Source: Candidatus Hecatella orcuttiae
Lineage (GTDB): Archaea > Thermoproteota > Bathyarchaeia > Hecatellales > Hecatellaceae
NCBI GenBank assembly: GCA_002011035.2
Contig: MTLY02000003.1
Location: forward strand, 576,001-640,000
Length of the DNA: 64,000 bases
Direction: 5' to 3'
How positions within the stretch are numbered: position 1 is the stretch's first letter; the number at the start of each line of letters is the position of its first letter. The notes under the pieces are model-generated. The model was not told the DNA's origin, did no database searches, and saw only the letters and a program-made list of their open reading frames with translations. The position numbers were made by a program, and so were the translations under genes. Below, piece by piece: positions 1-64,000 of the stretch.

Positions 1-205
1 CCAGCAGCTCTTGGAAGAGGGGCGAAGGAGTCAGCTTCATAACTTCCCCGCCCACGTCCACCTCGCTGATGAAGACTCCCCCCACCTTCTTCCAGTTCCC
101 TATGACGTCGCGGAGAACAGTTCCCCCCTCTTCCATACAGGCGTAGAGTATGTCCTCAGCGATTCTTTCTTCACGGTTTTTCAGGTAGACTTTAAATTCG
201 CACAT
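1..205 (-). CDS. cooT: CooT-family nickel-binding protein (3' end runs off the window; not in the ORF track)
   Basis: Hand translation from ATG 205 gives MCEFKVYLKNREERIAEDILYACMEEGGTVLRDVIGNWKKVGGVFISEVDV..., with the Cys2 N-terminus and ED-I / LRDVIG pattern of CooT. It starts 2 nt after the AOR stop, with GGAGG upstream. Confidence 0.75.
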   Translation of the reverse strand, partial: MCEFKVYLKNREERIAEDILYACMEEGGTVLRDVIGNWKKVGGVFISEVDVGGEVMKLTPSPLFQELL

Positions 206-207
206 GG

Positions 208-2043
208 TTAGGTTTCCTCTCCTCTGGATTTTTTAGGCGCCAAGAGGTCCATGAGCATTTTTTCCTCAGGCACCAGTTTCAAACCTTCCCTCCGCCTGAG
301 CTTGACGTAGTGGGAGAGAATCTCTTCCACCTGGGAAGGTTCAAGTTTCCCCAGCGATGTTTCCCCCTCAAAAAACCTCCCGGGAACATCCTTGAAAGAA
401 GGCCTGAAGCCCTCTTGGAGTTTAAACTTGTAGAGGTTGTGGAAAATCTTCCTGCCTAAAGCCTTAAGCTCCTCGACGGTCGTTTCCACCCCCTCCGCCT
501 TCAGAGCCTTGACCACAGCTTCCTCGGTGTAAACTCTCCTAGAAAAGTAGCAGGCTCCGAGGGAGTAGAGGACGTAGAGCCAGTTTTCCTCAGCCACCAG
601 CCGCTCCGCCATCTCCCTAGGAGTCAGGGGCTTTTTCAAAGCCCTCTGGTCCACGGAGTAGCCTGCGTTGCTGAGATGGGAATGCCGAGCTCCCACAAGG
701 CCTCCCACGATAAAGGCGGGGCCGGTCATGTAGCCTGCCGGCCCGTTTTTCCCCAGGTTCATGGCGAAGTCCAGTCCCCCGTACTTCTCAGCCGCCGCCT
801 TCACTCCTTGAGCCAGCTTGGCGTAGAAGGGATTTCTGGTTTCCACGATGTTTTCCAGCATCCGAGCGTAGCTTTCCCAGTCCCCCCACCGGGGGACAAC
901 GCCTAAACTGTCTTCCCTGCTCACCAAGCCTTTCTCATAGGCTTCAGTAGCCCAAGCGAGGACGTTTCCCGCTATCATGGCGTCTAGGGCGTGATATTCG
1001 CAGAGGAAAATGAGGCGAAGCAGCCCCTCAGGGTCGCTGATCTCCAAATTGGAGCCCAAGGCATACATGGGCTCGTAGTTATAGGGCACCTGAAACTCTT
1101 CCGTGAAGATTTCCCGCCTAGCCTTCTCATGCTCAGGGGCGAAGGGCACCGCCAGCCGGGCTACATGGATGCAGGCGACGGGACATCCGGGGCAGGAGAT
1201 TTTTCTCCTCAGAAAGGCCTCCGCGTAAACGTCTCCGGAAATTTTCTCCACACCCTCAAACCGGGGCTTCTGAAAGTTTCTGGTGGGCAAGGCGCCCATC
1301 TCGTTCAGGACGAGGAGGTTTTCCGGGGTTCCTAAGTTGTGGTATTTAGCCATCACCTCGCCTTCCACTATCTTCCGGTGGAACTCCTCGTAGAGGGCTT
1401 TGGCCTCATCCGCCTTTTTCAGAGGCCGCTCTCTGGTTCCGGTGACCTGCAAAGCTTTAAGCTTCTTACTTCCCAGCACAGCCCCCAAGCCCAGTCTGCC
1501 AAAGTGATGGTAGCGGTCTACCAGAGCCCCTGCGTAGTAGACGAGGTTTTCTCCCGCCCGGCCGATGGACACTACGCTTCTCATCCCCTCAGGGGAGCCT
1601 CTCAAAGTTTTTTCCACCTGAAAAGTGGAAACCCCCCAAAGGGATGAAGCCTGCTCCAGCTTCACCTCCTCATCCGAGATCCTGAGGACCGAGGGCTTCT
1701 CGGCGGCTCCCTTGACCACCACAGCCCCATAGCCGGCTAGGGTGAGAGCTGTGGCCAGATGGCCGCCGGCGTGGCTTTCGCCTAGGTTGCCTGTCAAGGG
1801 TGATTTGAAGAAGGCGAAGGCCTTGACCATGCAGGGGAAAACAGCCGTCAAAGCCCCGACGGTAAAGATTACAGGAGCCTCGGGGGAGAAGGGGTCAACG
1901 CGAGGTGGGCATTCTTCTAAAAGTAGTTTAGAACCTACACCCGGGCCTCCCAAGTATTTTTTGAACAGCTCCCCGCCTTCCACCACCTTGGTGCTTTGCT
2001 CCGTCAAGTCGATGTAGAGAATTCTTTCGCGCATTTTCCTCAC
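208..2043 (-). CDS. Tungsten aldehyde:ferredoxin oxidoreductase (AOR/WOR family)
   Basis: Motifs YLGGPG, KSPLTG, GRLGLGAVLGSKKLKA, CPGCPVAC, and a fourth cluster Cys in SLGACYF; 611 aa. Confidence 0.9.
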   Translation of the reverse strand: MRKMRERILYIDLTEQSTKVVEGGELFKKYLGGPGVGSKLLLEECPPRVDPFSPEAPVIFTVGALTAVFPCMVKAFAFFKSPLTGNLGESHAGGHLATALTLAGYGAVVVKGAAEKPSVLRISDEEVKLEQASSLWGVSTFQVEKTLRGSPEGMRSVVSIGRAGENLVYYAGALVDRYHHFGRLGLGAVLGSKKLKALQVTGTRERPLKKADEAKALYEEFHRKIVEGEVMAKYHNLGTPENLLVLNEMGALPTRNFQKPRFEGVEKISGDVYAEAFLRRKISCPGCPVACIHVARLAVPFAPEHEKARREIFTEEFQVPYNYEPMYALGSNLEISDPEGLLRLIFLCEYHALDAMIAGNVLAWATEAYEKGLVSREDSLGVVPRWGDWESYARMLENIVETRNPFYAKLAQGVKAAAEKYGGLDFAMNLGKNGPAGYMTGPAFIVGGLVGARHSHLSNAGYSVDQRALKKPLTPREMAERLVAEENWLYVLYSLGACYFSRRVYTEEAVVKALKAEGVETTVEELKALGRKIFHNLYKFKLQEGFRPSFKDVPGRFFEGETSLGKLEPSQVEEILSHYVKLRRREGLKLVPEEKMLMDLLAPKKSRGEET

Positions 2044-2046
2044 AGG

Positions 2047-2481
2047 TCACTCTTTCATTTCTTCGTATTTGAAGACGTTGTGGGGGCAGAACTTGGCGCA
2101 GTCTCCGCATCGGTCGCAGACAATGGGGGAAGGTATCTTAGCCTTGAAGTCTATGGCCAAGGCCCCAAGCTTACAGGCGTGAACGCAGTCGTAGGTTTTA
2201 CATCCCTCACATTTGGCAGGGGTCAGCGATATGCCTCCCTCGGGAAGAGCGCTGAGGGCCTCCTGCGGACAGGCTTTGACGCATTCAGGGTCTTTGCAAA
2301 ACCGGCATGCTATCACATGGTAGGGGTTCTCTAGGCTTCCAGTTTCTCGAACGAAGACTGCTGTGCGGTTGACATCCACGGCATTGTAAAGATGCCTGGA
2401 GCAGGCGTAGACGCAGTTGTAGCAGCCGATGCACCTGTTGGGGTGGAGGACTTCTATGTGAAAACGCATCCCGATTACCAT
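2047..2481 (-). CDS. Multi-[4Fe-4S] ferredoxin-like electron-transfer subunit of the AOR
   Basis: CIGCYNCVYAC, CRFC..C...CP, CEGC...C..AC, CDRCGDC..CP; directly upstream of the AOR gene. Confidence 0.88.
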   Translation of the reverse strand: MVIGMRFHIEVLHPNRCIGCYNCVYACSRHLYNAVDVNRTAVFVRETGSLENPYHVIACRFCKDPECVKACPQEALSALPEGGISLTPAKCEGCKTYDCVHACKLGALAIDFKAKIPSPIVCDRCGDCAKFCPHNVFKYEEMKE

Positions 2482-2492
2482 GTATCAGATTT

Positions 2493-3947
2493 TCAGGTTT
2501 TTCGACCCTCTGGAGGCCGGGCCTCAGGAACTTGCCAGCTTTTCGACAGGAAATCCTTGATCTGGGATGAATCCTGAGGGCCTACCATAACCTCCCAGTG
2601 AGTGTCATCTTCCACATCTCCCCTCAGCCTAGCCGCTTTTCCAGGGAGGATCAGCTTCCTATGCTCCACTTTCTTTTCGATACCTGAAGATTCAACCACC
2701 TGTTTTACACGGGCGGAAGTGAACTGGCCGCCGGCCACGGAAACCTCCACAGCCAAGCCTTCTGTGTCGATCACCAGCACGTAGCCTGAAATCCCCGCCG
2801 ACTCCAAGTCGCCCAACACCGTGTAGGCAGTCAGGGCGAAGTTGGTGGTCACGAACACGGGGGACAGTCTATCAGGTTTACCCACCTCCCTTAAACCCGG
2901 CTCTATGGCCACAGGCTTCCGAGGGTCAGTGTAGATGTTCTGCCTCAGGGAGACGAGAGGGAGAAGGGTCCAAGGCTCCAAGGCGTGGAGGATGAGGATG
3001 TCTGAAAACCTGACGAGGAAGAGCGACGCCATGTAGGCTTCTTTAAAGGCAAGAGCCTGAGGATCCCCAGGGTTCTCCCCAGCCATCCAAACGGTGAGGG
3101 GCGCTGCCAAGAGGGGGTAGCCCAGCTCTTCGTCTTCCTGCTCGATGGCAGCCCGCCGGATCATGGTGAAGTTGTTGAAGGTCTCCCCGAGAAGATGCCC
3201 TTCGGTGTAGGTTCCGGGGTCTAAGACCAGCTCTCTCAGCCCCATGGCTTGGAGGGTTCGGCTTAGGGATTTGAGAAGCGGGAGATTGTTGGGGGCGAAA
3301 ACAGCCAAAGGCAGCTTATATTGAAGAGCTAAGGTGGCGACTTCCCTCCAGTTATCCTTGGTAGCCGCGTAGAGAAGCGGCCTCCGGTCGAAGACTCCCT
3401 TCTGCTCCACCGCCAGCCTCAAAGCTTCAGGGTTGAAGGAGCATAGAATCATGGGGAGGCTGCAGTTTTTAGCCGCCAAAGCCACGGCCTGAGCGAACCT
3501 TTCAGGGTTGTCGGAAGCGCAGCGGATGGCCACCATATCCAACCTAAGAGGCATTCCCATCCGTGTGACTTGGTATTCCTCCACCTTTCTGCACCGTTCC
3601 ACTATCTCAGAGTCTTCCAACTTATCGCTGACATCGACGGCTAAGGCGGTGGGGTTGTGGTAGGTTAACTCATGCCTATACATCACTTCCTTCCCGCCCA
3701 CTTTGACAGCTCTGTCCCCGACGCCTATGACAACCTCCCGAACCGGCGGGGCGAGGAGCTTGACCAACTGCTGGTGTTGCTTCCCGTACTTGGAAGCCTC
3801 CTCGATGAGGGGTTTACACTCCTCCACCGCCGCCTTCCTGTCCAGTAGCTTGGCGGCGAAGGACATGCAGCTTACTTCACCGCACTTGCCGCAGTTGGTT
3901 TGGGGAAGCAGCTTATAGACCGTGAGCATGGTAACCTTTTCCGGCAT
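2493..3947 (-). CDS. cdhE: ACDS complex gamma subunit (corrinoid Fe-S protein, large subunit)
   Basis: N-terminal LPQTNCGKCGEVSC...C, plus YRHEL, RQNIYTDPRKP and TTNFALT. Confidence 0.95.
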   Translation of the reverse strand: MPEKVTMLTVYKLLPQTNCGKCGEVSCMSFAAKLLDRKAAVEECKPLIEEASKYGKQHQQLVKLLAPPVREVVIGVGDRAVKVGGKEVMYRHELTYHNPTALAVDVSDKLEDSEIVERCRKVEEYQVTRMGMPLRLDMVAIRCASDNPERFAQAVALAAKNCSLPMILCSFNPEALRLAVEQKGVFDRRPLLYAATKDNWREVATLALQYKLPLAVFAPNNLPLLKSLSRTLQAMGLRELVLDPGTYTEGHLLGETFNNFTMIRRAAIEQEDEELGYPLLAAPLTVWMAGENPGDPQALAFKEAYMASLFLVRFSDILILHALEPWTLLPLVSLRQNIYTDPRKPVAIEPGLREVGKPDRLSPVFVTTNFALTAYTVLGDLESAGISGYVLVIDTEGLAVEVSVAGGQFTSARVKQVVESSGIEKKVEHRKLILPGKAARLRGDVEDDTHWEVMVGPQDSSQIKDFLSKSWQVPEARPPEGRKT

Positions 3948-3954
3948 GGCTCCA

Positions 3955-5154
3955 TCACCCTAAGGCTGTGATCCAGTTTTCGATATTCTGCTCAGCCTTC
4001 CTTTCTCCCCAAAAACATTCCACCAGCTGCTTCATCACCAGAAGGGCAGCGGGGTGGCTCATCAAGAAGATGTCGCAGCCGGCTGAGAGAAGAGTGGTGG
4101 CTGTGACGACCTCCCACAGAGGTCCTCGAACCTCTCTAGGACCCCAGTCTTCGATTTTAAGCCAAGCTTCCCGGGCTCCCCAAGCGTTGGACACAGGGCC
4201 TACCAGCGGCATCTGAAGCTCTGGGTCGCCTTTGAGAGCCGCCTGCCTCATCCGCTCCATGAAGCTGAAGGTGTACTCCAGACCGTAGCCTAGGGCCGCC
4301 GTGGTAGGGTCCATGACGATCTGCTCGGGGGTGAGGCCTTCGTCCAGCAGAAGCCTGTTGAGCTTTTTCTGGTTGTTGATGTCCATGGAGGTAAAAGAGA
4401 GCACCACGTGGCCGTGTTTCTTCACAGCCTCCGCCACCCTTTTGTAGTCGATGTCCAGCATGGCTCCGTTGATGATGCAGCGTTCCCCATGGGCTGCTTC
4501 CGCAGCCGCCTCCAAGACCAAAGGGTCCTTCTGCTTGTTTCCCGACCCCCCAATCATGAGGGGGACGTCAACGGCCTGCAAGACTTCTTCGACCACCTTG
4601 GTTGCTTCTCGAGGGGAGGCATCCTTCAACCCCGGGTCTGTGCTGACCAAGTTCAAGTCCACCATATCAGCGCCGAACTCTTCCACGCATTTTTTAGCCC
4701 ATTCCCCAGGGTCGTCCATTACATCTTCGTAATGTTGCCTAACCGGCTTGGCGAGGGTGAGAGGCATGTCGAAGATGTCGATAGCGAAAACAGGCCGGTG
4801 GGGGTTTAGCCCCTCGAAGCCGTAGAGAGGAGGATATTTTTCACCTCCTACTTTCAGCACTTTCCCTCGGCTGCCCCCCTCAGCTTTCGTGGCGCCCAGT
4901 TGAACCTCCACTACTTGGCCTTGATACTGGTGAATTGGGGGAGTGAAGGAAGCTTCCATAAGCTGCGTGACGGCTTCAGGTTTGGGAGCAGCAGCTTCGA
5001 CGGGGGGACGTACAGCCGCTGTGAGGGTGGGCTGAAATATTAGGGTTAGCTCTTCAGCAGTTATTTCCACTCCTTCTATTTCAATTTCTCCCAGCTTCTC
5101 CAGTAGCTCATGAAGTTTCCGTCCGAGAATCTGAACCTCGGAGTCTTCGCCCAT
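3955..5154 (-). CDS. cdhD: ACDS complex delta subunit (corrinoid Fe-S protein, small subunit)
   Basis: GGSGN..KDP, MDPTTAALGYGLEY, NAWGAREAW, RGPLWE, HP; archaeal-type N-terminus. Confidence 0.95.
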   Translation of the reverse strand: MGEDSEVQILGRKLHELLEKLGEIEIEGVEITAEELTLIFQPTLTAAVRPPVEAAAPKPEAVTQLMEASFTPPIHQYQGQVVEVQLGATKAEGGSRGKVLKVGGEKYPPLYGFEGLNPHRPVFAIDIFDMPLTLAKPVRQHYEDVMDDPGEWAKKCVEEFGADMVDLNLVSTDPGLKDASPREATKVVEEVLQAVDVPLMIGGSGNKQKDPLVLEAAAEAAHGERCIINGAMLDIDYKRVAEAVKKHGHVVLSFTSMDINNQKKLNRLLLDEGLTPEQIVMDPTTAALGYGLEYTFSFMERMRQAALKGDPELQMPLVGPVSNAWGAREAWLKIEDWGPREVRGPLWEVVTATTLLSAGCDIFLMSHPAALLVMKQLVECFWGERKAEQNIENWITALG

Positions 5155-5155
5155 T

Positions 5156-6553
5156 TTACTTCTTTTCCTCCCGCTTGATTATCACTTTCTCAGCGATGAT
5201 CTTGGCGTTTTTCAAGATAATCCTAAACCCTCCTCCTGTGGGGGAAACAGCGGTGAGGTAAGCCTCAGAGGGAAGAGGCACCGTTTCCATGGGCGCCGCT
5301 TCTAAGCCAGCCTCCACCTCCACCTCGGCAGCCGGCTTTTCCGGGGCCTTCCACCGTTGAACCACCGGATGGTCGACTTTTTGGAGGAAAACCTTTAACT
5401 CTTCTATGTTGCCGGCTTCCTTCTCTGTGGCTATTCGGCTCCGCAGGTCTTCGGGGATGGCGTCTAAAATTCTTTCCTTAATCTGCGAAGGCAGCCATAC
5501 CACCCGCTCCCAGCCTCCGTCGGCCTTGAGAAACTTTTTAGACCTGAGGTACTCGATGGCGATTCCTAGGAAACCTTCGTTCTGAACCCCGCCGCTGGTA
5601 TGCCCTGCCAGCGTGGAGAAGCTGAGGCCGTTGACCGCGGAGCCTTTGAACTCTCTGTGAACCACTCCGATACCGTCGACCTCCGGAATGTAGAAGGCGA
5701 TGGCCTCGAAGCAGCCGCATGAAGTGTGGGGGTGATGGAAAAGGGTGTGAAGCCAAACGTCTTGGATGGCTCCCAAAGACCTTTCGTTCACCGTCTTAGT
5801 AACTCCCTCGTAGGCGCCTTTCACCGGGTCAAGGCATTGCCCCTTGGGAACTGGAAAGTTGGGGCCTTTCGGGTCTATTCGGTAGGCTGCTCGGGCGTCA
5901 AACCAGCTTATGGAGCCGCAGCCGCCCATCCTGTTGGGGGTTATGATGCAGACGTGGGAGGGAGCGAAGGACTGGCACATGAGGCAGCCGTAAAACTCGT
6001 CCACATCCTCCTCCATCATCCCCCGGGCTTTGGCGTCTCTGGCCGCGTAGGTGTCCAAGGCTTTTGGGTAGAATTCCTCCACCTTCTCCGGGTCTGTGAA
6101 GAAGGTGACCTGAATCTTTTCGATGATGGGGAAGGTTTTCTTGAAAAGCATAATAAGCGCCCGCCCGATCCAGTTGAGGGAGTTCAGTCCCTTGGCGTAG
6201 GCCTTCTTGCTGATGCGGATCCATATGTCCGACCTCTGGTTAAGGTGCATCACACCCTCAATGTAGTTGAGAAAATAGTGGGTTCGACGCTCGAGAACAC
6301 CTTCCAGATCCTTTTCCACCTTCTCCCCCGCTACCTCTATGAGGATTCCCAGCCTGTAGCTTCGCCCCTCCTCTAATTGGGGAAGGTCTGGTCCTACGAT
6401 GGTTATTTTTCCATCTTCCACTTGGCCGGGAGGCTGGACTAGGGCTACTTCAAATTTTTTATCCACATTTAAGCCCCCGAACTCCAGCCGCATTTCCGGT
6501 TTCCGAATTCTTTCCCCTTCATGGATCTCGCTTATTTCTACAGGGAACTCCAT
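5156..6553 (-). CDS. cdhC: ACDS complex beta subunit (acetyl-CoA synthase)
   Basis: A-cluster motifs GCLMCQSFAPSHVC, CGSISW and HTSCGCFE; length of the short archaeal form. Confidence 0.96.
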   Translation of the reverse strand: MEFPVEISEIHEGERIRKPEMRLEFGGLNVDKKFEVALVQPPGQVEDGKITIVGPDLPQLEEGRSYRLGILIEVAGEKVEKDLEGVLERRTHYFLNYIEGVMHLNQRSDIWIRISKKAYAKGLNSLNWIGRALIMLFKKTFPIIEKIQVTFFTDPEKVEEFYPKALDTYAARDAKARGMMEEDVDEFYGCLMCQSFAPSHVCIITPNRMGGCGSISWFDARAAYRIDPKGPNFPVPKGQCLDPVKGAYEGVTKTVNERSLGAIQDVWLHTLFHHPHTSCGCFEAIAFYIPEVDGIGVVHREFKGSAVNGLSFSTLAGHTSGGVQNEGFLGIAIEYLRSKKFLKADGGWERVVWLPSQIKERILDAIPEDLRSRIATEKEAGNIEELKVFLQKVDHPVVQRWKAPEKPAAEVEVEAGLEAAPMETVPLPSEAYLTAVSPTGGGFRIILKNAKIIAEKVIIKREEKK

Positions 6554-6564
6554 TCGGCTTCACC

Positions 6565-6909
6565 TCAAGTTTTTTCTTCCCACCCCTTCAATCGGCTTTC
6601 TTTATACCTCCTAATCTGACGCAGTAACTCGCTTTTCAAGTTTTGCAGGACTGTTCGACCTAAGGGGGTCAGAACGTAGACTTGGTGAATGTAGGATTTC
6701 ACTATCAATTTCCCTTCCGCCAAGGTGTTCAAGTTGTCGCTGAGCACTTTGGGGTTGTCTTTCATTTTCTTCAAAAGTTCGGTGAAGGTAGCGGAGTTTT
6801 TTTGAAGATGAAACAGGATTCGCAGTCTTTTTGGGTTGGCTAAAGTTTTAAATAACCCAGCTAACTCCTCGCACTCTTTGGACTCCTCTTGGACGAGCTG
6901 TTCCAACAT
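6565..6909 (-). CDS. ArsR/HxlR-type winged-helix transcriptional regulator
   Basis: FKTLANPKRLRIL...TFTEL...LSDNL...YVLTPLG; first gene of the cdh operon. Confidence 0.85.
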   Translation of the reverse strand: MLEQLVQEESKECEELAGLFKTLANPKRLRILFHLQKNSATFTELLKKMKDNPKVLSDNLNTLAEGKLIVKSYIHQVYVLTPLGRTVLQNLKSELLRQIRRYKESRLKGWEEKT

Positions 6910-7116
6910 TTTCGCCTTTTATTAAAGGTAATTACCCCTCTGTAATAAGTGAAGGAGGGCTGAAAAGAAAACACATGTTTACTATTTAAGACTTTTGTAG
7001 GATGAAAGGAATACCTAAAATTAAGTATGTAAAGAAACAACCCTAAAAACGTACAGAAATGAAAAATTTAAATATGATTAGTAAAAAACTGCATTATATA
7101 TCTGCATAAAACCGCG
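6910..7116. promoter_or_regulatory. AT-rich divergent promoter region with TATA-like boxes and the palindrome GGTAATTACC (6927-6936)
   Basis: CTTAAATA on the minus strand (~6983-6990); TTTAAATA and TTATATA on the plus strand; perfect 10-bp palindrome just upstream of the regulator. Confidence 0.5.
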
Positions 7117-8331
7117 GTGGAAACTACGGTGGACACAGAAATGGACCCGGAGGAAGATTGTTTCCTTAGTCCATATACCAGAGAGCCGAACCTAAACGGC
7201 CAAATCCAAATCTGCGACACAACCCTAAGGGACGGCCATCAGACACCCGGGGTAGTCTTCACCGTCGAAGAAAAGGTGGAGATAGCCAAGCTTCTGGATG
7301 AAATAGGCATTCACCAAATAGAGGCAGGTGTACCGGTCAGCTCCCCCCGGGAAGAGGAAGCCCTCCGACGGATAGTCAAGGAGGTAAAACATGCCAGCGT
7401 CATGGGGTGGTGTCGAGCTGTCCCTAGGGATGTGGACTCCGTGGTCCGCTGCGGCGCTGACGCCGTAACTGTCTCCATGGCCACCTCAGACCTCCACCTG
7501 AAACATAAACTGAAAATCTCAAGGCAAGAGGCCATAGAACGGATGAAGCAAAGCGTCCTCAAAGCGAAATCCGCCGGCCTTTACGTTTCGGTGACGGCGG
7601 AAGACGGCACCCGTACGTCCTACGAGGCTCTGCTTCAATTCACCCAAGCCGCCAAGGAGGCGGGAGCCGACCGTCTGAGGCTGGCTGACACTGTGGGGGC
7701 CATGCATCCCACCGCTGTTTCATCCTTGGTCAGGAGGCTTTTGAAGGACGGAGGCCTGCCCATTGAGATCCACGCTCACAACGACTTAGGGCTGGCGGTG
7801 GCCAATTCCTTCGCAGCAGTCGAAGGGGGGGCCTCGTGGATTAGTACCACCGTCAACGGTTTAGGGGAAAGAGCCGGTAATGCCGCTTTAGAGCCTGTGG
7901 TGGTGGGGCTGAAGTTCCTCTATCGGAAGGATTTGGGATTAAACCTCAAACGGCTGCCGGAGCTTTCCAGCCTCGTGGAGAAGGCTTCAGGGATACCTGT
8001 GGGGCATTTCGCCCCCATCGTAGGAGCCAACATGTTCAACCACTCCAGCGGCATCCATGTTCACGGGCTGATAAGCCATCCTCGCACCTACCAGCTGGTG
8101 GTTCCGGAGGATGTGGGGCGGGAGATGAACATCACCATCGACAAATACAGCGGTAAGGCAGCTGTCCAAGCCAAACTGGAACGGCTGGGAATAAGCTTCC
8201 CTGAAAAACTGGTAGACCAGCTGCGGGAGAGGCTGGTGGAAAAATCCTATCAACTCAAAAGAGGTTTAACGGACAGGGAGTTTGAGGACACTCTTCAAGA
8301 ATTCACCGGAGACATCCGCCTTCAGAGGTAG
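7117..8331 (+). CDS. Homocitrate synthase-like DRE-TIM enzyme (AksA/NifV-like, no regulatory domain)
   Basis: [33 protein letters not shown]. Confidence 0.82.
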
Positions 8332-8335
8332 CAGG

Positions 8336-8818
8336 TCAGCTTCTGCCCCGAAGGCGGAAGCCTGCCTCTGAAACCCAGTAGGCGGTTCCGTTTTCCAGTA
8401 TTTCCTTCTTGTAGATGGGTACCTCCGCCTTCATTCTGTCGACGGTTGCTTGAAGGGTTGGGAAGACATCCTCCCGAGAGCTCCCAGCCACCAGCACGTA
8501 GACGATGTCCTCCCCAAGGTTGAGGTCGTCCACCACGTGGTGAATCTGAACCTCGATGACGCTGGGCTTGGCGAGGGTTTCTTTTCGAATTTTCTCCATG
8601 GCCGCAGGGGCTTCATCCTCATAGGCTTCGTAGCTTAGGCTTCTGACAGGTTTGCCTTCGGAGGAAAACCCGCGGACGATGCCTATGAAAATTCCTATGG
8701 CTCCTACCTCGTGAAAACGAGGGTTCTCCCTCAGTTTCTCCAGCATTTTTTCCACTGAAATCTCCCCCTTCTTATGGATGCCGACCCAGCCCAAAGTTTC
8801 CACCTCGGTTAACAGCAA
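8336..8818 (-). CDS. moaE: Molybdopterin synthase catalytic subunit
   Basis: GAIGIFIGIVR, LSYEAY, VPIYKKE. Confidence 0.9.
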   Translation of the reverse strand: MLLTEVETLGWVGIHKKGEISVEKMLEKLRENPRFHEVGAIGIFIGIVRGFSSEGKPVRSLSYEAYEDEAPAAMEKIRKETLAKPSVIEVQIHHVVDDLNLGEDIVYVLVAGSSREDVFPTLQATVDRMKAEVPIYKKEILENGTAYWVSEAGFRLRGRS

Positions 8819-8988
8819 AAAAGCCGCTGGAGGTAGGTAAACTTTTCCTAAAGCAACCGTGCATATGTGGATTCTGCTTTTTCTCTTGTAAAAGCAATCT
8901 GGCTATGTCCGTCGGCTTCCCTATCGATGATGCCTTCATTCTCCTCCCTGATCCCGTGGAAGAGTGTTTCTCACGCAGGGTTCTAGAG

Positions 8989-9318
8989 CTATTTCTGCAT
9001 GTAGCTTTTTATGGCTTCAACCTTGTCTTCCATGGTTCGAGGTTTATCTCTCCGGTCGTCGATTCTCAGCGTTGACTCCATCCTTTGGACTCCCATCTTG
9101 GAGACCGCCTCATGAGCCGCCTTAACCGCCTCCAATATGACTTCCAGCTTCTCCGCCTCAAGGATGGTGCCCATGGCAGTTACCTGACAGCGGACGCCTT
9201 CCACTTTGTTCATGGCGTTGACAGCCTCTCCGATGTACCTCCCCAAACTGGTCGTTCCCAGCCCGATGGGTGTGATGCTGAAATCGGCTATGACGGAAAT
9301 TTTCTTGGAAACAGCCAA
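8989..9318 (-). CDS. MTH1187/YkoF thiamine-binding family protein
   Basis: ADFSITPIG...TAMGTILE...LRIDDRRDK. Confidence 0.88.
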   Translation of the reverse strand: MAVSKKISVIADFSITPIGLGTTSLGRYIGEAVNAMNKVEGVRCQVTAMGTILEAEKLEVILEAVKAAHEAVSKMGVQRMESTLRIDDRRDKPRTMEDKVEAIKSYMQK

Positions 9319-9428
9319 ACCCGTTCACCGACCATCTAGGGTCAACGAAGGCTTAAATCCTTTTTGCAGGTTAACTCCCTTCACCAAAAACTCCGAGAGA
9401 CAGGAAAACAGCAGGGACACCGACCTGT

Positions 9429-10628
9429 TTAAAACTCAGGGCACGGCTCTCCCAGCTTTCTGAAGCGGGCTATAAAATAGCCTGAGCCGTGAAGATGAGG
9501 GTGAAACCTCTGCATGAACGCTGCCTCTGGGAAAAGGGATACTTGGCCTCGGCAGCCCAGATGGCAGGGCTGAGGCTCAGGCCTCAAGCCGCAGTGGTCC
9601 ATGGCATATCTGGCCACTTTCTCACATTCCAGCAGCGTCACGGTGCAGACGCTGTAGACAAGCACCCCGCCGGGTTTAAGCATCTTGGAGGCTGCTTTCA
9701 GAAACTGTTTCTGATATTCAGCCAAAGCTTGAAGGTCCTCCTCAGTTTTGCCGTCGTAAAGCTTGGGCGTAACTCCCAAGGCGCTGCAAGGAGGGTCGAC
9801 GAGGCAGCGGTCAGCCTTGAGCTCGGGGAGTTCCAAATCCAAAAACCGAGAGTCCTTTACCATCAATTTCACCCCTCTGCATCCTAGCCTGTTCAAGTTT
9901 TCCTTGGTGGCGGAAATTTTCCTAGCGTTTCTGTCCACCCCTAGGATCTCTCCAAGACCTTCCATCAACTGGTAGATGTGAGAAAGCTTTCCCCCCGGCG
10001 CGCAGTTAAAGTCCACCACTGTCTCCCCGGGTTTTGGATCTAGAACTCTAACTGTAACCATGGCGGGCAGCGACTGAGGGTAGATGAGGCCCTCTTTAAA
10101 CTCCTCCGTCTCCCTGAGGCTGGGAACAGTGTAAACCGGATGAGTAAGCTTAACAGCCAAACCTCTCCGGAGAGTCAGCACCTCTGTCTCCCCCATGGCG
10201 GCCACGCCTCCGCCTACCAAGTTGCCGTTGACGTCTACGATGGAAACCTCCTCCCCTTTCTTCAGCCCTCTGCAGCTCACGATGCCGGGTGCATACACGC
10301 TGGCTCCGGTTAAGACAGATTCCGCGGTGAACTTGTCCACAACCACCTTGAGAAGTCGAGGATCCACCGGGAAAGGTCCCTCCGCAGGAAGCCAAATCGC
10401 CTCCGCCACCGAAGGATGCTGGAAGGCTTGGATGCCTTTCCCCCTCAGCCTTTTCACAACGCCTTCAGGGGTCTCCTTTAAAGTGTTAACCCTGAGATAG
10501 TACCGTTCAGCCGGTCTAGCCATGGCTGAGAGAACTTGCTCAACTTGGCTTCCGTAAACCTCTTGAAGCTGTCTGAGGATGTCGGGGGAAAGAAAAGCCC
10601 TGAGAGGGTTTGAAAACGGCTTCATCAT
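9429..10628 (-). CDS. RsmB/NOP2-family RNA m5C methyltransferase with PUA domain (NSUN6-like)
   Basis: RVNTLK, GASVYAPG (PUA), CAPGGK, DPPCS, YSVCT. Confidence 0.9.
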   Translation of the reverse strand: MMKPFSNPLRAFLSPDILRQLQEVYGSQVEQVLSAMARPAERYYLRVNTLKETPEGVVKRLRGKGIQAFQHPSVAEAIWLPAEGPFPVDPRLLKVVVDKFTAESVLTGASVYAPGIVSCRGLKKGEEVSIVDVNGNLVGGGVAAMGETEVLTLRRGLAVKLTHPVYTVPSLRETEEFKEGLIYPQSLPAMVTVRVLDPKPGETVVDFNCAPGGKLSHIYQLMEGLGEILGVDRNARKISATKENLNRLGCRGVKLMVKDSRFLDLELPELKADRCLVDPPCSALGVTPKLYDGKTEEDLQALAEYQKQFLKAASKMLKPGGVLVYSVCTVTLLECEKVARYAMDHCGLRPEPQPCHLGCRGQVSLFPEAAFMQRFHPHLHGSGYFIARFRKLGEPCPEF

Positions 10629-10684
10629 CGAAAAGAATGATCCCTTCGAGGAAAAAGGGTCTTCAGGAGCCCGGAGAAGGGCTG

Positions 10685-11317
10685 TTATTTTTTAAGGGGC
10701 GTCATGTTGAAGAGAGCCTTGACAGGCACCCCGGATATTTCGCCGCCCCCCCTCTTATCCACCACCGTTACCACGCCCACAGGCTCCGCGTTGATCTCCC
10801 GCAGGTAGTCTAAGACTTCCTTGACGATCAATCCTCGACTAATGACGTCGGAAACCACAAGGACTTTGCATCCTTCAACCGGGGAGAAGTTGAGGGACAG
10901 AATACCTCCCGCTGGCAGAGGTTCACCGCCCCCCTCAGGCCGGGAAAACCGCACCAATGAGAAGGGCTTTCCCAAGTCGTCGGCAACGACCAAGCCTAGG
11001 GGACCTCCCGGAAGATCCATGCCCACGACCACGTCGAAGTCGTCGAACTCCCTGTTTTCAAGAGCTTCCTTCACCATGTCGGCTAGAGCCCATCCTATCA
11101 GGCTCAGTCTTCGAGTACTTCGGCCGACGGCGGACCAGTCTACGCTGTAATCAAAGGGGACAGGAGTTTTTTTCCTCTCTTTTTCTCGGAGGGAAAGCCA
11201 AAGGACGGTGTCTATTTGAAGGTTTAATTCGTTGGCTATCTCGCTGATCGACAGTCCTTTGGCTTTGAGCTCCTTGGTTCTCTCTACGAGTTTCTCAAGC
11301 GCTGAGGTTTTGGTCAA
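10685..11317 (-). CDS. Orotate phosphoribosyltransferase-like protein with N-terminal HTH (GfcR-type regulator)
   Basis: GLSISEIANELN HTH, VDWS, FSPVEG, degenerate PRPP loop VVSDVISRG. Confidence 0.8.
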   Translation of the reverse strand: MTKTSALEKLVERTKELKAKGLSISEIANELNLQIDTVLWLSLREKERKKTPVPFDYSVDWSAVGRSTRRLSLIGWALADMVKEALENREFDDFDVVVGMDLPGGPLGLVVADDLGKPFSLVRFSRPEGGGEPLPAGGILSLNFSPVEGCKVLVVSDVISRGLIVKEVLDYLREINAEPVGVVTVVDKRGGGEISGVPVKALFNMTPLKK

Positions 11318-11451
11318 TCAATTCACCTCATCCAAGTTTGAGACTTCGTTCTCTCCTTTACGGTAAATAAGACCTCCTCCAAGACTTATAAGCTAAACTG
11401 GTAAGTCTCCCATAACCGACGGGCGAGATGGTAGGAGACTTCGGCCCTCTG

Positions 11452-11871
11452 TTAAGAGTTGACATACTTGTATTTGCCGTTTTCCTTAATCCTTTTTATG
11501 CCCAACTCGGGATGCCGCAGTATCGCCTTCTGGATCATGTCCTGCTTATGATACCAGCCTTTAACCCTTAGCAAGTCTTCTATCTCCCCCAAAGTTTTAG
11601 GTTCGTTAAAGACCCCCTCCTCCTTCAAAACCGGGAGCCTCGCCAGCAGTTCCTTGGTTTCCCCCGTTCTCTTTGCCATCCTTTCCCCCGCTCTTTTTTC
11701 GTCTTTGGCTGTTCTCTGTTTCTCCACTTGGCTGCTGACCGCTATCTTCGGGAAATCTTCCAGCAGGCTGGAAAGCTTGTATTGCTCCACCAGACCTTTC
11801 ACAGCTTCTTCCGTTCCCTTGATCTCCAACTCGTTTTCCCCGATCTTTATCCTCAGGCTTGTTTCACTCAT
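11452..11871 (-). CDS. Hypothetical protein with possible C-terminal winged helix
   Basis: Coding-like ORF; probable start ATG 11871 (MSETSLRIKIGENELEIKG); C-terminal EGVFNEPKTLGEI...KYKY. Confidence 0.6.
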   Translation of the reverse strand: MSETSLRIKIGENELEIKGTEEAVKGLVEQYKLSSLLEDFPKIAVSSQVEKQRTAKDEKRAGERMAKRTGETKELLARLPVLKEEGVFNEPKTLGEIEDLLRVKGWYHKQDMIQKAILRHPELGIKRIKENGKYKYVNS

Positions 11872-12005
11872 TTTGGAAACCTTTTCCAGACGGCTTTCCT
11901 TTAAGCCAAAGGTAAGAAGCGCAGTGATATAAAAAGCAGAGAGAACGATGAAAATATTGACTTTCCTCAAAAGTTAGAGCTATATCGGACGGAAACGTTT
12001 TCCTG

Positions 12006-13094
12006 TTGAAGTCTCTCATGGGGAGAGTCATCTTCCACGTCGACATGGATTCCTTCTTCGCATCCGTGGAGAAGCGGAAAAACCCTGCCTTAGAAGGCCT
12101 ACCGGTCATCATCGGAGCTGACCCTAAAGGGGGAAAAGGAAGAGGCGTAGTCTCAACATGCTCCTACGAGGCGAGGAAGTTCGGAGTTCACTCAGCTCAG
12201 CCCATTTCCAAGGCATACAAGCTTTGCCCTCACGCGGTTTTTCTTCCCGTCAACATGGAACTCTACCAGAAAGTCTCCGAAAGGGTCATGGCCCTTCTGA
12301 GGAGTTTCTCCGATAGGTTCGAACAAGTCAGCATCGACGAAGCCTTTCTGGACGTTTCAGAGAAAGTAAAACAGTACACCAGCCCCCAGCAGCTGGCTGA
12401 GAGGATCAAAGACGAAATCCGTCGAAAGGAGGGGCTGAGCTGCTCCATAGGGGTGGCGCCCAACAAATCCGCGGCGAAAATAGCCTCCAGCCTCCGGAAG
12501 CCCGACGGCTTGACGGTGGTAAACCCTGAAAAGGTGAAAGAATTCCTCAACCCCCTCCCAGCATCAAAAATCAGCGGGGTTGGGAGAAAGATGCAGGAGC
12601 GTCTCGCTTCGCTGGGGATTAAAACCATCGGGCAGCTTGCCCGGCAACCCTTAGACAAGCTGACTGAGCATTTCGGCCGATGGGGGCTCCGCCTCTGGGA
12701 GGTGGCCAACGGGCTTGAAGAGGATGAGGTTGAAGACTCTTACCCCATAAAATCCCTCGGCACCGAACACACTTTCGAAGAGGATGTGGGTGACTGGGCG
12801 GTGGTGGAAGACTGTCTGAACTCCCTAGTCGAGAAAGTGCACCGCCGAGTTTTGGAGGAAGGCTTTCTCTTCAGGACTGTAGGCGTCAAAATCCGCTTCG
12901 AAGATTTCGAAACCTTCACCCGGTCTAAAAGCCGCCAGATACCCACCAACCAGAAGGAGGTCCTCCACGAATACGCGGAGTTGCTTCTTAAGGAATTTAA
13001 AGACGACTCGAGGAAGCTGCGCCTCATAGGCGTGAAGGTATCCAACCTCCAAAAGGTAGGTAAAACACGTAACCTCCTAGAGTGGTCACGTTGA
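12006..13094 (+). CDS. dinB: Y-family DNA polymerase IV
   Basis: HVDMDSFFASVE, CSYEAR, SIDE, KPDG; C-terminal PIP-like NLLEW. Confidence 0.95.
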   Translation: MKSLMGRVIFHVDMDSFFASVEKRKNPALEGLPVIIGADPKGGKGRGVVSTCSYEARKFGVHSAQPISKAYKLCPHAVFLPVNMELYQKVSERVMALLRSFSDRFEQVSIDEAFLDVSEKVKQYTSPQQLAERIKDEIRRKEGLSCSIGVAPNKSAAKIASSLRKPDGLTVVNPEKVKEFLNPLPASKISGVGRKMQERLASLGIKTIGQLARQPLDKLTEHFGRWGLRLWEVANGLEEDEVEDSYPIKSLGTEHTFEEDVGDWAVVEDCLNSLVEKVHRRVLEEGFLFRTVGVKIRFEDFETFTRSKSRQIPTNQKEVLHEYAELLLKEFKDDSRKLRLIGVKVSNLQKVGKTRNLLEWSR

Positions 13095-13155
13095 AACGCT
13101 GAGGAACCGGAGCTAAAGGGGTTGCTCCAAAGGACTGAAGATTTTTCCTGTCAGT

Positions 13156-14205
13156 TTATGATAGGTTGACAATCACCTTAATCGGATTCTCTTTTCTATT
13201 TTTTTCAGGATTGCTGAATATTTCAAACGCCTCGTTTATGTTTTCGAGCGCAATTTCATGGGTTACGAAGTCTAGCAGATTCACGTTACGAGTTTTCACA
13301 AGTTCAAGAGCTCTTCTTATGTGGTTCGTCGACCCTGGGTTTAGAACTCCGATAATAGTTCTTTCTAAGGATGTTACGTAGCTGAGGTTTATTTCCACCG
13401 GTTTACTTACAATCGCTACTTGAACATATCTCCCAGAAGGTTTGATAGACTCGAGTGTTGATGTCACAGTGGCTGGAACTCCAGCAGTTTCTAATCCCAC
13501 GTCCACGCCAGCTCCCTCGGTCAAATTCATAACCTCCTTTACCACGTTTACTTCTCCCTTGGCATTAATTACATGGTCTGCTCCGAATTTTCTAGCCAAT
13601 TCCAAGGGTTTTTCCCTTATGTCCACACCTATCACTTTGGAAGCTCCGGCTAGTTTTGACGCGATAAGCGCTGATAATCCTATAGGGCCTAGGCCTGACA
13701 CCAGCACGGTGAAACCTAAGCTTACTCCACCTCTTTCAGCAGCATAAAACCCTGTAAGAAACATGTCGGGGACCAATACCGCCTGCTTAGGATCCATGTT
13801 TTCAGGGATTTTCACCAGAACTCTCTCGGCATGGGGAACCCTCATGAATTGAGCAAAGGCCCCATCATAATTCAAGCCGAAGAGTATGCGACGCTCACAT
13901 AGTTGCTGTTTTCCAGCTGTGCAGTATTTGCAGACGCCGCATGAAGCCACATAAGAGCCGATGACATTGTCCCCCACTTTAAACATCCTTACGCCCTGAC
14001 CTACTTGGAAAACTTTGCCTGCGTACTCATGTCCAAGGATCAGAGGCGTCTTGGCCGGTATGTGGCCGAGGTAAGCATGCAGATCGGTTCCGCATACAGC
14101 GCAATGCTTGACTCTGACTATAACTTCTCCAAGAGATGGAGGGCCAGGAGTGGGAGTCTCCTCAACTCTGAGGTCATTTGGATTGTGAAGGACTGCTGCT
14201 TTCAA
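13156..14205 (-). CDS. Zn-dependent alcohol dehydrogenase (MDR family)
   Basis: CGTD, GHE, CGVCKYC...C structural Zn, GLGPIG. Confidence 0.92.
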   Translation of the reverse strand: MKAAVLHNPNDLRVEETPTPGPPSLGEVIVRVKHCAVCGTDLHAYLGHIPAKTPLILGHEYAGKVFQVGQGVRMFKVGDNVIGSYVASCGVCKYCTAGKQQLCERRILFGLNYDGAFAQFMRVPHAERVLVKIPENMDPKQAVLVPDMFLTGFYAAERGGVSLGFTVLVSGLGPIGLSALIASKLAGASKVIGVDIREKPLELARKFGADHVINAKGEVNVVKEVMNLTEGAGVDVGLETAGVPATVTSTLESIKPSGRYVQVAIVSKPVEINLSYVTSLERTIIGVLNPGSTNHIRRALELVKTRNVNLLDFVTHEIALENINEAFEIFSNPEKNRKENPIKVIVNLS

Positions 14206-14232
14206 GGCACAGATTAATGGAATCTGAGATGT

Positions 14233-15471
14233 TTATATATTTTTTCTAAGCGCCTTCATGGACGGAGCTATGGTCTTCGGTTTTTTTACCATTTTCGAGT
14301 AGGTTTCCACCGTTTTGAGGCCGCTGCCGGTCAGCATGCAGAGGACTCTATCATTCTTATCTATTAATCCCTCATCCAACATTTTTTTGGTACCGGCAAC
14401 TGACGCCGCGGAAGAAGGCTCCACGAAGAGGCCCTCTATTTTAGCTATCCACGACGCAGCTTCAACGATCTGCTGGTCTTTAATGGTTTCAGATAAACCG
14501 CCTGTTTCTCTCAGAGCTTTCAAAACAAGCTTCCCTTTTAGTGGATATCCGATCATCAAACCTTCAGCTATGGTTTTAGGCTTTCTAACATACCTTATTT
14601 CATTCCGACCTTTTTTGTAAGCTTTTGCAATGGGTGCGCATCCTTCAGGCTGAATGCATACGAGTCTAGGAATCTTTGAAATCCAACCTATCTGAGCAAC
14701 TTCACTGAAGCCTTTTCTGCAGCCTAGCAACCCGCTGCCTGTCCCTACGGGGTGAACCACCCATTCAGGTGGGTCGTTGTTGAATTGCTCGCAGATTTCA
14801 TGTCCGATGGTTTTCATTCCTTCTGTCACGTAGGGATTCGTTTGGAAACCGCAATAATACCATCCGAACTTCTGACAGGCTTCCCTAGCGATATCGTAAG
14901 AATCTTTCCTAGTCCCCTTTACTCGGAAGACGGATGCTCCATTCATCATGGCTTGGATAATTTTGCCGAGGCTGGCGTAGGAGGGTGTGAAAATGTAACA
15001 TTCTAATCCCGCCTTCGCTGCATAGGCTGCGACGGATGTTGCAGCGTTACCTGAGGAATCTATCGCCAAGGTGGCGGCTCTAAGCTCGCTAGCCCTTGAA
15101 ACCATCAGGGCTGAGCCGCGGTCCTTAAAAGAGCCGGTAGGAAACATGTAATCCAGTTTGAAAAAAAGGTTTTTGATGCCTATCTTTTCGCTTAATTTTT
15201 TCGCCTTATAAATAGGGGTCAGTGTCTCCCCCAAACTTACCTTGCGACTAACATCGATAGGGAGAAACTCGGCGTAACGCCACATAGTCTTCGGTCTTCT
15301 GAGTATGTCGGCGATCTTCACTCTGTTTTTTATGGACTCGTAGTCTAACATGACATCAAGCAGTCCACCGCACTTAGAGCAAAAATACGTGGTTTCTCTA
15401 AGGTCATGAACAGCGTCGCAATTCAAACACCTCAACGACACTGCATAATTCTGCCGGCATCCACCTGTCAC
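14233..15471 (-). CDS. Threonine synthase-like PLP enzyme
   Basis: N-terminal CLNC/CSKC, PTGSFKDRG, DSSGNAA, EPSSA, LTGSGLK. Confidence 0.85.
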   Translation of the reverse strand: MTGGCRQNYAVSLRCLNCDAVHDLRETTYFCSKCGGLLDVMLDYESIKNRVKIADILRRPKTMWRYAEFLPIDVSRKVSLGETLTPIYKAKKLSEKIGIKNLFFKLDYMFPTGSFKDRGSALMVSRASELRAATLAIDSSGNAATSVAAYAAKAGLECYIFTPSYASLGKIIQAMMNGASVFRVKGTRKDSYDIAREACQKFGWYYCGFQTNPYVTEGMKTIGHEICEQFNNDPPEWVVHPVGTGSGLLGCRKGFSEVAQIGWISKIPRLVCIQPEGCAPIAKAYKKGRNEIRYVRKPKTIAEGLMIGYPLKGKLVLKALRETGGLSETIKDQQIVEAASWIAKIEGLFVEPSSAASVAGTKKMLDEGLIDKNDRVLCMLTGSGLKTVETYSKMVKKPKTIAPSMKALRKNI

Positions 15472-15630
15472 TTTCAGAAATCCCTCAACATATTTTTTGT
15501 CCAGAGAATTTATACTCTTTCACGGAGACCTTAACTCTAAAATTTGACCTTTTACCGAATGGCTTTTGTTTGCTTTTGAAGCATCTTTATCTACCGAATC
15601 CGGAAAAGGCTTTTAAGAAAGCTGGTTCTC

Positions 15631-16938
15631 TCAGCTTAAAGCCTTCAGCGAATCGTCAAGTCTCTCCAATACGGTTTTTATCTGTTCCTCCGTTATGCAG
15701 AGGGGCGGCTGCAACCTTATGACGTTACCGTAGACTCCGCCTACGTTCACCAGTACGCCTTTTTTCGCCATGTTTACTCTGATATTATTCGCCTCCTCTT
15801 TTGCAGGCTCCTTGGTTTTCTGGTCTCTAACAAGCTCGACTCCGAGCATCAAACCTCTTCCTCGCACATCCCCGATCAACGGATATTTTTCTGCAAGTTC
15901 TCCGAGTCCTTCCATAAAGACTCTTCCTCGTTGAGCACTCTTCTCCACCAATTTTTCTTCGAGCAAAACGTTGATGTTTTCCAGCGCTCCGGCACATACG
16001 ATAGCGTTGCCGCCGTATGTTCCACAGTGGTCAACAGAAACGAAGACTTCAGCTACTTCGTCAGTTACTATGGTTGCTGCGATGGGTAAGCCGCTTGCAA
16101 TGCCCTTGGCAACAGCCATTATGTCCGGCTCTACGTTGAAGAGTTCCACAGCGAACATTTTACCCGTTCTACCGAAACCGGTTTGTATTTCGTCGGCGAT
16201 ATAAAGGGCGCCATGTTCCTTGAAAATCTTCACTACCACTGAAAGGTATTCATCGGGCGGAACGATGATTCCCCCCTCCCCGAATATTGGCTCAGAAATG
16301 AAGGCGGCGACATCGCCTGTGGTTTCGTACTTAATCAAGTTTTCCACGTAACTTGCGCATTGGAGACCACATTCAGGGTATGTCAGCCTGTAAAAGCAAC
16401 GATAACAGTAGGGAGCTGGAGCGTGGATCACGCCCGGATGCACGTAGGTGCTGAGGCCTTGCTTGTACTTATTTTGGCCTGTCAGAGCCATGGCGTAGGA
16501 TGTTCTCCCATGAAAAGACCCCGTTAACGCAACAATTTCAGCGCCGCCTCTTCCACGTTTTTTGAAGGCGTATTTTTTGGCGAGCTTCACAGCGTTCTCA
16601 ACAGCCTCAGCTCCCGAGCTGACGAACATGGTTCTATTTAAGTTTCCCGGAGTTATCTGCGCCAGTTTCTCGGCCAGCAGAGATGTAGGTATCAAATAAT
16701 AGTCCCAGGAGACATGCCATATTTTGGCTACCTGCTCCTGTATGCTCTTAACGATACGAGGATGACAGTATCCAACGTTTGTAACTGAATATCCGCCATG
16801 GCAGTCGATGTACTCTTTACCGTTGACGTCGGTCAGCACCGCGTTCTTTCCTTTCTCAAAAACTATAGGATGTCTTCCCGTCGTATCTCCAGGCAAAATA
16901 TACCTTGTTTGTTTCTTAATAATCTCCTCACTAGACAT
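15631..16938 (-). CDS. Class-III PLP aminotransferase (GabT/AGXT2-like)
   Basis: SGAEAVE, FHGRT, EPIFGEGG, DEIQTGFGRTG, AKGIASG, TYGGN. Confidence 0.92.
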   Translation of the reverse strand: MSSEEIIKKQTRYILPGDTTGRHPIVFEKGKNAVLTDVNGKEYIDCHGGYSVTNVGYCHPRIVKSIQEQVAKIWHVSWDYYLIPTSLLAEKLAQITPGNLNRTMFVSSGAEAVENAVKLAKKYAFKKRGRGGAEIVALTGSFHGRTSYAMALTGQNKYKQGLSTYVHPGVIHAPAPYCYRCFYRLTYPECGLQCASYVENLIKYETTGDVAAFISEPIFGEGGIIVPPDEYLSVVVKIFKEHGALYIADEIQTGFGRTGKMFAVELFNVEPDIMAVAKGIASGLPIAATIVTDEVAEVFVSVDHCGTYGGNAIVCAGALENINVLLEEKLVEKSAQRGRVFMEGLGELAEKYPLIGDVRGRGLMLGVELVRDQKTKEPAKEEANNIRVNMAKKGVLVNVGGVYGNVIRLQPPLCITEEQIKTVLERLDDSLKALS

Positions 16939-17030
16939 GGTATCATCCTATTGAAATATGGTAGACTGATACGTTATTAAAATATTTTTATACAGATTTC
17001 GTACTAAAAAATGGCGGGTGGCTGGATGAG

Positions 17031-18287
17031 ATGGAGGTCAAAAAAAAGATTCTTCAACATATTGATCAACATAAAAACGAAATCGTGGAGTTTCTGCGAA
17101 GTCTGATAAGAATACCCAGCGTAACCGGCTCGGAGAAAGAAATTTCAAATTTTATCGCAAAAAAACTTGATTCTCTCGGTCTTGAAGTTGATGTTTGGGA
17201 GCCGAACTTAAACGAGCTGAAGAAACATCCAGGATACGTATCGGTGGAGATGGACTATAAAGACCGGCCTAACGTGGTAGGCGTATGGAAGGGTGCCGGC
17301 GGAGGAAAATCTCTGCTTTTCAACGGGCATCTGGATGTGATTAACGCTGATCCCAGCGTATGGAAACATAACCCTTGGGGCGGAGAGATCGAAAATGGCC
17401 AACTGTATGGTAGAGGAGCGTCTGACATGAAAAGTGGATTAGCCGCCATGACAATGGCCTTAGCCTGCATAATCGAAGTAGGAATCAGACTCAAAGGCGA
17501 TGTAATCTTGGAATATGTGGTAGACGAAGAGTTCACTGGCCACGGAACATTAGACTGTATCTTGAGAAACTATAAGGCGGATGCGGGAGTAAGCTGCGAG
17601 GCAAGCGACCTTGAAGTTCAGCCAGCAGCCACGGGCAGTATGTGGTTTGAAATAAAGGTCGACGGCAAATCAGCTTCCATGTCGAGGATATGGGAGGCGG
17701 TAAGCGCCATCGAAAAGGGTCATGTGGTCCACAAGGCAATTCAAGATTATCAAACTGTCAGATTCGAGAAACGTCATCCCTTATATCCGGATCCAAAGGG
17801 TGCTCTTGCCTGTTTTGCAGGCATTTTTCAAGCTGGGTCTTATCCTAGTTCTCCTCCTGATACTTGTACAATAAAAGGGAGGATGGGGGTTCTGCCTAAC
17901 GAGGATCCCGCCGATGTTAAACGGGAATTCATAGAATACATTGAAAATGCCGCGAAAAAGGATCCTTGGCTCAGGGAACATTTACCTAGGGTGGAGTTTA
18001 CAGGTTATTATGCTGAGCCAGCGGAAATTCCAGCAGATCATCCCATCTGTACCACTGTAATTAGCTCTTTCGAGGAAGCGACCATGAAAAAGCCTGTTGT
18101 ACGCGGTCATGAAGGCGCAGCTGACACTCGATTCCTGATAAAGTATGGTGCAACGCCTACTGTCATTTTTGGTCCTGGAACCATAACGCAGATGCATGCC
18201 ACAGACGAGTGGGTGAGAATAGAGGATTTGATAACCTCGGTAAAAGTTCTAGCTTTAACGATTCTCAACTGGTGTGGTTGGGAGTAA
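17031..18287 (+). CDS. M20 ArgE/DapE-family deacylase (YodQ/YlmB-like)
   Basis: NGHLDV, GRGASDMK, VDEE, CE, MHATDE. Confidence 0.9.
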   Translation: MEVKKKILQHIDQHKNEIVEFLRSLIRIPSVTGSEKEISNFIAKKLDSLGLEVDVWEPNLNELKKHPGYVSVEMDYKDRPNVVGVWKGAGGGKSLLFNGHLDVINADPSVWKHNPWGGEIENGQLYGRGASDMKSGLAAMTMALACIIEVGIRLKGDVILEYVVDEEFTGHGTLDCILRNYKADAGVSCEASDLEVQPAATGSMWFEIKVDGKSASMSRIWEAVSAIEKGHVVHKAIQDYQTVRFEKRHPLYPDPKGALACFAGIFQAGSYPSSPPDTCTIKGRMGVLPNEDPADVKREFIEYIENAAKKDPWLREHLPRVEFTGYYAEPAEIPADHPICTTVISSFEEATMKKPVVRGHEGAADTRFLIKYGATPTVIFGPGTITQMHATDEWVRIEDLITSVKVLALTILNWCGWE

Positions 18288-18462
18288 AGCGGTATACGCT
18301 CAATTAATCTTACATAGAGCTGAGTGCTGTAGCAATTTCTGAGACAATCATAAGCTGACTGATTTTTCATAAATTTTCTATCAACAGCCTTTTTGATTTT
18401 TTTTAGTTATCAAGGAGTTAGTGAACAATAAATTTAATTAATGGAATCCCTTAATTTTTATC

Positions 18463-19782
18463 ATGAGTCGCGTAGCCATTTCGAAACTCGTTTCACCTGT
18501 CGATGAAAGCAAAATATTTGATGCCGTCAAGTCAGTACTCGACAAGCTTGGAGGCATAGAGAAGTTCGTCAGTCCAGGGGAAATGGTTTTAATAAAACCG
18601 AATTTTGTAAGTCCCAGACCACCACCGGTCACAACTGACATCCGCGTTATTAAAGCATTGGCCCTTCAGATAAAAGAAACTGGAGCTAAGCCCATAATCG
18701 GCGAGGGATCCTCAGCTATGACTCATTGGTGGCGCGAAGGAATGACTACAGAGGATGTCATGGACCTCTTGGGCGTTTCAGACATGGCCAAAGAGATAGG
18801 GGTTGAACTCATACCTTTCGATAGAAAAGGTGTATTCAAAAGCCGAATGACGCTGATACCCGACGCTGTTTTGATGAAAAAGGCGGAGATAGCTGAATTG
18901 GCGTTGGAAGCTGATAAAATAATACCTTTGCCGGTTTTAAAAACAAGCATGGAAGGCGGGGGTATAACCTGTTGCATAAAAGTTTTGCATGCACTTACCA
19001 ATGCTCAGAGTGACAGGCTGCGTTGGCATCGTTCAGACCTATGGCAAAAGCTGATTGATCTCTTCAGACTTGTAAAGCCGAAAATACCTTTCTGCTTGGT
19101 CGACGGCCTTGTAGGCATGGAGGGCGATGGGCCGATCCACGGTACGCCCGTGAACATGAATTTGATTCTGGCAGGCGATGACCCTGTATCCACAGATGCC
19201 ATAGCTGCTAAGATTATAGGTTTTGAATATCCCCATCGAGAGATAGGACCGATAGCGTTGGCGCATTCTCAAGGATTAGGAATGGGGGATCCTTCTCAAA
19301 TCGAGGTGATGGGAGAGAAAGTCGATGAGGTTAAAAAGAGGTTTCTGATGGCTTCATGCGAAATAATCACTCCCCCCTTTGAAAACGTTCTAGTCTACGA
19401 AGGTGCAACTTGCAGGGGGTGTAAAGCTTGGATAAAATTCTTGTTATACATGTTGAGAGACACAGGGATCTTCGAAGACTTGAAGAGGCTGGATAAAAAA
19501 CTCTTCTTCTTTACAGGGCTTGAACCGCCCTTCCCAACAGATTTGGAGGAACTTCGAGAACTTTCTAAAAAAGGAGTGATACTGGTGTACGGTGACTGTT
19601 CAACGAATACCACAAAACATTCTTACTGGGTTCTGAAGCAAGGAGAATTGAAAGGGAAAATTATCCTCATACCGGGTTGCCCGCCTTTTGATAGCGCCCA
19701 GCAAGCAACACAAATCAGGGACGCATTAGGTCTGGAAACCACGGAAAAGGAAGAGGAAGCCTTCAAATACGTTCCAACATGA
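18463..19782 (+). CDS. DUF362 protein with C-terminal Fe-S-binding domain
   Basis: VLIKPN, TT, IGEG, PVLKT, DGLVGMEGDGP, DPVSTD; C-terminal CRGC...GDC...GCPP. Confidence 0.85.
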   Translation: MSRVAISKLVSPVDESKIFDAVKSVLDKLGGIEKFVSPGEMVLIKPNFVSPRPPPVTTDIRVIKALALQIKETGAKPIIGEGSSAMTHWWREGMTTEDVMDLLGVSDMAKEIGVELIPFDRKGVFKSRMTLIPDAVLMKKAEIAELALEADKIIPLPVLKTSMEGGGITCCIKVLHALTNAQSDRLRWHRSDLWQKLIDLFRLVKPKIPFCLVDGLVGMEGDGPIHGTPVNMNLILAGDDPVSTDAIAAKIIGFEYPHREIGPIALAHSQGLGMGDPSQIEVMGEKVDEVKKRFLMASCEIITPPFENVLVYEGATCRGCKAWIKFLLYMLRDTGIFEDLKRLDKKLFFFTGLEPPFPTDLEELRELSKKGVILVYGDCSTNTTKHSYWVLKQGELKGKIILIPGCPPFDSAQQATQIRDALGLETTEKEEEAFKYVPT

Positions 19783-19863
19783 AGTTTCCAAAATACGTCG
19801 AAAACAAAATCTTTATTAAAATTTAGAAAAATTCTCATTGGTGGGAAAAAGGGATTCGCATCG

Positions 19864-19980
19864 ATGGCTAACAGCACCATGAGATGCGCCGGATGCGGCA
19901 GAGAAATAGCTAAGGGGCAGGAGTTTATCATACGCGGTAAAGCATACTGTTTAAACTGCCGATTTCCCATCGGAGGGTAA
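19864..19980 (+). CDS. 38-aa zinc-finger microprotein (not in the ORF track)
   Basis: MANSTMRCAGCGREIAKGQEFIIRGKAYCLNCRFPIGG*: two CxxC pairs; TATA-like TTTATTAAA at ~19812-19820 preceded by an A-rich BRE-like stretch. Confidence 0.65.
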   Translation: MANSTMRCAGCGREIAKGQEFIIRGKAYCLNCRFPIGG

Positions 19981-20188
19981 ACCTCTGTATCGTCTTTACT
20001 TTTATACTAAGCTCACCATTAATTTTCTCTTTTAAGCTGAATATTACCTAACGATCTTGCGGCCATCCACCTTATTTGTGGATAACCGGGGAAGTTAACG
20101 TCGGAGTGGAATGGGGGATCCGAGGCCAGCTTGAAGACTTGTTTACGAACCGTAAAACTTAAATTCCCTGTGTAGTGATCGCATCCCT

Positions 20189-21058
20189 ATGAGGAAGTTT
20201 TTTAGACCTAGAGAGTATTTTAAACCCGAAACCCTCGAGGAGGCTTTGAATTTACTTGCTAAATATGGGGAATCGGCGAGACCTATTGCAGGCGGCACCG
20301 ATCTGCTGGTTAAGAAGCCGCCTGAAGTTGAGTATTTAATAGACATCGCTTCCTTGCCCTTGGATTACATCAAAAACGATGGGGAATACCTGAAGATCGG
20401 CTCTTTGTCCACCTTCCACAGCATAGAGACTTCCAGTCTGTTTAAGGAAGGCGCGTATCGGATATTGGCGGAATCGGCTCATGATTTTGGCCAAGCCACC
20501 GTTAAGAATATGGCGACCATCGGGGGTAACGTGTGCAGCGCTGTTCCTTCCGCGGATTTTCCCCCGGTTTTGATGGTCTTAGACGCTAAAGCTAAGATAG
20601 TCAGTCTGGCTGGGGAGAGGATTGTTTCCATGGAAGAATTTTTTGCGGGCGTAAGGAAAACCGTTCTGAGGAGCGACGAGTTGCTTGTAGAGTTTCAGAT
20701 ACCTAAACCTCCGCCCCATACAGGAGCGGCATTCTACAAGCTGGGAAGGACCAGCGTGGACATCGCCCTTGTGAACGCGGCCGCACGAATAACCTTAAGG
20801 TCGGACGGTGTCTGCGAAGATGCGAGGATAGCTCTAGGCGCAGTCGCTCCTACCCCTATCAGAGCCAAGGGGGCAGAAAAATTACTTCGGAAAAAGGAGA
20901 TAGACGAGGCTCTTGTGGAAGAAGCAAGTCAAACAGCGTCCGAAGAGACGAAGCCTATAAGTGATGTTCGTTCCTCAGCCGAGTATAGAAAGGAGATGAG
21001 TAAGGTTTTGGTAAAGAGGGTATTACAAAAATCCCTGAAAAGGGCGAAGGGAGAGTGA
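20189..21058 (+). CDS. Xanthine dehydrogenase-family FAD subunit (CoxM-like)
   Basis: AGGTDL, ATIGGN, PSAD, GAVAPTP, ISDVRSSAEYR. Confidence 0.93.
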   Translation: MRKFFRPREYFKPETLEEALNLLAKYGESARPIAGGTDLLVKKPPEVEYLIDIASLPLDYIKNDGEYLKIGSLSTFHSIETSSLFKEGAYRILAESAHDFGQATVKNMATIGGNVCSAVPSADFPPVLMVLDAKAKIVSLAGERIVSMEEFFAGVRKTVLRSDELLVEFQIPKPPPHTGAAFYKLGRTSVDIALVNAAARITLRSDGVCEDARIALGAVAPTPIRAKGAEKLLRKKEIDEALVEEASQTASEETKPISDVRSSAEYRKEMSKVLVKRVLQKSLKRAKGE

Positions 21059-21065
21059 AGAAAGA

Positions 21066-21551
21066 TTGGGGGATTCTTTGATCAAATTAAATGTGAACGG
21101 GGAAATCCACGAGGTGAGGGTAAAGCCGTATTGGACGCTGCTCCGCGTTCTCAGAAACGAGCTGGGTCTAACTGGGGCAAAGCTGGGCTGTGGCAGAGGG
21201 GAATGTGGCGCTTGCACTGTCCTCATGGATGGGAAGCCGATTCTTTCCTGTTTGACACTGGCGGCTAGGGCTGAAGGTAAGAAAATAGTCACCATCGAAG
21301 GATTGGCGGAAGGACTCAAACTACATCCTTTACAGGAGGCTTTTATTAAAAACGGCGCAATCCAATGTGGTTTTTGCACATCTGGAATGATACTTTCCGC
21401 CAAAGCCTTGTTAGACCGGAATCTCAACCCAACCGAAGAAGAGGTAAGAGAAGCCCTTTCAGGTAACCTCTGCAGGTGTACCGGCTATGTTAAGCCGGTT
21501 AAAGCAGTACTGGAAGCCGCTGAAATAATGAGGAAAGGTGGAAGTAGGTGA
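21066..21551 (+). CDS. Xanthine dehydrogenase-family 2x[2Fe-2S] subunit (CoxS-like)
   Basis: GCGRGECGAC...C, QCGFC, NLCRCTGY. Confidence 0.95.
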   Translation: MGDSLIKLNVNGEIHEVRVKPYWTLLRVLRNELGLTGAKLGCGRGECGACTVLMDGKPILSCLTLAARAEGKKIVTIEGLAEGLKLHPLQEAFIKNGAIQCGFCTSGMILSAKALLDRNLNPTEEEVREALSGNLCRCTGYVKPVKAVLEAAEIMRKGGSR

Positions 21552-23824
21552 GCGAGAAAGAGCTGTCAGTAGTCGGAAAACCTCTCCCAAAGATAGATGC
21601 CTATGAGAAAGCTGTTGGAAAAGCGAGATATACAGTAGACCTAAACCTACCAGGAATGCTTCACGCTAAAATCCTGAGAAGTCCCTACGCTCATGCGAGG
21701 ATCTTAAAAATAGACACAAGTAAAGCTGAGAGACTGCCGGGCGTGAAAGCCGTTCTTTCTCACAAGGAGGCTCGCATAATTTTGGGGGATGAAGCTGTCT
21801 TAGACGATAAAGTACGGTATGTGGGTGATAAGGTAGCCGCTGTAGCGGCCACAAGCGAGGAGGCAGCGGAAGAGGCATTGGAGTTGATAGAGGTGAAATA
21901 TGAAGTTTTACCAGCGGTCTTCGACCCTGAGGAAGCTATGAAGCCGGAGGCGCCCATAATTCACCCAGATGTGCCTTTGGTAAAGGGCAAAGGCAACCTG
22001 AGGGATCCTGTATTTGACTATGGTGTAGGTGACGTGGAAAAAGGGTTCAAAGAGGCTGATTACGTATTTGAGAACAGGTACACGACTCAGCGGCAAGCTC
22101 ACTGTTGCCTTGAACCAGACGTGGGTATAGCCAGCTGGGATCCCAGCGGAAAGTTAACATACTGGACATCGGTGCAAGGCGCGTTCATTGTGCGCGGCAT
22201 CCTAGCCAGAGGTCTAAACATGCCTGAGAACATGATCAGAGTTATTGTGCCTCCTGTCGGTGGAGGTTTTGGAGCTAAATACGGCCGTTTGGAGGATGTT
22301 CTTTGCGCTTTGCTAGCTAAGAAGACTGGCAGACCCGTGAAGCTGGAGTGCAGCAGAGAAGAAGAATTCGTCACCACCCGAGTACGTTCCTACAGTGTCT
22401 TCTGGACTAAAACAGGCGTAAAAAAAGACGGCACTTTCACCGCGAGATATGTGAGAGCCATCATAGACATGGGAGCTTACGCCTACGGCATCTACATGGC
22501 GCAGAGAGCCGGAGCTTGGCTGATAACTCCCTACAGCTGTCCTAACTGCAGATATGAAGGCTACGCTGTCTACACCAACACGCCCAGCTCTGGGGCGTTT
22601 CGAGGATTTAGCAGTGTGCCTATTCACTTCGCTTTGGAATCGGAAATAAACAGAATCGCTGAAGAGCTGGGGATAGATCCTCTTGAATTTCGGATGAAAA
22701 ACCGTAGAAAAACAGGCGAGATAAACCCTTATAACAACGTCCCAATTGACGCAAAAGGTTTTGATGAATGTATGGTGAAGGGAGCTGAGCGCATAGGGTG
22801 GCGGAGAAAACGTGGGAGAAGGGAGAAGGTTGAAGGCGTAAAGAGGAGAGGCGTGGGGATGGCCATCTCGGTTCATTTCGCCCCTGCTCTCCACCCTGAT
22901 ATGCTAGTTCCCGGGGTCGCTGAGATAAACGTTAACGCTGATGGTACAATTCACTTGTTGATAGGAGTAACGGATATAGGTCAAGGAATAAACACAACCT
23001 GCGCTCAAATTGCAGCTGAAGAGCTGGGAGTCCGCTTAGAAGATGTAACTGTCTCAAACATAGACACAGATGTCAATCCTTGGGGCTGGCTGGTGGCTGC
23101 TAGCTCCACTCTGATGCAGACAGGAGGAGCGGTGAGGGCTGCTGCTGCGAAGGTCAAAAAACAATTGTTCGAGCATGCCGCTAAAATGTTGGAAGTACCC
23201 CCTGAAGAGCTTGAGGCCAAGGATCGGAGAATCTATGTCAAAAAGGAGTCTGAAAGGGGGATAGAAATCTCAGATGTGATCAGGCAGGCGGGTGCTCCCT
23301 CCATTTCTCCCTATTTCGTCGACGCCAAGGCAGCTTATACTTTTGGCGCAAAGGCCACCTATACCGTGCCTATGTACATTCCTCCTTGGGGCGCCCAGTT
23401 TGCCGAAATAGAGGTGGACACTGAAACCGGCCAAGTGAAGGTATTGAGGTTGGTGGCTGCTCATGACGTTGGCAAGGCAATAAACGTCAGCATCGTAGAA
23501 GGGCAGATCGAAGGCTCTCTGCAAAACAGCATAGGTTATGCCCTGACCGAAGAACTTATGCTGGATAAAACTACAGGACAGGTGTTAAATCCTGACTTCT
23601 TAGATTACAAGATCCTTCATACTACTGATATGCCTAAAATCGATGTAATCCTTGTTGAAACAAACAGTCCCGCCGGGGTCTTTGGAGCTAAGGGAGTCGG
23701 TGAGATGGGCCATATTCCCACAGCCGCTGCTATCGCCGACGCTGTATACGATGCAGTGGGCGTGCGGATCAAGGAGCTTCCGCTAACCCCTGAAAAAATC
23801 CTTAAGGCATTGAGAGAAAGATAG
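21548..23824 (+). CDS. Xanthine dehydrogenase-family molybdopterin subunit (CoxL-like, not aerobic CODH)
   Basis: RSPYAHA, GGGFGAK, FRGF, GQG, GQIEG, KGVGE; lacks the CODH loop VAYRCSFR. Confidence 0.93.
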   Translation: MSEKELSVVGKPLPKIDAYEKAVGKARYTVDLNLPGMLHAKILRSPYAHARILKIDTSKAERLPGVKAVLSHKEARIILGDEAVLDDKVRYVGDKVAAVAATSEEAAEEALELIEVKYEVLPAVFDPEEAMKPEAPIIHPDVPLVKGKGNLRDPVFDYGVGDVEKGFKEADYVFENRYTTQRQAHCCLEPDVGIASWDPSGKLTYWTSVQGAFIVRGILARGLNMPENMIRVIVPPVGGGFGAKYGRLEDVLCALLAKKTGRPVKLECSREEEFVTTRVRSYSVFWTKTGVKKDGTFTARYVRAIIDMGAYAYGIYMAQRAGAWLITPYSCPNCRYEGYAVYTNTPSSGAFRGFSSVPIHFALESEINRIAEELGIDPLEFRMKNRRKTGEINPYNNVPIDAKGFDECMVKGAERIGWRRKRGRREKVEGVKRRGVGMAISVHFAPALHPDMLVPGVAEINVNADGTIHLLIGVTDIGQGINTTCAQIAAEELGVRLEDVTVSNIDTDVNPWGWLVAASSTLMQTGGAVRAAAAKVKKQLFEHAAKMLEVPPEELEAKDRRIYVKKESERGIEISDVIRQAGAPSISPYFVDAKAAYTFGAKATYTVPMYIPPWGAQFAEIEVDTETGQVKVLRLVAAHDVGKAINVSIVEGQIEGSLQNSIGYALTEELMLDKTTGQVLNPDFLDYKILHTTDMPKIDVILVETNSPAGVFGAKGVGEMGHIPTAAAIADAVYDAVGVRIKELPLTPEKILKALRER

Positions 23825-23944
23825 ATCTGCCAACGTTTATCATCTATCATCTTTAGCAGCGAAGTTTCCCTCGCAGAGTTCAGCAAGAAGCTGATATACA
23901 GCGGTTATGATCGAATTTGCCGCGCCTTCCCTTTTCAAGAGCTG

Positions 23945-24754
23945 TTAACGAGTTCTTTTTTCGAGAAGCCCTATGAAGACGCTTAAACCGATGGTTTTGC
24001 TTATGATGAAAATCAGGATAGTGTAGATGAGAATCAAAAAGATCGAAGCAGCTGCGAAGGTTGGGTCAACTTGCTCTCTCATGAAGGTTAAAAGCACCAC
24101 TGGCAGAATTAACGCATCGCTACGGGAGAGAAACACTGAAGCGGTTACCTCGTCTAGAGAGATCACAAAGGCAAAGACTGAAGCTGCTATGATGCCGGGC
24201 TTTATCATGGGGAGAGTAATTCTTCTGAACGCCCGTAGACCGCTCGAACCTAGGACTTTTGCCGATTCCTCTAAGGTTATGTCAAACCCGCTTAGAGTGG
24301 CTGCGATTGCGCGGATAGAAAAGGGTATTGTCAAAATCACGTGAGCTATGGTTAGGTTGAAGAAGCTTATGTAGATTCCCAGGATTCCTCTGAGAAGAAA
24401 AAGTAACGCCGACCCTGTGACAACAGCGGGAACTATTAATGGCATAAAGAATAACATATTCAAAAAATCTTTCCCTCTGAAATTATAACGAACCATACCG
24501 TAGGAGGTTAAAAGCCCTGTTACCACGGATATCGAAACTACCACAGCAGCCAAAATAAGGCTGACTCTGAAGGCGTTGATGAAAACCTCTTCCTGGATAA
24601 ATTTATTGACCCATTTCAGGGAAAAGCCTGGAGGAGGAAATGTGGGCGTGGTCTCCGGGCTGAAAACGATTCCCACCGTCAAAGGCAGAGGAATGAGAAG
24701 GAAGACGACGCTGAATGCTAATACGATTTTAACTAAAATTTTGTGAAGTTCCAT
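23945..24754 (-). CDS. ABC transporter permease (PotC-like)
   Basis: Hydrophobic; EESAKVLG EAA motif, SLDE. Confidence 0.9.
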   Translation of the reverse strand: MELHKILVKIVLAFSVVFLLIPLPLTVGIVFSPETTPTFPPPGFSLKWVNKFIQEEVFINAFRVSLILAAVVVSISVVTGLLTSYGMVRYNFRGKDFLNMLFFMPLIVPAVVTGSALLFLLRGILGIYISFFNLTIAHVILTIPFSIRAIAATLSGFDITLEESAKVLGSSGLRAFRRITLPMIKPGIIAASVFAFVISLDEVTASVFLSRSDALILPVVLLTFMREQVDPTFAAASIFLILIYTILIFIISKTIGLSVFIGLLEKRTR

Positions 24755-24763
24755 CTTTTCTTC

Positions 24764-25669
24764 TCACCTGCCGCCTACGGTCAATCTCGCTGGCATTTTT
24801 TTGCTTGTGAAATAGTTAACTCCGTACCATATTGCCAGAGTATAGGTGAGAAGAACGAAAGCCATGGCAGCGCCCAGTGGATAATTAAGAGTGAACATGA
24901 ATCTCTCGTATATGAAATTGGCTATGAGTGTCACTACCCCGCCGCCTACTATCATGGGAGTGACAAAAGAAGCCACGTTCCACGCGAAAAGAGCTGAGAA
25001 CACTCCGATGACTCCTGGAAGACTGAGAGGCAGAGTGACCCTGATAAAAGTTCTCACAGGGTCTGATCCCAAGGTTTTTGCAGCGTCTTCTAGCGTGGGG
25101 TCGATGTTTTGAAGGGGTCCTATCAGGAAAAGAACAGCGAATACAGCACCCCATTGGCCTAAAGCTATAGTCACAGCGGCTTCATTGTACAGCAGTATGA
25201 CTCTCGACATTCCTAAAAGGCTGAAAAGGTTGTTGATGGTTCCATAATATCCGAGGAGGACTATCCAAGAATAAAGGCGAATGAGGAACGATATAAGAAA
25301 TGAAATGGTCACCGCTACGATGACGAAGCTTCTAGTTTTGGAAGGTTTTGCTCTGACGATCCAAAAGCTTAAGGGATACCCTAAACCTAGGGCGATGAGT
25401 GTCGCTAGGAGAGCTACTCTCAACGTAACTATCATGACCCTTTGGTAAGCGGGTTCAGTGAATATCAGTATATAATTTTCTAGAGTAAACGCTTTCTCTA
25501 TTTGTAAACCTACTAAATGCCTATAAAAACTGAGTTCTCCCATCATAGCTAAGGATACTATGAAAAAACCCATTATAATAAATACGGGGAAGAAAACCAT
25601 GAATTTTAGTTTTTGAAAACTGAATATCGCCTTCAACCTTCCAGTATTAGAGAATCTTCGCATTGCCAT
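24764..25669 (-). CDS. ABC transporter permease (PotB-like)
   Basis: TLENY, LGYP, RLYSW, EDAAKTLG, TPMIVGG; exact start uncertain. Confidence 0.9.
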   Translation of the reverse strand: MAMRRFSNTGRLKAIFSFQKLKFMVFFPVFIIMGFFIVSLAMMGELSFYRHLVGLQIEKAFTLENYILIFTEPAYQRVMIVTLRVALLATLIALGLGYPLSFWIVRAKPSKTRSFVIVAVTISFLISFLIRLYSWIVLLGYYGTINNLFSLLGMSRVILLYNEAAVTIALGQWGAVFAVLFLIGPLQNIDPTLEDAAKTLGSDPVRTFIRVTLPLSLPGVIGVFSALFAWNVASFVTPMIVGGGVVTLIANFIYERFMFTLNYPLGAAMAFVLLTYTLAIWYGVNYFTSKKMPARLTVGGR

Positions 25670-26703
25670 TCAACGACCACCGTTTCACCTGGAGGAAAGA
25701 ACTCTTCTTCAATGCTGACCGCTGAAATCGGAGTGTCCTTCACATCTATACAATAGGTTTTGAACATTCCCTTGAAAGATGCGCTCTGAACACTGCCTAT
25801 GAAACTGTTCTTTTCTTTGACTTCCCCTTTACACCTGATCTTAATTCTTTCCGGCCTTACAACCACTGTGACCTTATCGTTTTCTTTAAGCTTTGAACCT
25901 GAATTTAACATGGAATGTAGAATGAGACCTTTCTCCGTTCGGACGCACACGTAGGGCGCTTGTATTTTTGTCACTCTCCCTTCAAAAAGATTCGCCTCAC
26001 CGATGAAATCAGCTACAAAGCTGGATTTCGGCAACTTATAAATCTCATGCGGATTTCCAACCTGCACTATCTTGCCTTTTCTCATCACTGCGATGACGTC
26101 GGACATGGTAAGGGCTTCCCCTTGGTCGTGGGTGACATAAACAGCGGTTACGCCTATCTGGTTGATGATCCTTTTTATCTCCAACTGCATGGCTAAACGC
26201 AGCTTCAGATCGAGGTTGCTGAGGGGTTCATCAAGTAGTATTATTTTAGGTTCAACAACCAAAGCTCTTGCCAACGCTACCCGCTGCTGTTCTCCCCCGC
26301 TCAGTTGGTAGGGGTACCTCTGTTCATAGCCGGGAAGCTTTACTATTTCTAAAATTCGTGCAACTTTGTCTCTAATTTTGTCTTTGCTCAGCTTTCGTTC
26401 CTCTAATCCGTAAGCTATGTTCTTGAAGACGGTCATATGGGGGAAAAGCGCGTAATTCTGAAATACCATGCTGAGGTTTCTTTTGTAGGGAGGAAGGTTG
26501 TCGACCCGGCGGCCGTCCATGTAAATACTGCCACTATCCTGCTTGGTTAAGCCAGCTATTATCCTAAGCAACGTCGTCTTTCCACAGCCGCTAGGCCCCA
26601 AGAGGGTGAGAAACTGTTTTTCTTTCAAGCTGACGGAAACGTCGTCGAGCACTTTAACTCCATCATAATATTTGACGATACCTTGGACACGCATTGCCTC
26701 CAA
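25633..26703 (-). CDS. ABC transporter ATPase (PotA-like, TOBE domain)
   Basis: GPSGCGKTT, LSGGEQQR, LLDEP, VTHDQ, FVADFIG. Confidence 0.95.
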   Translation of the reverse strand: MEAMRVQGIVKYYDGVKVLDDVSVSLKEKQFLTLLGPSGCGKTTLLRIIAGLTKQDSGSIYMDGRRVDNLPPYKRNLSMVFQNYALFPHMTVFKNIAYGLEERKLSKDKIRDKVARILEIVKLPGYEQRYPYQLSGGEQQRVALARALVVEPKIILLDEPLSNLDLKLRLAMQLEIKRIINQIGVTAVYVTHDQGEALTMSDVIAVMRKGKIVQVGNPHEIYKLPKSSFVADFIGEANLFEGRVTKIQAPYVCVRTEKGLILHSMLNSGSKLKENDKVTVVVRPERIKIRCKGEVKEKNSFIGSVQSASFKGMFKTYCIDVKDTPISAVSIEEEFFPPGETVVVEWQCEDSLILEG

Positions 26704-26938
26704 TTTCTGCTCTCCTTTTTATAAATTCTTGAAAGCAAATTAAAAAGCTTACTGCTATTTGACGGTGTGAAATGATCAAATTTGACACAAATACATCTAC
26801 CTAAACGAATTACGATGAATTTTGTATGCTTTTTCTTAACGAAAATTCAAAAACCGGCTGCTCTTTTTCATTTAAAGCTTCTTTACGGAAAACCATTAAA
26901 AACTACAGAATGGAAAAAATGGGCAGGAATAAATATCA

Positions 26939-26952
26939 TAAAAAAAGGGGGA
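26939..26952 (-). terminator. Oligo-T terminator candidate after the binding-protein gene
   Basis: The minus strand reads CTCCCCCTTTTTTTA immediately after the stop codon. Confidence 0.4.
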
Positions 26953-26957
26953 GAGAT

Positions 26958-28100
26958 TTAACCTTTCACTCCTAGAAGTGGACGGATTTCTTCGTCAAAC
27001 CGTGCAGTCCACTCTTCCATTTTCTCCCGCGCCACCAGCGGATCGTATGCATACGCGTATTTTTCAATCTCTTCCTTGGTCAAGGCGTAGGGATACGCAG
27101 CGGCCTCTGCATTTATGTTTGTTGGGAACTGGCCTAGTCGTGCAGCTGATTCTTCGTTTATCTCTCGGTCCAAAGCTAGGTTCACGTATTTGAAGGCCCA
27201 TTCTTTTCTGGGACTGTTTGTCACGTGCAGAGTCCATTCTCCTAAGTGAACTGGATGCTTCTCGGAGGCGGCGGCGAATGCCACGGCAACCCCTCTCTCC
27301 AGTAATGGTAGGAGGCTGTCGTTTGTTGAACCTAGGTGCACGTTGATTTCTCCCCTTTCGATAGAACTGATGATGTCCCCTACTGTTGGGGTGATGAGCG
27401 TGATGTTCGGCGCTATCTTTTTCAGCAATTCCCATCCGGGCTCTGGATTATATTCGTCTCCACCCATAGCATAAGCCAGCCGCAGCAAGGTTACTCCGCC
27501 ATAATAGCCAATGGGAACTATTCCTATCCTGTATTGAGGGTCAGCAAGGTCTTCCATGGACACCGGCTCGTCAACTAGATCGGTACGATATAGTGTTCGT
27601 ACGTGAGACATGAAATTGGCTACACCGTAGATTTTACCATTGTATACCGTCATGTATTCGTCGGGGATTTCTTCCAAATTCGGCATTTCCTCCACCGGGA
27701 AGGGGGCTATGATGTTGTCTATAGCGGCTTCCAAACCTGCGACATGGGTAGCACCCCAGACATCGTTGAAATAGTTAGGTAGGTCAGCTCTGATCTTGGC
27801 CAGCCCCTCTGTGGAATAAGCCTCTACCTCATACCTTACAGGAATACCGAATTCTGCTTCGAACATTTCGTTAATATATTCAAACGCTGCCCTGGATTTG
27901 GGGTCTCCCCAAGCTAAGAGTGTTATAAAGTCCGGCTTCGGTACTGGCGTAGGCGTGGGTGTAGGCGTCGGTGTTGGAGCCGGGGCTGGGGGCCTTGTGG
28001 CCTGCCAGGCGGCGTAGCCGCCCACACCAGCCACCACCACAGCCACAACCGCAGCAACACCGTATTTTAGGGCGCTTCTACGAGATTCGGAAGATGTCAA
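26958..28100 (-). CDS. ABC substrate-binding protein (PotD/spermidine-opine-like) with Tat-like signal and Pro-Thr linker
   Basis: SRRSALK followed by a hydrophobic helix, then PAPAPTPTPTPTPTPVP, LYRTD, EDLADP, AFKYVN. Confidence 0.85.
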   Translation of the reverse strand: MTSSESRRSALKYGVAAVVAVVVAGVGGYAAWQATRPPAPAPTPTPTPTPTPVPKPDFITLLAWGDPKSRAAFEYINEMFEAEFGIPVRYEVEAYSTEGLAKIRADLPNYFNDVWGATHVAGLEAAIDNIIAPFPVEEMPNLEEIPDEYMTVYNGKIYGVANFMSHVRTLYRTDLVDEPVSMEDLADPQYRIGIVPIGYYGGVTLLRLAYAMGGDEYNPEPGWELLKKIAPNITLITPTVGDIISSIERGEINVHLGSTNDSLLPLLERGVAVAFAAASEKHPVHLGEWTLHVTNSPRKEWAFKYVNLALDREINEESAARLGQFPTNINAEAAAYPYALTKEEIEKYAYAYDPLVAREKMEEWTARFDEEIRPLLGVKG

Positions 28101-28252
28101 GAACTTTCACCGGTTTAGTCTATTACCAGATATCTTATATATAAAAGTTTCGAGAAAAAATAGATGGAAATATTAATCAGCATCCCCATTAGAAAATCTT
28201 ATATAGATAATGAAATGAAAATTATATCCCCTCATAATTTGGGGGATTTCCT
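28101..28252. promoter_or_regulatory. Divergent promoter region shared by the ABC operon and the methyltransferase operon
   Basis: Very AT-rich; two ATCTTATATA boxes; inverted repeat ATCCCC...GGGGAT just upstream of the corrinoid gene. Confidence 0.5.
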
Positions 28253-28900
28253 TTGTCCAAAGAAGAAGTTTTGGAAAAGCTACGCAGAAGTTTTCTCAGC
28301 TACGATGAGGAAGCCACTCGAAAGGCTGCGGCGGAGGCTCTCGCTGCGGGAGTAGACCCCTTGGAGGCTGTAAGCGTCCTTACAGAGACTATCAGAGAGC
28401 TAGGTGAGAAATTTTCTAAGATGGAAATCTTTCTCCCCGACTTGATGCTGGCGGCAGATGCCATGAGAGCTGGATTAACCGTGTTGAAGCCGGAGTTGAT
28501 GAAAAGAAAGGCGGAGACCAGAACTCTAGGTAAGATTCTAATAGGTGTGGTGAAGGGGGACATCCACGACATCGGTAAAACCATTCTGGTCACGATGCTA
28601 GAGGCCGAGGGTTTCGAAGTGATCGACTTGGGAAAAGATGTTCCCATAAGAAAATTTGTGGAAGAAGCTCAAACTCACAACCCTGACATCATTGCCGCTT
28701 CCGCTTTGATGACGACGACGAGGCCTGAGCAAAGAGGACTTATTGAATATCTTAAACATCTGGGCTTCAGGGACAAATATAAGGTTATGGTGGGAGGCGG
28801 TGCGGTGACAAGTCAGTATGCCGAAGAGATAGGCGCTGATGGATACGGTGAAAACGCCCCTGAAGCTGTGGAAGTTGCAAAAAAACTGATTTCTAAGTGA
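28253..28900 (+). CDS. Methyltransferase cognate corrinoid protein (MtmC/MttC family)
   Basis: FLPDLMLAA cap domain, GDIHDIGK, SALMTTT, VGGG, IGADGY. Confidence 0.95.
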   Translation: MSKEEVLEKLRRSFLSYDEEATRKAAAEALAAGVDPLEAVSVLTETIRELGEKFSKMEIFLPDLMLAADAMRAGLTVLKPELMKRKAETRTLGKILIGVVKGDIHDIGKTILVTMLEAEGFEVIDLGKDVPIRKFVEEAQTHNPDIIAASALMTTTRPEQRGLIEYLKHLGFRDKYKVMVGGGAVTSQYAEEIGADGYGENAPEAVEVAKKLISK

Positions 28901-28914
28901 AGGGGAGTTCAGTT

Positions 28915-29092
28915 TTGTCGAGGTCTAGGGTGTGGGAGCTTTGGCGGAGGGCTGAGACGGGTCCTCTCTGCCCGGAGCGGGAGTTTGACCTGAAGAGGTT
29001 TTATCCGGCTGTGAAGAGGCTGGTGAAGGAGTACGACATAACATACGACCCTGAAACCGTCATCCCCACCGACAACACCCTCATCGACGACG
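28915..29092 (+). repeat. 178-bp perfect direct repeat, copy 1 (5' end of mtmB paralogue 1)
   Basis: Base-by-base identical to 30332-30509. Confidence 0.95.
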
Positions 29093-30303
29093 TTTTCAAG
29101 GCGGGGATCGATCTACTGACCGAAGTGGGGGTGCTTTGCCCGGATACCGAGAAGATTATTCAGTTGGAGGAGCGGGAGGTCAAAGAATCCTTAGCTACCC
29201 TCTCCGGTGAAATGACGGTAGGGGAAGGAAAGGACGCCTGCCTTCTGAAACATAGAAAGATGGAAGACCATGAGCCTGCACGCGTCTTCGCAGGGCCTTC
29301 AGGAAATCCCATATCCGAGGAGATGGCTATCCCCATATACCAGTCTTGCGCTCAAGAACCAACCGTCGACCTGCTTATGTACGGTACACCTACCACAATT
29401 GCGGGTATGGTGTCAAAGGACGGTTCGCCCATGGAGATGTACGCGGAGGTCGCCAATGTACGCTGGCTGAGGGAGGCTGCCAGAAGAGCAGGAAGACCGG
29501 GTATGTTCATTATCGGTTCTGGAGCAGTAGGTGTGGCACCCGCAATACTGGCCAGCTTGGTAGAGAACGGCTATAGGAAAACCGACGGAATACAGCTCGC
29601 AGGACTACCGCAGTTAAAAATACCTTACTTTGAACTTTGCAAGGCTGAATTCTGCATCGAGTACGGGTGCAGAGGCTGGGTTACCTCCCCAGCTTACATA
29701 GGGGGGTTACCGGGCGGACCTGAAGCGGCTGCCGTCACAGAGGTAGCTGAGTGCATAGCTGCCAATCTTGTGTTTCGCACACCTTGGGTCTGTGTGGACA
29801 TTCACGACCTTCTGTATCCGCCCGGCACGTCGAGGAGGGATGTAATGAGCATGGTGAACTTGGTTACAGCTGCTCTTGCAAAGCATACCAAGTTGATTGT
29901 CTCCACCCTCTGCGACCGCGTTTATGCAGGATGTTGCACGGACATGGCTTTCTATGAATTTGCAGTGGCAGCCCTTGGAGCTGCTGTTGCTGGAGGAGAC
30001 CCTATGAGTGGATGTTGCAGAGAAGGCAGGTACACCGACTACGTAACCGGTATGGAGGGAAGATGCACAGGTGAGATTGCTAAATCGGTTACAGGAATGA
30101 GGAGGGTGGATGCAAACGACATAGCGAAGGCCATCTTAGCCAAGTATGAAGACCGCCTTCCACCGAAAGGGAAACCACCCATTGGGAAGGAGTTTCGAGA
30201 ATGTTACAATCCGAAAACGGTTACACCTAACAAAGAATATGTAGAACTTTATGGGAAAATTAAGAAAGAACTGGAAGATATGGGGATTAGCTACAAATTT
30301 TAG
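28915..30303 (+). CDS. mtmB: MtmB-family corrinoid methyltransferase, pyrrolysine-free (paralogue 1)
   Basis: IPTD, GPSGNPISE, AGRPGM, TGMEGR, GKEFRECY...TVTP. The Pyl-equivalent codon is ATC (29512). Probable TTG start at 28915 after GGGGAG. Confidence 0.88.
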   Translation: MSRSRVWELWRRAETGPLCPEREFDLKRFYPAVKRLVKEYDITYDPETVIPTDNTLIDDVFKAGIDLLTEVGVLCPDTEKIIQLEEREVKESLATLSGEMTVGEGKDACLLKHRKMEDHEPARVFAGPSGNPISEEMAIPIYQSCAQEPTVDLLMYGTPTTIAGMVSKDGSPMEMYAEVANVRWLREAARRAGRPGMFIIGSGAVGVAPAILASLVENGYRKTDGIQLAGLPQLKIPYFELCKAEFCIEYGCRGWVTSPAYIGGLPGGPEAAAVTEVAECIAANLVFRTPWVCVDIHDLLYPPGTSRRDVMSMVNLVTAALAKHTKLIVSTLCDRVYAGCCTDMAFYEFAVAALGAAVAGGDPMSGCCREGRYTDYVTGMEGRCTGEIAKSVTGMRRVDANDIAKAILAKYEDRLPPKGKPPIGKEFRECYNPKTVTPNKEYVELYGKIKKELEDMGISYKF

Positions 30304-30331
30304 GTTTGTGACGCTGAGGGTAGGTGTGGAG

Positions 30332-30509
30332 TTGTCGAGGTCTAGGGTGTGGGAGCTTTGGCGGAGGGCTGAGACGGGTCCTCTCTGCCCGGAGCGGGAG
30401 TTTGACCTGAAGAGGTTTTATCCGGCTGTGAAGAGGCTGGTGAAGGAGTACGACATAACATACGACCCTGAAACCGTCATCCCCACCGACAACACCCTCA
30501 TCGACGACG
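30332..30509 (+). repeat. 178-bp perfect direct repeat, copy 2 (5' end of mtmB paralogue 2)
   Basis: Base-by-base identical to 28915-29092. Confidence 0.95.
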
Positions 30510-31726
30510 CCTTCAAAGCCGCCATCGACCTACTACTGGAAGTAGGTGTCCTTTGCACGGACACAGAAAAAATAATCAAGCTTGAAGAAGGAGAGATCAA
30601 GGAAGCTCTTGCCACTTTCCCAAAGGAGATCACCGTCGGCGAAGGCAAGGATGCTGTTACTCTAACTCATAGGAAGATCGAAGACGATAAGCCTCCTAGG
30701 ATCATGGGAGGACCCAACGGTAGCCCTATATCCGAGGAGATGGCGATTCCCATCTATCAAAGCTACATCCAAGAACCTATGCTCGACATACTTTTTTATG
30801 GGACGCCGACGACGGTGGAGGGTATGGAGGTGAAAGCCGGCTCCCCCGTGGAGTTGTACGCTGAAATAGCCAATGTCTACTGGATGAAAGAAGCTGCGAG
30901 GAGAGCTGGAAGACCCGGCATATGCACTCTTGGAGCCGCGGGGGCGACTGCGGCTCCCCAGATACTGGCCAGCTTAGTGGAGGGTGGTTACAAAAAAACC
31001 GACGCTATGCAACTCAGTCCTCCTCCTCAATTGAAGGCTCCTTACTTCATGCTCTGTGAAGCAGCCCATTGCATTGAATATGGGTGCAGAGGCGTAGTCA
31101 TCCCCAGTTCCATCATAGGCGGCCTAGCTGGAGGGCCTGAGGGCGCCGCCATAACCAACATTGCTGAATGCATAGCCTTCGCCATACTTTTCAACACTCC
31201 TTGGGTGCATCCCTTCATGCCTGAGGCACTCCATGCCCCTGGATGCTCCGCTTATCCTCCGGAAATGGCTATGGAACTTCTGTCAATAGCCGCTTTAGTC
31301 AAACATGCGAATCTCATAATTACCAGTGGTGCGAACTCTAGGACCTTCTCAGGACTTTGCACTGATACGACCTTCTATGAGATTGCAGCACCCGCTATAG
31401 GCAAAACAGTGATAGGCGCCAACCTCCATGCAGGTTCAGCGAGGAAAGGCTACTACACCGATTACATGGCAGGCATATCAGCTCGGTGCACCGGAGAAGT
31501 AGGGTGGGCCGCTGTGGGGCTGAAACGGGAGGATGCCAACGAGATGGTTAAAACAATTATGGCAAAATACGAAGATATACTGCCACCCAAAGGAACGCCG
31601 CCCGTTGGAAAGAAATTTCAAGAGTGCTACGACGTCCAAACTGTCACACCGACAAAGGAACATGAAGACTTATATAAGAAAGTGAAAAAAGAGCTTGAAA
31701 ACATAGGGTTAGCCTTTAAATATTGA
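30332..31726 (+). CDS. mtmB: MtmB-family corrinoid methyltransferase, pyrrolysine-free (paralogue 2)
   Basis: GGPNGSPISE, AGRPG, GGLAGG, GKKFQECYDVQTVTPT. The Pyl-equivalent codon is CTT (30929). Probable TTG start at 30332. Confidence 0.88.
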   Translation: MSRSRVWELWRRAETGPLCPEREFDLKRFYPAVKRLVKEYDITYDPETVIPTDNTLIDDAFKAAIDLLLEVGVLCTDTEKIIKLEEGEIKEALATFPKEITVGEGKDAVTLTHRKIEDDKPPRIMGGPNGSPISEEMAIPIYQSYIQEPMLDILFYGTPTTVEGMEVKAGSPVELYAEIANVYWMKEAARRAGRPGICTLGAAGATAAPQILASLVEGGYKKTDAMQLSPPPQLKAPYFMLCEAAHCIEYGCRGVVIPSSIIGGLAGGPEGAAITNIAECIAFAILFNTPWVHPFMPEALHAPGCSAYPPEMAMELLSIAALVKHANLIITSGANSRTFSGLCTDTTFYEIAAPAIGKTVIGANLHAGSARKGYYTDYMAGISARCTGEVGWAAVGLKREDANEMVKTIMAKYEDILPPKGTPPVGKKFQECYDVQTVTPTKEHEDLYKKVKKELENIGLAFKY

Positions 31727-31931
31727 TTTCTTAATCCTTAAACGGGGTCTGTTTAAAAGATAGACTGAAAAGCTGAAGCTTGATTTGTGGAAATAGCTTT
31801 TTCATTCTCATGAGTCTTGCAGGAGACGCTTTAATCTGTCCCTAAATATGCTATATCGCCCCAAAAAAATGACGGCTACTCCCTTTCCAGCATTAGTTTC
31901 TTTGAGTAGCCTATAACTGCTTTGGTTGAAA

Positions 31932-32429
31932 TCAGCGTAATCTTGGTTTTTTAACGTTGTTCACCAGAAGTTTAATCAGTTCTTTTTCTTGGGATCTAGC
32001 TGAAAGGGCCTCTAGGTTTGTGAGTTCCAATGCTTCTTTGGGGCAAGCCTTAATGCAGGCAGGATCTCCACCGCAGAGGTCGCAGACAACTACAACTTTT
32101 CTATCAGGATGTAAGGTTAACGCTCCGATGTCGCAAGCGTCGATGCATAGGCCGCAGCCTGTGCACTTTTCATCGTCAACGATTATTATACCTGTCGAAG
32201 GATCTTTGGTTAAAGCTTCCAGGGGGCAGCTTTCGACGCAAGGCGGGTTTTCACATAGTTTACATGCTAAAGCCATATTGCCGACAGCTTCAGCTTCAAC
32301 AATACGAACTGTCTTTATCCGACTCAGCAGAGGGTTGAACTTTCCCTCCTTCACAGCTGAGCATATCAGTTCGCAGATACGGCAGCCTGTACATTTCTCA
32401 GGACTCGCTACTACATAGCTACGTTCCAT
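31932..32429 (-). CDS. 4x[4Fe-4S] ferredoxin-like subunit of the AOR
   Basis: CTGCRICELIC, CKLC..PC...CP, CTGCGLCIDAC, CDLC...C...CP. Confidence 0.9.
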   Translation of the reverse strand: MERSYVVASPEKCTGCRICELICSAVKEGKFNPLLSRIKTVRIVEAEAVGNMALACKLCENPPCVESCPLEALTKDPSTGIIIVDDEKCTGCGLCIDACDIGALTLHPDRKVVVVCDLCGGDPACIKACPKEALELTNLEALSARSQEKELIKLLVNNVKKPRLR

Positions 32430-34268
32430 CTAGTTCCCTCCATACGTCACCATATCAAGCCCTAATTTGGCGAGTTTTTCCTTCGGAGGTATACCCTCCG
32501 CACTCCAGCCGCGAGCTTTAAAGTAGGCTTCCAAAAGGAGGCTTCGCTCCTCCTCGGTAAATCTGATCCCCTTCAACGGACCGTTACCTATGGGTTCTTT
32601 GAAGATTCGAGCGGGATAGGTTTCATCTTTCAGGGTCCACCCTTCTCTGATGTTGTAACTTTTTTCAAGTGTGTAGATTCTTTCCCCGGCTAAGCTCAGT
32701 TCTTCAACACTCAGAAATAACCCGGTTGCCAACCGGTAGAGTTCAGCTATCTGCTCATAGCCTGTAATCACTTTTCTCGTAAACTTGCAGAGGATCAAGG
32801 AATCGATGACAGCCCAAAGGTTTTCCCTGTCAGCCACTAACCTGCCATAGGCTGGATCCGCCTTAGTCCCTTCGACCTTACCTGCCAAGTCAAAGTCGTA
32901 GGCGCTGGCGGTCATATGGTGGCCGCCGCGAGTTGAGGTCATAAATGCAAGAGCACAAACCTTCAGACCTCTTACCTCGTAGTCTGGTAACTCCAATCCC
33001 TTACTGTGCATGGCGAAATGCTGGGAGTCCTTCCCAAGCTTTTCAGAGGCTCTTTTCACACCTTCAGCCAAGAGGTCTCCTATGCCCTTGCGGTAGGCTA
33101 TCTTTCTGATAATTTCCAAAACGGCCTCCCCGTTTCCGAATTTGAGCTCAAGACCGCCTGTGTCTTCCCGGGTCAGCAAGCCTTTTTGGTAACATTCCAT
33201 AGCCCAGCCTATGGTAACTCCGACGCTTATGGTATCAACACCGTATCGGTCAGAAAACTCTGTAGCCTTGACCATCAACTGATAGTTACCTACTCCTGTG
33301 GAGAGGCCTAACCCGTAGAGGCTTTCCTGCTCGACGCTGGCTGTAGTCCCTTTATAAGGTCCGTTCTTCAGAACGGTTACGGGATCGCAGGCTATGGGGC
33401 AACCTTGACATGCTATCATCTTCGGGTGATAACGTTCTTTCGTGGTTTCTCCGGTAAACTCTTCATGAAGCACATGGTCGCTGGACTGCTGCCAGTTTCT
33501 CGTCGGCGAGATGCCCATTTCGCTAAGGGAAATCATTCCTCCGGGAGTGCCGTATAGCCTGTAGTATTTCGTGGCATCACCTTGGCAATCCTTGTAGAGT
33601 CTATTGCAATACTCAACCAATTCATCTATTTTCGCCACCTCTAAAGACTTGGAGCCGCGAACTGCCAGGGCTTTGAGTTTTTTAGACCCCATCACAGCAC
33701 CCATCCCTGTTCTGCCTGCTTGTCTACTCTTGTCGCTGGTTATACAGGCATATCTGACTAGGTTTTCCCCCGCGGGGCCTATTGCCGCAACGCTGATGTC
33801 CCTGTCGCCTATTGTCTCCTTTATCATGTCTTCCGTTTCCCATGAATCCCTCCCCCATAGGTCCTTCGCATCTTTAAACTGCACCGAGTCGTCGTCGATG
33901 AAGAGGTAGGTTGGCTGGGCGGCCTTTCCGGTTATCACCACAGCGTCATATCCAGCCCATTTGAGCGTCGGACCCCAAGAGCCTGAACATACGCTTTCCC
34001 CCATGAGAAAGGTGAGGGGAGACTTGGCGTGAACTATATACTTGCCTGCGGAAGGAATGCAGGTTCCAGCAAAGGGTCCTGTGGCAAAGATTAAAACATT
34101 GGCTGGGTCGAAGGGTTCCACCCTAGGCGGAGCGTTTTTGCACAGATAGTATATGCCGAAACCGTTTCCGCCTATGTATTTCCTGCAAAATTCTTCCTGC
34201 AGTGTTTCCGATTCGATTCTCTGACGGGTTAGGTCAACATGTAAGACCTTGTTTCTATAGCTGTACAC
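32430..34268 (-). CDS. Tungsten aldehyde:ferredoxin oxidoreductase (AOR family)
   Basis: YIGGNG, KSPLT, GRTGMGAVMGSKKLKA, CQGCPIAC, DRYGVDT, RGGHH, DSLILC. Confidence 0.92.
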   Translation of the reverse strand: MYSYRNKVLHVDLTRQRIESETLQEEFCRKYIGGNGFGIYYLCKNAPPRVEPFDPANVLIFATGPFAGTCIPSAGKYIVHAKSPLTFLMGESVCSGSWGPTLKWAGYDAVVITGKAAQPTYLFIDDDSVQFKDAKDLWGRDSWETEDMIKETIGDRDISVAAIGPAGENLVRYACITSDKSRQAGRTGMGAVMGSKKLKALAVRGSKSLEVAKIDELVEYCNRLYKDCQGDATKYYRLYGTPGGMISLSEMGISPTRNWQQSSDHVLHEEFTGETTKERYHPKMIACQGCPIACDPVTVLKNGPYKGTTASVEQESLYGLGLSTGVGNYQLMVKATEFSDRYGVDTISVGVTIGWAMECYQKGLLTREDTGGLELKFGNGEAVLEIIRKIAYRKGIGDLLAEGVKRASEKLGKDSQHFAMHSKGLELPDYEVRGLKVCALAFMTSTRGGHHMTASAYDFDLAGKVEGTKADPAYGRLVADRENLWAVIDSLILCKFTRKVITGYEQIAELYRLATGLFLSVEELSLAGERIYTLEKSYNIREGWTLKDETYPARIFKEPIGNGPLKGIRFTEEERSLLLEAYFKARGWSAEGIPPKEKLAKLGLDMVTYGGN

Positions 34269-34565
34269 AGCGACCCCTCCCTTATTAGAGATAATAACAA
34301 ATTATAGTAGTGTTTAGATTTTTGCCATTTAAGGCTTTAGGGTTTCTGCTAGTGTCTCTGATAGGTTCAGCATCAACTCACGCCTACCCCACCGCTACCA
34401 ACTTACCTTCACTTCAAGCTGAGAAGGCGATGGCTCGCTTAGTCTAGAATCCGCAGTCCCCTCCTTCCTGCGCACCCTAAACCGCCCTAGTTCTGAGGCT
34501 CAAACTGCCAAGCCAAGCCCCAAAAGCAGGACAATACCTCCCCAGCATAGAAAATAAAGAAATTT

Positions 34566-37436
34566 TTAGAATGAGGCTTCAGTGTCCCAAAACATCCTCG
34601 TTCGGAGGTAGGTTCTCTCCGCCTTCAGGATGGCTGCGTAGAATTTCTCCTCCGAGTCATGAGGCTTGCTTAGGATTCTCACCGCGGTAGCGGGGCCTAT
34701 TCCCCGGGCTGAGAGAGCTATCACCGCCTCTTTACCGTAGGTTTGAACTAGGCTGGCGTTTTTCCAAGCGGTATGCCAAAGTTTTTCTTCCTCGCCGCTG
34801 AGCTTTTTCCCCTGCAGTTTCTTCTTCACGGTCTTCAAGGTTTCGCTGTCCTTGGGGTTGAGCACCGCGATGAGGGTTGAGTTGCAGCGGGGGCATCGAA
34901 TGGTGGAAGGTAGGCTGGAGACCCGACGGTGGGCTTCCCAGTCTCCCTTGAAGACGCAGAGCAGTTTAACGGTCTTGGAGCCCAGCCGCTCTTTGAGCAT
35001 TGGTATGATCTCCCCCTTCTCCACCGCCGGCCTCAGGAGGTCATGGGGGGCTATCTTGTCGAGGAGGGGAAGCGCCAAGGGGGAAGGTTCAGGGCGGTGG
35101 AGCGCTGTTTCCACTTCCACTTCTCCACTCCTGATCTTCGCCAAGACTCTCTGAACAGTTTCCAAGTCGATGTCTTCGAGGAAGATTTCCCGAAAGGTCT
35201 CCTTGTAAACTGGGGTCCCCCGCAGTGCTTTCCGAAGGGCTTGCGCCTGTCTTTGGCGGAACTCCGCTTTCTTGGAGATAACTCCGAACCTCTTGGCGTT
35301 GTTCCAAAGCCTCCACTGGAAGAGGGATGTCTGGTCTAGGATGGTCTCCAAGATTTCAGAGGCCTCCTCTGGACGGAGGCTTCTCAACTCCTCCTCCACC
35401 AAAGAAGGGTCCAAAGCATGGGGGGTGATGAAAGCCATCCGGTAAGGGTCTGACTGCACAGCGACGTCGATTCCCAGTTTAGCCGTGAGGAGGCCTGCCA
35501 GAACCCTGCTTAAACCCCGGTTAGCCCTATCACCGAAGCACCCGTGGATGAGAGTGTAATTTTCAAAAGCTTCCACCACCACCCTCCGGTCGTGGGGGAG
35601 GGGGAATTCCTCCTCCACGTGCCTCTGGATAGCCGTAGCCACCTTGACCTTGGAGGCCTCGTCTAGAGGGTACCCGGAAAGCGGCTCAAGGGGATCTCCG
35701 CCGTCAAGAACCTTGGCACCTATCTCTCTTCGCAGCCTTCCCACCTCCAAAGCTACGGTGTAAGGGACAGGGATGACTTCTCCTTCCCAGGCAGGGATGG
35801 CTGCTGGGCTGGCTTCTACAGCTTCCACCTCCACCACCCGCCTCTCCTCGTCGACGTGGAGAACCTGCCACGCGGAGCCGTGGAGAATGAACTGGTTTCC
35901 GGGTTTTCCATGTTTGGCTACGAAGTCTTGGTCTAAGCTTCCTATTTTCCTCCTCGCCGCGTAGTCTACCACCGTAAACCGGGATACCTCGGGGATCATG
36001 GAAAGGTTTTCAAAATAATACTGGTGGGAGGAAGGCGGCTTCACCCTGAGTCTGTCCCCGTGCACGCTCAGCTTCCTCTCCTCCTTCAGCTGGTTTACAG
36101 TTTCCATGAAGGCTTCCGGAGGTAGCTGCCTGTAAGGGTAAGCCTTCCGGACGGTGGAATAGGCTTCTTCTAGGGTTAGGGAGCCCTGATCTAGGGCGAG
36201 ACCCACCAGCTGATGGGCTAGGACGTCTAGGGCCTCCCGGTGGAGCAGAGGCCTCTCCAACTCTTCAGCCAAAGCCTGTTTTAAGATGACGGCGGATTCG
36301 AGGATGTCGTCGGGCCAAGCGGCCAGAACACATCCCTTAGGCCTCCCGGCTACAGCGTGGCCGCTTCGCCCTATTCGTTGAACAAGCTTCACCACTTGCT
36401 TCGGAGACTGGTACTGGACCACCATGTCCACGGTTCCGATGTCTATCCCCAGCTCTAGGGAGGAGGTGCAGACAACCACCTTCAGCGCCCCCTGTTTCAT
36501 CCGACGCTCCGTCTCCACCCTGACTTCCCGAGATAGTGAACCATGGTGGATGCCCAAGGGAAGCTTGGGGGCTAAAGCCTTCAGCTTGGACCCCAAAGAC
36601 TCAGCATGCTCCCGGGTGTTGGTGAAGACCAAAAGGGAGCGATAAGCTTGGGCGAGTTGAAGGATCCTCCTAAGCCTGGCCACCGTGCCCGCGGAGATGA
36701 GCAGCTCAGCGGCAGCCGCCGAGTCCGCCTGGGTTAGGGACGGACTTTCCACCCAAGCCTCCACATCCCTGAAGGCCTCTGCCTTGAGGATTCGAACCTC
36801 TCGCCCCTCTCCTACGAGAAACCGGGCAACCGTTTCAGGCTCCCCGATGGTTGCGGAGAGGCCGATTCTTTGAAAGTCCCGCTGGGTTAGGCTTGAAAGA
36901 CGTTCGAGGGCGAGGGAAAGCTGGACGCCTCGCTTGTCGTCGGCCATTTCGTGGATTTCGTCTACCACAACCCATCTCACCGCGGAGAGATGCCGTCTCA
37001 TCTTCCGCCCGACTAGGATGGCTTGAAGGGTTTCCGGGGTGGTGATCAGCATGTGAGGAGGTTTCTCAGCCTGAAGCTTTCTAGCCGCCTCCGGGGTGTC
37101 TCCATGCCTCAGGCCGATTTTTATCCCCAAGACATCTCCCACTTCTGGGAGTCTTCGGAAAAGGTCCCGGTTGAGGGAGCGGAGTGGAGTCACGTAGAGG
37201 GCGGCGATGCCTCGAAGCTGCGTTTCCTGCCTTAGGCGGTGGAGGCTTTCGAAGATGGGCAGCACGGCCGCCTCGGTTTTACCCATCCCCGTGGGGGCGA
37301 TGAGGAGGACGTTCTCACCTTGGAGGATAGGCTGGAAAGCCAGCTGCTGGATGAGGGTAGGTTTCTCTATTCCCAGCTTTTCCAAGGCCTTGAGGAGAGG
37401 CTGGGAAAGCTGCTGAAAGAAATTCACCCTAGACAT
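34566..37436 (-). CDS. lhr: Lhr-like SF2 helicase (paralogue 1)
   Basis: APTGMGKT, TTPE, DEIH, LSAT, HHGSL, SSLELGIDIG, QRIGRSGH. Confidence 0.92.
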   Translation of the reverse strand: MSRVNFFQQLSQPLLKALEKLGIEKPTLIQQLAFQPILQGENVLLIAPTGMGKTEAAVLPIFESLHRLRQETQLRGIAALYVTPLRSLNRDLFRRLPEVGDVLGIKIGLRHGDTPEAARKLQAEKPPHMLITTPETLQAILVGRKMRRHLSAVRWVVVDEIHEMADDKRGVQLSLALERLSSLTQRDFQRIGLSATIGEPETVARFLVGEGREVRILKAEAFRDVEAWVESPSLTQADSAAAAELLISAGTVARLRRILQLAQAYRSLLVFTNTREHAESLGSKLKALAPKLPLGIHHGSLSREVRVETERRMKQGALKVVVCTSSLELGIDIGTVDMVVQYQSPKQVVKLVQRIGRSGHAVAGRPKGCVLAAWPDDILESAVILKQALAEELERPLLHREALDVLAHQLVGLALDQGSLTLEEAYSTVRKAYPYRQLPPEAFMETVNQLKEERKLSVHGDRLRVKPPSSHQYYFENLSMIPEVSRFTVVDYAARRKIGSLDQDFVAKHGKPGNQFILHGSAWQVLHVDEERRVVEVEAVEASPAAIPAWEGEVIPVPYTVALEVGRLRREIGAKVLDGGDPLEPLSGYPLDEASKVKVATAIQRHVEEEFPLPHDRRVVVEAFENYTLIHGCFGDRANRGLSRVLAGLLTAKLGIDVAVQSDPYRMAFITPHALDPSLVEEELRSLRPEEASEILETILDQTSLFQWRLWNNAKRFGVISKKAEFRQRQAQALRKALRGTPVYKETFREIFLEDIDLETVQRVLAKIRSGEVEVETALHRPEPSPLALPLLDKIAPHDLLRPAVEKGEIIPMLKERLGSKTVKLLCVFKGDWEAHRRVSSLPSTIRCPRCNSTLIAVLNPKDSETLKTVKKKLQGKKLSGEEEKLWHTAWKNASLVQTYGKEAVIALSARGIGPATAVRILSKPHDSEEKFYAAILKAERTYLRTRMFWDTEASF

Positions 37437-37468
37437 CCGCCCCTAGGATGGCATGGAGCCAACGAGGT

Positions 37469-37855
37469 TTAACCAGCGGTTGCTTTCAACTCTAAGAACA
37501 CTTCACCCTTCCATCTGCGAAGGCTTCTCAGGAAGTCGAATATGTGGTATTTCCTCCGGTAGGCGCTTTGAACCATCCGAATGGTCGCTTCGTCTTCAAC
37601 CAATTCGGCTTGGGCTGAGAATTTTAAGCTGTCTACCTCCGCTTGGACTTGAGGGTGGACTCTCACGTTTTTGTACCATTGAGTTTCTCGGGTGGTACGG
37701 AGGAAAAGCCGGCTGTCTAGGCAGATAAACCATACTCTTACAGGTCTGGGCAGGCCTGTTTTTCTCCCTTTCGTTATCAAGCGGAGGGTGAATTTGGATC
37801 CAGCCCGCTTCAGTCTTTTCCAGATGTCTGAACTTGAAGGCTCCAATCTTAACAT
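37469..37855 (-). CDS. Deazaflavin/flavin-dependent split-barrel oxidoreductase (Ddn-like)
   Basis: LITKGRKTGLPR, WYKNV..HP, YRRKY. Confidence 0.75.
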   Translation of the reverse strand: MLRLEPSSSDIWKRLKRAGSKFTLRLITKGRKTGLPRPVRVWFICLDSRLFLRTTRETQWYKNVRVHPQVQAEVDSLKFSAQAELVEDEATIRMVQSAYRRKYHIFDFLRSLRRWKGEVFLELKATAG

Positions 37856-37905
37856 CCTACAGCCTCCCAGCCATATATAGGTAGCTGGGCTGCCTCTAAT
37901 CTGGT

Positions 37906-38172
37906 TTAAGGATTCTCCCTCAAAAAACGTCGAAGATATTGGGAGTAAATTTTCAGGTCAGTTTGCTTCAACGTGTCTCTCTGACCTTTACACTCCCTTT
38001 CCAACGCCTCTATCAACTGGGTGAAAGTTTTTACCTTGGAAAGGAGGTCGTTCAAAAGCCCTCGAAGCCATTCCAAATTTTGAAGGTAGGGAGTTACCTC
38101 GCACAGGGCTTCTAAGGCCCTTTGGCTTAGGGAGGTTTTTTGGCCTGACATCATCGCCTTCATCCACTTCAT
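37906..38172 (-). CDS. Hypothetical small helical protein
   Basis: Non-overlapping ORF with coding-like composition; no motif recognised. Confidence 0.55.
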   Translation of the reverse strand: MKWMKAMMSGQKTSLSQRALEALCEVTPYLQNLEWLRGLLNDLLSKVKTFTQLIEALERECKGQRDTLKQTDLKIYSQYLRRFLRENP

Positions 38173-38433
38173 CGAGCTACTTCGTAACTTCCGAAAAGTC
38201 TTAAGAAGATTAAAGCCAGAGCTATGAGGGAGAGAATGAAGACTACAGTTTTAACGATATCGTAGGTTTGGAAGGCTGACAAGCCCTCTTCTCCTCCAAA
38301 AAAGGGTGAAGCTTTTCGTTAAAAATTTTCTGATCCCCAGAAAACCAAGAGTAAACGGCAAATAGGCTTCTTCAGATGTAAAATTACCTTAACCTTTATC
38401 CGTTTCCACCCTATTTATGGATCGTAGAAAACC

Positions 38434-40332
38434 ATGAATTGGCTCGGCATTCTTTGCGTGGTTCTGCTGGTAGGCGGGTTAGCTTCCACCGCCCCCTCTC
38501 CCTCAGCCTCCGATCTGAAATACTATGCCACCGGCACCATATCCCTGGATAAAGAAGTTTACAGTCCCGAGGACGGAGCAATCTTAACCGTCACAGTCGT
38601 GGACGCTGACAGAAACCTTGACTCAGGCGCCGTCGACGGCTTCACAGGCACCGAAGCCCCAGGGGTTATCATCCAAGTTACTAGGGACGACGTCCCCCTC
38701 GCCGCCTACGACCCGCCTGTAGCCATTACCATGGCTGAAACCGGGAAAAACACCAACACTTTCCAAGGGAGACATACTCTCTCCTCGGAGGTGGAGGATG
38801 GAGACGTCATCGTTGTGATGTACTTGGACTCGGAGGATGTTTCCGGAGACCCTCGAACCATAACCGCCTACGCCTCGGTGAGAGCCCACACCGGGGAGCT
38901 GGTTTTGGATAAAGCCGAATACCGGATGGGTGAAAGTGTGAAGGTAACGGTCACAGACATCGACTTGGACCTAGACCCGCAGGTCAAAGACACCATCGCT
39001 GCGGGGACCGTGGGAGCTGAAGGCGTGGTGGATGTTCGGACATCTACAGACCGCACCGGCATGACCATCAGCCTCACCGAGACCGCTGTGGACTCCGGGG
39101 TTTTTGAAGGAAGCTTCACGCTGGGAACGTTCACCGCCGGTTCCACCATCAAAGCGTCCAAGCATGACACCATAACCGTGAGGTATAACGACGCCCATGA
39201 TGCTTCAGGCAGGTCGGTGGACATCATCGTTAACGCCCAAGTCTTCGCCTCCACAGGCGCCATTCAGCTTGACAAAGACCGCTATTCCGTCAACGCCCAA
39301 GTCACGGTTACGATAACCGACCCCGATGAGAACGAGAATGTCGATGCTGTGGACTGGATACCCAACACCGCCCTAAACATCAGGACCACCAGCATAAGCT
39401 GGCCTCTCAACCCAACCAACGACATCGACGAAACCGGGGTGGACACAGGCGTTTTCGAATACGTCTTCACCCTTAACCAACCTGTGGGAGGCGCCATCCT
39501 GACGGCAAGGGACGGAGACAGCTTGGTTGTCACCTACATCGACCCGGTTGATGCTGAAGGTCGGCAGGATGTGGCCGTTACGGCGGTAGCGGAGATAGGC
39601 CACACCACCGGGACAGTGACCTTTGACAAGTCCTCCTACGAGTTCACCGACGTGGCGAAGATCACGGTGGAAGACCCTGACATGAACACAAACGCCGGGC
39701 TCAGGGAATCCTTCGAAATCGCCGTGTTCTCTGACACAGATCTGGCTGGAATAGCTTTAACCGTCACAGAAACCGGGGTTAACACAGGCGTTTTCGAGGG
39801 GGCTTTCACTTTCACCACGAGAGCGTCTGAAAGCGGCCGGCTGAGTGTTACAGAAGGCGACATCATCACCGCCAAGTATGTGGATGAGACCCCCAAACCT
39901 GAGGATGTGGCGGGATATCAACCTGAAACCTATCCTATTCCACCCATTGTCATAAAGGCCACGGCAAGTCTGGGCGAACCAAGGCCAGCTCTCCCCATCC
40001 TGACTTCCTCTCCTGAGCTGCAAGACGCCCAAGGCAACCCCCTTGTAAAGGGGGCGGTGGGGGTTCAAGTTCTCTTGGTGACGGAGATTTCCAACCTAGC
40101 CTCCACCACCCAGTCGATGCTTTACATCGTTCAAATTAAGGATTCGGTTGGCGCTGTGGTGTACCTAAGCTTCATCAGCGGCAATGTGCCGGGGAAAGGA
40201 AGCTTAACCCTTGGAATTGCTTGGACTCCGGAGGAGGCGGGAAGCTACACCGTGGAAGTCTTCGCTTGGAAAAGTTGGAGCGACCCTACTCCCTTGGCGG
40301 AAACCAAAAGCGTTGAAATCACCGTGGAATAG
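38434..40332 (+). CDS. Secreted S-layer-like protein with four tandem Ig-like repeats
   Basis: Signal peptide; four LDK..Y / D.D.N.D / ETG..TG.F.G repeats; C-terminal WTPEEAGSYTVEVFAW..DPTPL resembles Nitrososphaeria S-layer C-termini. Confidence 0.75.
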   Translation: MNWLGILCVVLLVGGLASTAPSPSASDLKYYATGTISLDKEVYSPEDGAILTVTVVDADRNLDSGAVDGFTGTEAPGVIIQVTRDDVPLAAYDPPVAITMAETGKNTNTFQGRHTLSSEVEDGDVIVVMYLDSEDVSGDPRTITAYASVRAHTGELVLDKAEYRMGESVKVTVTDIDLDLDPQVKDTIAAGTVGAEGVVDVRTSTDRTGMTISLTETAVDSGVFEGSFTLGTFTAGSTIKASKHDTITVRYNDAHDASGRSVDIIVNAQVFASTGAIQLDKDRYSVNAQVTVTITDPDENENVDAVDWIPNTALNIRTTSISWPLNPTNDIDETGVDTGVFEYVFTLNQPVGGAILTARDGDSLVVTYIDPVDAEGRQDVAVTAVAEIGHTTGTVTFDKSSYEFTDVAKITVEDPDMNTNAGLRESFEIAVFSDTDLAGIALTVTETGVNTGVFEGAFTFTTRASESGRLSVTEGDIITAKYVDETPKPEDVAGYQPETYPIPPIVIKATASLGEPRPALPILTSSPELQDAQGNPLVKGAVGVQVLLVTEISNLASTTQSMLYIVQIKDSVGAVVYLSFISGNVPGKGSLTLGIAWTPEEAGSYTVEVFAWKSWSDPTPLAETKSVEITVE

Positions 40333-40434
40333 CCCCCTCGGAGGCTAAATTCCTCCGTGTAATTTTTATATAATAAAAAACTTCTTTAATTGACTTTATT
40401 AGGCGATGAGAGTTCCTTTTATGGGGTTGAAAGT

Positions 40435-42006
40435 ATGAGCCGCGGATATAAGATAGTTTTGACCTCGGGGAGAACTCTCATGAGCGAATACCATGGAAAC
40501 ATCTTCCTAGGCTTCGGAGCGTGTATGTCAAAGGGACTAATCCCCGACGAAGTCTACTTCACCTACCTTTGCCCGCCTGTGGAGTCCAATGAAGACGGCT
40601 CAGCCAAATACGCCCAGCTGGGAACCCGGAAAATAGAGGCAGCTCTCTACGATTACGGTTTTAAACCCGAGGAAGTCATCGTGGCTCATCCTGACCACTT
40701 GGAGAAAGCCATAGGGCCTGAAACCAGGGTAGTAGGCCTCACGGAGCATGACCCCCTAGGCTACGGGCCTCCCACCTCCACCTTCACCCAAATCCTAGGC
40801 GGAGAAGCCTACAACGTCCACAAGTTTAAGGAGATAGTCAATCACCCTCTCATCCAACAGCACCGGCCCAAGATAATCCTAGGCGGAGGAGGCGCATGGC
40901 AGCTTCTAGACGAAAAACTCCGCAAAGCCTATGGAATCGACTGCGTCGTGGTAGGAGAAGGAGAAAAAGTAGCAGGACCCCTTTTCGAAATGGCTGTCAA
41001 AGGCGAAGCTCTTCCCCCCGTCGTCCGAGGGGATGTGGCTTCGGTTGAGGAAATTCCCCTCATCAGCGGCCCCACCATCTGCGGCGTGGTGGAGGTTGCT
41101 CGAGGCTGTGGAAGAGGCTGCGACTTCTGCGTCCCCGACATGCTCAGATACCGGATTTTCCCCTTGGAGTACATTCTCAAAGAGGTGGAGGTCAACGTCA
41201 AGGCGGGAAGAAAGCCCATCCTCCACGCTGAGGATGTCCTCCGCTACGGAGCTAAACACCTAGAGGTTAACGAGGAAGCTGTCATTCAGCTTTTCAGCCG
41301 GGTGAGACAGCATCCGGGAGTCGGCGGCGTGGGCATCAGCCACTTCTGCCTCTCCTCAGCGGCCAGTGCTCCGGGGGTCATCGAGAAGGTGGCTGAAATC
41401 CTTCGGCTGGGGGAGGCGGACGGTCAGCTTTGGCTCAGCGGGCAGACTGGAATTGAAACAGGAAGCCCTGAGCTGGCTAAGAAGCATATGCGAGGTAAGG
41501 CTAAGCCCTTCAAGGCGGAGGAGTGGCCGGAGGTGGTGGTCAAAGCCTTCGAAGTGCTCTCCGATAACAACTGGGTTCCCTGCGCAACCCTGCTCATCGG
41601 GCTGCCGGGCTCCACGGAGAAGGACTCGGAGCTTACCCTGAAGCTGGTGGAGAGGCTGAGGGACTACAAAAGCATCATCGTCCCTATGTTCACTGTGTAC
41701 AACGACACCACCCGCGGGTACTTCACCTACGACCAGATGACCAGAGTCGACGGGGAGCTTTTCCTAGCCTGCTGGGAGCACGACGCCCGTTGGGCGAACA
41801 TGCTGACGGAGGAATACCTCCGCACCATCGACCCGGATCTGGCGGGGGGTGTTAAATCCGTGGTCTCCTACACGGTTTCAGCCATAAACAACCTCATTCG
41901 TAGATGCCGAGATGAGTATGACTGCAACATCGTCAAGATGGTTCAGGACTTGAAACCTAAGGGCGGGGAGGAACCCCCGCTTCCTCAAATAGATTTATGG
42001 ATTTAG
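40435..42006 (+). CDS. Radical SAM protein with N-terminal B12-binding-like domain
   Basis: RGCGRGCDFC, LGGGGAWQ, GEGE, GIETGS; probable ATG at 40435. Confidence 0.88.
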   Translation: MSRGYKIVLTSGRTLMSEYHGNIFLGFGACMSKGLIPDEVYFTYLCPPVESNEDGSAKYAQLGTRKIEAALYDYGFKPEEVIVAHPDHLEKAIGPETRVVGLTEHDPLGYGPPTSTFTQILGGEAYNVHKFKEIVNHPLIQQHRPKIILGGGGAWQLLDEKLRKAYGIDCVVVGEGEKVAGPLFEMAVKGEALPPVVRGDVASVEEIPLISGPTICGVVEVARGCGRGCDFCVPDMLRYRIFPLEYILKEVEVNVKAGRKPILHAEDVLRYGAKHLEVNEEAVIQLFSRVRQHPGVGGVGISHFCLSSAASAPGVIEKVAEILRLGEADGQLWLSGQTGIETGSPELAKKHMRGKAKPFKAEEWPEVVVKAFEVLSDNNWVPCATLLIGLPGSTEKDSELTLKLVERLRDYKSIIVPMFTVYNDTTRGYFTYDQMTRVDGELFLACWEHDARWANMLTEEYLRTIDPDLAGGVKSVVSYTVSAINNLIRRCRDEYDCNIVKMVQDLKPKGGEEPPLPQIDLWI

Positions 42007-42086
42007 AGAAAACCGTCGCATCTAACCGTTCCCACAAACTTCGCTGGAACAGTAGCATCCATGAGGTTTTCCTGTCTGAAGGGCTT

Positions 42087-42410
42087 TTAGGTTTCCATTT
42101 GGACTATGGGTATTTGAAGTTTTTTCAACGGCCCTGAATAAGTCTTCACAGTAGACAGTCTTGCCTCCATCTCCATTTCTCGTTTTCCTTCTTCTTCGAT
42201 TTTCCTAACTTTCTCTAGGACCTCTTCTTCTCCCGCCTCCATTCTTTTGAGAAATTCTGGGAACTCTTCTATCAGCATCTTAACCAGCTTATGAGCGGGT
42301 CCGATGTGGTCTCTGCACAGGTCCCAGCGATACCCTTCAAAAGAGAAAGAGATAGCTTGACCTAAGGGAAGCACCTTCTTGCATACGTCGCACCTTATTT
42401 CCTCCATCAT
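42087..42410 (-). CDS. Small hypothetical protein with C3H zinc-finger-like N-terminus
   Basis: CDVC...WDLCRDH; ATG 42410 follows AGGTGG. Confidence 0.6.
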   Translation of the reverse strand: MMEEIRCDVCKKVLPLGQAISFSFEGYRWDLCRDHIGPAHKLVKMLIEEFPEFLKRMEAGEEEVLEKVRKIEEEGKREMEMEARLSTVKTYSGPLKKLQIPIVQMET

Positions 42411-42443
42411 TTCCACCTTATTTCCTCCATCATTTCCACCTTA
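42391..42443. repeat. 23-bp tandem repeat, 2.3 copies (CACCTTATTTCCTCCATCATTTC)
   Basis: Perfect copies at 42391-42413 and 42414-42436, plus a partial copy at 42437-42443. Confidence 0.95.
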
Positions 42444-42575
42444 ATTTTAACCAGTTATTTGGTTGGCCTAAAGATTTAGGATGTCTATAATTCCGAAGCG
42501 AGGCTATAAAAATTTTTATATCCTAGCCGCCTACAAGAAAATGCTTCCTCATAATTCATCCGAGAGGCGTAAAGC

Positions 42576-44360
42576 TTGAACGGTGTGGGAAAAATCATCC
42601 GAATCTCAGGACCTGTAGTCATCGCCAAGGACATGCACGGCGCTCAGATGTATGAGCTGGTAAAGGTGGGGGAGGAGAAACTTTTCGGCGAGACCATCGG
42701 CATCGAAAGCGACAAGGCTACCATCCAAGTCTACGAGGAGACCAGCGGCATGAGACCCGGGGAAACGGTGGAAAGAACAGGTAAGCCCCTGTCGGTGGAG
42801 CTGGGACCCGGGATTGTGGGCCAGATCTACGACGGGATTCAGCGTCCCCTAACAAGCATCCAAGAGCTTGTAGGGCCCTTCTTCCAGAGAGGAGTCACCA
42901 TACCCGCCATCGACAGGAAGAAAAAATGGGAATTCACCCCCGCAGATGTCAAGGTTGGAGACAGAGTGGCGGAGGGCGACGTCCTCGGAACAGTGCCTGA
43001 AACCCCCCTAGTAACCCATAAGGTCATGGTTCCTCCGGGCCTCCGTGGCCGGGTGAAAAGCCTTGCCAAGGAAGGCGCCTACACGGTGGAGGAGGACATC
43101 GCAACCTTGGAGACGGAGGAAGGCCTCGTGGGCCTTCAGATGGCCCAGTTTTGGCCTGTCCGGAGGGCTCGGCCCTATAAGACTAAGCTTCCTTCGACGA
43201 CGCCTTTGCTCACAGGGCAGAGGATCATAGATACCTTTTTCCCCATGGCCAAGGGTGGTCAGGGGTCGATTCCCGGAGGCTTCGGCACGGGGAAGACGGT
43301 GATGCTCCACCAGCTGGCCCAGTGGGCTGACTCTAACATCATCGTCTACGTGGGCTGCGGGGAGAGGGGAAACGAGATGGCTGAGGTGTTGGAGAGATTT
43401 CCCAAGCTGGAAGACCCCCGCACAGGAAAGCCTCTCATGACGAGGACGATTCTCATCGCCAACACCTCCAACATGCCCATAGCCGCCCGAGAAGCCAGCA
43501 TCTACACGGGGATCACCATCGGAGAATATTTCAGGGACATGGGCTACGATGTAGCCCTCATGGCTGACTCCACCTCCCGGTGGGCAGAGGCTTTAAGGGA
43601 AATCTCAGGGCGCTTGGAGGAAATGCCGGGTGAAGAAGGCTATCCCGCCTATTTGGCCTCAAGGCTTTCAGAATTTTATGAAAGAGCTGGAAGAGTCCAA
43701 GTGTTAGGCTCCACTCCTAGGATCGGCTCCATCAGCGTGGTGGGTGCGGTTTCGCCCCCCGGCGCCGACTTCTCCGAGCCTGTGACTCAGAACACCCTGA
43801 GGATCATCAAAGTCTTCTGGGGTTTGGACAAAGCTTTGGCGGAGCGGAGGCACTTTCCAGCCATCAACTGGCTTACCAGCTACTCCCTCTACTACGACAG
43901 CCTAGAAGAATGGTATTCCAAAAAATTAGGCCTCGACTGGTCTTCTCTGAGGGGAGAAGCTCTCAGCCTCCTCCAGCAAGAAGAGGAGCTTCAGGAAATC
44001 GTCCGCTTGGTGGGCCCTGACGCTCTGTCGGAAAGTCAGCGTGTGATCTTGGAGGGAGCTAAGATGATCAGGGAGGACTTTCTCATGCAGAGTGCCTACC
44101 ACCCCATTGACAGTTACTGCTCCATTGAAAAATGCTACTACATGTTGAAGGTGATCCTTAAGTTTTATGAGAGGATGAAAGCCGCCGCGGAGCGGGGCGT
44201 TCTCATCAAGGAGATACTGGCTCTCCCCGTGGTGGAAGAGATAGCTCGGCTGAAACTGGTTCCAGTGGATCAGGCGGAGAAGGTCTGCAAGGAGACGGAG
44301 GCCAAAATGGTGGAGCAGTTTGAAAATCTCTACGCTTCAGGTGGGAGGGGGACAGCCTGA
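42576..44360 (+). CDS. atpA: A/V-type ATP synthase subunit A
   Basis: [36 protein letters not shown]; no intein. Confidence 0.97.
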
Positions 44361-45769
44361 TGAGCAAAGCTCTTCTCACCGGAAAAGAATACGCAACCTT
44401 GACGGAGATCAGCGGCCCTCTCCTCTTCATCGAAAGAACCAGCGGCATAGCCTTCGGTGAAGTGGTCAAAGTCAGAACCCCGGACGGAGAGGAGCGGTCC
44501 GGGCAAGTTTTGGAAGTAGGAGAAGACATGGCAGTGGTTCAGGTTTTCGAAGGAACCTCCGGGTTGGATGTCTCCAAAACCACGGTTAGGTTTACAGGGG
44601 AAACTCTCCGCTTCCCCGTCTCCGTTGACATCTTAGGCCGGATTTTCGACGGAAGCGGGAAGCCTGTGGATGGGGGTCCGGAAATAATCCCCGAAGACGA
44701 GCTGGACATTCACGGAGCTGCCATAAACCCCTACTCTAGGGCGTTTCCTTCCGAGTTTATTCAGACAGGGGTCTCCTCCATCGACGGCATGAACACTCTT
44801 GTCCGAGGGCAGAAGCTGCCTCTGTTCTCAGGGTCAGGGCTTCCCCACAACTTGGTCGCCGCTCAGATAGCCCGGCAGGCTAAGGTTTTGGGGAAAGAGG
44901 AAGAGTTCGCCGTGGTTTTCGCCGCCATGGGCATCACCTCCGACGAGGCTAGGTTTTTCAAGGAGGACTTTGAAAAGCGGGGAGCCATCGACAAGGTGGT
45001 CATGTTCTTCAACCTAGCCGACGACCCGGCTATCGAGCGGCTGATCACGCCTAGGCTGGCTCTGACAGCCTCCGAGTATCTGGCCTTCCAGAACGACATG
45101 CACATCTTGGTCATCCTCACCGACATGACCAACTACGCGGAGGCTTTGAGGGAGATCTCCGCAGCCCGGGAGGAAGTGCCGGGGAGAAGAGGCTACCCTG
45201 GCTACATGTACACGGACTTGGCTACTATCTACGAAAGGGCGGGAAGGATCCACGGCAAGAAAGGGACCATAACCCAAATGCCCATTCTCACCATGCCCCA
45301 CGACGACATAACCCACCCCGTGCCGGACCTGACAGGCTACATCACCGAGGGCCAAATATACTTGGAAAGAGCCCTCTACATGAAGGGCATCTACCCGCCC
45401 ATCAACGTTCTCCCCTCGCTGTCCCGGCTGATGAACGAGGGCATAGGGCGGGGAAAAACCCGGGAAGACCACCGGCAGGTGGCCGATCAGCTTTACTACG
45501 CCTACGCGGAAGGCCGTAGCCTCAGGGAGTTGGTGGCGGTGATAGGGGAGGAGGCGCTGACGGAAAGGGACCGACGCTACCTCCAGTTCGCCGACCGCTA
45601 CGAGCGGGAGTTCGTCAACCAAGGTGTCTACGAGAATAGGGATATCGAGAAGACCTTGGACATAGGCTGGGATCTGCTGGCCGCCTTGCCTGAGGGAGAG
45701 CTCAAACGTATCGACCCTCAGAACATCAAGAAATACCATCCCAAGTATCGCGGAAAAGTTGAAGCTTAG
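44360..45769 (+). CDS. atpB: A/V-type ATP synthase subunit B
   Basis: [39 protein letters not shown]; TGATG overlap with atpA. Confidence 0.97.
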
Positions 45770-45806
45770 CCTCCTCAAGCTTCAACCTGTTTTCCACAAT
45801 TTTTTT
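45758..45806 (+). terminator. Hairpin plus T-tract after atpB
   Basis: Perfect 10-bp stem GTTGAAGCTT/AAGCTTCAAC with a 9-nt loop, followed by T runs. Confidence 0.55.
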
Positions 45807-45863
45807 ACGACAAGACTGATATTCTTCTGCCTCCCTTTATGGTAAGGGGGAGGCTCTCTCAGC

Positions 45864-46406
45864 TTGGATCTGTTTGAGGCTTCAGATGAGAAGTTCGGCC
45901 AGAAACCTGTGAGAATGGTCGCCCTTAAACCTGTTCCCAGAATATCCGTGGCTCAGATGGAGCTGGGCCCCTGGGAGGCTGGGGAGAGGTTTGAGATTTC
46001 CCGCTGGGTGGCGGAGGAGCTGGTTGAAAGCGGGGTTGCCCAGCTTGAGTCGGAGGCGGAAAAACTGAGCCTCTTAGACCTCCAAAAAGCTCAGATAGTG
46101 GAAACCATGCAAGCCTCCCGGCGGCTTTCAACCCTGCCCGAAAACTTTTATCCCAAGCTTCGGAGATTTTTGAAAACGTTGAAGGAAGCAGGCTCCGGTA
46201 ACCCGGAGAAGAGGGCGGAGTTCGAGCAGGCTCTACGGTTGGGGATGGACATCCTCACCAGCAGGCTGAATAAGATCCTCCTCCTAGCTTCAGCTCCAGA
46301 ACAGTCTGAAGCCGCTGTGAGAAACCTCACCTGGGAGGAGAGGTTCCTCTACGAGAGGCTTTACCGCACGGTTGAGGAGTGGAAAGCCTCCGCGTTGAAA
46401 GTTTAA
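45864..46406 (+). CDS. GINS subunit (Gins23/Psf2-like)
   Basis: W.A..L...G, LSTLPENFY, RLNKI, NLTWEER; directly upstream of mcm. Confidence 0.8.
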   Translation: MDLFEASDEKFGQKPVRMVALKPVPRISVAQMELGPWEAGERFEISRWVAEELVESGVAQLESEAEKLSLLDLQKAQIVETMQASRRLSTLPENFYPKLRRFLKTLKEAGSGNPEKRAEFEQALRLGMDILTSRLNKILLLASAPEQSEAAVRNLTWEERFLYERLYRTVEEWKASALKV

Positions 46407-46418
46407 GGTCTGGTCCCT

Positions 46419-48452
46419 ATGGCTAGAGTGCTAGTAGACCCTTTGGAAAAGTTTCAGGAACTCTTCAAGAAGCCTGAATACCGGAAAATGATGAAGAAAA
46501 TGGCGGTGGAGGAAAAACGCTCCCTCTACCTAGACTTCGTAGATCTCTCCCTCTTCAGCAAAGAACTGGCCTCCATGCTCGTTGAAAAGCCTGAAGAATG
46601 CCTTAAACAGGCTTCCTTAGCCCTCCAAGCTCAGATGAGGATTGAGGATGCACAATATTCTGAAACAGCGGGAAAGCTCTATGTGAGGGTTAAAGGCCTA
46701 CCCCACAAGGTTCCCCTCCGGTCCATAGGCGCCAAGCACATTGAAAAAATGGCGTCCTTCGACGGCATCGTCGTCAGGTCAACGCCCATCAAGCCCCTGC
46801 TCATGGAGGCTATCTTCAAATGTAAATGCGGGGAGGAGATGACCATCCCCCAGCATGGGCCCTTCCTCCGGCAGCCCTCACGGTGCATGAACCCTTCATG
46901 CCGGAGAGAAAGCGGCTTTGAGCTTATCCCTGAAAAGTCCAAGTTCATGGACTTCCAAGAGTTGAGGGTTCAGGAGAGGCCTGAGGAGCTCCCCCCAGGC
47001 CAGCTTCCCCGCCATCTAGACGTTGTTTTGGAAGACGACGTGGTTGACTGCGCGAGGCCGGGAGACAGGGTTGTGGTAACAGGCATCGTCAGAGCCCGGC
47101 CTGAGGTTGTTCCCGGTAAGGGTCGGCTGAGGGCTTTCAACATCTTCGTGGACGCCAATTCCGTGGAAACCCTCGGGAAGGAGCTGGAAACCTTAGACCT
47201 CTCCTTGGAGGATGAGAAGAAAATTCTGGAACTCTCCAAGGATGCTTTCATCCACAAGAAGATCGTCGACTCCATCGCCCCCTCCATCTTCGGCTACGAA
47301 GACATCAAAGAGGCCATTATGTACCTCCTTTTCGGAGGCGTCCCCAAAGTGACACCTGAGGGGGTCACAATCCGGGGGGACGTACACATCCTCCTAGTGG
47401 GTGATCCGGGCACAGCCAAGTCCCAAATGCTCCGCTACGTGAGCAGGGTGTCCCCCCGAGGCCTTTACACCAGCGGAAGAGGAACTACAGCCGCAGGGTT
47501 AACGGCGGCGGTCCTCAGGGAAAAGGCAGGAGGAATGGTTCTCGAAGCAGGAGCCTTGGTTCTGGCTGACAAGGGCGTGGCGGCGGTGGACGAGATCGAC
47601 AAGATGAGGGACGAGGATCGGGTGGCCATGCATGAAATGATGGAGCAGCAGACCGTCAGCGTGGCCAAGGGAGGCATCGTAGCCACCCTCAACGCTAGGA
47701 CTTCCATCATGGCCGCGGCCAACCCTAAGCTAGGAAGGTATGAGGACCGGCTTTCGGTGGCTGAAAACATCAACATACCCTTGGTCATTCTTTCAAGGTT
47801 CGACCTCATCTTCATCCAGCGAGACCTGCCGGACAAGGACTTGGACGACAGGCTGGCCGACCACATCCTCCGGTCTCACAGGGCTGGAGGCGCGGAGGCT
47901 TCCCCCATACCCCCCGAGCTTCTCAGGAAATACATAACCTACGCCAGGTCGAGGGTTACCCCCAAGCTGAGCCAGGAGGCCGCTGAGCATCTTAAGCAGT
48001 TTTACTTGAAGATGAGGGAACGCTCTGGAGGCGCGGAGGGCTCCCCCATAGCCATAACCCCCCGGCAGCTGGAGGCTTTGGTCAGAATTTCCGAGGCCAG
48101 AGCCAGAGCCGCGCTGAGGGAGGAGGTTACCGCTGTGGATGCTGAGGCGGCTATTCAGATAATGAAAAAATCCCTTCAGGCTGTGGGTGCCTTGGGTGCT
48201 GAGGCGGGGGACATTGACATCATCATGACCGGGCGGCCTGCCACGGTTCGGGAAGGCATCGCCAGCGTGCTGATGCTGGTGGGGGAGATGGAGAAGAAGT
48301 TTGAAGAAGTGGAGTTGGAGGAACTCTACCGGAGGCTGGAAGAGGAATACAACATAGAACGGAGGGCGGCTGAAGAGTACGTGAGAAAGATGATCAGCCA
48401 AGGCCTCCTCTATTCTCCCCGAACCGGCTACGTCAAAAAAGCTCGAGGCTGA
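46419..48452 (+). CDS. mcm: Replicative helicase MCM
   Basis: Zn finger, GDPGTAKSQ, GLTAAV, DEIDKM, SRFD, ITPRQLE; no intein. Confidence 0.97.
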   Translation: MARVLVDPLEKFQELFKKPEYRKMMKKMAVEEKRSLYLDFVDLSLFSKELASMLVEKPEECLKQASLALQAQMRIEDAQYSETAGKLYVRVKGLPHKVPLRSIGAKHIEKMASFDGIVVRSTPIKPLLMEAIFKCKCGEEMTIPQHGPFLRQPSRCMNPSCRRESGFELIPEKSKFMDFQELRVQERPEELPPGQLPRHLDVVLEDDVVDCARPGDRVVVTGIVRARPEVVPGKGRLRAFNIFVDANSVETLGKELETLDLSLEDEKKILELSKDAFIHKKIVDSIAPSIFGYEDIKEAIMYLLFGGVPKVTPEGVTIRGDVHILLVGDPGTAKSQMLRYVSRVSPRGLYTSGRGTTAAGLTAAVLREKAGGMVLEAGALVLADKGVAAVDEIDKMRDEDRVAMHEMMEQQTVSVAKGGIVATLNARTSIMAAANPKLGRYEDRLSVAENINIPLVILSRFDLIFIQRDLPDKDLDDRLADHILRSHRAGGAEASPIPPELLRKYITYARSRVTPKLSQEAAEHLKQFYLKMRERSGGAEGSPIAITPRQLEALVRISEARARAALREEVTAVDAEAAIQIMKKSLQAVGALGAEAGDIDIIMTGRPATVREGIASVLMLVGEMEKKFEEVELEELYRRLEEEYNIERRAAEEYVRKMISQGLLYSPRTGYVKKARG

Positions 48453-48478
48453 AAAACCTCGGCTAAACTCGGTGTCAG

Positions 48479-50734
48479 GTGTTGCTGATCGACGACTTAG
48501 ACATTCCTCCAGAGGTTAAGGAGGTTCTGGCGAAAAGCGGCTACAGGGAGCTTTACCCTCCCCAGGAAATGGCCGTGAAAAAAGGCGCCTTGGAAGGGAG
48601 ACGGCTCGTGCTGGCAAGCCCTACGGCTTCAGGCAAGACCCTCGTATCCGAGCTCTGCGCCCTCAAGCACATCATGGAAAGAGGCGGCAAAGTCCTCTAT
48701 CTGACTCCCCTCAGAGCCTTGGCTGCTGAAAAATACGCTGACTTCCAGAAATACCGGAAACTGGAGAAGCGGGGTGGGGGAAAAATTCGCGTAGCCCTCT
48801 CCACGGGGGACTACGACAGCAGCGACCCTCACCTCGCCCGCTACGACCTCATCGTCACCACCAACGAGAAGGCGGACAGCCTTCTGAGGCACAGGGCTGA
48901 GTGGATGGGAAGCGTCTCCCTGCTGGTGGCCGACGAAGTTCACCTACTCCACGAACCCGACAGAGGGCCGACCCTCGAAGTCACGCTGACGAGGCTTAAG
49001 CAGCTGAGTCCTCAGCTTCAAATCCTAGCCCTCAGCGCCACCATCGAAAACGCGGAGGAAATAGCCGAATGGCTTGAGGCTGACTGCGTAGCCTTGGACT
49101 GGAGGCCTGTGCCCCTCAGGGAGGGAGTCCACCTCTACGACGAAGTCCAGTTTAAAGACGGAGGCTCCCGGAAGGTTTCAAGGCTGCATCCCAACTCCGC
49201 GGTGAACCTCGCTCTTCAAACTGTGAAAGAAGGCGGACAGGCTCTCATCTTCGCCGAAGCCCGCAGGGTCGCGGTGAACCTCGCCCAGAAGGCTGTTCAC
49301 CCTGTTAAGAAGCTGCTTTCCAAGAGCGAGCTACGGGTGTTGAAGAAAATCTCCGAGGAAATCCTAAGCGTGGGGGAGAGAACTCAGCTCAGCGAAACTC
49401 TGTCCAGCATGGTGGAGGGAGGCGTAGCGGTTCACCATGCTGGAATTCACGCTGCCCACCGGAAGATTGTGGAGGACAACTTCCGCCGGGGGCTGATAAA
49501 AATCGTAGCTGCCACCCCCACCTTGGCAGCAGGAGTCAACCTCCCAGCTCGGACGGTGGTCATCAACAGCTACATCCGCTACGAGCCCGGCCTAGGGCGG
49601 ACGGACATCCCTGTGTTCGAGTACAAGCAGATGGCGGGGAGGGCGGGAAGACCTCTCTACGACAAGGAGGGGGAAGCCATCCTTCTGGCTTCCACTCCCG
49701 ACGAGCATGAGTTTCTGATGGAGTACTACGTCTGCTCCAAGCCTGAGCGGATTTGGTCTAAGCTGGCGGTGGAGAGGGTTCTCCGCTCCCATGTTCTCGC
49801 AACCATCGCCTCAGGTTTCGCCAAGACTGAGCAGGGTCTCTCCGAGTTTTTCAACCAAACCTTCTACGCTCACCAGTATGGGGAGAAGATAGTTCAAAGG
49901 CCTGTGGGAGCCGCCTTAAACTATCTGGCGGAAAATGAACTGGTCTGCTATGAAGCCCGCCGCTTGGAGGCTACGCCTTTCGGGAAGAGAACCTCGGAAC
50001 TCTACATCGACCCTGTGACCGCCGTGGTTATGAAGCAGGCTTTCCTGCAGGAGGTTAAGCTGCCGACGGAAGTGGGGCTCCTTCATCTCATAGCCCACAC
50101 ACCGGATATTCTCCCACGGCTTTACCCCTACCGCCGGGAGATGGAGAGTTTAGAAAACTTCCTCCGGGAGCATGAGAGAGAACTTTTCTTCGACCCTCCT
50201 TCCCCTCAGGAAGACTTTGTGGAGTACGAGGACTTCTTGGGGGAGCTTAAATGCGTCAAGGTTCTTCACTACTGGATACAGGAAGCCAGAGAAAACGATC
50301 TGCTGGAGTTTTTCAGGGTGGAGCCCGGGGACCTCTACAGGCTGGTGGAGCGGGCTGAATGGCTTCTCTACGCTGCGGAGGAACTGGCTAAACTCTTCAA
50401 GCGGAAAGAACTTCTCCCCACCCTGTCCCAGCTGAGGCTCAGGGTTAAACACGGCGTTAAACCGGAGCTTCTCCCCTTGGTCGCCATCCCTGGTGTGGGG
50501 AGAATCAGAGCCAGAGCCCTCTACAACTCCGGCTTCAAGACGGTGGAAGACTTGAAACAGGCGTCTCTCCCCCAACTCACCTCGGTGCCCGGCATCGGCT
50601 TGAAGCTGGCGGAGGGAATCAAAGCCCACGTGGGAGGGTTGATCAAGCGGAAGGAGCTGGAGGCAGCCAGAGAGGCGGGTGTCCAAGAATCCCTAGAGGC
50701 CTTTGCCTCAGATAAAAAAGGTGGGGAAAATTAG
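48479..50734 (+). CDS. hel308: Ski2-like DNA helicase Hel308/Hjm
   Basis: PTASGKT, DEVH, LSAT, TLAAGVNLPA, QMAGRAGRP, GRIRARALY; PIP-like QESLEAF. Confidence 0.93.
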   Translation: MLLIDDLDIPPEVKEVLAKSGYRELYPPQEMAVKKGALEGRRLVLASPTASGKTLVSELCALKHIMERGGKVLYLTPLRALAAEKYADFQKYRKLEKRGGGKIRVALSTGDYDSSDPHLARYDLIVTTNEKADSLLRHRAEWMGSVSLLVADEVHLLHEPDRGPTLEVTLTRLKQLSPQLQILALSATIENAEEIAEWLEADCVALDWRPVPLREGVHLYDEVQFKDGGSRKVSRLHPNSAVNLALQTVKEGGQALIFAEARRVAVNLAQKAVHPVKKLLSKSELRVLKKISEEILSVGERTQLSETLSSMVEGGVAVHHAGIHAAHRKIVEDNFRRGLIKIVAATPTLAAGVNLPARTVVINSYIRYEPGLGRTDIPVFEYKQMAGRAGRPLYDKEGEAILLASTPDEHEFLMEYYVCSKPERIWSKLAVERVLRSHVLATIASGFAKTEQGLSEFFNQTFYAHQYGEKIVQRPVGAALNYLAENELVCYEARRLEATPFGKRTSELYIDPVTAVVMKQAFLQEVKLPTEVGLLHLIAHTPDILPRLYPYRREMESLENFLREHERELFFDPPSPQEDFVEYEDFLGELKCVKVLHYWIQEARENDLLEFFRVEPGDLYRLVERAEWLLYAAEELAKLFKRKELLPTLSQLRLRVKHGVKPELLPLVAIPGVGRIRARALYNSGFKTVEDLKQASLPQLTSVPGIGLKLAEGIKAHVGGLIKRKELEAAREAGVQESLEAFASDKKGGEN

Positions 50735-50739
50735 GCTGA

Positions 50740-52113
50740 CTATTTCAGCCAAGGATAGAGTTCTTCCAGTTTTTTGATGCTCTGCTTTATCTTTTCCTCT
50801 GGGTAGGAGTAGTCCGGTAGCTTCCTTTCAAAGTAAGCGTCGTAGGCGGACATGTCGAAGTGGCCGTGGCCGCAGAGGTTGAAAGCTAAAACCTTCTCTT
50901 CACCCTTCCGCTTGCATTCTAAGGCCTCATCCACCACCGCCTTGATGGCGTAGGAGGGCTCGGGAGCTGGAATGATGCCCTCTGTCTTGGTGAACAAAAC
51001 AGCCGCCTGGAAGACTTCGTTTTGAAGATAAGCCTTAGCCTCCATGACCCCCTTGTGGACGAGCAGCGACAAGATGGGCGCGTCGCCGTGATACCTCAGC
51101 CCTCCCGCATGAATGGGCTCGGGCACAAAGTCGTGGCCCAGAGTGTACATTTTGACGAGGGGTATCAGCCTAGCCGAATCACCGTGGTCGTAGCGGTAGG
51201 GGCCCTTCGTCAAGGTAGGGCAAGCAGCCGGCTCCACGGCCACAGCCCTCAGCTCTTTCTTTTCCCCATGCATCTTCTCGCGGAGGAAGGGGTAGGAGAA
51301 ACCTGAGAAGCTGCTTCCCCCGCCCACGCAGCCGAACATGATGTCCGGGTACTCGTCTATCTGCTGAAACTGCTTCTGTAGCTCCAAGCCTATGACCGTC
51401 TGGTGGAGGAGCACATGGTTCACCACGCTGCCCAAAGTATATTTCGTATCCTCATGGGTTACAGCGTCGTTGACGGCTTCACTGATGGAAATGCCTAAAC
51501 TTCCCGGGCATTTAGGGTCCCGTTCTAGGATTTTTCTCCCCGCCTCAGTGCGGGTGCTGGGACTCGGGATAACCTCCGCATTCCACACCTGCATCATCGT
51601 CTTCCGGTAAGGCTTCTGGTAGTAGCTGGCTTTAACCATGTAAACCGTGCACTTCAGATCGAACATGGCGCAGGCGAAGGCCAAGGCGCTGCCCCACTGG
51701 CCGGCTCCGGTTTCAGTAGTCAGCCTCCTGGTTCCCTCTTTCAAGTTGTAGTAGGCTTGAGCTATGGCGGTGTTGGGTTTATGGCTCCCCGGCGGGCTGA
51801 CGCCTTCCCATTTGTAGTAGATTCTCGCAGGAGTGTTCAACGCTTTTTCCAGCCCGTAGGCGCGGTAGAGGGGTGTAGGCCTCCACATCCGGTATATTTC
51901 CCTAACCTCCTCGGGAATGGGAATCCAGCGTTCGGAGCTGACCTCCTGCCTGATGAGCTCCTTGGCAAACACCGCCTCTAAGTCCTCGGGGCGCACAGGT
52001 TCTTTGGTCTGAGGGTTTATCAGCGGAGGCAATGGCTCTGGAAGGTCGGGAAGGATGTTATACCATTCTTTGGGGATTTCTTCCTCATCCAGCTGAATCT
52101 TTTTACGCGACAA
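50740..52113 (-). CDS. trpB2: Tryptophan synthase beta chain type 2 (stand-alone TrpB2)
   Basis: [44 protein letters not shown]. Confidence 0.93.
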
Positions 52114-52174
52114 ACAATCACCCTTAAATCTTTTAGGGATGAAATTCCTTTAAAACCCCTGAACTATTTAAGTT

Positions 52175-52762
52175 TTGGGAAGGAGAGGAAAAATCTTCAA
52201 GGTCATCTACATCACCGGCACCCCCGGGACGGGGAAAACCACGGTGGCGTCAGCGCTCGCAGCCTCAACCGGAAGCCGCCACGTGGACCTAGGTAAACTC
52301 TCCGTGGAAAAAGGACTAATCCTCCGCCGTGACCCCCTGAGGAAAACCGGCGTCGTAGACCTAGAAAAGCTAAGCCGCTTCCTCGGAAAACACTTCCAAT
52401 CGGAAAAAAGGAACCTGATTCTTCAAGCTCATTTCTCTGCGAAGCTTCCCCCCAAGCTGAAGCCAAAAAGCGTCTTGGTTCTCCGATGCGAACCCGGTGA
52501 ACTGGCCGAAAGGCTGAAGACCAAAGGCTTTCCAGCGGAGAAGATTTCAGAGAACATCTGGGCTGAAATTCTGGATTACTGCCTCCAAGAAGCTCTACAC
52601 GTCTACGGCCCCTCCAGAATTCATGAAATCGACACCACTGGAAGAAAGGTGGAAGAGGTGGTGGCTGAAGCCTTGGCGGTTTTGGAAGAGCGGAAAAAGC
52701 CGCAAATCGGAGTCTGCCACTGGCTTCAGTCTCAAAAAATAGACCGAAAATTTGCCAGTTAA
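52175..52762 (+). CDS. Adenylate kinase 6 / Fap7-family P-loop kinase
   Basis: ITGTPGTGKTT, VLRC.P..L..RL, ENIWAE, IDTT. Confidence 0.88.
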   Translation: MGRRGKIFKVIYITGTPGTGKTTVASALAASTGSRHVDLGKLSVEKGLILRRDPLRKTGVVDLEKLSRFLGKHFQSEKRNLILQAHFSAKLPPKLKPKSVLVLRCEPGELAERLKTKGFPAEKISENIWAEILDYCLQEALHVYGPSRIHEIDTTGRKVEEVVAEALAVLEERKKPQIGVCHWLQSQKIDRKFAS

Positions 52763-52777
52763 AAAAGGCTGACATCG

Positions 52778-53002
52778 GTGGGAAAGACGAGATATCTGAT
52801 TTTCCCTTGCGTTGCTTGCGGAAGACCTGCCATATGCAGGGAAGGCCAGAAAATCAAGGTTTGCCCCTTTTGCGGAGCGAAAACCAAGCTGGCTGGAGTC
52901 AGGTGCTTGGGCAGAGCTTCCTCTCCGCGGGAAGCGAAGGAACTCATTTCAAGGCTTAAGCTTCAAGCATCCCCCCGTAAGGGTGAAAGGCGGCGGGTAT
53001 AG
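52778..53002 (+). CDS. Small zinc-ribbon protein (DUF1922-like)
   Basis: CVAC...CPFC, then S.REA..L. Confidence 0.7.
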   Translation: MGKTRYLIFPCVACGRPAICREGQKIKVCPFCGAKTKLAGVRCLGRASSPREAKELISRLKLQASPRKGERRRV

Positions 53003-53117
53003 TAAAACTCGGAAAAAAAGACAGCGTCGTCAATTGTAGGGGGAAGGCTCCGTTAAACATGTATATAGCACAGCTATTATTTAATTGAAAGCAACTCTGC
53101 GTTGAGGCGCAAACATC

Positions 53118-53537
53118 ATGTCCTCTTTAGGGGCGAAGAAATTCTTCGAAGAAATGGCTTCCCTCCTCCAAAAGCCCATCACCATCGTAACGACCTCCGA
53201 CAAACAGTACACAGGAAACCTAGTCGGCTTCGACCCCGCCAGCCTCAGCCTCTGCCTGTCCGATGTGAGGGATGAGGACGGGAAAGTCCTCCCCAAGCTC
53301 TTCATCTACGGGCAGACAGTGGCTCGGATGTTCATCACGGAAAAACCCTTCGACCTCAAACGGTTGGCTGAGAGGCTGGACAAGGTTTTCCCCAAACTGG
53401 TGAAACTCTACGAGGATGCGGGAACCATCGTCGTCATGGACAAAATCAGGCTAACCTCTGAAGGCGTGGTCGAAGGCTCAGGTCCCGCTGCGGAAAGAAC
53501 CCGGAAAGTCTACGAAGAATTCATAAAAGGAGCCTGA
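53118..53537 (+). CDS. Lsm/Sm-like RNA-binding protein with C-terminal domain (SmAP3 type)
   Basis: YTGNLVGFD Sm1 motif, FDL..LAE.L..VFP, GSGPAAER. Confidence 0.88.
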   Translation: MSSLGAKKFFEEMASLLQKPITIVTTSDKQYTGNLVGFDPASLSLCLSDVRDEDGKVLPKLFIYGQTVARMFITEKPFDLKRLAERLDKVFPKLVKLYEDAGTIVVMDKIRLTSEGVVEGSGPAAERTRKVYEEFIKGA

Positions 53538-53999
53538 ATGGGCTGCGGGGAACCAACTCCAAGGAGCCTGAGCAGCTTGGAGGCTAAACACTCCTCTACA
53601 AGCGCCTTGGAAAAACTCGTCAAGGACTTTCTCCGGCAGAAAATCTTCGCCGTGGTAGGCGCCTCCAGAGAAGCTGAAAAATACGGCCATAAAATCTACA
53701 AAAACCTCAAAGCCAAAGGCTACAAGGTCTACCCAGTTAATCCGAAAACCCGAGAAATCTCAGGAGACCCATGCTATCCGAGCTTAGCGGAGTTGCCTGA
53801 AAAACCTGATGTGGTGGACATCGTAGTGCCTCCTCCCGTAGCCTTCACCGTGGTGAAGGACTGTAAAGCCTTGGGCCTAGAGCGGATTTGGCTTCAACCA
53901 AGCTCGGAGTCGCAGGATGTCCTTCGCTATTGTGCGCAGGAAGGTTTGAAGTGCATCCATGGAGTCTGCATAATGGAGGAAAGCGATAAACTGGCGTAG
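53538..53999 (+). CDS. CoA-binding protein (YccU/YneT-like)
   Basis: AVVGAS, YPVNP, YPSL, DVVD..VPP, IWLQP. Confidence 0.9.
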   Translation: MGCGEPTPRSLSSLEAKHSSTSALEKLVKDFLRQKIFAVVGASREAEKYGHKIYKNLKAKGYKVYPVNPKTREISGDPCYPSLAELPEKPDVVDIVVPPPVAFTVVKDCKALGLERIWLQPSSESQDVLRYCAQEGLKCIHGVCIMEESDKLA

Positions 54000-54025
54000 C
54001 ATGCACGCTGAGAGCAGGATGTCGC

Positions 54026-55558
54026 TCAGCTGTTTTCTTTTTCTTTGTTAAGCCACTCAGCCATGAGGGTGTTCATTCCGCTGAGGACGGCTTCCACGCT
54101 GGCCATGACGATGTCGCCTCGGGCGCCGCTGGCCGTCACCGTCCTGTCCCCTCTCCTGAGCTTTACGATGACCTCCACGACAGCGTCTGTTCCGCCGGTG
54201 ATGGATTTGACATGGTATTCCTCCAAGGTTATGTCCGCTATGGAGGCGCCCAGTTTCTTGATGGCGTTGATGGCTGCGTCCACAGGGCCTATGCCTATGC
54301 CCGCTTCCACAACCTCCCTCCCGTCCACCTCCAGCTTCACCGAGGCTGTGGGAGTAACCTTATCGCCGGTTACAACGGTAAGCTCCTTCAGGACGATGGT
54401 CCTCTTGGAGGGTAGTCCTAGCACAGCTTCGGCGATGGCTTGAAGGTCGCTGTCGGTGACGGTTTTACCTCTGTCCCCCAGCTTCTTGACTCTGAGAAAG
54501 ATCTCGTTCAACTGCTCGGGGGTAGGCTTCAGCCCCAGCTCCCTCAAAAGAGCCTCGATGCCGGCTGAGCCCACATGCTTCCCTACGACCAGTCTTCTTT
54601 TCACCCCTACGACGTCGGGGGATAGAGGCTCGTAGGTGAGGGGGTGGGAAAGAATGGCGTGCACGTGGATGCCGGATTCGTGGGCGAAGGCATTATCCCC
54701 CACCACCGCCTTGTTGGGTTGGACGTTGACCCCTGTCAGCCTTGAAACCAGCCTCGAAACCTCGTAGAGCTTGTTAAACGTGATCGAGCTGTCTAGGTTG
54801 AGGAGATACCGCGCTCCCACCACCACTTCTTCTAGCGCCGCGTTGCCGGCTCTCTCCCCTAGGCCGTTGACGGTCACATGGGCTTGGTCAGCGCCAGCTC
54901 GGAGGCCCTCCAGCGTGTTGGCCACCGCCATGCCGAAGTCGTCGTGGCAGTGGATGCTGAGGGGAACTTGGAACTTTTCCCTAAGCTGGGATAGAAGGTC
55001 AAAAGCCTTAGGGGGAGTTAAGACTCCTACAGTGTCGCAGAGGCATATCCTATCGGCTCCCGCGGAAATTCCCTGCGAGAAAAACCTCTTCAGGAAATCC
55101 ACGTCGGTTCTGGACCCGTCCTCCGCTGAGAGCTCCACCACCAAGCCGTGGTCTTTGGCGTACTCCACCACCTCTTGGGATAGGCTTAAAATTTCCTCAG
55201 GCTCCTTTTTCAGCTTATATTTGAGGTGCAGCTGAGAGGTGGGCACCACTAGGTGGATGCTTTGAACTTCAGCTTTGAGCGCAGCGTCCACATCCCCTTT
55301 GTTGGCGCGGACCATGCTGCAGAGTTCAGCCTTCAATCCCTCCTTGGCCATCAGCCTCAAAGCCTGAAGGTCGCCTTCTGAAACCCGGGCGAATCCGCCT
55401 TCGATAACATTCACGCCCAATTCGTCGAGCATATGGGCTATTCTGAGTTTCTTTTCCGGTGTGAGGGAAACCCCCGGCATCTGTTCGCCGTCTCGGAGGG
55501 TTGTGTCAAAAATTTTTATTCGCTTAGGCTTCTCGGATTTGGGTTTAAATAAAATTAT
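54026..55558 (-). CDS. 2-isopropylmalate/citramalate synthase family (LeuA/CimA) with regulatory domain; start codon unresolved
   Basis: The frame extends upstream of the tracked ATG 55480 through [12 protein letters not shown]; also HCHDD, GERAGN, HESGIH and GPVDA. Confidence 0.85.
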
Positions 55559-55704
55559 CCCCCATTTTTTTCCCTCATGGTAGGCTTATAGCAGTGAAAC
55601 CATCCTTTACTCTCCCAACTCGTATTTAAGCCTATTGCAAAAGGGATCCCGTCAGCCTACAGAAATACCGGCCTACGCGCTCTCCCCAGTGTTCGTTTCC
55701 TGCG

Positions 55705-56271
55705 CTATGCTTCCTCTTCGTAGTGGATGACGCCTTCCTCTTCCAGCTTGGCGCTGAGGATCTTCACAGCCTCATAGACCTCGTCTTCCTTCTTCGCTCC
55801 CGTGCAGACAAGTTTTCCGCTGGAGAAGAGGAGAATGACAACCTTGGGTTTGTCCATGCGGTAGATGAGGCCTGGGAACTGTTCAGGCTCATACATGGTC
55901 CTGCTCAGGGAATAAGTAGCCTTTTCCAAGTCGATTCTCCCGCCGAGGCTGGCGGAGGCTACGATGTTCTGAATCTGAGTTTTAGGCTTCCCCATGATAA
56001 CGATGCCGTGGCTTTTCAGCTCCTTAACCACTTTCTCCACTGCCTTGATGGCGAGGCTTTCCGATTTAGCTCCGGTGCACACCATCTTCCCGGAGTTAAA
56101 AATCAGCGTGGCTGTCTTAGGCTTCTTCAGCCTGAAAACCAGCCCCGGAAACTGCTCCGGCCTGTACTCGGCGGTGGGGAAGAGTTTGGTGATGGCGTCC
56201 AAGTCCACGCTGTGGTCGAGGATGGCGGAAGCCACCACGTTTTCTATGTTGATCACAGGTTTTTTCGGCAA
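55705..56271 (-). CDS. tbp: TATA-box-binding protein
   Basis: Two repeats of NxVAS...YxPEQFPGL...F.SGK.VCTGAK. Confidence 0.97.
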   Translation of the reverse strand: MPKKPVINIENVVASAILDHSVDLDAITKLFPTAEYRPEQFPGLVFRLKKPKTATLIFNSGKMVCTGAKSESLAIKAVEKVVKELKSHGIVIMGKPKTQIQNIVASASLGGRIDLEKATYSLSRTMYEPEQFPGLIYRMDKPKVVILLFSSGKLVCTGAKKEDEVYEAVKILSAKLEEEGVIHYEEEA

Positions 56272-56339
56272 ACCGGCTTTTCACCCAGCATTGTAACGTC
56301 TTTAAATATCCAAAACCTAATTAGATATAAAAAGGTTGA

Positions 56340-56912
56340 TTAAGCTTCCCCCGCCTTTTTACTTCTCCCCTCCAGAATGGACCAGAATGCCAAGGCGATG
56401 AGGAGGGTGACGGTGAATACGATGCCGGGAGGAGAGCGGAGGAAGATCACAGCCAACCCCAAGGAGGGAATGTGGGCTATAACTTTCCCCACCACTGCTT
56501 CCGGGTCTACCACCCCCCTGTCAGGGACCGCGTTGTGGTCTCCCTTAGTCTTGAACCCTAGGAAGACGCCTTCCTCACTGTATTCCAGCCCGACGATCCT
56601 GTGGACGATGTACTTTCGGTCGTGGGAAGAGTAGTAGACGATGATGGGGGAATTGCCTCCCGCTTCAAACTCTTCCATCAACTCTGAGGGGGGAACCTCC
56701 TTCACGATGACTAGGTCTCCGTTTCTCAGCGTCGGAAGCATGCTTCTGCCTTCCACAACCATGACAGGGGTGGGGGTTCCCAAGGTTTGGATGAGGCCGA
56801 GCCATCCTCCTAGGAGCAACACAGCCGCCAATCCGACAATTAGGATGGGTTTGAAGTCGGCGGCTGGTTTTCTAGGCTTTGCGGAGGACTCTAAGGCCGT
56901 GTTCAATCCCAC
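56340..56912 (-). CDS. Signal peptidase I (S26B/Sec11 type)
   Basis: TM-SMLPTL..GD, IVHR, KGDHN..PD, C-terminal TM. Confidence 0.9.
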   Translation of the reverse strand: MGLNTALESSAKPRKPAADFKPILIVGLAAVLLLGGWLGLIQTLGTPTPVMVVEGRSMLPTLRNGDLVIVKEVPPSELMEEFEAGGNSPIIVYYSSHDRKYIVHRIVGLEYSEEGVFLGFKTKGDHNAVPDRGVVDPEAVVGKVIAHIPSLGLAVIFLRSPPGIVFTVTLLIALAFWSILEGRSKKAGEA

Positions 56913-57013
56913 GCTTTCTTAAATTCTTAAGTCAGCCTTTTATTTAACCCTATTAGGCTTCTTCCGAATAGTGTTTTTATGGAGGGCCTACCATTTTTAG
57001 AGGGTCTCTGAAG

Positions 57014-59881
57014 ATGGGTGGGTTGGAAGGTTCTTTTTCCACTCTCCTGAAGCCTCTCCAAAGGGTCATCAAGGAGCGAGGGTTCTCCTCGCCCACGGAG
57101 CCCCAGGAGAAGGCCATACCCCTGATTCTGAAGGGTGAAAACGTTCTTCTCATCGCCCCTACCGCCACGGGTAAAACCGAGGCAGCCATCCTGCCCATCC
57201 TCCACAATTTTCTTCTCATGCCTGAAAGGCCTCAGGGAGTTAAAATCCTATACATAACCCCTCTGAGGGCCTTAAACAGGGACCTCATGGAGAGATTGGA
57301 GTGGTGGTGTAAGAAGCTCGACTTGACGGTGGGCGTGAGGCATGGGGACACGGACACGGGGGAGCGAAGCCATCAGGCGCGAAGTCCCCCGGATATGCTT
57401 ATAACAACCCCTGAGACTCTCCAAGCGATTCTCCCCGGAAAGGTCATGCGGAGGCATCTCAGCCGGGTTAGGTGGGTTATCGTCGACGAGGTGCATGAGC
57501 TGGCCTGCGACAAGCGGGGAAGCCAGCTTTCCCTCGGCTTGGAAAGGCTGAGAAGACTGGGCGCTGGGGACTTCCAGGTCATAGGGCTTTCTGCCACCAT
57601 AGGCTCCCCGGAGAAGGTGGCCAAATTTCTGGTGGGAACCCGCCGGTCCTGCCAGATAGTCCGGGTTCCAGTGGCCAAGGACATTCGCCTTCAGATAGTC
57701 TCCGCCAAGCCCAGTCGGACGGATCATGTTACGGCGGCGAAGCTCTACACGCATCCCGAGGTGGCGGCGAGGCTGAGGGTTATCCGCGACCTCATCGAAA
57801 AGCACAGCTCGGTTTTACTGTTCACCAACACGAGGGCCGTGGCAGAGGTTCTGGCCAGCCGGTTTAAGGTTTGGGATGTTGACTACCCTGTGAGCATTCA
57901 CCACGGCAGCCTAGCTAAGCCTTCCCGCATCTGGGCTGAGCAGGGATTGAAGGGGGGTAAACTCAAAGGCTTGGTCTGCACCTCCTCCCTCGAGCTGGGA
58001 ATCGACATAGGCCTCATCGACCTTGTCATCCAGTATAACTCCCCTCGGCAGGTTACCCGGCTGGTTCAGCGGGTTGGGAGAAGCGGACACCGTCGGGGAG
58101 GCACGGCCAAGGGGGTCATCATAACCATCGACTCCGACGACACCTTGGAGGCTTTGGTCATCGCCCGCCGAGCCCTGTCGGAGGAGCTGGAGCCTGTGGC
58201 CATGCCTGAGAAGCCCTATGATACTCTCGTCCAGCAACTGGCCGGGCTTCTCATCGAAAGGAAACGTTGGCATTACGCAGAAGTTTTGGAGCTTTGCAGG
58301 GAAGCTTACCCCTATCGGAAGCTCACCAGCCAAGACTTGGACAAGGTTCTAGGCTACATGCACTCCCGTTATCCCCGGCTGGCTTGGGTTTCCTCGGAGG
58401 ACCAAAGCTTCCTCCGCCCTCAGAAAACCAAGCACCTCTACGAGTACTATTTCGGAAACCTTTCCATGATCCCCGACGAGAAACACTACTTGGTCATCGA
58501 CCAGTCCTCCGACACGCCGGTGGGGATTCTGGACGAAGCCTTTGTGGCTGAGTACGGAGACCCGGGAACAAAGTTCATCGTCCGAGGCAGCGCTTGGAAG
58601 ATCGTGTCCGTCTACGGGGACAAGATCTACGCCAAACCCGTGCAGGACCCTACTGGGGCTATCCCCAGCTGGGTGGGGGAGGAGATTCCCGTTCCCCTGG
58701 AGGTCGCCTTGGAAGTGGGAGCCATTCGGAGGTTTGTGGAGGAAAGTCTGAAGGCTTCGAAAACCCCCACCGAGGTGGTTCAGGCCCTAAGGGAAAGATA
58801 TCCCGCAGACGCGGAGACCTTGGGGGACGCTGTTCGAGAAGTGGTGGAGCAGGTGGAAGGCGGCTACCCGGTGCCCACCGACAGGAGGGTAGTGGTGGAA
58901 GAATGGGGCGACTACCTCATCCTCCAATGCTGCTTCGGCTCCTTGGTCAATAAGACGCTGGCCCGCATCCTGGGGCATGTCCTCTCAGAGGAAACAGGTG
59001 AGGCGGTGGGCATGCAGGAGGACCCCTACCGCCTGGTTTTGCAGGCCAAGGGCTCCGTGGATGGGCCGAGGCTGAAGGAGCTTCTCCTAAGCCTCACAGG
59101 ACGGAACCCGGGTAAACTGGCCGTGGAGGCCGCTGTGAAGACCGGCCTCTTCAAAAGGAGGCTTATCCATGTGGCTAGGAAGTTCGGAGCCATTTCCAAG
59201 TGGGCTGACTTCACTGAGCTCAGCCTCCGGCAGCTGGTCAAAAGCTTCGAGGGCACCGCTATCTTCGAGGAAGCCTTGAAGGACACTACCTCCACGGACA
59301 TGGACATCGACAATACTGTCCGGATCTTGGAAAAAATCCGGGAAGGCTCCATTGAAGTGGAGGTTGTTCGAGGGTTGAAGAAACCCACGCCCATCGCCCG
59401 CATCGGAGTTCAGAGGATAAGCCGCAAAACCGACCTCATCCCTCCGGAGAAAATGCGAGGCATCCTCATTGAGTCCACCCGGGCGAGGCTGCTCAACGAA
59501 GCCGCGGTGCTGGTGTGCACCCAATGCTGGAACTATGTGAAGCTGGTGAGGATTAAAAGCCTCCCCCGCTCCCTCGCATGCCCTCACTGCGGCTCCACCC
59601 GAATAGGCCTCCTCAAAGAGCCTGAAAAAGAAGTCTTCAAGATCGCGGAGAAAAAAGGGAAAAACCTCCGAGGAAGGGAAGAGGGAATCCTTGAGGCTGC
59701 GCTAGAATCCGCAGACCTGATCTCCAAATTCGGCTTCCCCGCGGCAGTGGCCTTAGTAGGCCACGGCCTCGAAGCGGAGGACGCGAGGACTGTCTTGGAG
59801 GATGAAAGCCGCCTCACCGACCGTTTCTACGAGCTGGTGGCGGAGGCGGAGAAGAAGGCTTTGAGGAGAAAATTCTGGTAG
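57014..59881 (+). CDS. lhr: Lhr-like SF2 helicase (paralogue 2)
   Basis: APTATGKT, DEVH, HHGSL, SSLELGIDIG, QRVGRSGH; C-terminal CTQC/CPHC. Confidence 0.92.
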   Translation: MGGLEGSFSTLLKPLQRVIKERGFSSPTEPQEKAIPLILKGENVLLIAPTATGKTEAAILPILHNFLLMPERPQGVKILYITPLRALNRDLMERLEWWCKKLDLTVGVRHGDTDTGERSHQARSPPDMLITTPETLQAILPGKVMRRHLSRVRWVIVDEVHELACDKRGSQLSLGLERLRRLGAGDFQVIGLSATIGSPEKVAKFLVGTRRSCQIVRVPVAKDIRLQIVSAKPSRTDHVTAAKLYTHPEVAARLRVIRDLIEKHSSVLLFTNTRAVAEVLASRFKVWDVDYPVSIHHGSLAKPSRIWAEQGLKGGKLKGLVCTSSLELGIDIGLIDLVIQYNSPRQVTRLVQRVGRSGHRRGGTAKGVIITIDSDDTLEALVIARRALSEELEPVAMPEKPYDTLVQQLAGLLIERKRWHYAEVLELCREAYPYRKLTSQDLDKVLGYMHSRYPRLAWVSSEDQSFLRPQKTKHLYEYYFGNLSMIPDEKHYLVIDQSSDTPVGILDEAFVAEYGDPGTKFIVRGSAWKIVSVYGDKIYAKPVQDPTGAIPSWVGEEIPVPLEVALEVGAIRRFVEESLKASKTPTEVVQALRERYPADAETLGDAVREVVEQVEGGYPVPTDRRVVVEEWGDYLILQCCFGSLVNKTLARILGHVLSEETGEAVGMQEDPYRLVLQAKGSVDGPRLKELLLSLTGRNPGKLAVEAAVKTGLFKRRLIHVARKFGAISKWADFTELSLRQLVKSFEGTAIFEEALKDTTSTDMDIDNTVRILEKIREGSIEVEVVRGLKKPTPIARIGVQRISRKTDLIPPEKMRGILIESTRARLLNEAAVLVCTQCWNYVKLVRIKSLPRSLACPHCGSTRIGLLKEPEKEVFKIAEKKGKNLRGREEGILEAALESADLISKFGFPAAVALVGHGLEAEDARTVLEDESRLTDRFYELVAEAEKKALRRKFW

Positions 59882-59907
59882 CCTAAAGGGCGTCGGAGGC
59901 TGGAAGG

Positions 59908-60537
59908 ATGAGGGGCCGTGGGGTTGTGGTGCTGGCTGGAGGAGGCAGCGTGAGGATGGGAGGCGTAAACAAAGCCTTCCTAAGCCTTCAAGGAAAACCT
60001 CTCCTCCGATGGGTGGTGGAAGGAGCCCTAGGGGCCGCGGGCAAGGTGGTGGTGGTCTTGAGCAAAAGCAGCCCTGAAGGCCCTTACCGGCGGATTCTCC
60101 CCGCGACGGTGAGCCTAGGGCGGGATGCCGTGGAGGGCGGAGGCCCCATCGCCGGCTTAGCAGCTGGAATAAGAAGTCTAAAAGTTGAGTACGTGGCTGT
60201 GCTGCCCTGCGACGTGCCCTTCGTCAACCCCCAAGTTTTAGGGCTGCTCTTCCAAGAGGCGGAAGGGCGTGCCTCGGAGGCGGTGATCCCCCGGTGGCCC
60301 AACGGGTACAGGGAGCCCCTCCACGCTGTCTACCGTTCTCAGCCTACTCTCCCCGCGGCGGAGGAAGCCCTAGCGCAGGGGGAATACTCGATGCTGGATG
60401 TGGTGAAGAGACTGGAGCACGTCTACTATCTGCCTGTGGATCAGATCAGAAACTTTGACCCTCAGCTTCGAGGTTTCTTCAACATCAACACACCTCAGGA
60501 CTTGGAGAAAGCCGCCTGCCTTTTAAAGAAAGGCTAA
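59908..60537 (+). CDS. mobA: Molybdenum cofactor guanylyltransferase
   Basis: LAGGGSVRMG..K, GPIAG, PCDVP, EPLHAVY, FNINTP. Confidence 0.9.
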   Translation: MRGRGVVVLAGGGSVRMGGVNKAFLSLQGKPLLRWVVEGALGAAGKVVVVLSKSSPEGPYRRILPATVSLGRDAVEGGGPIAGLAAGIRSLKVEYVAVLPCDVPFVNPQVLGLLFQEAEGRASEAVIPRWPNGYREPLHAVYRSQPTLPAAEEALAQGEYSMLDVVKRLEHVYYLPVDQIRNFDPQLRGFFNINTPQDLEKAACLLKKG

Positions 60538-60573
60538 AAGTGCGACTGTTACAATATTCCAGGCTGCTGCCTG

Positions 60574-61059
60574 TCACGGTTTAGTTTCGGTGACTGCTTC
60601 CACTTCAACGGACAGGCCTTTCAGGGATTTGCTTATCTCCACGGCGGTTAAAACGGCGCTGATGAGGATCAGCAGGACGCTGAACCCGAATATGACTAGT
60701 ATTACAACCTCCAGCCTTACGGACTCCAGCACGTTCACGAAGATCAGCAGAGAATCCACGATGGCTCCTATCAGCGAAAACTGCATCAGAAACAGCGACC
60801 ACTTGGAGAGCTTCGCCCTCTCGAAGAGCATTTCTATCTGCCTCTTCGCGTTGGCGATTTTCTTCTCCCTCGTTTCTTCTTGAAGCTGAGCTGAGGATAC
60901 GGCGTCGATGTCGTGGAGGAGATGTCTTATCCTGTCGTGGATGCGCCCATACCGGTTGTAGAGGGATATGTTGATCAAACCCACCGCGGTGATGAGCACA
61001 ACAGGAGCCAAGGTGATCTGAATCAAGTCCAACCAGTTCAAGACCGCTTCCCCTCTCAT
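60574..61059 (-). CDS. DUF2721-like membrane protein
   Basis: APVVLITAVG...NRYGRIHDRIR; three hydrophobic segments. Confidence 0.75.
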   Translation of the reverse strand: MRGEAVLNWLDLIQITLAPVVLITAVGLINISLYNRYGRIHDRIRHLLHDIDAVSSAQLQEETREKKIANAKRQIEMLFERAKLSKWSLFLMQFSLIGAIVDSLLIFVNVLESVRLEVVILVIFGFSVLLILISAVLTAVEISKSLKGLSVEVEAVTETKP

Positions 61060-61132
61060 TGGATGAGGATAACAGAAAGCCAGCCGTCTCTAAATACCTT
61101 TCCCAGACTAAAATCCTCCTACATCGCATCGG

Positions 61133-61771
61133 CTAGGCGGACTGTTCCTCTGTCTTCTCTCCCGCCGCATCAACGCCATGTCTTCTGAGGAGGGCTCTGG
61201 CTTTTTTCAGGTCGTCCACCGTGTCTACGTCCAAGAGCACTGTAGCTGTGTCTATCTCCACCTCTGCCACTTCTCCGCCATGTCTTTCCACCACTTCTCT
61301 GGCTCCCTTATCGCCGGTGACGGTTTGCACCTCGCCGAAAAGGCTTCGGGCTATGAGAACCGGGTTACCTCTCTTCCCCTGGTAGGTAGGGACAACAATA
61401 GGCGCTCCGGTCTGCCGGTAGGCTTCCATCAGCCTGTTGAGGACGGAAGCATCCACCAGAGGCTGGTCGGCTAGGATGAAGACCGCGGCCTCGCAAGCCC
61501 TGTCCACCGCTTTCAGCCCAGCTTTGAGAGAGCTACTCATCCCCCGGTCGAAGGCCTTGTTCACCACTACCTTCAACCTAGGGTCCGTGGGCAGCTTTTC
61601 AGCTACCTCCTCCGCTCGGAATCCCAAAACCACAACGACCTCCCCCACTTGGGAGGCTAGGACGTTTCCCACCGTCCACTCCACCATCGTCCGACCTCCC
61701 AGCTCAGCCAGCTGTTTGAAAGCTCCCATCCGAACCGAGCGGCCTGCCGCTAGGACGATTGCCGAAATCAA
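61133..61771 (-). CDS. mocA: Molybdenum cofactor cytidylyltransferase (MocA-like)
   Basis: LAAGRSVRMG..K.L, GMSSSL, LADQP, RGNPV, GDKGAR, DVDT. Confidence 0.85.
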   Translation of the reverse strand: MISAIVLAAGRSVRMGAFKQLAELGGRTMVEWTVGNVLASQVGEVVVVLGFRAEEVAEKLPTDPRLKVVVNKAFDRGMSSSLKAGLKAVDRACEAAVFILADQPLVDASVLNRLMEAYRQTGAPIVVPTYQGKRGNPVLIARSLFGEVQTVTGDKGAREVVERHGGEVAEVEIDTATVLLDVDTVDDLKKARALLRRHGVDAAGEKTEEQSA

Positions 61772-61851
61772 TACGGCTCTCCTACGCTGCGGAGCGAACG
61801 CTTCTTCTTCCCGTTTTCAAAGAGAGGGAGGGAGAACTCCAGCGAGGTGGG

Positions 61852-62679
61852 TCAGGCTTTTGGGGGCTGTTGGGAGGCGGCTTCCAGCCTCTTCAGCTTC
61901 AACGGCCTGCCTGTTCCCCCTCTTTGCACGTGGACTATCTCAGCCATGATGCTGAGGGCTATCTCCTCCACCGTCTTGGCGCCTATGTCCAAGCCTATGG
62001 GCGCGTGCACCCGGGCTAGGGCTGCCTCGTCAGCGACGCCTTCCTCTCGAAGCATCTTGAAGATGGTGTTCACCCTGTTAAGACTTCCCACGAGACCGAT
62101 GTAAGCGGCTTGGGAGGGGAGAACCGCCCTCAAAGCCGGCTCGTCGTACTGATGCCGGGTTACCACGACCACGTAGGTTTGGGGGCCGACGGCCACTTGG
62201 GCTAGGCCTTCGTCCACGGGGGCTGCTATCACCCTGTCAGCTTCAGGGAACCTCTCCTTTCGAGCGAAGGGATCCACCACCACGACTTGAAAGCCTAGCA
62301 TGCGGCCCAGCCTGTGAAGGGGTTCTGCGATGTGGCCGCTGCCGATGATGAGGAGGGTCGGCGTAGGCTGGATGACCTCTACCATCACGTCCATGGTGCC
62401 TCCGCAGATCATACCTACGCCTCCGGCTTCTTCCTCGGTCAGTTTGAAGCTGGACAGCCGGCTTTTTCCATCCTTCAAGGCTTCTTGGGCTTCGGCTACC
62501 ACGGCGTTTTCGATGCAGCCTCCTCCGATGGTGCCGAAGCGGCTTCCATCCTCCCGAATTATCATCTTGGCCCCGACCCCCTGAGGGGTGGAGCCCTCCG
62601 CCTTGACCACGGTGGCTACGGCTATTTTCTCCCCTCGGGAGGTGAGTTCAGCTATCTTCTGGTAGACTTCCACGGACAT
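61852..62679 (-). CDS. xdhC: XdhC/CoxI-family molybdoenzyme maturation factor
   Basis: GSTP..GAKM, GTIGGGC, CGG, YIGLVGS, PIGLDIGA..EEIALSI. Confidence 0.9.
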   Translation of the reverse strand: MSVEVYQKIAELTSRGEKIAVATVVKAEGSTPQGVGAKMIIREDGSRFGTIGGGCIENAVVAEAQEALKDGKSRLSSFKLTEEEAGGVGMICGGTMDVMVEVIQPTPTLLIIGSGHIAEPLHRLGRMLGFQVVVVDPFARKERFPEADRVIAAPVDEGLAQVAVGPQTYVVVVTRHQYDEPALRAVLPSQAAYIGLVGSLNRVNTIFKMLREEGVADEAALARVHAPIGLDIGAKTVEEIALSIMAEIVHVQRGGTGRPLKLKRLEAASQQPPKA

Positions 62680-62739
62680 CGGGGAGACCCTTTAAAAATC
62701 ATTCCGTCTTCAGGCTAAAAAAAGATTCCTTTTAGGCTG

Positions 62740-64000
62740 TCAAACTGCCTCCAAGCGGGCTAGGCCTGGGAGAAGATACACGTCCAACCATTCTCCTGCC
62801 TCCAAGGAGGTTTTGCTCCCTGAGACGAAGGCGTAGCCGTGGGAGGCCAGCACCGGGCTGATGAGAGAGGATTCCCCTCGAAGCGGCCGGGCGGCGAAGC
62901 CTGCCTCCTCCCTGGAAAGCTCCACGAAAAGCGCTCTCTTAAACTCGGTGGGCTTCCCCCAGTCAACCCGGCTGCTTAAACGAGCCTTGACAGTAGGCTT
63001 GTACTCGTCTATCTTGAGGCCCAGTTTGGCTAGGATGAGGGGGAGGAGCAGAAAGTGAAACCCGATGAGCGTCGACTGGATGAGCCCTGGCAGCAGGGCT
63101 ACAGGTTTACCGTGGACCAGCCCCAAAGAGCTGACAGCGCCAGGTTTTACCTTCAAACCGTAGACGAGGATGCCCGGCTTCCCCAGCCGGTTGACAGTTT
63201 CGACCACCAAGTCCGCTTCCCCCACCGACGAGCCTCCGATGGTCGCTGCCATGTCGTGGGAGGCCAAGGCCTCCTCCAGTCTTCTCCCGATCTCCTCTCC
63301 GTCGTCGGGGCATACGCCCAAGTAGCTGGGCGCTCCCCCTGCAGCCTCCACGAGCTTCTGGACGAGGATACTATGGCTGGCTGGGGTCTTGGAAGGATCT
63401 TCCTCTTCCAAGTCTCCCATGAGCTCGCTGCCCACCGAGAGAATGGCCACCTTGGGTTTCCGGTAGACTTTCACGGTTTTCATCCTGAACATAAAAAGCA
63501 AATCCAAGTCTTGCGCCAGCAGAATTCTCCCCCTCCTCAGGACGGTGGCTCCTCGAACCATGTCCTTCCCCGCTGCTGTGAGGTACTGTCCTTCTTCCAC
63601 CTTCCCCCTGACAGCGATTTCGCCTCCTTCTGCGAACTCCACGACTTCCAAGGGAATGATGGCGTCAGCTCCCTGGGGAAGAAGAGCCCCTGTGGGTACT
63701 CGGTAGGCTTCCTTCAAGCCTAGGGGCGGAGGGCTGAGGTTTTTCAGGTCTATCCTCCCCGCAACCTTCAACATCACAGGCTTCTCCTTGGAGGCTTCCT
63801 TCACATCGCTGCTTCTCACCGCGTAGCCGTCGAAGAAGGCCCTGTGCTTGGGGGGGATGTCCTCAGGGGAAACCACGTCCTCCGCCAGCACCCGCCCGTA
63901 GGCGTCGGCTAGGGCTACCTCTTCCACCTCAGGCTTCAGGCTGGGGATGGCGGCTATTTTCTCCAAGGCTTCCTCGGTGGTGGCGTGGTTGAAACGGCGC
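62740..64000 (-). CDS. moeA: Molybdopterin metal-insertase MoeA (5' end runs off the window)
   Basis: GRVLAED, DGYAV, TGA..P.GAD, GSEL, GGSSVG..D, KPG, LPG; the frame stays open to the window edge. Confidence 0.88.
   Translation of the reverse strand, partial: RRFNHATTEEALEKIAAIPSLKPEVEEVALADAYGRVLAEDVVSPEDIPPKHRAFFDGYAVRSSDVKEASKEKPVMLKVAGRIDLKNLSPPPLGLKEAYRVPTGALLPQGADAIIPLEVVEFAEGGEIAVRGKVEEGQYLTAAGKDMVRGATVLRRGRILLAQDLDLLFMFRMKTVKVYRKPKVAILSVGSELMGDLEEEDPSKTPASHSILVQKLVEAAGGAPSYLGVCPDDGEEIGRRLEEALASHDMAATIGGSSVGEADLVVETVNRLGKPGILVYGLKVKPGAVSSLGLVHGKPVALLPGLIQSTLIGFHFLLLPLILAKLGLKIDEYKPTVKARLSSRVDWGKPTEFKRALFVELSREEAGFAARPLRGESSLISPVLASHGYAFVSGSKTSLEAGEWLDVYLLPGLARLEAV

Follow-up and report, generated by a model that had tools for sequence, protein, structure and literature searches.

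A low-GC3 gene island in Candidatus Hecatella orcuttiae with a modular gene set for the possible breakdown of N-methylated amines

The window analysed here, a 64,000-nucleotide stretch of contig MTLY02000003.1, comes from Candidatus Hecatella orcuttiae, a sediment archaeon of the class Bathyarchaeia. Between dinB and lhr it carries an island of importer, demethylase and oxidoreductase genes, which a first-pass annotation had read as one complete catabolic pathway for a methylated (acyl)amine. Do these genes form one pathway, and where did they come from? The 17 genes found between 13156 and 34268 were identical to those of the first-pass annotation, and every family claimed was recovered at its position by Pfam and NCBIfam (Table 1). 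We lean toward the view, with a little over middling confidence, that this is a modular catabolic cluster of Bathyarchaeia, acquired laterally and directed at one N-methylated, possibly N-acylated, amine or at a few related ones. It probably encodes a functional route for degrading a methylated nitrogen compound, because its gene set recurs in related archaea.

Table 1 Features of the island and its borders.
Feature	Position	Strand	Families and remarks
DinB	12006-13094		left flank
Zn-ADH, threonine-dehydrogenase / secondary-ADH type	13156-14205	-	PF08240 + PF00107; GC3 0.44
ThrC-like PLP enzyme	14233-15471	-	PF00291; NF006050 358 bits (cut-off 303)
Class-III (omega-type) aminotransferase	15631-16938	-	PF00202, 398.7 bits
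M20 ArgE/DapE-family deacylase	17031-18287	+	PF01546 + PF07687; TIGR01910 above cut-off
DUF362 protein, LarA-like fold (model)	18463-19782	+	PF04015
XDH-family Mo hydroxylase, FAD subunit	20189-21058	+	PF00941/PF03450
XDH-family Mo hydroxylase, 2Fe-2S subunit	21066-21551	+	PF01799/PF00111
XDH-family Mo hydroxylase, Mo subunit	21548-23824	+	PF02738/PF20256/PF01315
ABC permease	23945-24754	-	PF00528
ABC permease	24764-25669	-	PF00528
ABC ATPase	25633-26703	-	PF00005 + PF08402
ABC binding protein	26958-28100	-	PF13416 (weak)
Intergenic region, AT-rich, between divergent importer and corrinoid/MtmB operons	28101-28252	.	
Cognate corrinoid protein	28253-28900	+	PF02310 + PF02607; TIGR02370 above cut-off
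MtmB homologue 1	28897-30303	+	PF05369 full length, Ile at Pyl position
MtmB homologue 2	30251-31726	+	PF05369 full length, Leu at Pyl position
Polyferredoxin	31932-32429	-	4Fe-4S dicluster families
AOR	32430-34268	-	PF02730 + PF01314, full length
Lhr	34566-37436		right flank

The island had a foreign-looking composition. Its GC content was 0.474; the window flanks had 0.550 and the whole genome 0.518. The claimed distinctness from the flanks was sharp at third codon positions (GC3) and modest in overall GC, for which the island as a 21-kb window lay only at the 8.5th percentile among 3370 windows. GC3 ranged from 0.42 to 0.56 in 17/17 island genes, all below 0.57, a value undercut by 2/35 flank genes; the other 33 had 0.59–0.73. 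Genome-wide, 30% of 1383 ORFs had a GC3 <0.57. The genome has 17 low-GC3 runs, the island being the third in length, and the boundaries of this run are the island coordinates of the first-pass annotation. Two contigs of another sample (X5), 13 kb and 4.1 kb long, match the sequence with 0 differences across the left junction and through the island as far as its lhr end. No RNA run contained the stretch.

As the first-pass annotation had noted, the 17 genes included no regulator or mobility family (Pfam scan; ORFs of ≥40 aa were listed across the island, and the family scan covered the larger ones). No Pfam family of integrases or transposases was found, nor were att-type terminal repeats at the island ends, and no flanking tRNA was supported. 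A tRNA-Gln called by ARAGORN (13001-13087) lies within dinB and was not found by Rfam.

Counterparts of three island proteins are absent in close relatives: 0/13 same-family genomes had one for MtmB (E ≤ 0.001; also 1e-40), DUF362 (E ≤ 1e-40) or M20 (E ≤ 1e-90). Because of the GC3 contrast, the run limits matching the island and these missing counterparts, we regard the island as laterally acquired accessory DNA. From the marks of a horizontal island, composition and absence from close relatives were both present, and an integrase, tRNA or direct repeat was not.

The same gene families recur in other families of the class. In G229 (family f16), a single 15-kb contig has, among its genes, XdhC, MobA, ThrC-like (54% identity), MoFeS (56%), MoFAD (42%), MoL (37%), Zn-ADH (40%), DUF362 (49%), M20 (57%), a class-III aminotransferase, MtmB and a corrinoid protein, with the ThrC-like gene adjoining the Mo hydroxylase. 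The cluster in G053 (f24) comprises Fd, AOR, aminotransferase (64%), M20 (60%), Zn-ADH (56%) and DUF362 (70%), and that in G044 (f20) AOR, Fd, M20 (60%), aminotransferase (57%) and DUF362 (51%). Of the island's genes, that for DUF362 is the best conserved. In G229, the aminotransferase (75%) and MtmB (58%) are orthologous to the host’s second locus, L021, and not to the island copies (with a tree in support), so that one “left half” has a different demethylase module attached to it in each of two families. L021 carries a Pot-like ABC importer divergent from MtmB, an aminotransferase, a corrinoid protein, Fd and AOR; another host locus (L025) has MtmB, MT2, a corrinoid protein, AOR and Fd. Neighbourhoods of MtmB, corrinoid protein, class-III aminotransferase and aldehyde oxidiser were also found in a Bathyarchaeia MAG and in metagenome contigs (L011/L033, L030, L032, L034), and G253 has aminotransferase, AOR, MtmB, ABC and corrinoid protein together, ABC genes being present in several of the metagenome contigs as well. 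On contig L036 a PF00171 NAD-type aldehyde dehydrogenase takes the usual place of AOR. The first-pass annotation had considered its reading lost if these families never co-occurred elsewhere; they do, in shuffled order.

The recurring set is modular. M20 orthologues with 55–61% identity were present in 14/400 other genomes of the class, and only five of the 14 had any MtmB homologue (E ≤ 1e-40), as if the demethylase were a module added on. The M20 and Mo-hydroxylase part occurs in the other nine genomes without MtmB, hence the set is not one obligatory pathway. In family f26, M20 and Mo hydroxylase are found with a CoA-transferase, a luciferase-like gene and a Liv-type importer, and no aminotransferase, AOR or MtmB lies within 10 kb. 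In most external MtmB and corrinoid loci examined, the fetched stretch contained neither aminotransferase nor AOR (G028, G015, G022, G084, G080, G044:C43, G322:C6, G052, G374). The related genomes in these counts are non-independent samples. Of the single functional unit proposed earlier, the recurrence of its families together stands and the indivisibility does not; genes of the set co-occur with an mtmB in G229, G253 and several contigs, and many MtmB and corrinoid loci stand alone.

This modularity fits a patchwork, in which a hot spot gathered two or three unrelated accessory modules with separate substrates and a low-GC origin as sole common trait. The modules would be M20 and Mo hydroxylase for an amide or heterocycle, corrinoid demethylase and importer, and aminotransferase and AOR for amino-acid fermentation. 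We regard such an assembly as possible but doubtful. Its five transcription units of alternating direction, the different GC3 of its blocks, the many solitary demethylase loci, the M20 genomes without MtmB, and the number of low-GC3 runs and of Mo-hydroxylase loci (at least six) in the genome all speak for it. Against it, G229 unites nearly all families on one contig, in a changed gene order and with MtmB and aminotransferase copies that are not orthologous to those of the island; AOR, aminotransferase, M20 and DUF362 are kept together in G053 and G044; and AOR genes lie near MtmB genes in excess. In the host genome, 3/6 AOR genes are ≤5 kb from an MtmB homologue, a count reached in 590/100000 random placements (p ~0.006).

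For the favoured reading, a modular cluster for N-methylated amines, we infer the substrate class, flux direction and step order as follows. The Pot-like ABC importer would take up the compound, and the two Pyl-free MtmB paralogues would remove N-methyl groups to a common corrinoid protein. Via MT2 and RamA encoded elsewhere, the methyl group would reach the acetyl-CoA synthase pathway. The M20 enzyme may remove an acyl group or open an amide. The freed primary amine would be converted to an aldehyde by the class-III aminotransferase, and the aldehyde to an acid by AOR and ferredoxin; alternatively, the Zn-ADH would reduce it. Mo hydroxylase, ThrC-like PLP enzyme and LarA-like DUF362 would process the carbon skeleton; likely reactions are a hydroxylation adjacent to N, a beta/gamma-elimination and an inversion of a C-OH centre.

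The importer (23945-28100, minus strand) is PotC/PotB/PotA-like, with a binding protein. The potA subfamily model TIGR01187 was matched with 370.7 bits (cut-off 355.6), and the PotA, PotB and PotC equivalog models stayed below their cut-offs. No NCBIfam model matched the binding protein, which combines a membrane anchor at its N terminus with a Pro/Thr linker. For the ATPase and the permeases, the closest paralogues belong to L021, where they are likewise divergent from an MtmB gene. The region between the importer and corrinoid operons contains TATA-like runs, read directly, and is a putative promoter region.

All domains of the XDH family are present in the Mo hydroxylase, whose FAD, 2Fe-2S and Mo-cofactor subunits are encoded together (20189-23824). 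Its solved relatives bring up an N-methyl heterocycle of the pyrrolidine, pyridine or lactam type as the substrate, which we consider unlikely. The route would run from Mo hydroxylation next to N, through M20 lactam opening to an N-methyl omega-amino acid and demethylation by MtmB1/2, to a dicarboxylate by aminotransferase and AOR, and would be the anaerobic equivalent of the lower part of the nicotine and N-methylpyrrolidone pathways. It covers all genes save ThrC-like and DUF362; in 8/13 loci fetched a Mo hydroxylase lies ≤10 kb from an M20 orthologue, and the relatives of the Mo subunit include 6-hydroxypseudooxynicotine dehydrogenase, quinoline oxidoreductase and nicotinate dehydrogenase. 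However, 4-hydroxybenzoyl-CoA reductase alpha is the closest solved structure, ahead of CoxL and 6-hydroxypseudooxynicotine dehydrogenase, and no substrate-specific equivalog model (NCBIfam) was reached. Moreover, we know of no M20 ArgE/DapE enzymes acting as lactamases, a Pot-type importer is unexpected for such compounds, and nothing ties the cluster to any particular heterocycle.

The putative demethylase pair is free of pyrrolysine. PF05369 matched the two MtmB homologues with 323.5 and 328 bits, over profile positions 3–450 of 450. Neither ORF has an in-frame stop (UAG), and at the active-site position held by the Pyl “X” in 1L2Q (M. barkeri MtmB), and by the TAG in the genome’s own Pyl-type copy, copy 1 has Ile and copy 2 Leu. 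They are tandem duplicates with 63% identity (85% over 300 nt near the 5' ends); the nearest non-self relatives of MtmB1 are 44–47% identical. The database copy of MtmB1 starts 11 codons later (457 aa), and that of MtmB2 has 466 aa, so its start is likely near 30326. The corrinoid protein, whose stop codon overlaps the MtmB1 ORF by 4 nt, has the DxHxxG cobalamin motif as GDIHDIG. That the pair are ordinary monomethylamine methyltransferases among amino-acid biosynthesis paralogues (ThrC, ArgD-like, ArgE-like) agrees with the full-length domain, with public annotations as “methylamine--corrinoid protein Co-methyltransferase” and with the NF006050 “threonine synthase” match above cut-off, but is very improbable given Ile/Leu in a genome that has a Pyl cassette and, separately, an MtmB with the TAG codon, and given that the genes are accessory, low in GC3, adjoin importer and AOR, and are missing in the 13 same-family genomes.

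Contrary to the first-pass annotation, the pathway is not complete within the island. Neither MT2 (URO-D family) nor a RamA-type activase is encoded in the island or the window; six URO-D-type MT2 genes, one RamA (RACo_C_ter) and CdhCDE are present in the genome. The nearness of the acetyl-CoA synthase genes (2493-6553) makes metabolic sense. Cdh proteins gave no match in eight stretches of six relatives taken around lhr and dinB.

The proposed chain of demethylase, omega-transaminase and aldehyde oxidation is supported in part, because such neighbourhoods recur, including L036 with its NAD-type enzyme. AOR family membership was clear (AFOR_N and AFOR_C, 268.9 and 392.5 bits), with the polyferredoxin directly downstream; tungsten, named for it in the first-pass annotation, is a putative metal. 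For the aminotransferase no NCBIfam equivalog cut-off was reached, and amino-acid racemases/epimerases, putrescine aminotransferase and GABA aminotransferase scored equally among its PDB neighbours; judged from these scores, the gene could instead encode a same-fold amino-acid racemase. The loci lacking aminotransferase and AOR also weigh against the chain. To our knowledge, all Pyl-free corrinoid methyltransferases characterised to date act on quaternary amines, and a single demethylation of a quaternary amine yields no transaminase substrate. This preference would count against a demethylase-to-transaminase route.

The remaining enzymes of the left block are assigned by family. The Zn-ADH gene is the last of the aminotransferase operon; Tdh models remained under their cut-off, and its closest solved structures are one Zn-ADH and L-threonine 3-dehydrogenases. 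The ThrC-like enzyme, closest to threonine synthase 2ZSJ, is one of four paralogues in the genome, and a 39% paralogue adjoins tandem MtmB genes in locus L023. The M20 gene is divergent from the aminotransferase gene, and its closest solved structure is the putative acetylornithine deacetylase 3PFO. DUF362 had been taken for an Fe-S protein, but the island copy has no Fe-S Pfam domain; of its C-terminal Cys four are conserved, C320, C379 and C406 without exception and C299 almost so. Its AF2 model (pLDDT 85.8) matched only LarA-family racemases in the PDB at E ≤ 0.001 (19/19, TM 0.33–0.45), and by this predicted fold the protein would belong to the LarA superfamily. We found no function assigned to any DUF362 member in the literature. 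LarC, LarE and two true LarA homologues are encoded in the genome, so their presence does not discriminate.

The closest known system is MtqB/MtqC/MtqA, described in PMC13044021 as the tetramethylammonium- and choline:CoM methyl-transfer system of Methanococcoides methylutens, with MtqB as the only characterised Pyl-free MtmB, a methylated-amine:corrinoid methyltransferase. As described there, a Pyl-free MtmB homologue adjoins its cognate corrinoid protein and MT2 is separately encoded. In contrast, the island has two tandem paralogues, embedded with aminotransferase, AOR, M20, Mo hydroxylase and DUF362, and MCR was not detected in the host genome, so the methyl group must enter the acetyl-CoA pathway. 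The one Methanosarcinaceae homologue fetched (L012) was 34% identical, and its long branch stood apart from the island pair.

Acetogens have the Pyl-free MttB-family demethylases MtgB, MtcB, MtpB and MtyB, which PMC13044021 cites. Like these, the island would couple corrinoid-dependent methylated-amine demethylation to Wood-Ljungdahl in a non-methanogen, but they belong to another protein superfamily (PF06253) than the island MtmB (PF05369), and we know of no further degradation of their products by linked transaminase and AOR genes. In the E. coli putrescine/GABA route (PatA-PatD-GabT-GabD, with a Pot-type importer) a class-III aminotransferase likewise leads from amine to aldehyde to acid, and the solved structures closest to the island enzyme include PatA and GabT. 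The island differs in its ferredoxin-linked AOR in place of an NAD dehydrogenase (L036 excepted), and adds demethylase, deacylase and Mo hydroxylase. The E. coli ygeW-ygfT/xdh region for anaerobic purine degradation combines the same three enzyme kinds, an XDH-family Mo enzyme, the M20 hydrolase YgeY and a PLP beta-family enzyme, and the YgeY model gives a weak match to the island M20 (139.5 bits, with a cut-off of 321). Unlike that region, the island has no carbamoyltransferase, carbamate kinase or hydantoinase; these families adjoin other MtmB paralogues of the same genome, in L023. With the LarA nickel-pincer racemases, placed with DUF362 in one Pfam clan (PMC11770544), the island protein shares a two-domain fold in the model, at a sequence identity of just 10–16%.

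The stretch (G000:C3:576001–640000; the host genome, G000, has 1.75 Mb in three contigs) holds an island of 17 genes at 13156–34268 with a G + C content of 0.474, against 0.550 in the rest of the window and 0.518 in the genome. Among 3370 genome windows of 21 kb this value was at the 8.5th percentile, so the island's bulk G + C content is not extreme. GC3 was 0.42–0.56 in 17/17 island genes and <0.57 in just 2/35 flanking genes, and the border genes were native (DinB 0.658, Lhr 0.678). The compositional shift claimed in the first-pass annotation is thus clean in GC3 and mild in bulk G + C. Genome-wide, 30% of 1383 ORFs (≥150 aa) had a GC3 <0.57. Such ORFs formed 17 runs of at least six ORFs each, the island being the third longest, with exactly the limits 13156–34268. 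The island is therefore one among many low-GC3 accessory tracts in a mosaic genome.

Contigs from another sample's assembly (X5) spanned 12427–25476 and 30480–34593 with 0 differences, indicating that the island junctions are no assembly artefact of a single data set. Contigs from four DNA runs showed the presence of the stretch, whose population is found in marine and subsurface sediments; no RNA runs were listed as containing window positions 24000–33999. A tRNA/att integration site was rejected, as Rfam gave no tRNA at the border and terminal direct repeats were absent. ARAGORN called an 87-nt tRNA-Gln at 13001–13087 (minus strand), within the 3′ end of dinB at the island edge, and this call is probably false, because Rfam finds none there. 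Regarding dinB–lhr adjacency in relatives, DinB was present in only 3/12 same-family genomes. In G001, DinB and lhr were on different contigs, lhr being located between the PALP gene (window 50740–52113) and rSAM-AtpBA. The synteny in same-family genomes is too rearranged for an empty insertion site to be defined. In several same-family assemblies (G001, G004, G005, G009 and G012) the Lhr orthologue was 1–4 kb from a contig end, on the island side; the Lhr-side region of relatives may be variable or hard to assemble.

Pfam and NCBIfam scans recovered all gene families of the first-pass annotation where it had placed them. Its reading that the island lacks regulator and mobility genes also held, no such family being matched by the 17 island genes (Pfam).

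Features of the island, its flanks and related host loci (window positions unless a contig is named)
Feature	Position	Strand	Remarks
Second AOR + ferredoxin pair with CdhCDE acetyl-CoA synthase genes	208–6553		pair and CdhCDE directly adjacent
DinB	12006–13094		island flank
Aminotransferase, ThrC-like enzyme, Zn-ADH	16938–13156	-	Pfam/NCBIfam
M20, DUF362, then FAD, 2Fe-2S and Mo subunits of XDH-type hydroxylase	17031–23824	+	divergent from aminotransferase block; 406-nt gap between DUF362 and Mo-hydroxylase genes
DUF362 protein	18463–19782		
ABC importer operon (binding protein, ATPase, two permeases)	28100–23945	-	convergent with Mo-hydroxylase block
Corrinoid protein, MtmB1, MtmB2	28253–31726	+	divergent from importer; AT-rich 152-nt spacer to importer operon
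AOR + ferredoxin	34268–31932	-	convergent with MtmB block
Lhr helicase	34566–37436		island flank
Second Lhr paralogue; Mo-cofactor genes MobA (two), XdhC, MoeA	57014–63966		right end of window
Complete XDH-type Mo-hydroxylase locus	C1:85852–89582		
Corrinoid protein gene	C1:126466–127092		abutted by one further XDH-type locus
Complete XDH-type Mo-hydroxylase locus	C1:127933–131836		
Complete XDH-type Mo-hydroxylase locus	C1:375278–379059		
Complete XDH-type Mo-hydroxylase locus	C2:391809–395450		
Complete XDH-type Mo-hydroxylase locus	C3:710817–714459		

The host encoded MCM, GINS, TBP, an A-type ATPase and CdhCDE, which identify it as an archaeon; the CdhCDE genes lay 6.6 kb left of the island, with native composition. 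PylS and PylBCD were present, as were MtmB and MttB genes with TAG. MCR was not found in the genome (completeness 97%), and together with the pyrrolysine (Pyl) cassette this marks the host as a Pyl-using non-methanogen. From the methyl-transfer genes, we detected genome-wide six URO-D-type methyltransferases (MT2), one RamA, 14 corrinoid proteins and 13 MtmB-family matches, 12 of them full length and 11 of these without an in-frame stop. There were also six AOR genes and at least six XDH-type loci. The full Pyl cassette (PylS, B, C, D; C1:346000–363000, locus L026) adjoined the MtmB gene with TAG, an MttB gene split by TAG and the corrinoid proteins of both; two stop-split MtbB genes were found away from it (L021, L022). 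Besides the five complete XDH-type loci outside the island, two fragments were located at contig starts, and several of the further loci were within low-GC3 runs.

MtmB1 aligned to residues 13–465 of Methanosarcina barkeri MtmB (1L2Q), with Ile at the structure's pyrrolysine position. In the MAFFT alignment, the Pyl column had X (TAG) solely in the genome's Pyl-type copy, and I, L, M, V, T or other residues elsewhere. MtmB1 and MtmB2 shared 63% identity as whole proteins, against 85% over 300 nt near the 5′ ends of their genes (28915–29214 and 30332–30631), which suggests gene conversion between the two. The nearest non-self relatives of the pair had 44–47% identity in a collection of 5.8 billion proteins, and 45% among 400 class genomes. 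The MtmB1 orthologue search gave just two distant loci in the genome collection and 13 loci in metagenome contigs, the best with 45% (L031). In L031 (9983–12138, 30% GC) the MtmB gene was in three ORF pieces, with an MtrA-like gene and DUF5714 after it, surroundings that bear no relation to the island. Another metagenome contig (L035:400–1790) encoded an MtmB homologue with 11 in-frame TAG in ~450 codons, hinting that its organism reads TAG as a residue throughout. Pyl-free MtmB-type homologues were found in 59/400 other genomes of the class Bathyarchaeia, with an in-frame stop in few among the matches listed.

A quick IQ-TREE phylogeny was calculated from 30 MtmB sequences, leaving out near-duplicates (L029, two from L011, and L036, identical to L037) and L035. 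The island pair clustered with a tandem array of three G028 genes (SH-aLRT 94), and the copy from host locus L021 paired with that of G229 (100). A separate clade (100) comprised seven paralogues of the host whose GC3 was native (0.65–0.71). The L021 copy was the sole other one with low GC3 (0.42) and the closest paralogue of the island pair (37%); the ABC ATPase and permeases of L021 were likewise the closest paralogues of those in the island (44.5%, 29% and 33%). The seven native-GC3 paralogues (C1; L023, L024, L025, L027) adjoined Bmp/PnrA-type ABC importers and several Amidohydro_1 genes, and the same contexts had two OTCase-like genes, a carbamate kinase and a DPD-like pair. Judging from these neighbours, methylated nucleobases or nucleosides are candidate substrates for demethylation.

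The gene set recurred as three overlapping modules: (A) M20, class-III aminotransferase, Zn-ADH, DUF362, AOR and ferredoxin; (B) M20 and the three-subunit Mo hydroxylase; and (C) MtmB (often two), corrinoid protein, class-III aminotransferase, an aldehyde oxidiser and a transporter. The DUF362 search in 401 class genomes gave 18 with hits at E ≤ 1e-40, three of these 49–70% identical. Module A was found at contig ends in three genomes: G053 (ferredoxin, AOR, aminotransferase 64%, M20 60%, Zn-ADH 56%, DUF362 70%), G044 (AOR, ferredoxin, M20 60%, aminotransferase 57%, DUF362 51%) and G229 (XdhC, MobA, ThrC-like enzyme 54%, MoFeS, MoFAD, MoL, Zn-ADH, DUF362, M20, aminotransferase, MtmB, corrinoid protein). 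XdhC and MobA belong to the cluster itself in G229. For module B, M20 orthologues (55–61%) were present in 14/400 other class genomes, with a Mo hydroxylase within 10 kb in 8/13 loci examined. In family f26 this set also had a Zn-ADH, a luciferase-like gene, CoA-transferase subunits and a Liv-type importer.

Module C was found in the host at L021 (Pot-like ABC system divergent from MtmB, aminotransferase, MtbB, corrinoid protein, ferredoxin, AOR) and L025 (MtmB, MT2, corrinoid protein, AOR, ferredoxin). It recurred in G253 (aminotransferase, AOR, MtmB, ABC, corrinoid protein), in a Bathyarchaeia MAG (L011) and in metagenome contigs L033, L030, L032 and L034; in contig L036 a PF00171 aldehyde dehydrogenase replaced AOR and an APC permease the ABC system. 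Three of the six host AOR genes had an MtmB gene no more than 5 kb away, which was matched by just 590 of 100,000 random placements. The aminotransferase and MtmB of G229 were orthologues of those in L021 (75% and 58%, against 26% and 34% with the island copies). The island's left half has thus been combined with one demethylase module here and with another in the family of G229. Gene order and orientation differed between all genomes with the set; being shuffled and yet kept together is a classical signature of selection for co-location. The families thus co-occur elsewhere, in G229, G053, G044 and G253, which rules out the refuting case named in the first-pass annotation, gene blocks that never occur together in other genomes.

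At most external loci with MtmB and corrinoid protein (G028, G015, G022, G084, G080, G044:C43, G322:C6, G052, G374), aminotransferase and AOR were absent from the fetched stretch. An MtmB homologue (E ≤ 1e-40) was absent in 9/14 genomes with an M20 orthologue. In the co-occurrence check proposed in the first-pass annotation, the families recurred, and the M20/MtmB pairing is not counted as support (5/14 against 54/386 elsewhere, a weak difference uncorrected for kinship). Several recurrent clusters stop at contig ends. Together, these results lead us to read the gene set as modular, with a carbon-skeleton core to which demethylase and importer are added for methylated substrates.

The DUF362 protein had 0 matches by sequence to solved structures, and a fold search was therefore performed. 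Its model (pLDDT 85.8) resembled LarA in its two-domain fold, the protein having four C-terminal cysteines that are conserved, and 19/19 PDB matches at E ≤ 0.001 were LarA-family racemases, in accord with the Pfam clan (PMC11770544). LarC, LarE and two true LarA homologues were also found in the genome (C2:406686, C3:378023, C3:62177, C3:55312). The modelled LarA-like fold and the Tdh-like ADH might, speculatively, point to a substrate with a chiral hydroxyl group. In the portions of the literature searched we found no functional assignment for DUF362, and the island, if read correctly, would provide one DUF362 subfamily with a first functional context. The aminotransferase was equally close to racemases and to putrescine/GABA transaminases. 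The Mo subunit was nearest to 4-hydroxybenzoyl-CoA reductase and did not reach any equivalog model. The binding protein had only weak sequence matches to solved structures (best 4EDP, E 1.5e-07), without an informative relative.

In the proposed route, the compound would be imported, and MtmB1 and MtmB2 would move its N-methyl groups onto the corrinoid protein, which carries DxHxxG. MT2 and RamA, encoded in trans, would pass the methyl on to the CdhCDE pathway. The M20 enzyme would deacylate the compound or open an amide, the primary amine would be transaminated to an aldehyde, and this would be oxidised by AOR with ferredoxin or reduced by Zn-ADH. Two methyltransferases per corrinoid protein were also found in L033, L030, G015, G052 and G374, which fits two successive demethylations. 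The first-pass observation stood and its reading held in part: the island is a genuine, recurrent set of acquired catabolic genes, in which Pyl-free MtmB demethylases are tied to an amine-to-acid route. From the "one complete pathway" for a methylated (acyl)amine first proposed, the recurrent linked gene set stood; completeness did not, since MT2 and RamA are trans-encoded.

More tentatively, and on balance doubtfully, Bathyarchaeia may hold an undescribed, horizontally exchanged "methylated-amine to acid" kit of paired Pyl-free MtmB, aminotransferase and AOR, with a DUF362/M20/Mo-hydroxylase extension. In such a kit, paired MtmB on one corrinoid protein would strip secondary or tertiary N-methyl amines to the primary amine, which a dedicated class-III aminotransferase and then the ferredoxin-linked AOR would turn into an acid. 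The LarA-like DUF362 enzyme, the M20 amidase and the Mo hydroxylase would bring acylated or cyclic compounds within the kit's reach. If true, an MCR-free archaeon would use both the methyl groups, via acetyl-CoA synthase, and the carbon skeleton, with N-methylated polyamines, amino alcohols and alkaloid-like bases as candidate sediment compounds.

We found no literature joining Bathyarchaeia, corrinoid, AOR, methylamine and aminotransferase, and the titles and abstract openings of Bathyarchaeia papers retrieved with polyamine gave nothing relevant. In a large survey of Bathyarchaeia, mtmB was scored as a monomethylamine methyltransferase and non-methanogenic methylotrophy was inferred (PMC10321748). 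If the kit reading is correct, "methylamine use" in these archaea, one of the most abundant archaeal groups of sediments, would mean that complex N-methyl compounds are broken down for both their skeleton and their methyl groups, beyond C1 methylotrophy alone. The conserved neighbours of Pyl-free MtmB give a concrete, testable prediction of substrate and product fate. Such homologues have long been known, with one demonstrated function, and according to the authors of the 2026 MtqB paper their functions had stayed elusive (PMC13044021). MtqB, the one characterised Pyl-free MtmB, acts on tetramethylammonium and choline (PMC13044021); the kit would make the substrates of Pyl-free MtmB wider than quaternary amines.

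Follow-up and report, generated by a model that had tools for sequence, protein, structure and literature searches.

Three genes on the plus strand form the centre of the locus, which lies in a 64-kb stretch (the window) of contig MTLY02000003.1 (assembly GCA_002011035.2) from Candidatus Hecatella orcuttiae, a sediment archaeon of the Bathyarchaeia. The first gene (28253..28900) encodes a 215-aa cognate corrinoid protein of the MtxC type, which matches B12-binding (PF02310, E 1e-27) and B12-binding_2 (PF02607, E 2e-15), scores above the cut-off of NCBIfam TIGR02370 "methyltransferase cognate corrinoid protein" (223.4 vs 215.3 bits), and carries the DxHxxG motif as GDIHDIGK. Its stop codon overlaps the start of MtmB gene A (28897..30303, 468 aa) by 4 nt, and gene B (30326..31726) follows. 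Over their full length, both MtmB proteins fit the Pfam family MtmB (PF05369) with 323.5 bits for A and 328 bits for B (cut-off 25), covering profile positions 3–450 of 450, and contain neither an in-frame TAG nor any internal stop codon. The reading frame of gene B is open from ATG 30251 (30251–31726, 491 aa). However, GTG 30326 is most likely the start, as B is homologous to A only from 30332 onwards and its cluster representative in the database is 466 aa long.

Searches with phmmer against M. barkeri MtmB (PDB 1L2Q/1NTH; E 1e-61 for A and 3e-67 for B) place the X (Pyl202) of the 1L2Q motif agrpgmgvXgpe opposite isoleucine in A (AGRPGMFI-I-GSG) and leucine in B (AGRPGICT-L-GAA). Thus, these alignments reproduce exactly the motifs that the original prediction had read at the Pyl position, and its description of a corrinoid gene tightly linked to two full-length MtmB genes devoid of TAG holds for the open reading frames, the Pfam matches, and the 4-nt overlap; such an arrangement lies far outside what chance would produce. 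The chain of 1L2Q aligns with A and B over the whole length, and the Atlas's own model of A has a pTM of 0.94 and a TM of 0.95 to an MtmB cluster; both hint indirectly at the TIM-barrel fold of 1NTH/1L2Q. A and B are 63% identical, and all family-invariant residues are retained in both; consequently, neither looks like a dead subunit. At the nucleotide level, identity is 100% over the first 60 codons, after which third-position identity falls to 20–53%. This identical part corresponds to an exact direct repeat of 178 nt on the plus strand (repeat family D1; copy 1 at 28915..29092 in the 5' part of A, copy 2 at 30332–30509 in B). One unitig of 178 nt fits both places; the stretch 30261–30608 is bridged by a contig from another sample. 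The A/B pair appears to be the product of a lineage-specific duplication.

Upstream, four minus-strand genes encode an ABC importer that is divergently transcribed from the operon across a gap of 152 nt, as predicted. They comprise a PotC-like permease (23945..24754; BPD_transp_1 E 2e-11; best NCBIfam PotC with 136.8 bits, below the cut-off of 326), a PotB-like permease (24764..25669; BPD_transp_1 E 2e-6; best NCBIfam PotB with 115 bits, also below the cut-off), an ATPase with ABC_tran and TOBE_2 domains (25633..26703), and a substrate-binding protein with an N-terminal membrane anchor and a Pro/Thr linker (26958..28100). The ATPase passes the potA subfamily TIGR01187 (370.7 vs 355.6 bits). 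The binding protein matches SBP_bac_8 with 33.8 bits (cut-off 27); no NCBIfam family matches it, a word-indexed search found no relatives, and its best PDB match is 4EDP (E 1.5e-7). Its look-alikes in the Atlas are SBP_bac_8/SBP_bac_6 clusters, by name of the spermidine/putrescine or Fe3+ type. We therefore reject it as a PotD/PotF equivalent, given the generic SBP_bac_8 match, and its sequence would hint at a ligand no finer than a broad class. The AT-rich intergenic region (28101..28252) presumably holds the promoters or an operator. It contains two direct copies of the 10-mer ATCTTATATA (28132–28141 and 28196–28205), both the only ones observed in the window, vs 0.02 expected. Genome-wide, ATCTTATATA occurs four times, with one copy preceding a further corrinoid-protein gene by 17 nt. 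On the other side of the operon, two minus-strand genes converge on it, coding for a 4Fe-4S ferredoxin-like protein (31932–32429; Fer4 families) and an aldehyde:ferredoxin oxidoreductase (AFOR; 32430–34268; AFOR_N/AFOR_C). We tentatively assign these two genes (31932..34268) to the methyl-transfer system.

The host genome is rich in related genes. It encodes 12 MtmB-family proteins, namely one with TAG (Pyl-MtmB), which has its own corrinoid protein and adjoins pylTSBCD, and 11 Pyl-free paralogues. Both pylT (tRNA-Pyl) and pylSBCD are present, along with Pyl-MttB, two Pyl-MtbB, three Pyl-free MttB homologues, and 14 corrinoid proteins. The MT2 candidates are six genes of the URO-D family (MtaA-like) and two MtrH homologues, and there is a single activase homologue of the RACo/RamA type. 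The parts of a three-component system are hence found in this genome: a DxHxxG corrinoid protein (TIGR02370, DIHDIG, 4-nt overlap) adjoining MT1, together with MT2 and RamA-type activase genes. All MT2 and activase genes lie outside the window, so that their pairing with the unit is presumed. The genes CdhC/D/E of an archaeal CODH/ACS lie within the same 64 kb. McrA was not found in the host genome (97% completeness).

In the phylogeny, A and B fall in a separate clade of 26 sequences with no characterized member, and a search of 60 related genomes found no orthologues of the pair. The Pyl clade (31 sequences) excludes both, which, together with the lack of an in-frame UAG, rejects them as Pyl-dependent MtmB sensu stricto. 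The Pyl column is occupied by 11 different residues among the 26 sequences, and this high variability suggests diverse chemistry. Most Pyl-clade invariants near this column, at pocket positions assigned by alignment, are replaced in A and B, including the three glutamates aligned with E205, E229, and E259 of 1L2Q, for which Hao et al. in 2002 reportedly proposed a catalytic role in MtmB. Like MtmB1/MtmC of Methanosarcina barkeri, the Pyl-dependent monomethylamine:corrinoid methyltransferase (PDB 1L2Q/1NTH), A and B share the superfamily, the length, the AGRPG preceding the Pyl position, and an adjacent corrinoid gene. Unlike MtmB1, they are tandem copies with Ile or Leu in place of Pyl, are about 30–34% identical to it, and reside in a host without Mcr. 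Pyl-free paralogues paired with a corrinoid protein and acting on methylated amines are also found among the non-Pyl systems of the MttB superfamily (MtgB and others), which is unrelated by sequence (PF06253 vs PF05369) and would have only the TIM-barrel fold in common (Atlas TM 0.66). MtgB acts on glycine betaine.

The closest functional precedent is MtqB of Methanococcoides methylutens Q3c, a Pyl-free MtmB reported in March 2026 to demethylate tetramethylammonium and choline, and the sole Pyl-free MtmB homologue with demonstrated function (PMC13044021). The statement in the original prediction that Pyl-free MtmB had no established substrate is thereby outdated. MtqB/MtqC resembles the unit described here as a Pyl-free MT1 of the MtmB superfamily beside a corrinoid protein, and it shows that substrates requiring no Pyl are within reach of this superfamily. 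From the description in the paper (conserved Met/Cys, a branch near the Pyl-MtmBs; PMC13044021), we take the Methanosarcinaceae Pyl-free clade to contain MtqB. This clade and that of A and B are separate (SH-aLRT 99 each), identity between them is 25–33%, and an AU test, for a group defined only after a first tree was known, rejects a union of the pair with the MtqB-like clade (delta lnL 71.7, p 0.0079). In MtqB, the substrate is surrounded by aromatic residues and by a conserved Met and a conserved Cys (PMC13044021). In the MtqB-like clade, Met occupies the Pyl column in 12/21 sequences and Cys lies three columns past E259 in 12/21; its core signature is Q-E, G-Q-C, and R-Y-Y-W, the last seen in six aligned representatives. 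We matched "positions 4 and 5" of the paper (PMC13044021) to these columns by inference; at the signature columns, A reads I / P / T-L-C-D and B reads L / S / S-G-A-N, and neither carries this Met, this Cys, or the Q-E, G-Q-C, and R-Y-Y-W signature. By separate clade, AU test, and missing Met/Cys/aromatic signature, A and B are rejected as MtqB orthologues. Gene content, family, absence of Pyl, separation from both Pyl-MtmB and MtqB-like proteins, and genomic context can all be read directly from the data.

The genomic context of other Pyl-free MtmB loci places the unit in a recurrent pattern. Among 69 such loci in other, named genomes, 51 have a corrinoid protein directly upstream (65 testable), and 12–13 show the corrinoid–MtmB–MtmB layout. 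AFOR lies within 5 kb at 14/69 of these loci and at 3/9 Pyl-free MtmB loci of the host, vs 4.2% of host genes. An ABC ATPase gene lies nearby (within ~5.1 kb) at 6/9 host loci vs 13.4% of all genes, an enrichment that is overstated since two of the six linked loci are neighbours with one common ATPase. This excess makes a functional link of the unit to its neighbouring importer plausible. Moreover, the paralogous locus C3:404797 repeats the divergent PotA-type layout, with an ATPase 45% identical to that at 25633..26703, and adds a class-III aminotransferase and AFOR. Three different binding-protein families occur at the ABC-linked host loci. However, an ABC ATPase gene lies at a distance of up to 5 kb in only 16/69 loci of other genomes, and no ABC importer was seen beside the few relatives of the clade whose surroundings are available (L001, L002, L152, L032), so that the link is drawn from this one genome. 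The original claim that the substrate is imported by the divergent transporter thus gains from the enrichment in the host and loses from the missing adjacency in these relatives.

Judged by family and architecture, the three genes are a genuine methyl-transfer module, and the predicted demethylation system is borne out as a putative corrinoid-dependent methyl-transfer unit with Pyl-free MT1. Our preferred reading, to which we assign a probability of roughly 0.55, is a corrinoid system encoded in one operon, with a Pyl-independent MT1 pair that would act on a small N-methylated cation supplied by the importer. From the above we infer the direction of methyl flow, the class of substrate, the coupling to importer and AFOR, and how A and B share the work. 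The corrinoid gene, A, and B would be transcribed together as the operon of a three-component, corrinoid-dependent system, in which A and B, as MT1, would transfer the substrate methyl group without pyrrolysine to the Co(I) of the corrinoid protein from the same operon. The likeliest class of substrate is small N-methylated cations, for example secondary, tertiary, or quaternary amines of the polyamine or aminoalkyl type, and the substrate most likely enters via the divergent PotA-type importer. Separately encoded MT2 enzymes (the six URO-D/MtaA-like and two MtrH homologues) would then pass the methyl group to a C1 carrier for acetyl-CoA synthesis or oxidation. While MtqB passes it to CoM in a methanogen, the sink for A and B is presumably H4MPT and CODH/ACS. 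Oxidized corrinoid protein would be re-activated by the single RamA/RACo homologue. As A and B differ at many Pyl-clade-invariant positions, they probably each serve one of two related substrates, or carry out demethylation steps in succession, or else assemble into a hetero-oligomer.

This last possibility, that A and B are subunits of one hetero-oligomeric MT1, concerns the architecture only and fits any substrate; we regard it as possible, though we would not expect it. MtmB of M. barkeri forms a D3 homohexamer (PMC9842639), A and B have stayed identical over their 5' 178 nt, and diverged tandem pairs recur: copies elsewhere are 39–75% identical and are retained as pairs in several MAGs of Bathyarchaeia as well as across Methanosuratincola and Methanomethylicales, over long evolutionary distances. 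Against it, single-copy units are commoner (56/69 loci without a tandem copy), and the invariant residues persist in both copies.

Improbable, in our estimate, is a methyl donor other than an imported amine, such as an O-/S-methyl compound or a halomethane, with the ABC adjacency being coincidental. The variable Pyl column and the lack of conserved importer adjacency among the few clade relatives would agree with such a donor, and a Pyl-free protein of the MtmB superfamily is described as the most induced protein in dichloromethane-grown 'Ca. Formimonas warabiya' (PMC9768040). In contrast, the enrichment of ABC genes beside the host loci and the common divergent control region with its repeated motifs argue for a coupled importer, and the characterized family members, MtqB (PMC13044021) and Pyl-MtmB, all act on N-methyl groups.

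That A and/or B work as monomethylamine:corrinoid methyltransferases independent of pyrrolysine is quite improbable; nevertheless, the data do not secure the earlier conclusion that monomethylamine is not their substrate. Pyl-free MtqB shows low activity with monomethylamine (11 nmol/min/mg; PMC13044021). Further, the isolate Methanosuratincola petrocarbonis LWZ-6 uses H2 to reduce monomethylamine, though not di- or trimethylamine (PMC12244365), and does so with only Pyl-free MtmB: its complete genome, like that of Ca. M. verstraetei LCB70, contains exactly two MtmB-family genes, both Pyl-free and in tandem downstream of a corrinoid protein, and shows no PylS match over the cut-off and no MttB- or MtbB-family match. 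Like the locus described here, the LWZ-6 unit (CP130488.1, locus L045) combines AFOR and an ABC importer with a corrinoid protein and a pair of Pyl-free MtmB genes in ~9 kb. Its MtmB copies, however, belong to two other clades, are 39–41% identical to each other, unlike A and B, and, as the Methanosuratincola copies in general, are 33–36% identical to A; its importer is of the Bmp/PnrA rather than the PotA/SBP_bac_8 type; and LWZ-6 is a methyl-reducing methanogen without Pyl, whereas the host of A and B decodes Pyl and has no McrA. The host moreover already possesses a TAG-containing MtmB with its corrinoid protein beside pylTSBCD, and a polyamine-type importer that depends on a binding protein would not be expected to be needed for monomethylamine. 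Least probable of all, and very unlikely, is that A and B are quaternary-amine methyltransferases of the MtqB type acting on tetramethylammonium or choline, for although MtqB is the functional precedent, a quaternary amine requires no Pyl, and such a cation would suit a PotA-type importer, the clade separation, AU test, low identity, and missing signature set out above speak against it.

Anoxic sediments hold major pools of carbon and nitrogen as methylated amines. Bathyarchaeia rank with the most abundant archaea there, yet their substrates are mostly guessed. The window pair belongs to a clade other than that of MtqB, with a pocket that differs by alignment, in a family grown to 11 Pyl-free copies in this host. 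The importers at the host loci are of polyamine-like SBP_bac_8, nucleoside/nucleobase-like Bmp/PnrA, and NMT1 types, and several loci carry catabolic genes for amidohydrolases, a dihydropyrimidine-dehydrogenase-like enzyme, a class-III aminotransferase, or a tungsten-type AFOR. As a tentative wider reading, which we consider rather doubtful, Pyl-free MtmB may constitute a large toolkit of substrate-specific N-demethylases, the 11 host copies each with a different ABC importer and delivering methyl groups to acetyl-CoA without methanogenesis, and the recurrent corrinoid–MtmB–MtmB–AFOR–importer module may represent a two-subunit or two-step Pyl-independent MT1. If so, methyl groups would be harvested from many methylated metabolites for acetyl-CoA in the absence of methanogenesis, and the module common with Methanosuratincola would activate N-methyl groups, possibly even of monomethylamine, without pyrrolysine. 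The host loci offer clonable trios of enzyme, carrier, and binding protein for discovering new methyl donors, and the cultured Methanosuratincola with its parallel unit would be tractable for Pyl-free monomethylamine activation, which bears on why pyrrolysine evolved.

Profile searches (Pfam, NCBIfam) and translation of the reading frames bear out the original prediction of a corrinoid protein gene followed by two full-length MtmB-family genes without an in-frame TAG. The corrinoid protein (28253-28900, + strand) comprises B12-binding and B12-binding_2 domains, carries the motif DIHDIGK, and scores 223.4 bits against NCBIfam TIGR02370 (cut-off 215.3). It is followed on the same strand by A (28897-30303) and its tandem paralogue B (ORF 30251-31726), both stop-free ORFs that cover positions 3-450 of the 450 positions of Pfam PF05369 with 323.5 and 328 bits, respectively. 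The stop of the corrinoid gene overlaps the start of A by 4 nt. Since similarity to A begins at 30332 and the database cluster representative is 466 aa long, GTG 30326 is a more likely start of B than 30251; the A-to-B spacing is 22 nt. Both proteins can be aligned over their entire length to M. barkeri MtmB1 (PDB 1L2Q/1NTH; E 1e-61 and 3e-67), and Pyl202, the X in agrpgmgvXgpe of 1L2Q, pairs with I in A and L in B, exactly as the motifs first read from the DNA had indicated. The TAG stop of A was rejected as a Pyl read-through site, TAG being a common stop in this genome and the gain amounting to only 13 residues. In an Rfam scan of 23000-35000, the sole match was a sub-threshold SpR10 sRNA (28.2 bits, gathering score 50), which we take as chance.

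The host genome (1.75 Mb, three contigs C1-C3, 97% complete) reads UAG as Pyl in some of its genes. It holds a complete pylT(CUA)-pylS-pylB-pylC-pylD system at C1:349861-353949 (L092:4861-8949), with PylS above cut-off and the tRNA-Pyl(CUA) immediately upstream. One of its 12 MtmB-family genes has an in-frame TAG (729 bits), as do one MttB and two MtbB genes, while three MttB homologues are Pyl-free. A and B are true Pyl-free paralogues rather than mis-called Pyl genes. Despite the complete pyl cluster and the TAG-interrupted mtmB, mttB, and two mtbB genes, TAG is the stop of 368 of the 1383 ORFs ≥150 aa (27%); in Pyl-using methanogens, TAG is reported to make up <5% of stops (PMC12180501). 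An earlier comparative paper describes Pyl only in methyltransferases of Methanosarcinales and Methanomassiliicoccales (PMC6421429), and a 2017 report describes PylRS together with Pyl-type MtmB, MtbB, and MttB in Bathyarchaeota (PMC5424206). The genome further encodes 14 corrinoid proteins, six URO-D/MtaA-like candidates for the onward methyltransferase (MT2), two MtrH homologues, and one RACo/RamA homologue; neither MtaB nor McrA was found in this 97% complete assembly. Other genes of the window code for MCM, GINS, A-type ATP synthase, Hel308, and archaeal CdhC/D/E; its AtpA is 74-79% identical to Bathyarchaeia/Bathyarchaeota proteins. The archaeal CODH/ACS genes (CdhC and two of the CdhD family, one with an Fe-S domain) lie at 2493-6553, ~22 kb upstream of the corrinoid-A-B unit.

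The MtmB-family phylogeny suggested with the original prediction places A and B in a Pyl-free clade without a characterised member. Its input comprised the MtmB-family genes of a 61-genome set, defined as the family to which a Methanosarcinaceae MAG belongs (match in 53/61), the 12 host paralogues, full-length hits of two protein searches (database entries outside 430-500 aa dropped), and ORFs from 70 named-genome loci searched with an 11-sequence alignment (those with <380 HMM positions dropped). In the FastTree tree (321 sequences, 455 columns), A and B are sisters (support 1.0) within a clade of 26 sequences (support 0.999), here called the window clade, which contains zero Methanosarcinaceae and zero Pyl sequences. 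All 31 Pyl sequences form a single group, and its near neighbour is a Pyl-free clade, here termed MtqB-like, in which 20 of the 21 sequences come from Methanosarcinaceae genomes. IQ-TREE analysis of 86 rows supports the Pyl clade with an SH-aLRT of 100 and the window and MtqB-like clades with 99 each. The AU test rejects a union of A and B with the MtqB-like clade (delta lnL 71.7, p 0.0079), the group having been defined with the first tree already in view.

The Pyl-free MtmB homologue MtqB, from Methanococcoides methylutens Q3c, is reported to methylate cob(I)alamin at 37 nmol/min/mg with tetramethylammonium, 42 with choline, and, weakly, 11 with monomethylamine, by its authors' account the first demonstrated function of a Pyl-free MtmB (Kashyap et al, Front Microbiol 2026, PMC13044021). 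Consequently, the earlier statement that Pyl-free MtmB had no established substrate is outdated, and the general idea is no longer unprecedented. In 'Ca. Formimonas warabiya' on dichloromethane, the most induced protein is reported to be a Pyl-free MtmB-superfamily member (PMC9768040). According to the MtqB paper, a Met and a Cys show 'complete conservation', accompanied by aromatic residues (PMC13044021). This signature fits the 21-sequence clade, which we infer to contain MtqB on the published description rather than on MtqB's sequence.

At the column of Pyl202 (1L2Q), the MtqB-like sequences have Met in 12/21, A has I, and B has L. At H228-E229 the motifs are Q-E, I-Q, and M-Q in the same order, at E259 and the next two columns G-Q-C (Cys in 12/21), T-S-P, and I-P-S, and at the four columns of residues 335-338 of the host's own Pyl-MtmB R-Y-Y-W, T-L-C-D, and S-G-A-N. 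The Pyl-clade glutamates aligned with E205, E229, and E259 of 1L2Q are all three replaced in A and B; the 2002 MtmB structure paper is said to assign them a catalytic role. A shares 25-33% identity with the MtqB-like set, 28-33% with the Pyl set, and 29-47% with members of its own clade. As the Pyl column of the window clade holds 11 different residues among 26 sequences, one common substrate appears unlikely even within this clade.

Whether A and B could be Pyl-independent monomethylamine methyltransferases, which the original prediction had denied, is a question raised by Methanosuratincola. The complete genomes of M. petrocarbonis LWZ-6 and Ca. M. verstraetei LCB70 each contain exactly two MtmB-family genes, Pyl-free and in tandem behind a corrinoid protein, and give no PylS hit over cut-off and no MttB-family or MtbB-family hit. 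The LWZ-6 pair is thus the sole member of the three known methylamine families of substrate:corrinoid methyltransferases (MT1). LWZ-6 is reported to reduce monomethylamine and methanol with H2 and to leave di- and trimethylamine unused (PMC12244365), a circumstantial case for Pyl-independent monomethylamine use in this strain, and MtqB has the weak monomethylamine activity of 11 nmol/min/mg (PMC13044021). However, the Methanosuratincola copies fall into two different clades, neither of them the window clade, with 33-36% identity to A, and the Hecatella genome already owns a Pyl-MtmB; for these reasons, we regard monomethylamine as an improbable substrate of A and B. The denial is probable rather than secured, given the gene content of LWZ-6 and the weak activity of MtqB. 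A literature search on Methanosuratincola MtmB and LWZ-6 methyltransferases, its scope lying outside the 2024 Nature papers (Wu et al; Kohtz et al), returned nothing further. The LWZ-6 locus (L045, CP130488.1, 3928-13995) runs aldehyde:ferredoxin oxidoreductase (AFOR), corrinoid protein, MtmB, MtmB, and then a convergent Bmp-type ABC importer; LCB70 (L020) has the same layout.

A and B most likely serve to demethylate an imported compound, probably a cationic one with N-methyl groups; we infer both this substrate and the role of the divergent ABC importer (23945-28100, - strand). The importer ATPase passes the PotA-subfamily model, and the permeases are PotB- and PotC-like below cut-offs. A membrane anchor and a Pro/Thr linker precede the mature domain of the binding protein (26958-28100), whose sole family match is the generic SBP_bac_8. 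A word-indexed search for relatives retrieved only the protein itself and two hits on anchor and linker, PDB matches are weak (best 4EDP, E 1.5e-7), and look-alikes by Atlas features and structure fall into clusters named spermidine/putrescine- or Fe3+-type. Together, the Pot-like importer and these look-alikes point to a small cationic ligand, at no finer resolution. The 152-nt divergent spacer contains ATCTTATATA twice (28132-28141 and 28196-28205; 0.02 expected in the window). Genome-wide, ATCTTATATA occurs four times, once (C2:82457) 17 nt upstream of another corrinoid-protein gene that precedes a URO-D gene, which weakly suggests common control. A three-subunit molybdoenzyme of the xanthine-dehydrogenase family (20189-23824; FAD, 2Fe-2S, and MoCo subunits), with no score reaching an equivalog cut-off, lies convergent to the importer, and MobA-like, XdhC-like, and MoeA-like cofactor genes occupy the window end (59908-63966).

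The 11 Pyl-free MtmB genes of the host are spread over nine loci, six of which lie ≤5.1 kb from one of its 25 ABC ATPase genes (background 13.4% of ORFs ≥150 aa; binomial p ~3e-4, hand calculation). This enrichment is overstated, because two of the six are neighbouring loci sharing one ATPase. The associated binding proteins are of the SBP_bac_8 type at the window locus and C3:404797, of the Bmp/PnrA type at C1:10073, C1:186261, and C1:512798, and of the NMT1 type at C1:181095. The C3:404797 locus repeats the window layout with a divergent PotA-type importer (ATPase 45% identical) and adds a class-III aminotransferase, a Pyl-MtbB with its corrinoid protein, a ferredoxin, and an AFOR. Between the SBP_bac_8 proteins at 26958-28100 and C3:400396-401625 (L096:4396-5625), the N-terminal anchor and Pro/Thr linker are nearly identical and the mature domains hardly alignable. 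Bmp/PnrA-type importers adjoin the Pyl-free MtmB loci at C1:2001-20000 (L089) and C1:505001-535545 (L093, L094), which also carry several Amidohydro_1 genes, dihydropyrimidine-dehydrogenase-like genes, two OTCase-like genes, and one carbamate-kinase-like gene. This set looks like catabolism of N-heterocycles, making N-methylated nucleobases or nucleosides a candidate class of methyl donors.

Beyond the host, the survey took in 69 of 70 named-genome loci, the one left over having no full-length Pyl-free MtmB ORF. In 51 of them (65 testable), the gene directly upstream encodes a corrinoid protein. An ABC ATPase occurs within 5 kb in only 16. Thirteen loci carry another MtmB in tandem, 12 of them with the corrinoid-MtmB-MtmB layout, and a URO-D gene lies ≤5 kb away in six. 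Among window-clade relatives with context, L152 and L001 have the corrinoid protein directly upstream, accompanied by URO-D genes and a RACo gene, respectively; the same holds for the corrinoid protein in L032, L157, and L159, which the trees leave unplaced. A functional link to the divergent transporter is made plausible by six of the nine host loci, but no ABC importer was seen beside the few window-clade relatives with context. AFOR genes (six in the host) lie ≤5 kb from three of the nine Pyl-free loci versus 4.2% of genes, including 32430-34268 in the window, and from 14 of the 69 named-genome loci, in lineages such as Bathyarchaeia, Methanosuratincola, Hadarchaeum, Thermoleophilia, Spirochaetales, and Anaerolineales.

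Overall identity between A and B is 63%. Over the first 60 aligned codons the two genes agree in every nucleotide, whereas the remainder is saturated at third positions (20-53% identity), and an exact direct repeat of 178 nt spans 28915-29092 and 30332-30509. Public contigs include a 178-nt unitig fitting both sites. The samples that hold this DNA are of subsurface and marine origin, and no RNA run is listed among the holders of 28253-31726. An assembly artefact is rejected, because a single contig from another sample runs from the end of A through the repeat into the body of B (30261-30608; three differing letters), and the depth of the A body (38.3) equals that of its flanks (37.5 and 36.1; run X1). 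Recent gene conversion at the 5' end, limited to the N-terminal 60 codons, best accounts for the identity. Many Pyl-clade-invariant positions differ between A and B, while all family-invariant residues are kept in both. Tandem MtmB pairs elsewhere share 39-75% identity between copies and are kept in four Bathyarchaeia MAGs and six Methanosuratincola/Methanomethylicales loci; this retention speaks against redundancy of the two copies. A role of the AFOR and a division of labour between A and B may both be supposed.

Close relatives are rare. An exhaustive search of 1.84 billion cluster representatives retrieved 991 at E≤0.001 and 203 at E≤1e-30, the nearest cluster other than B having 44% identity. 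The 60 related genomes searched comprise 13 from the host's family and otherwise members of its class. Only six have any match at E≤1e-60 (best identity 38%), none of them within the family (0/13), and neither the A-B pair nor the 12-fold MtmB expansion was found.

Taken together, the unit is a real corrinoid-dependent methyl-transfer module, with the Pyl-free MtmB-superfamily proteins A and B as its predicted MT1 enzymes. They would demethylate the imported, probably N-methylated cationic compound, and the methyl group would pass via MT2 enzymes encoded elsewhere to a C1 carrier and on to CODH/ACS. MtqB is a precedent for the general idea; A and B fall outside the MtqB-like clade.
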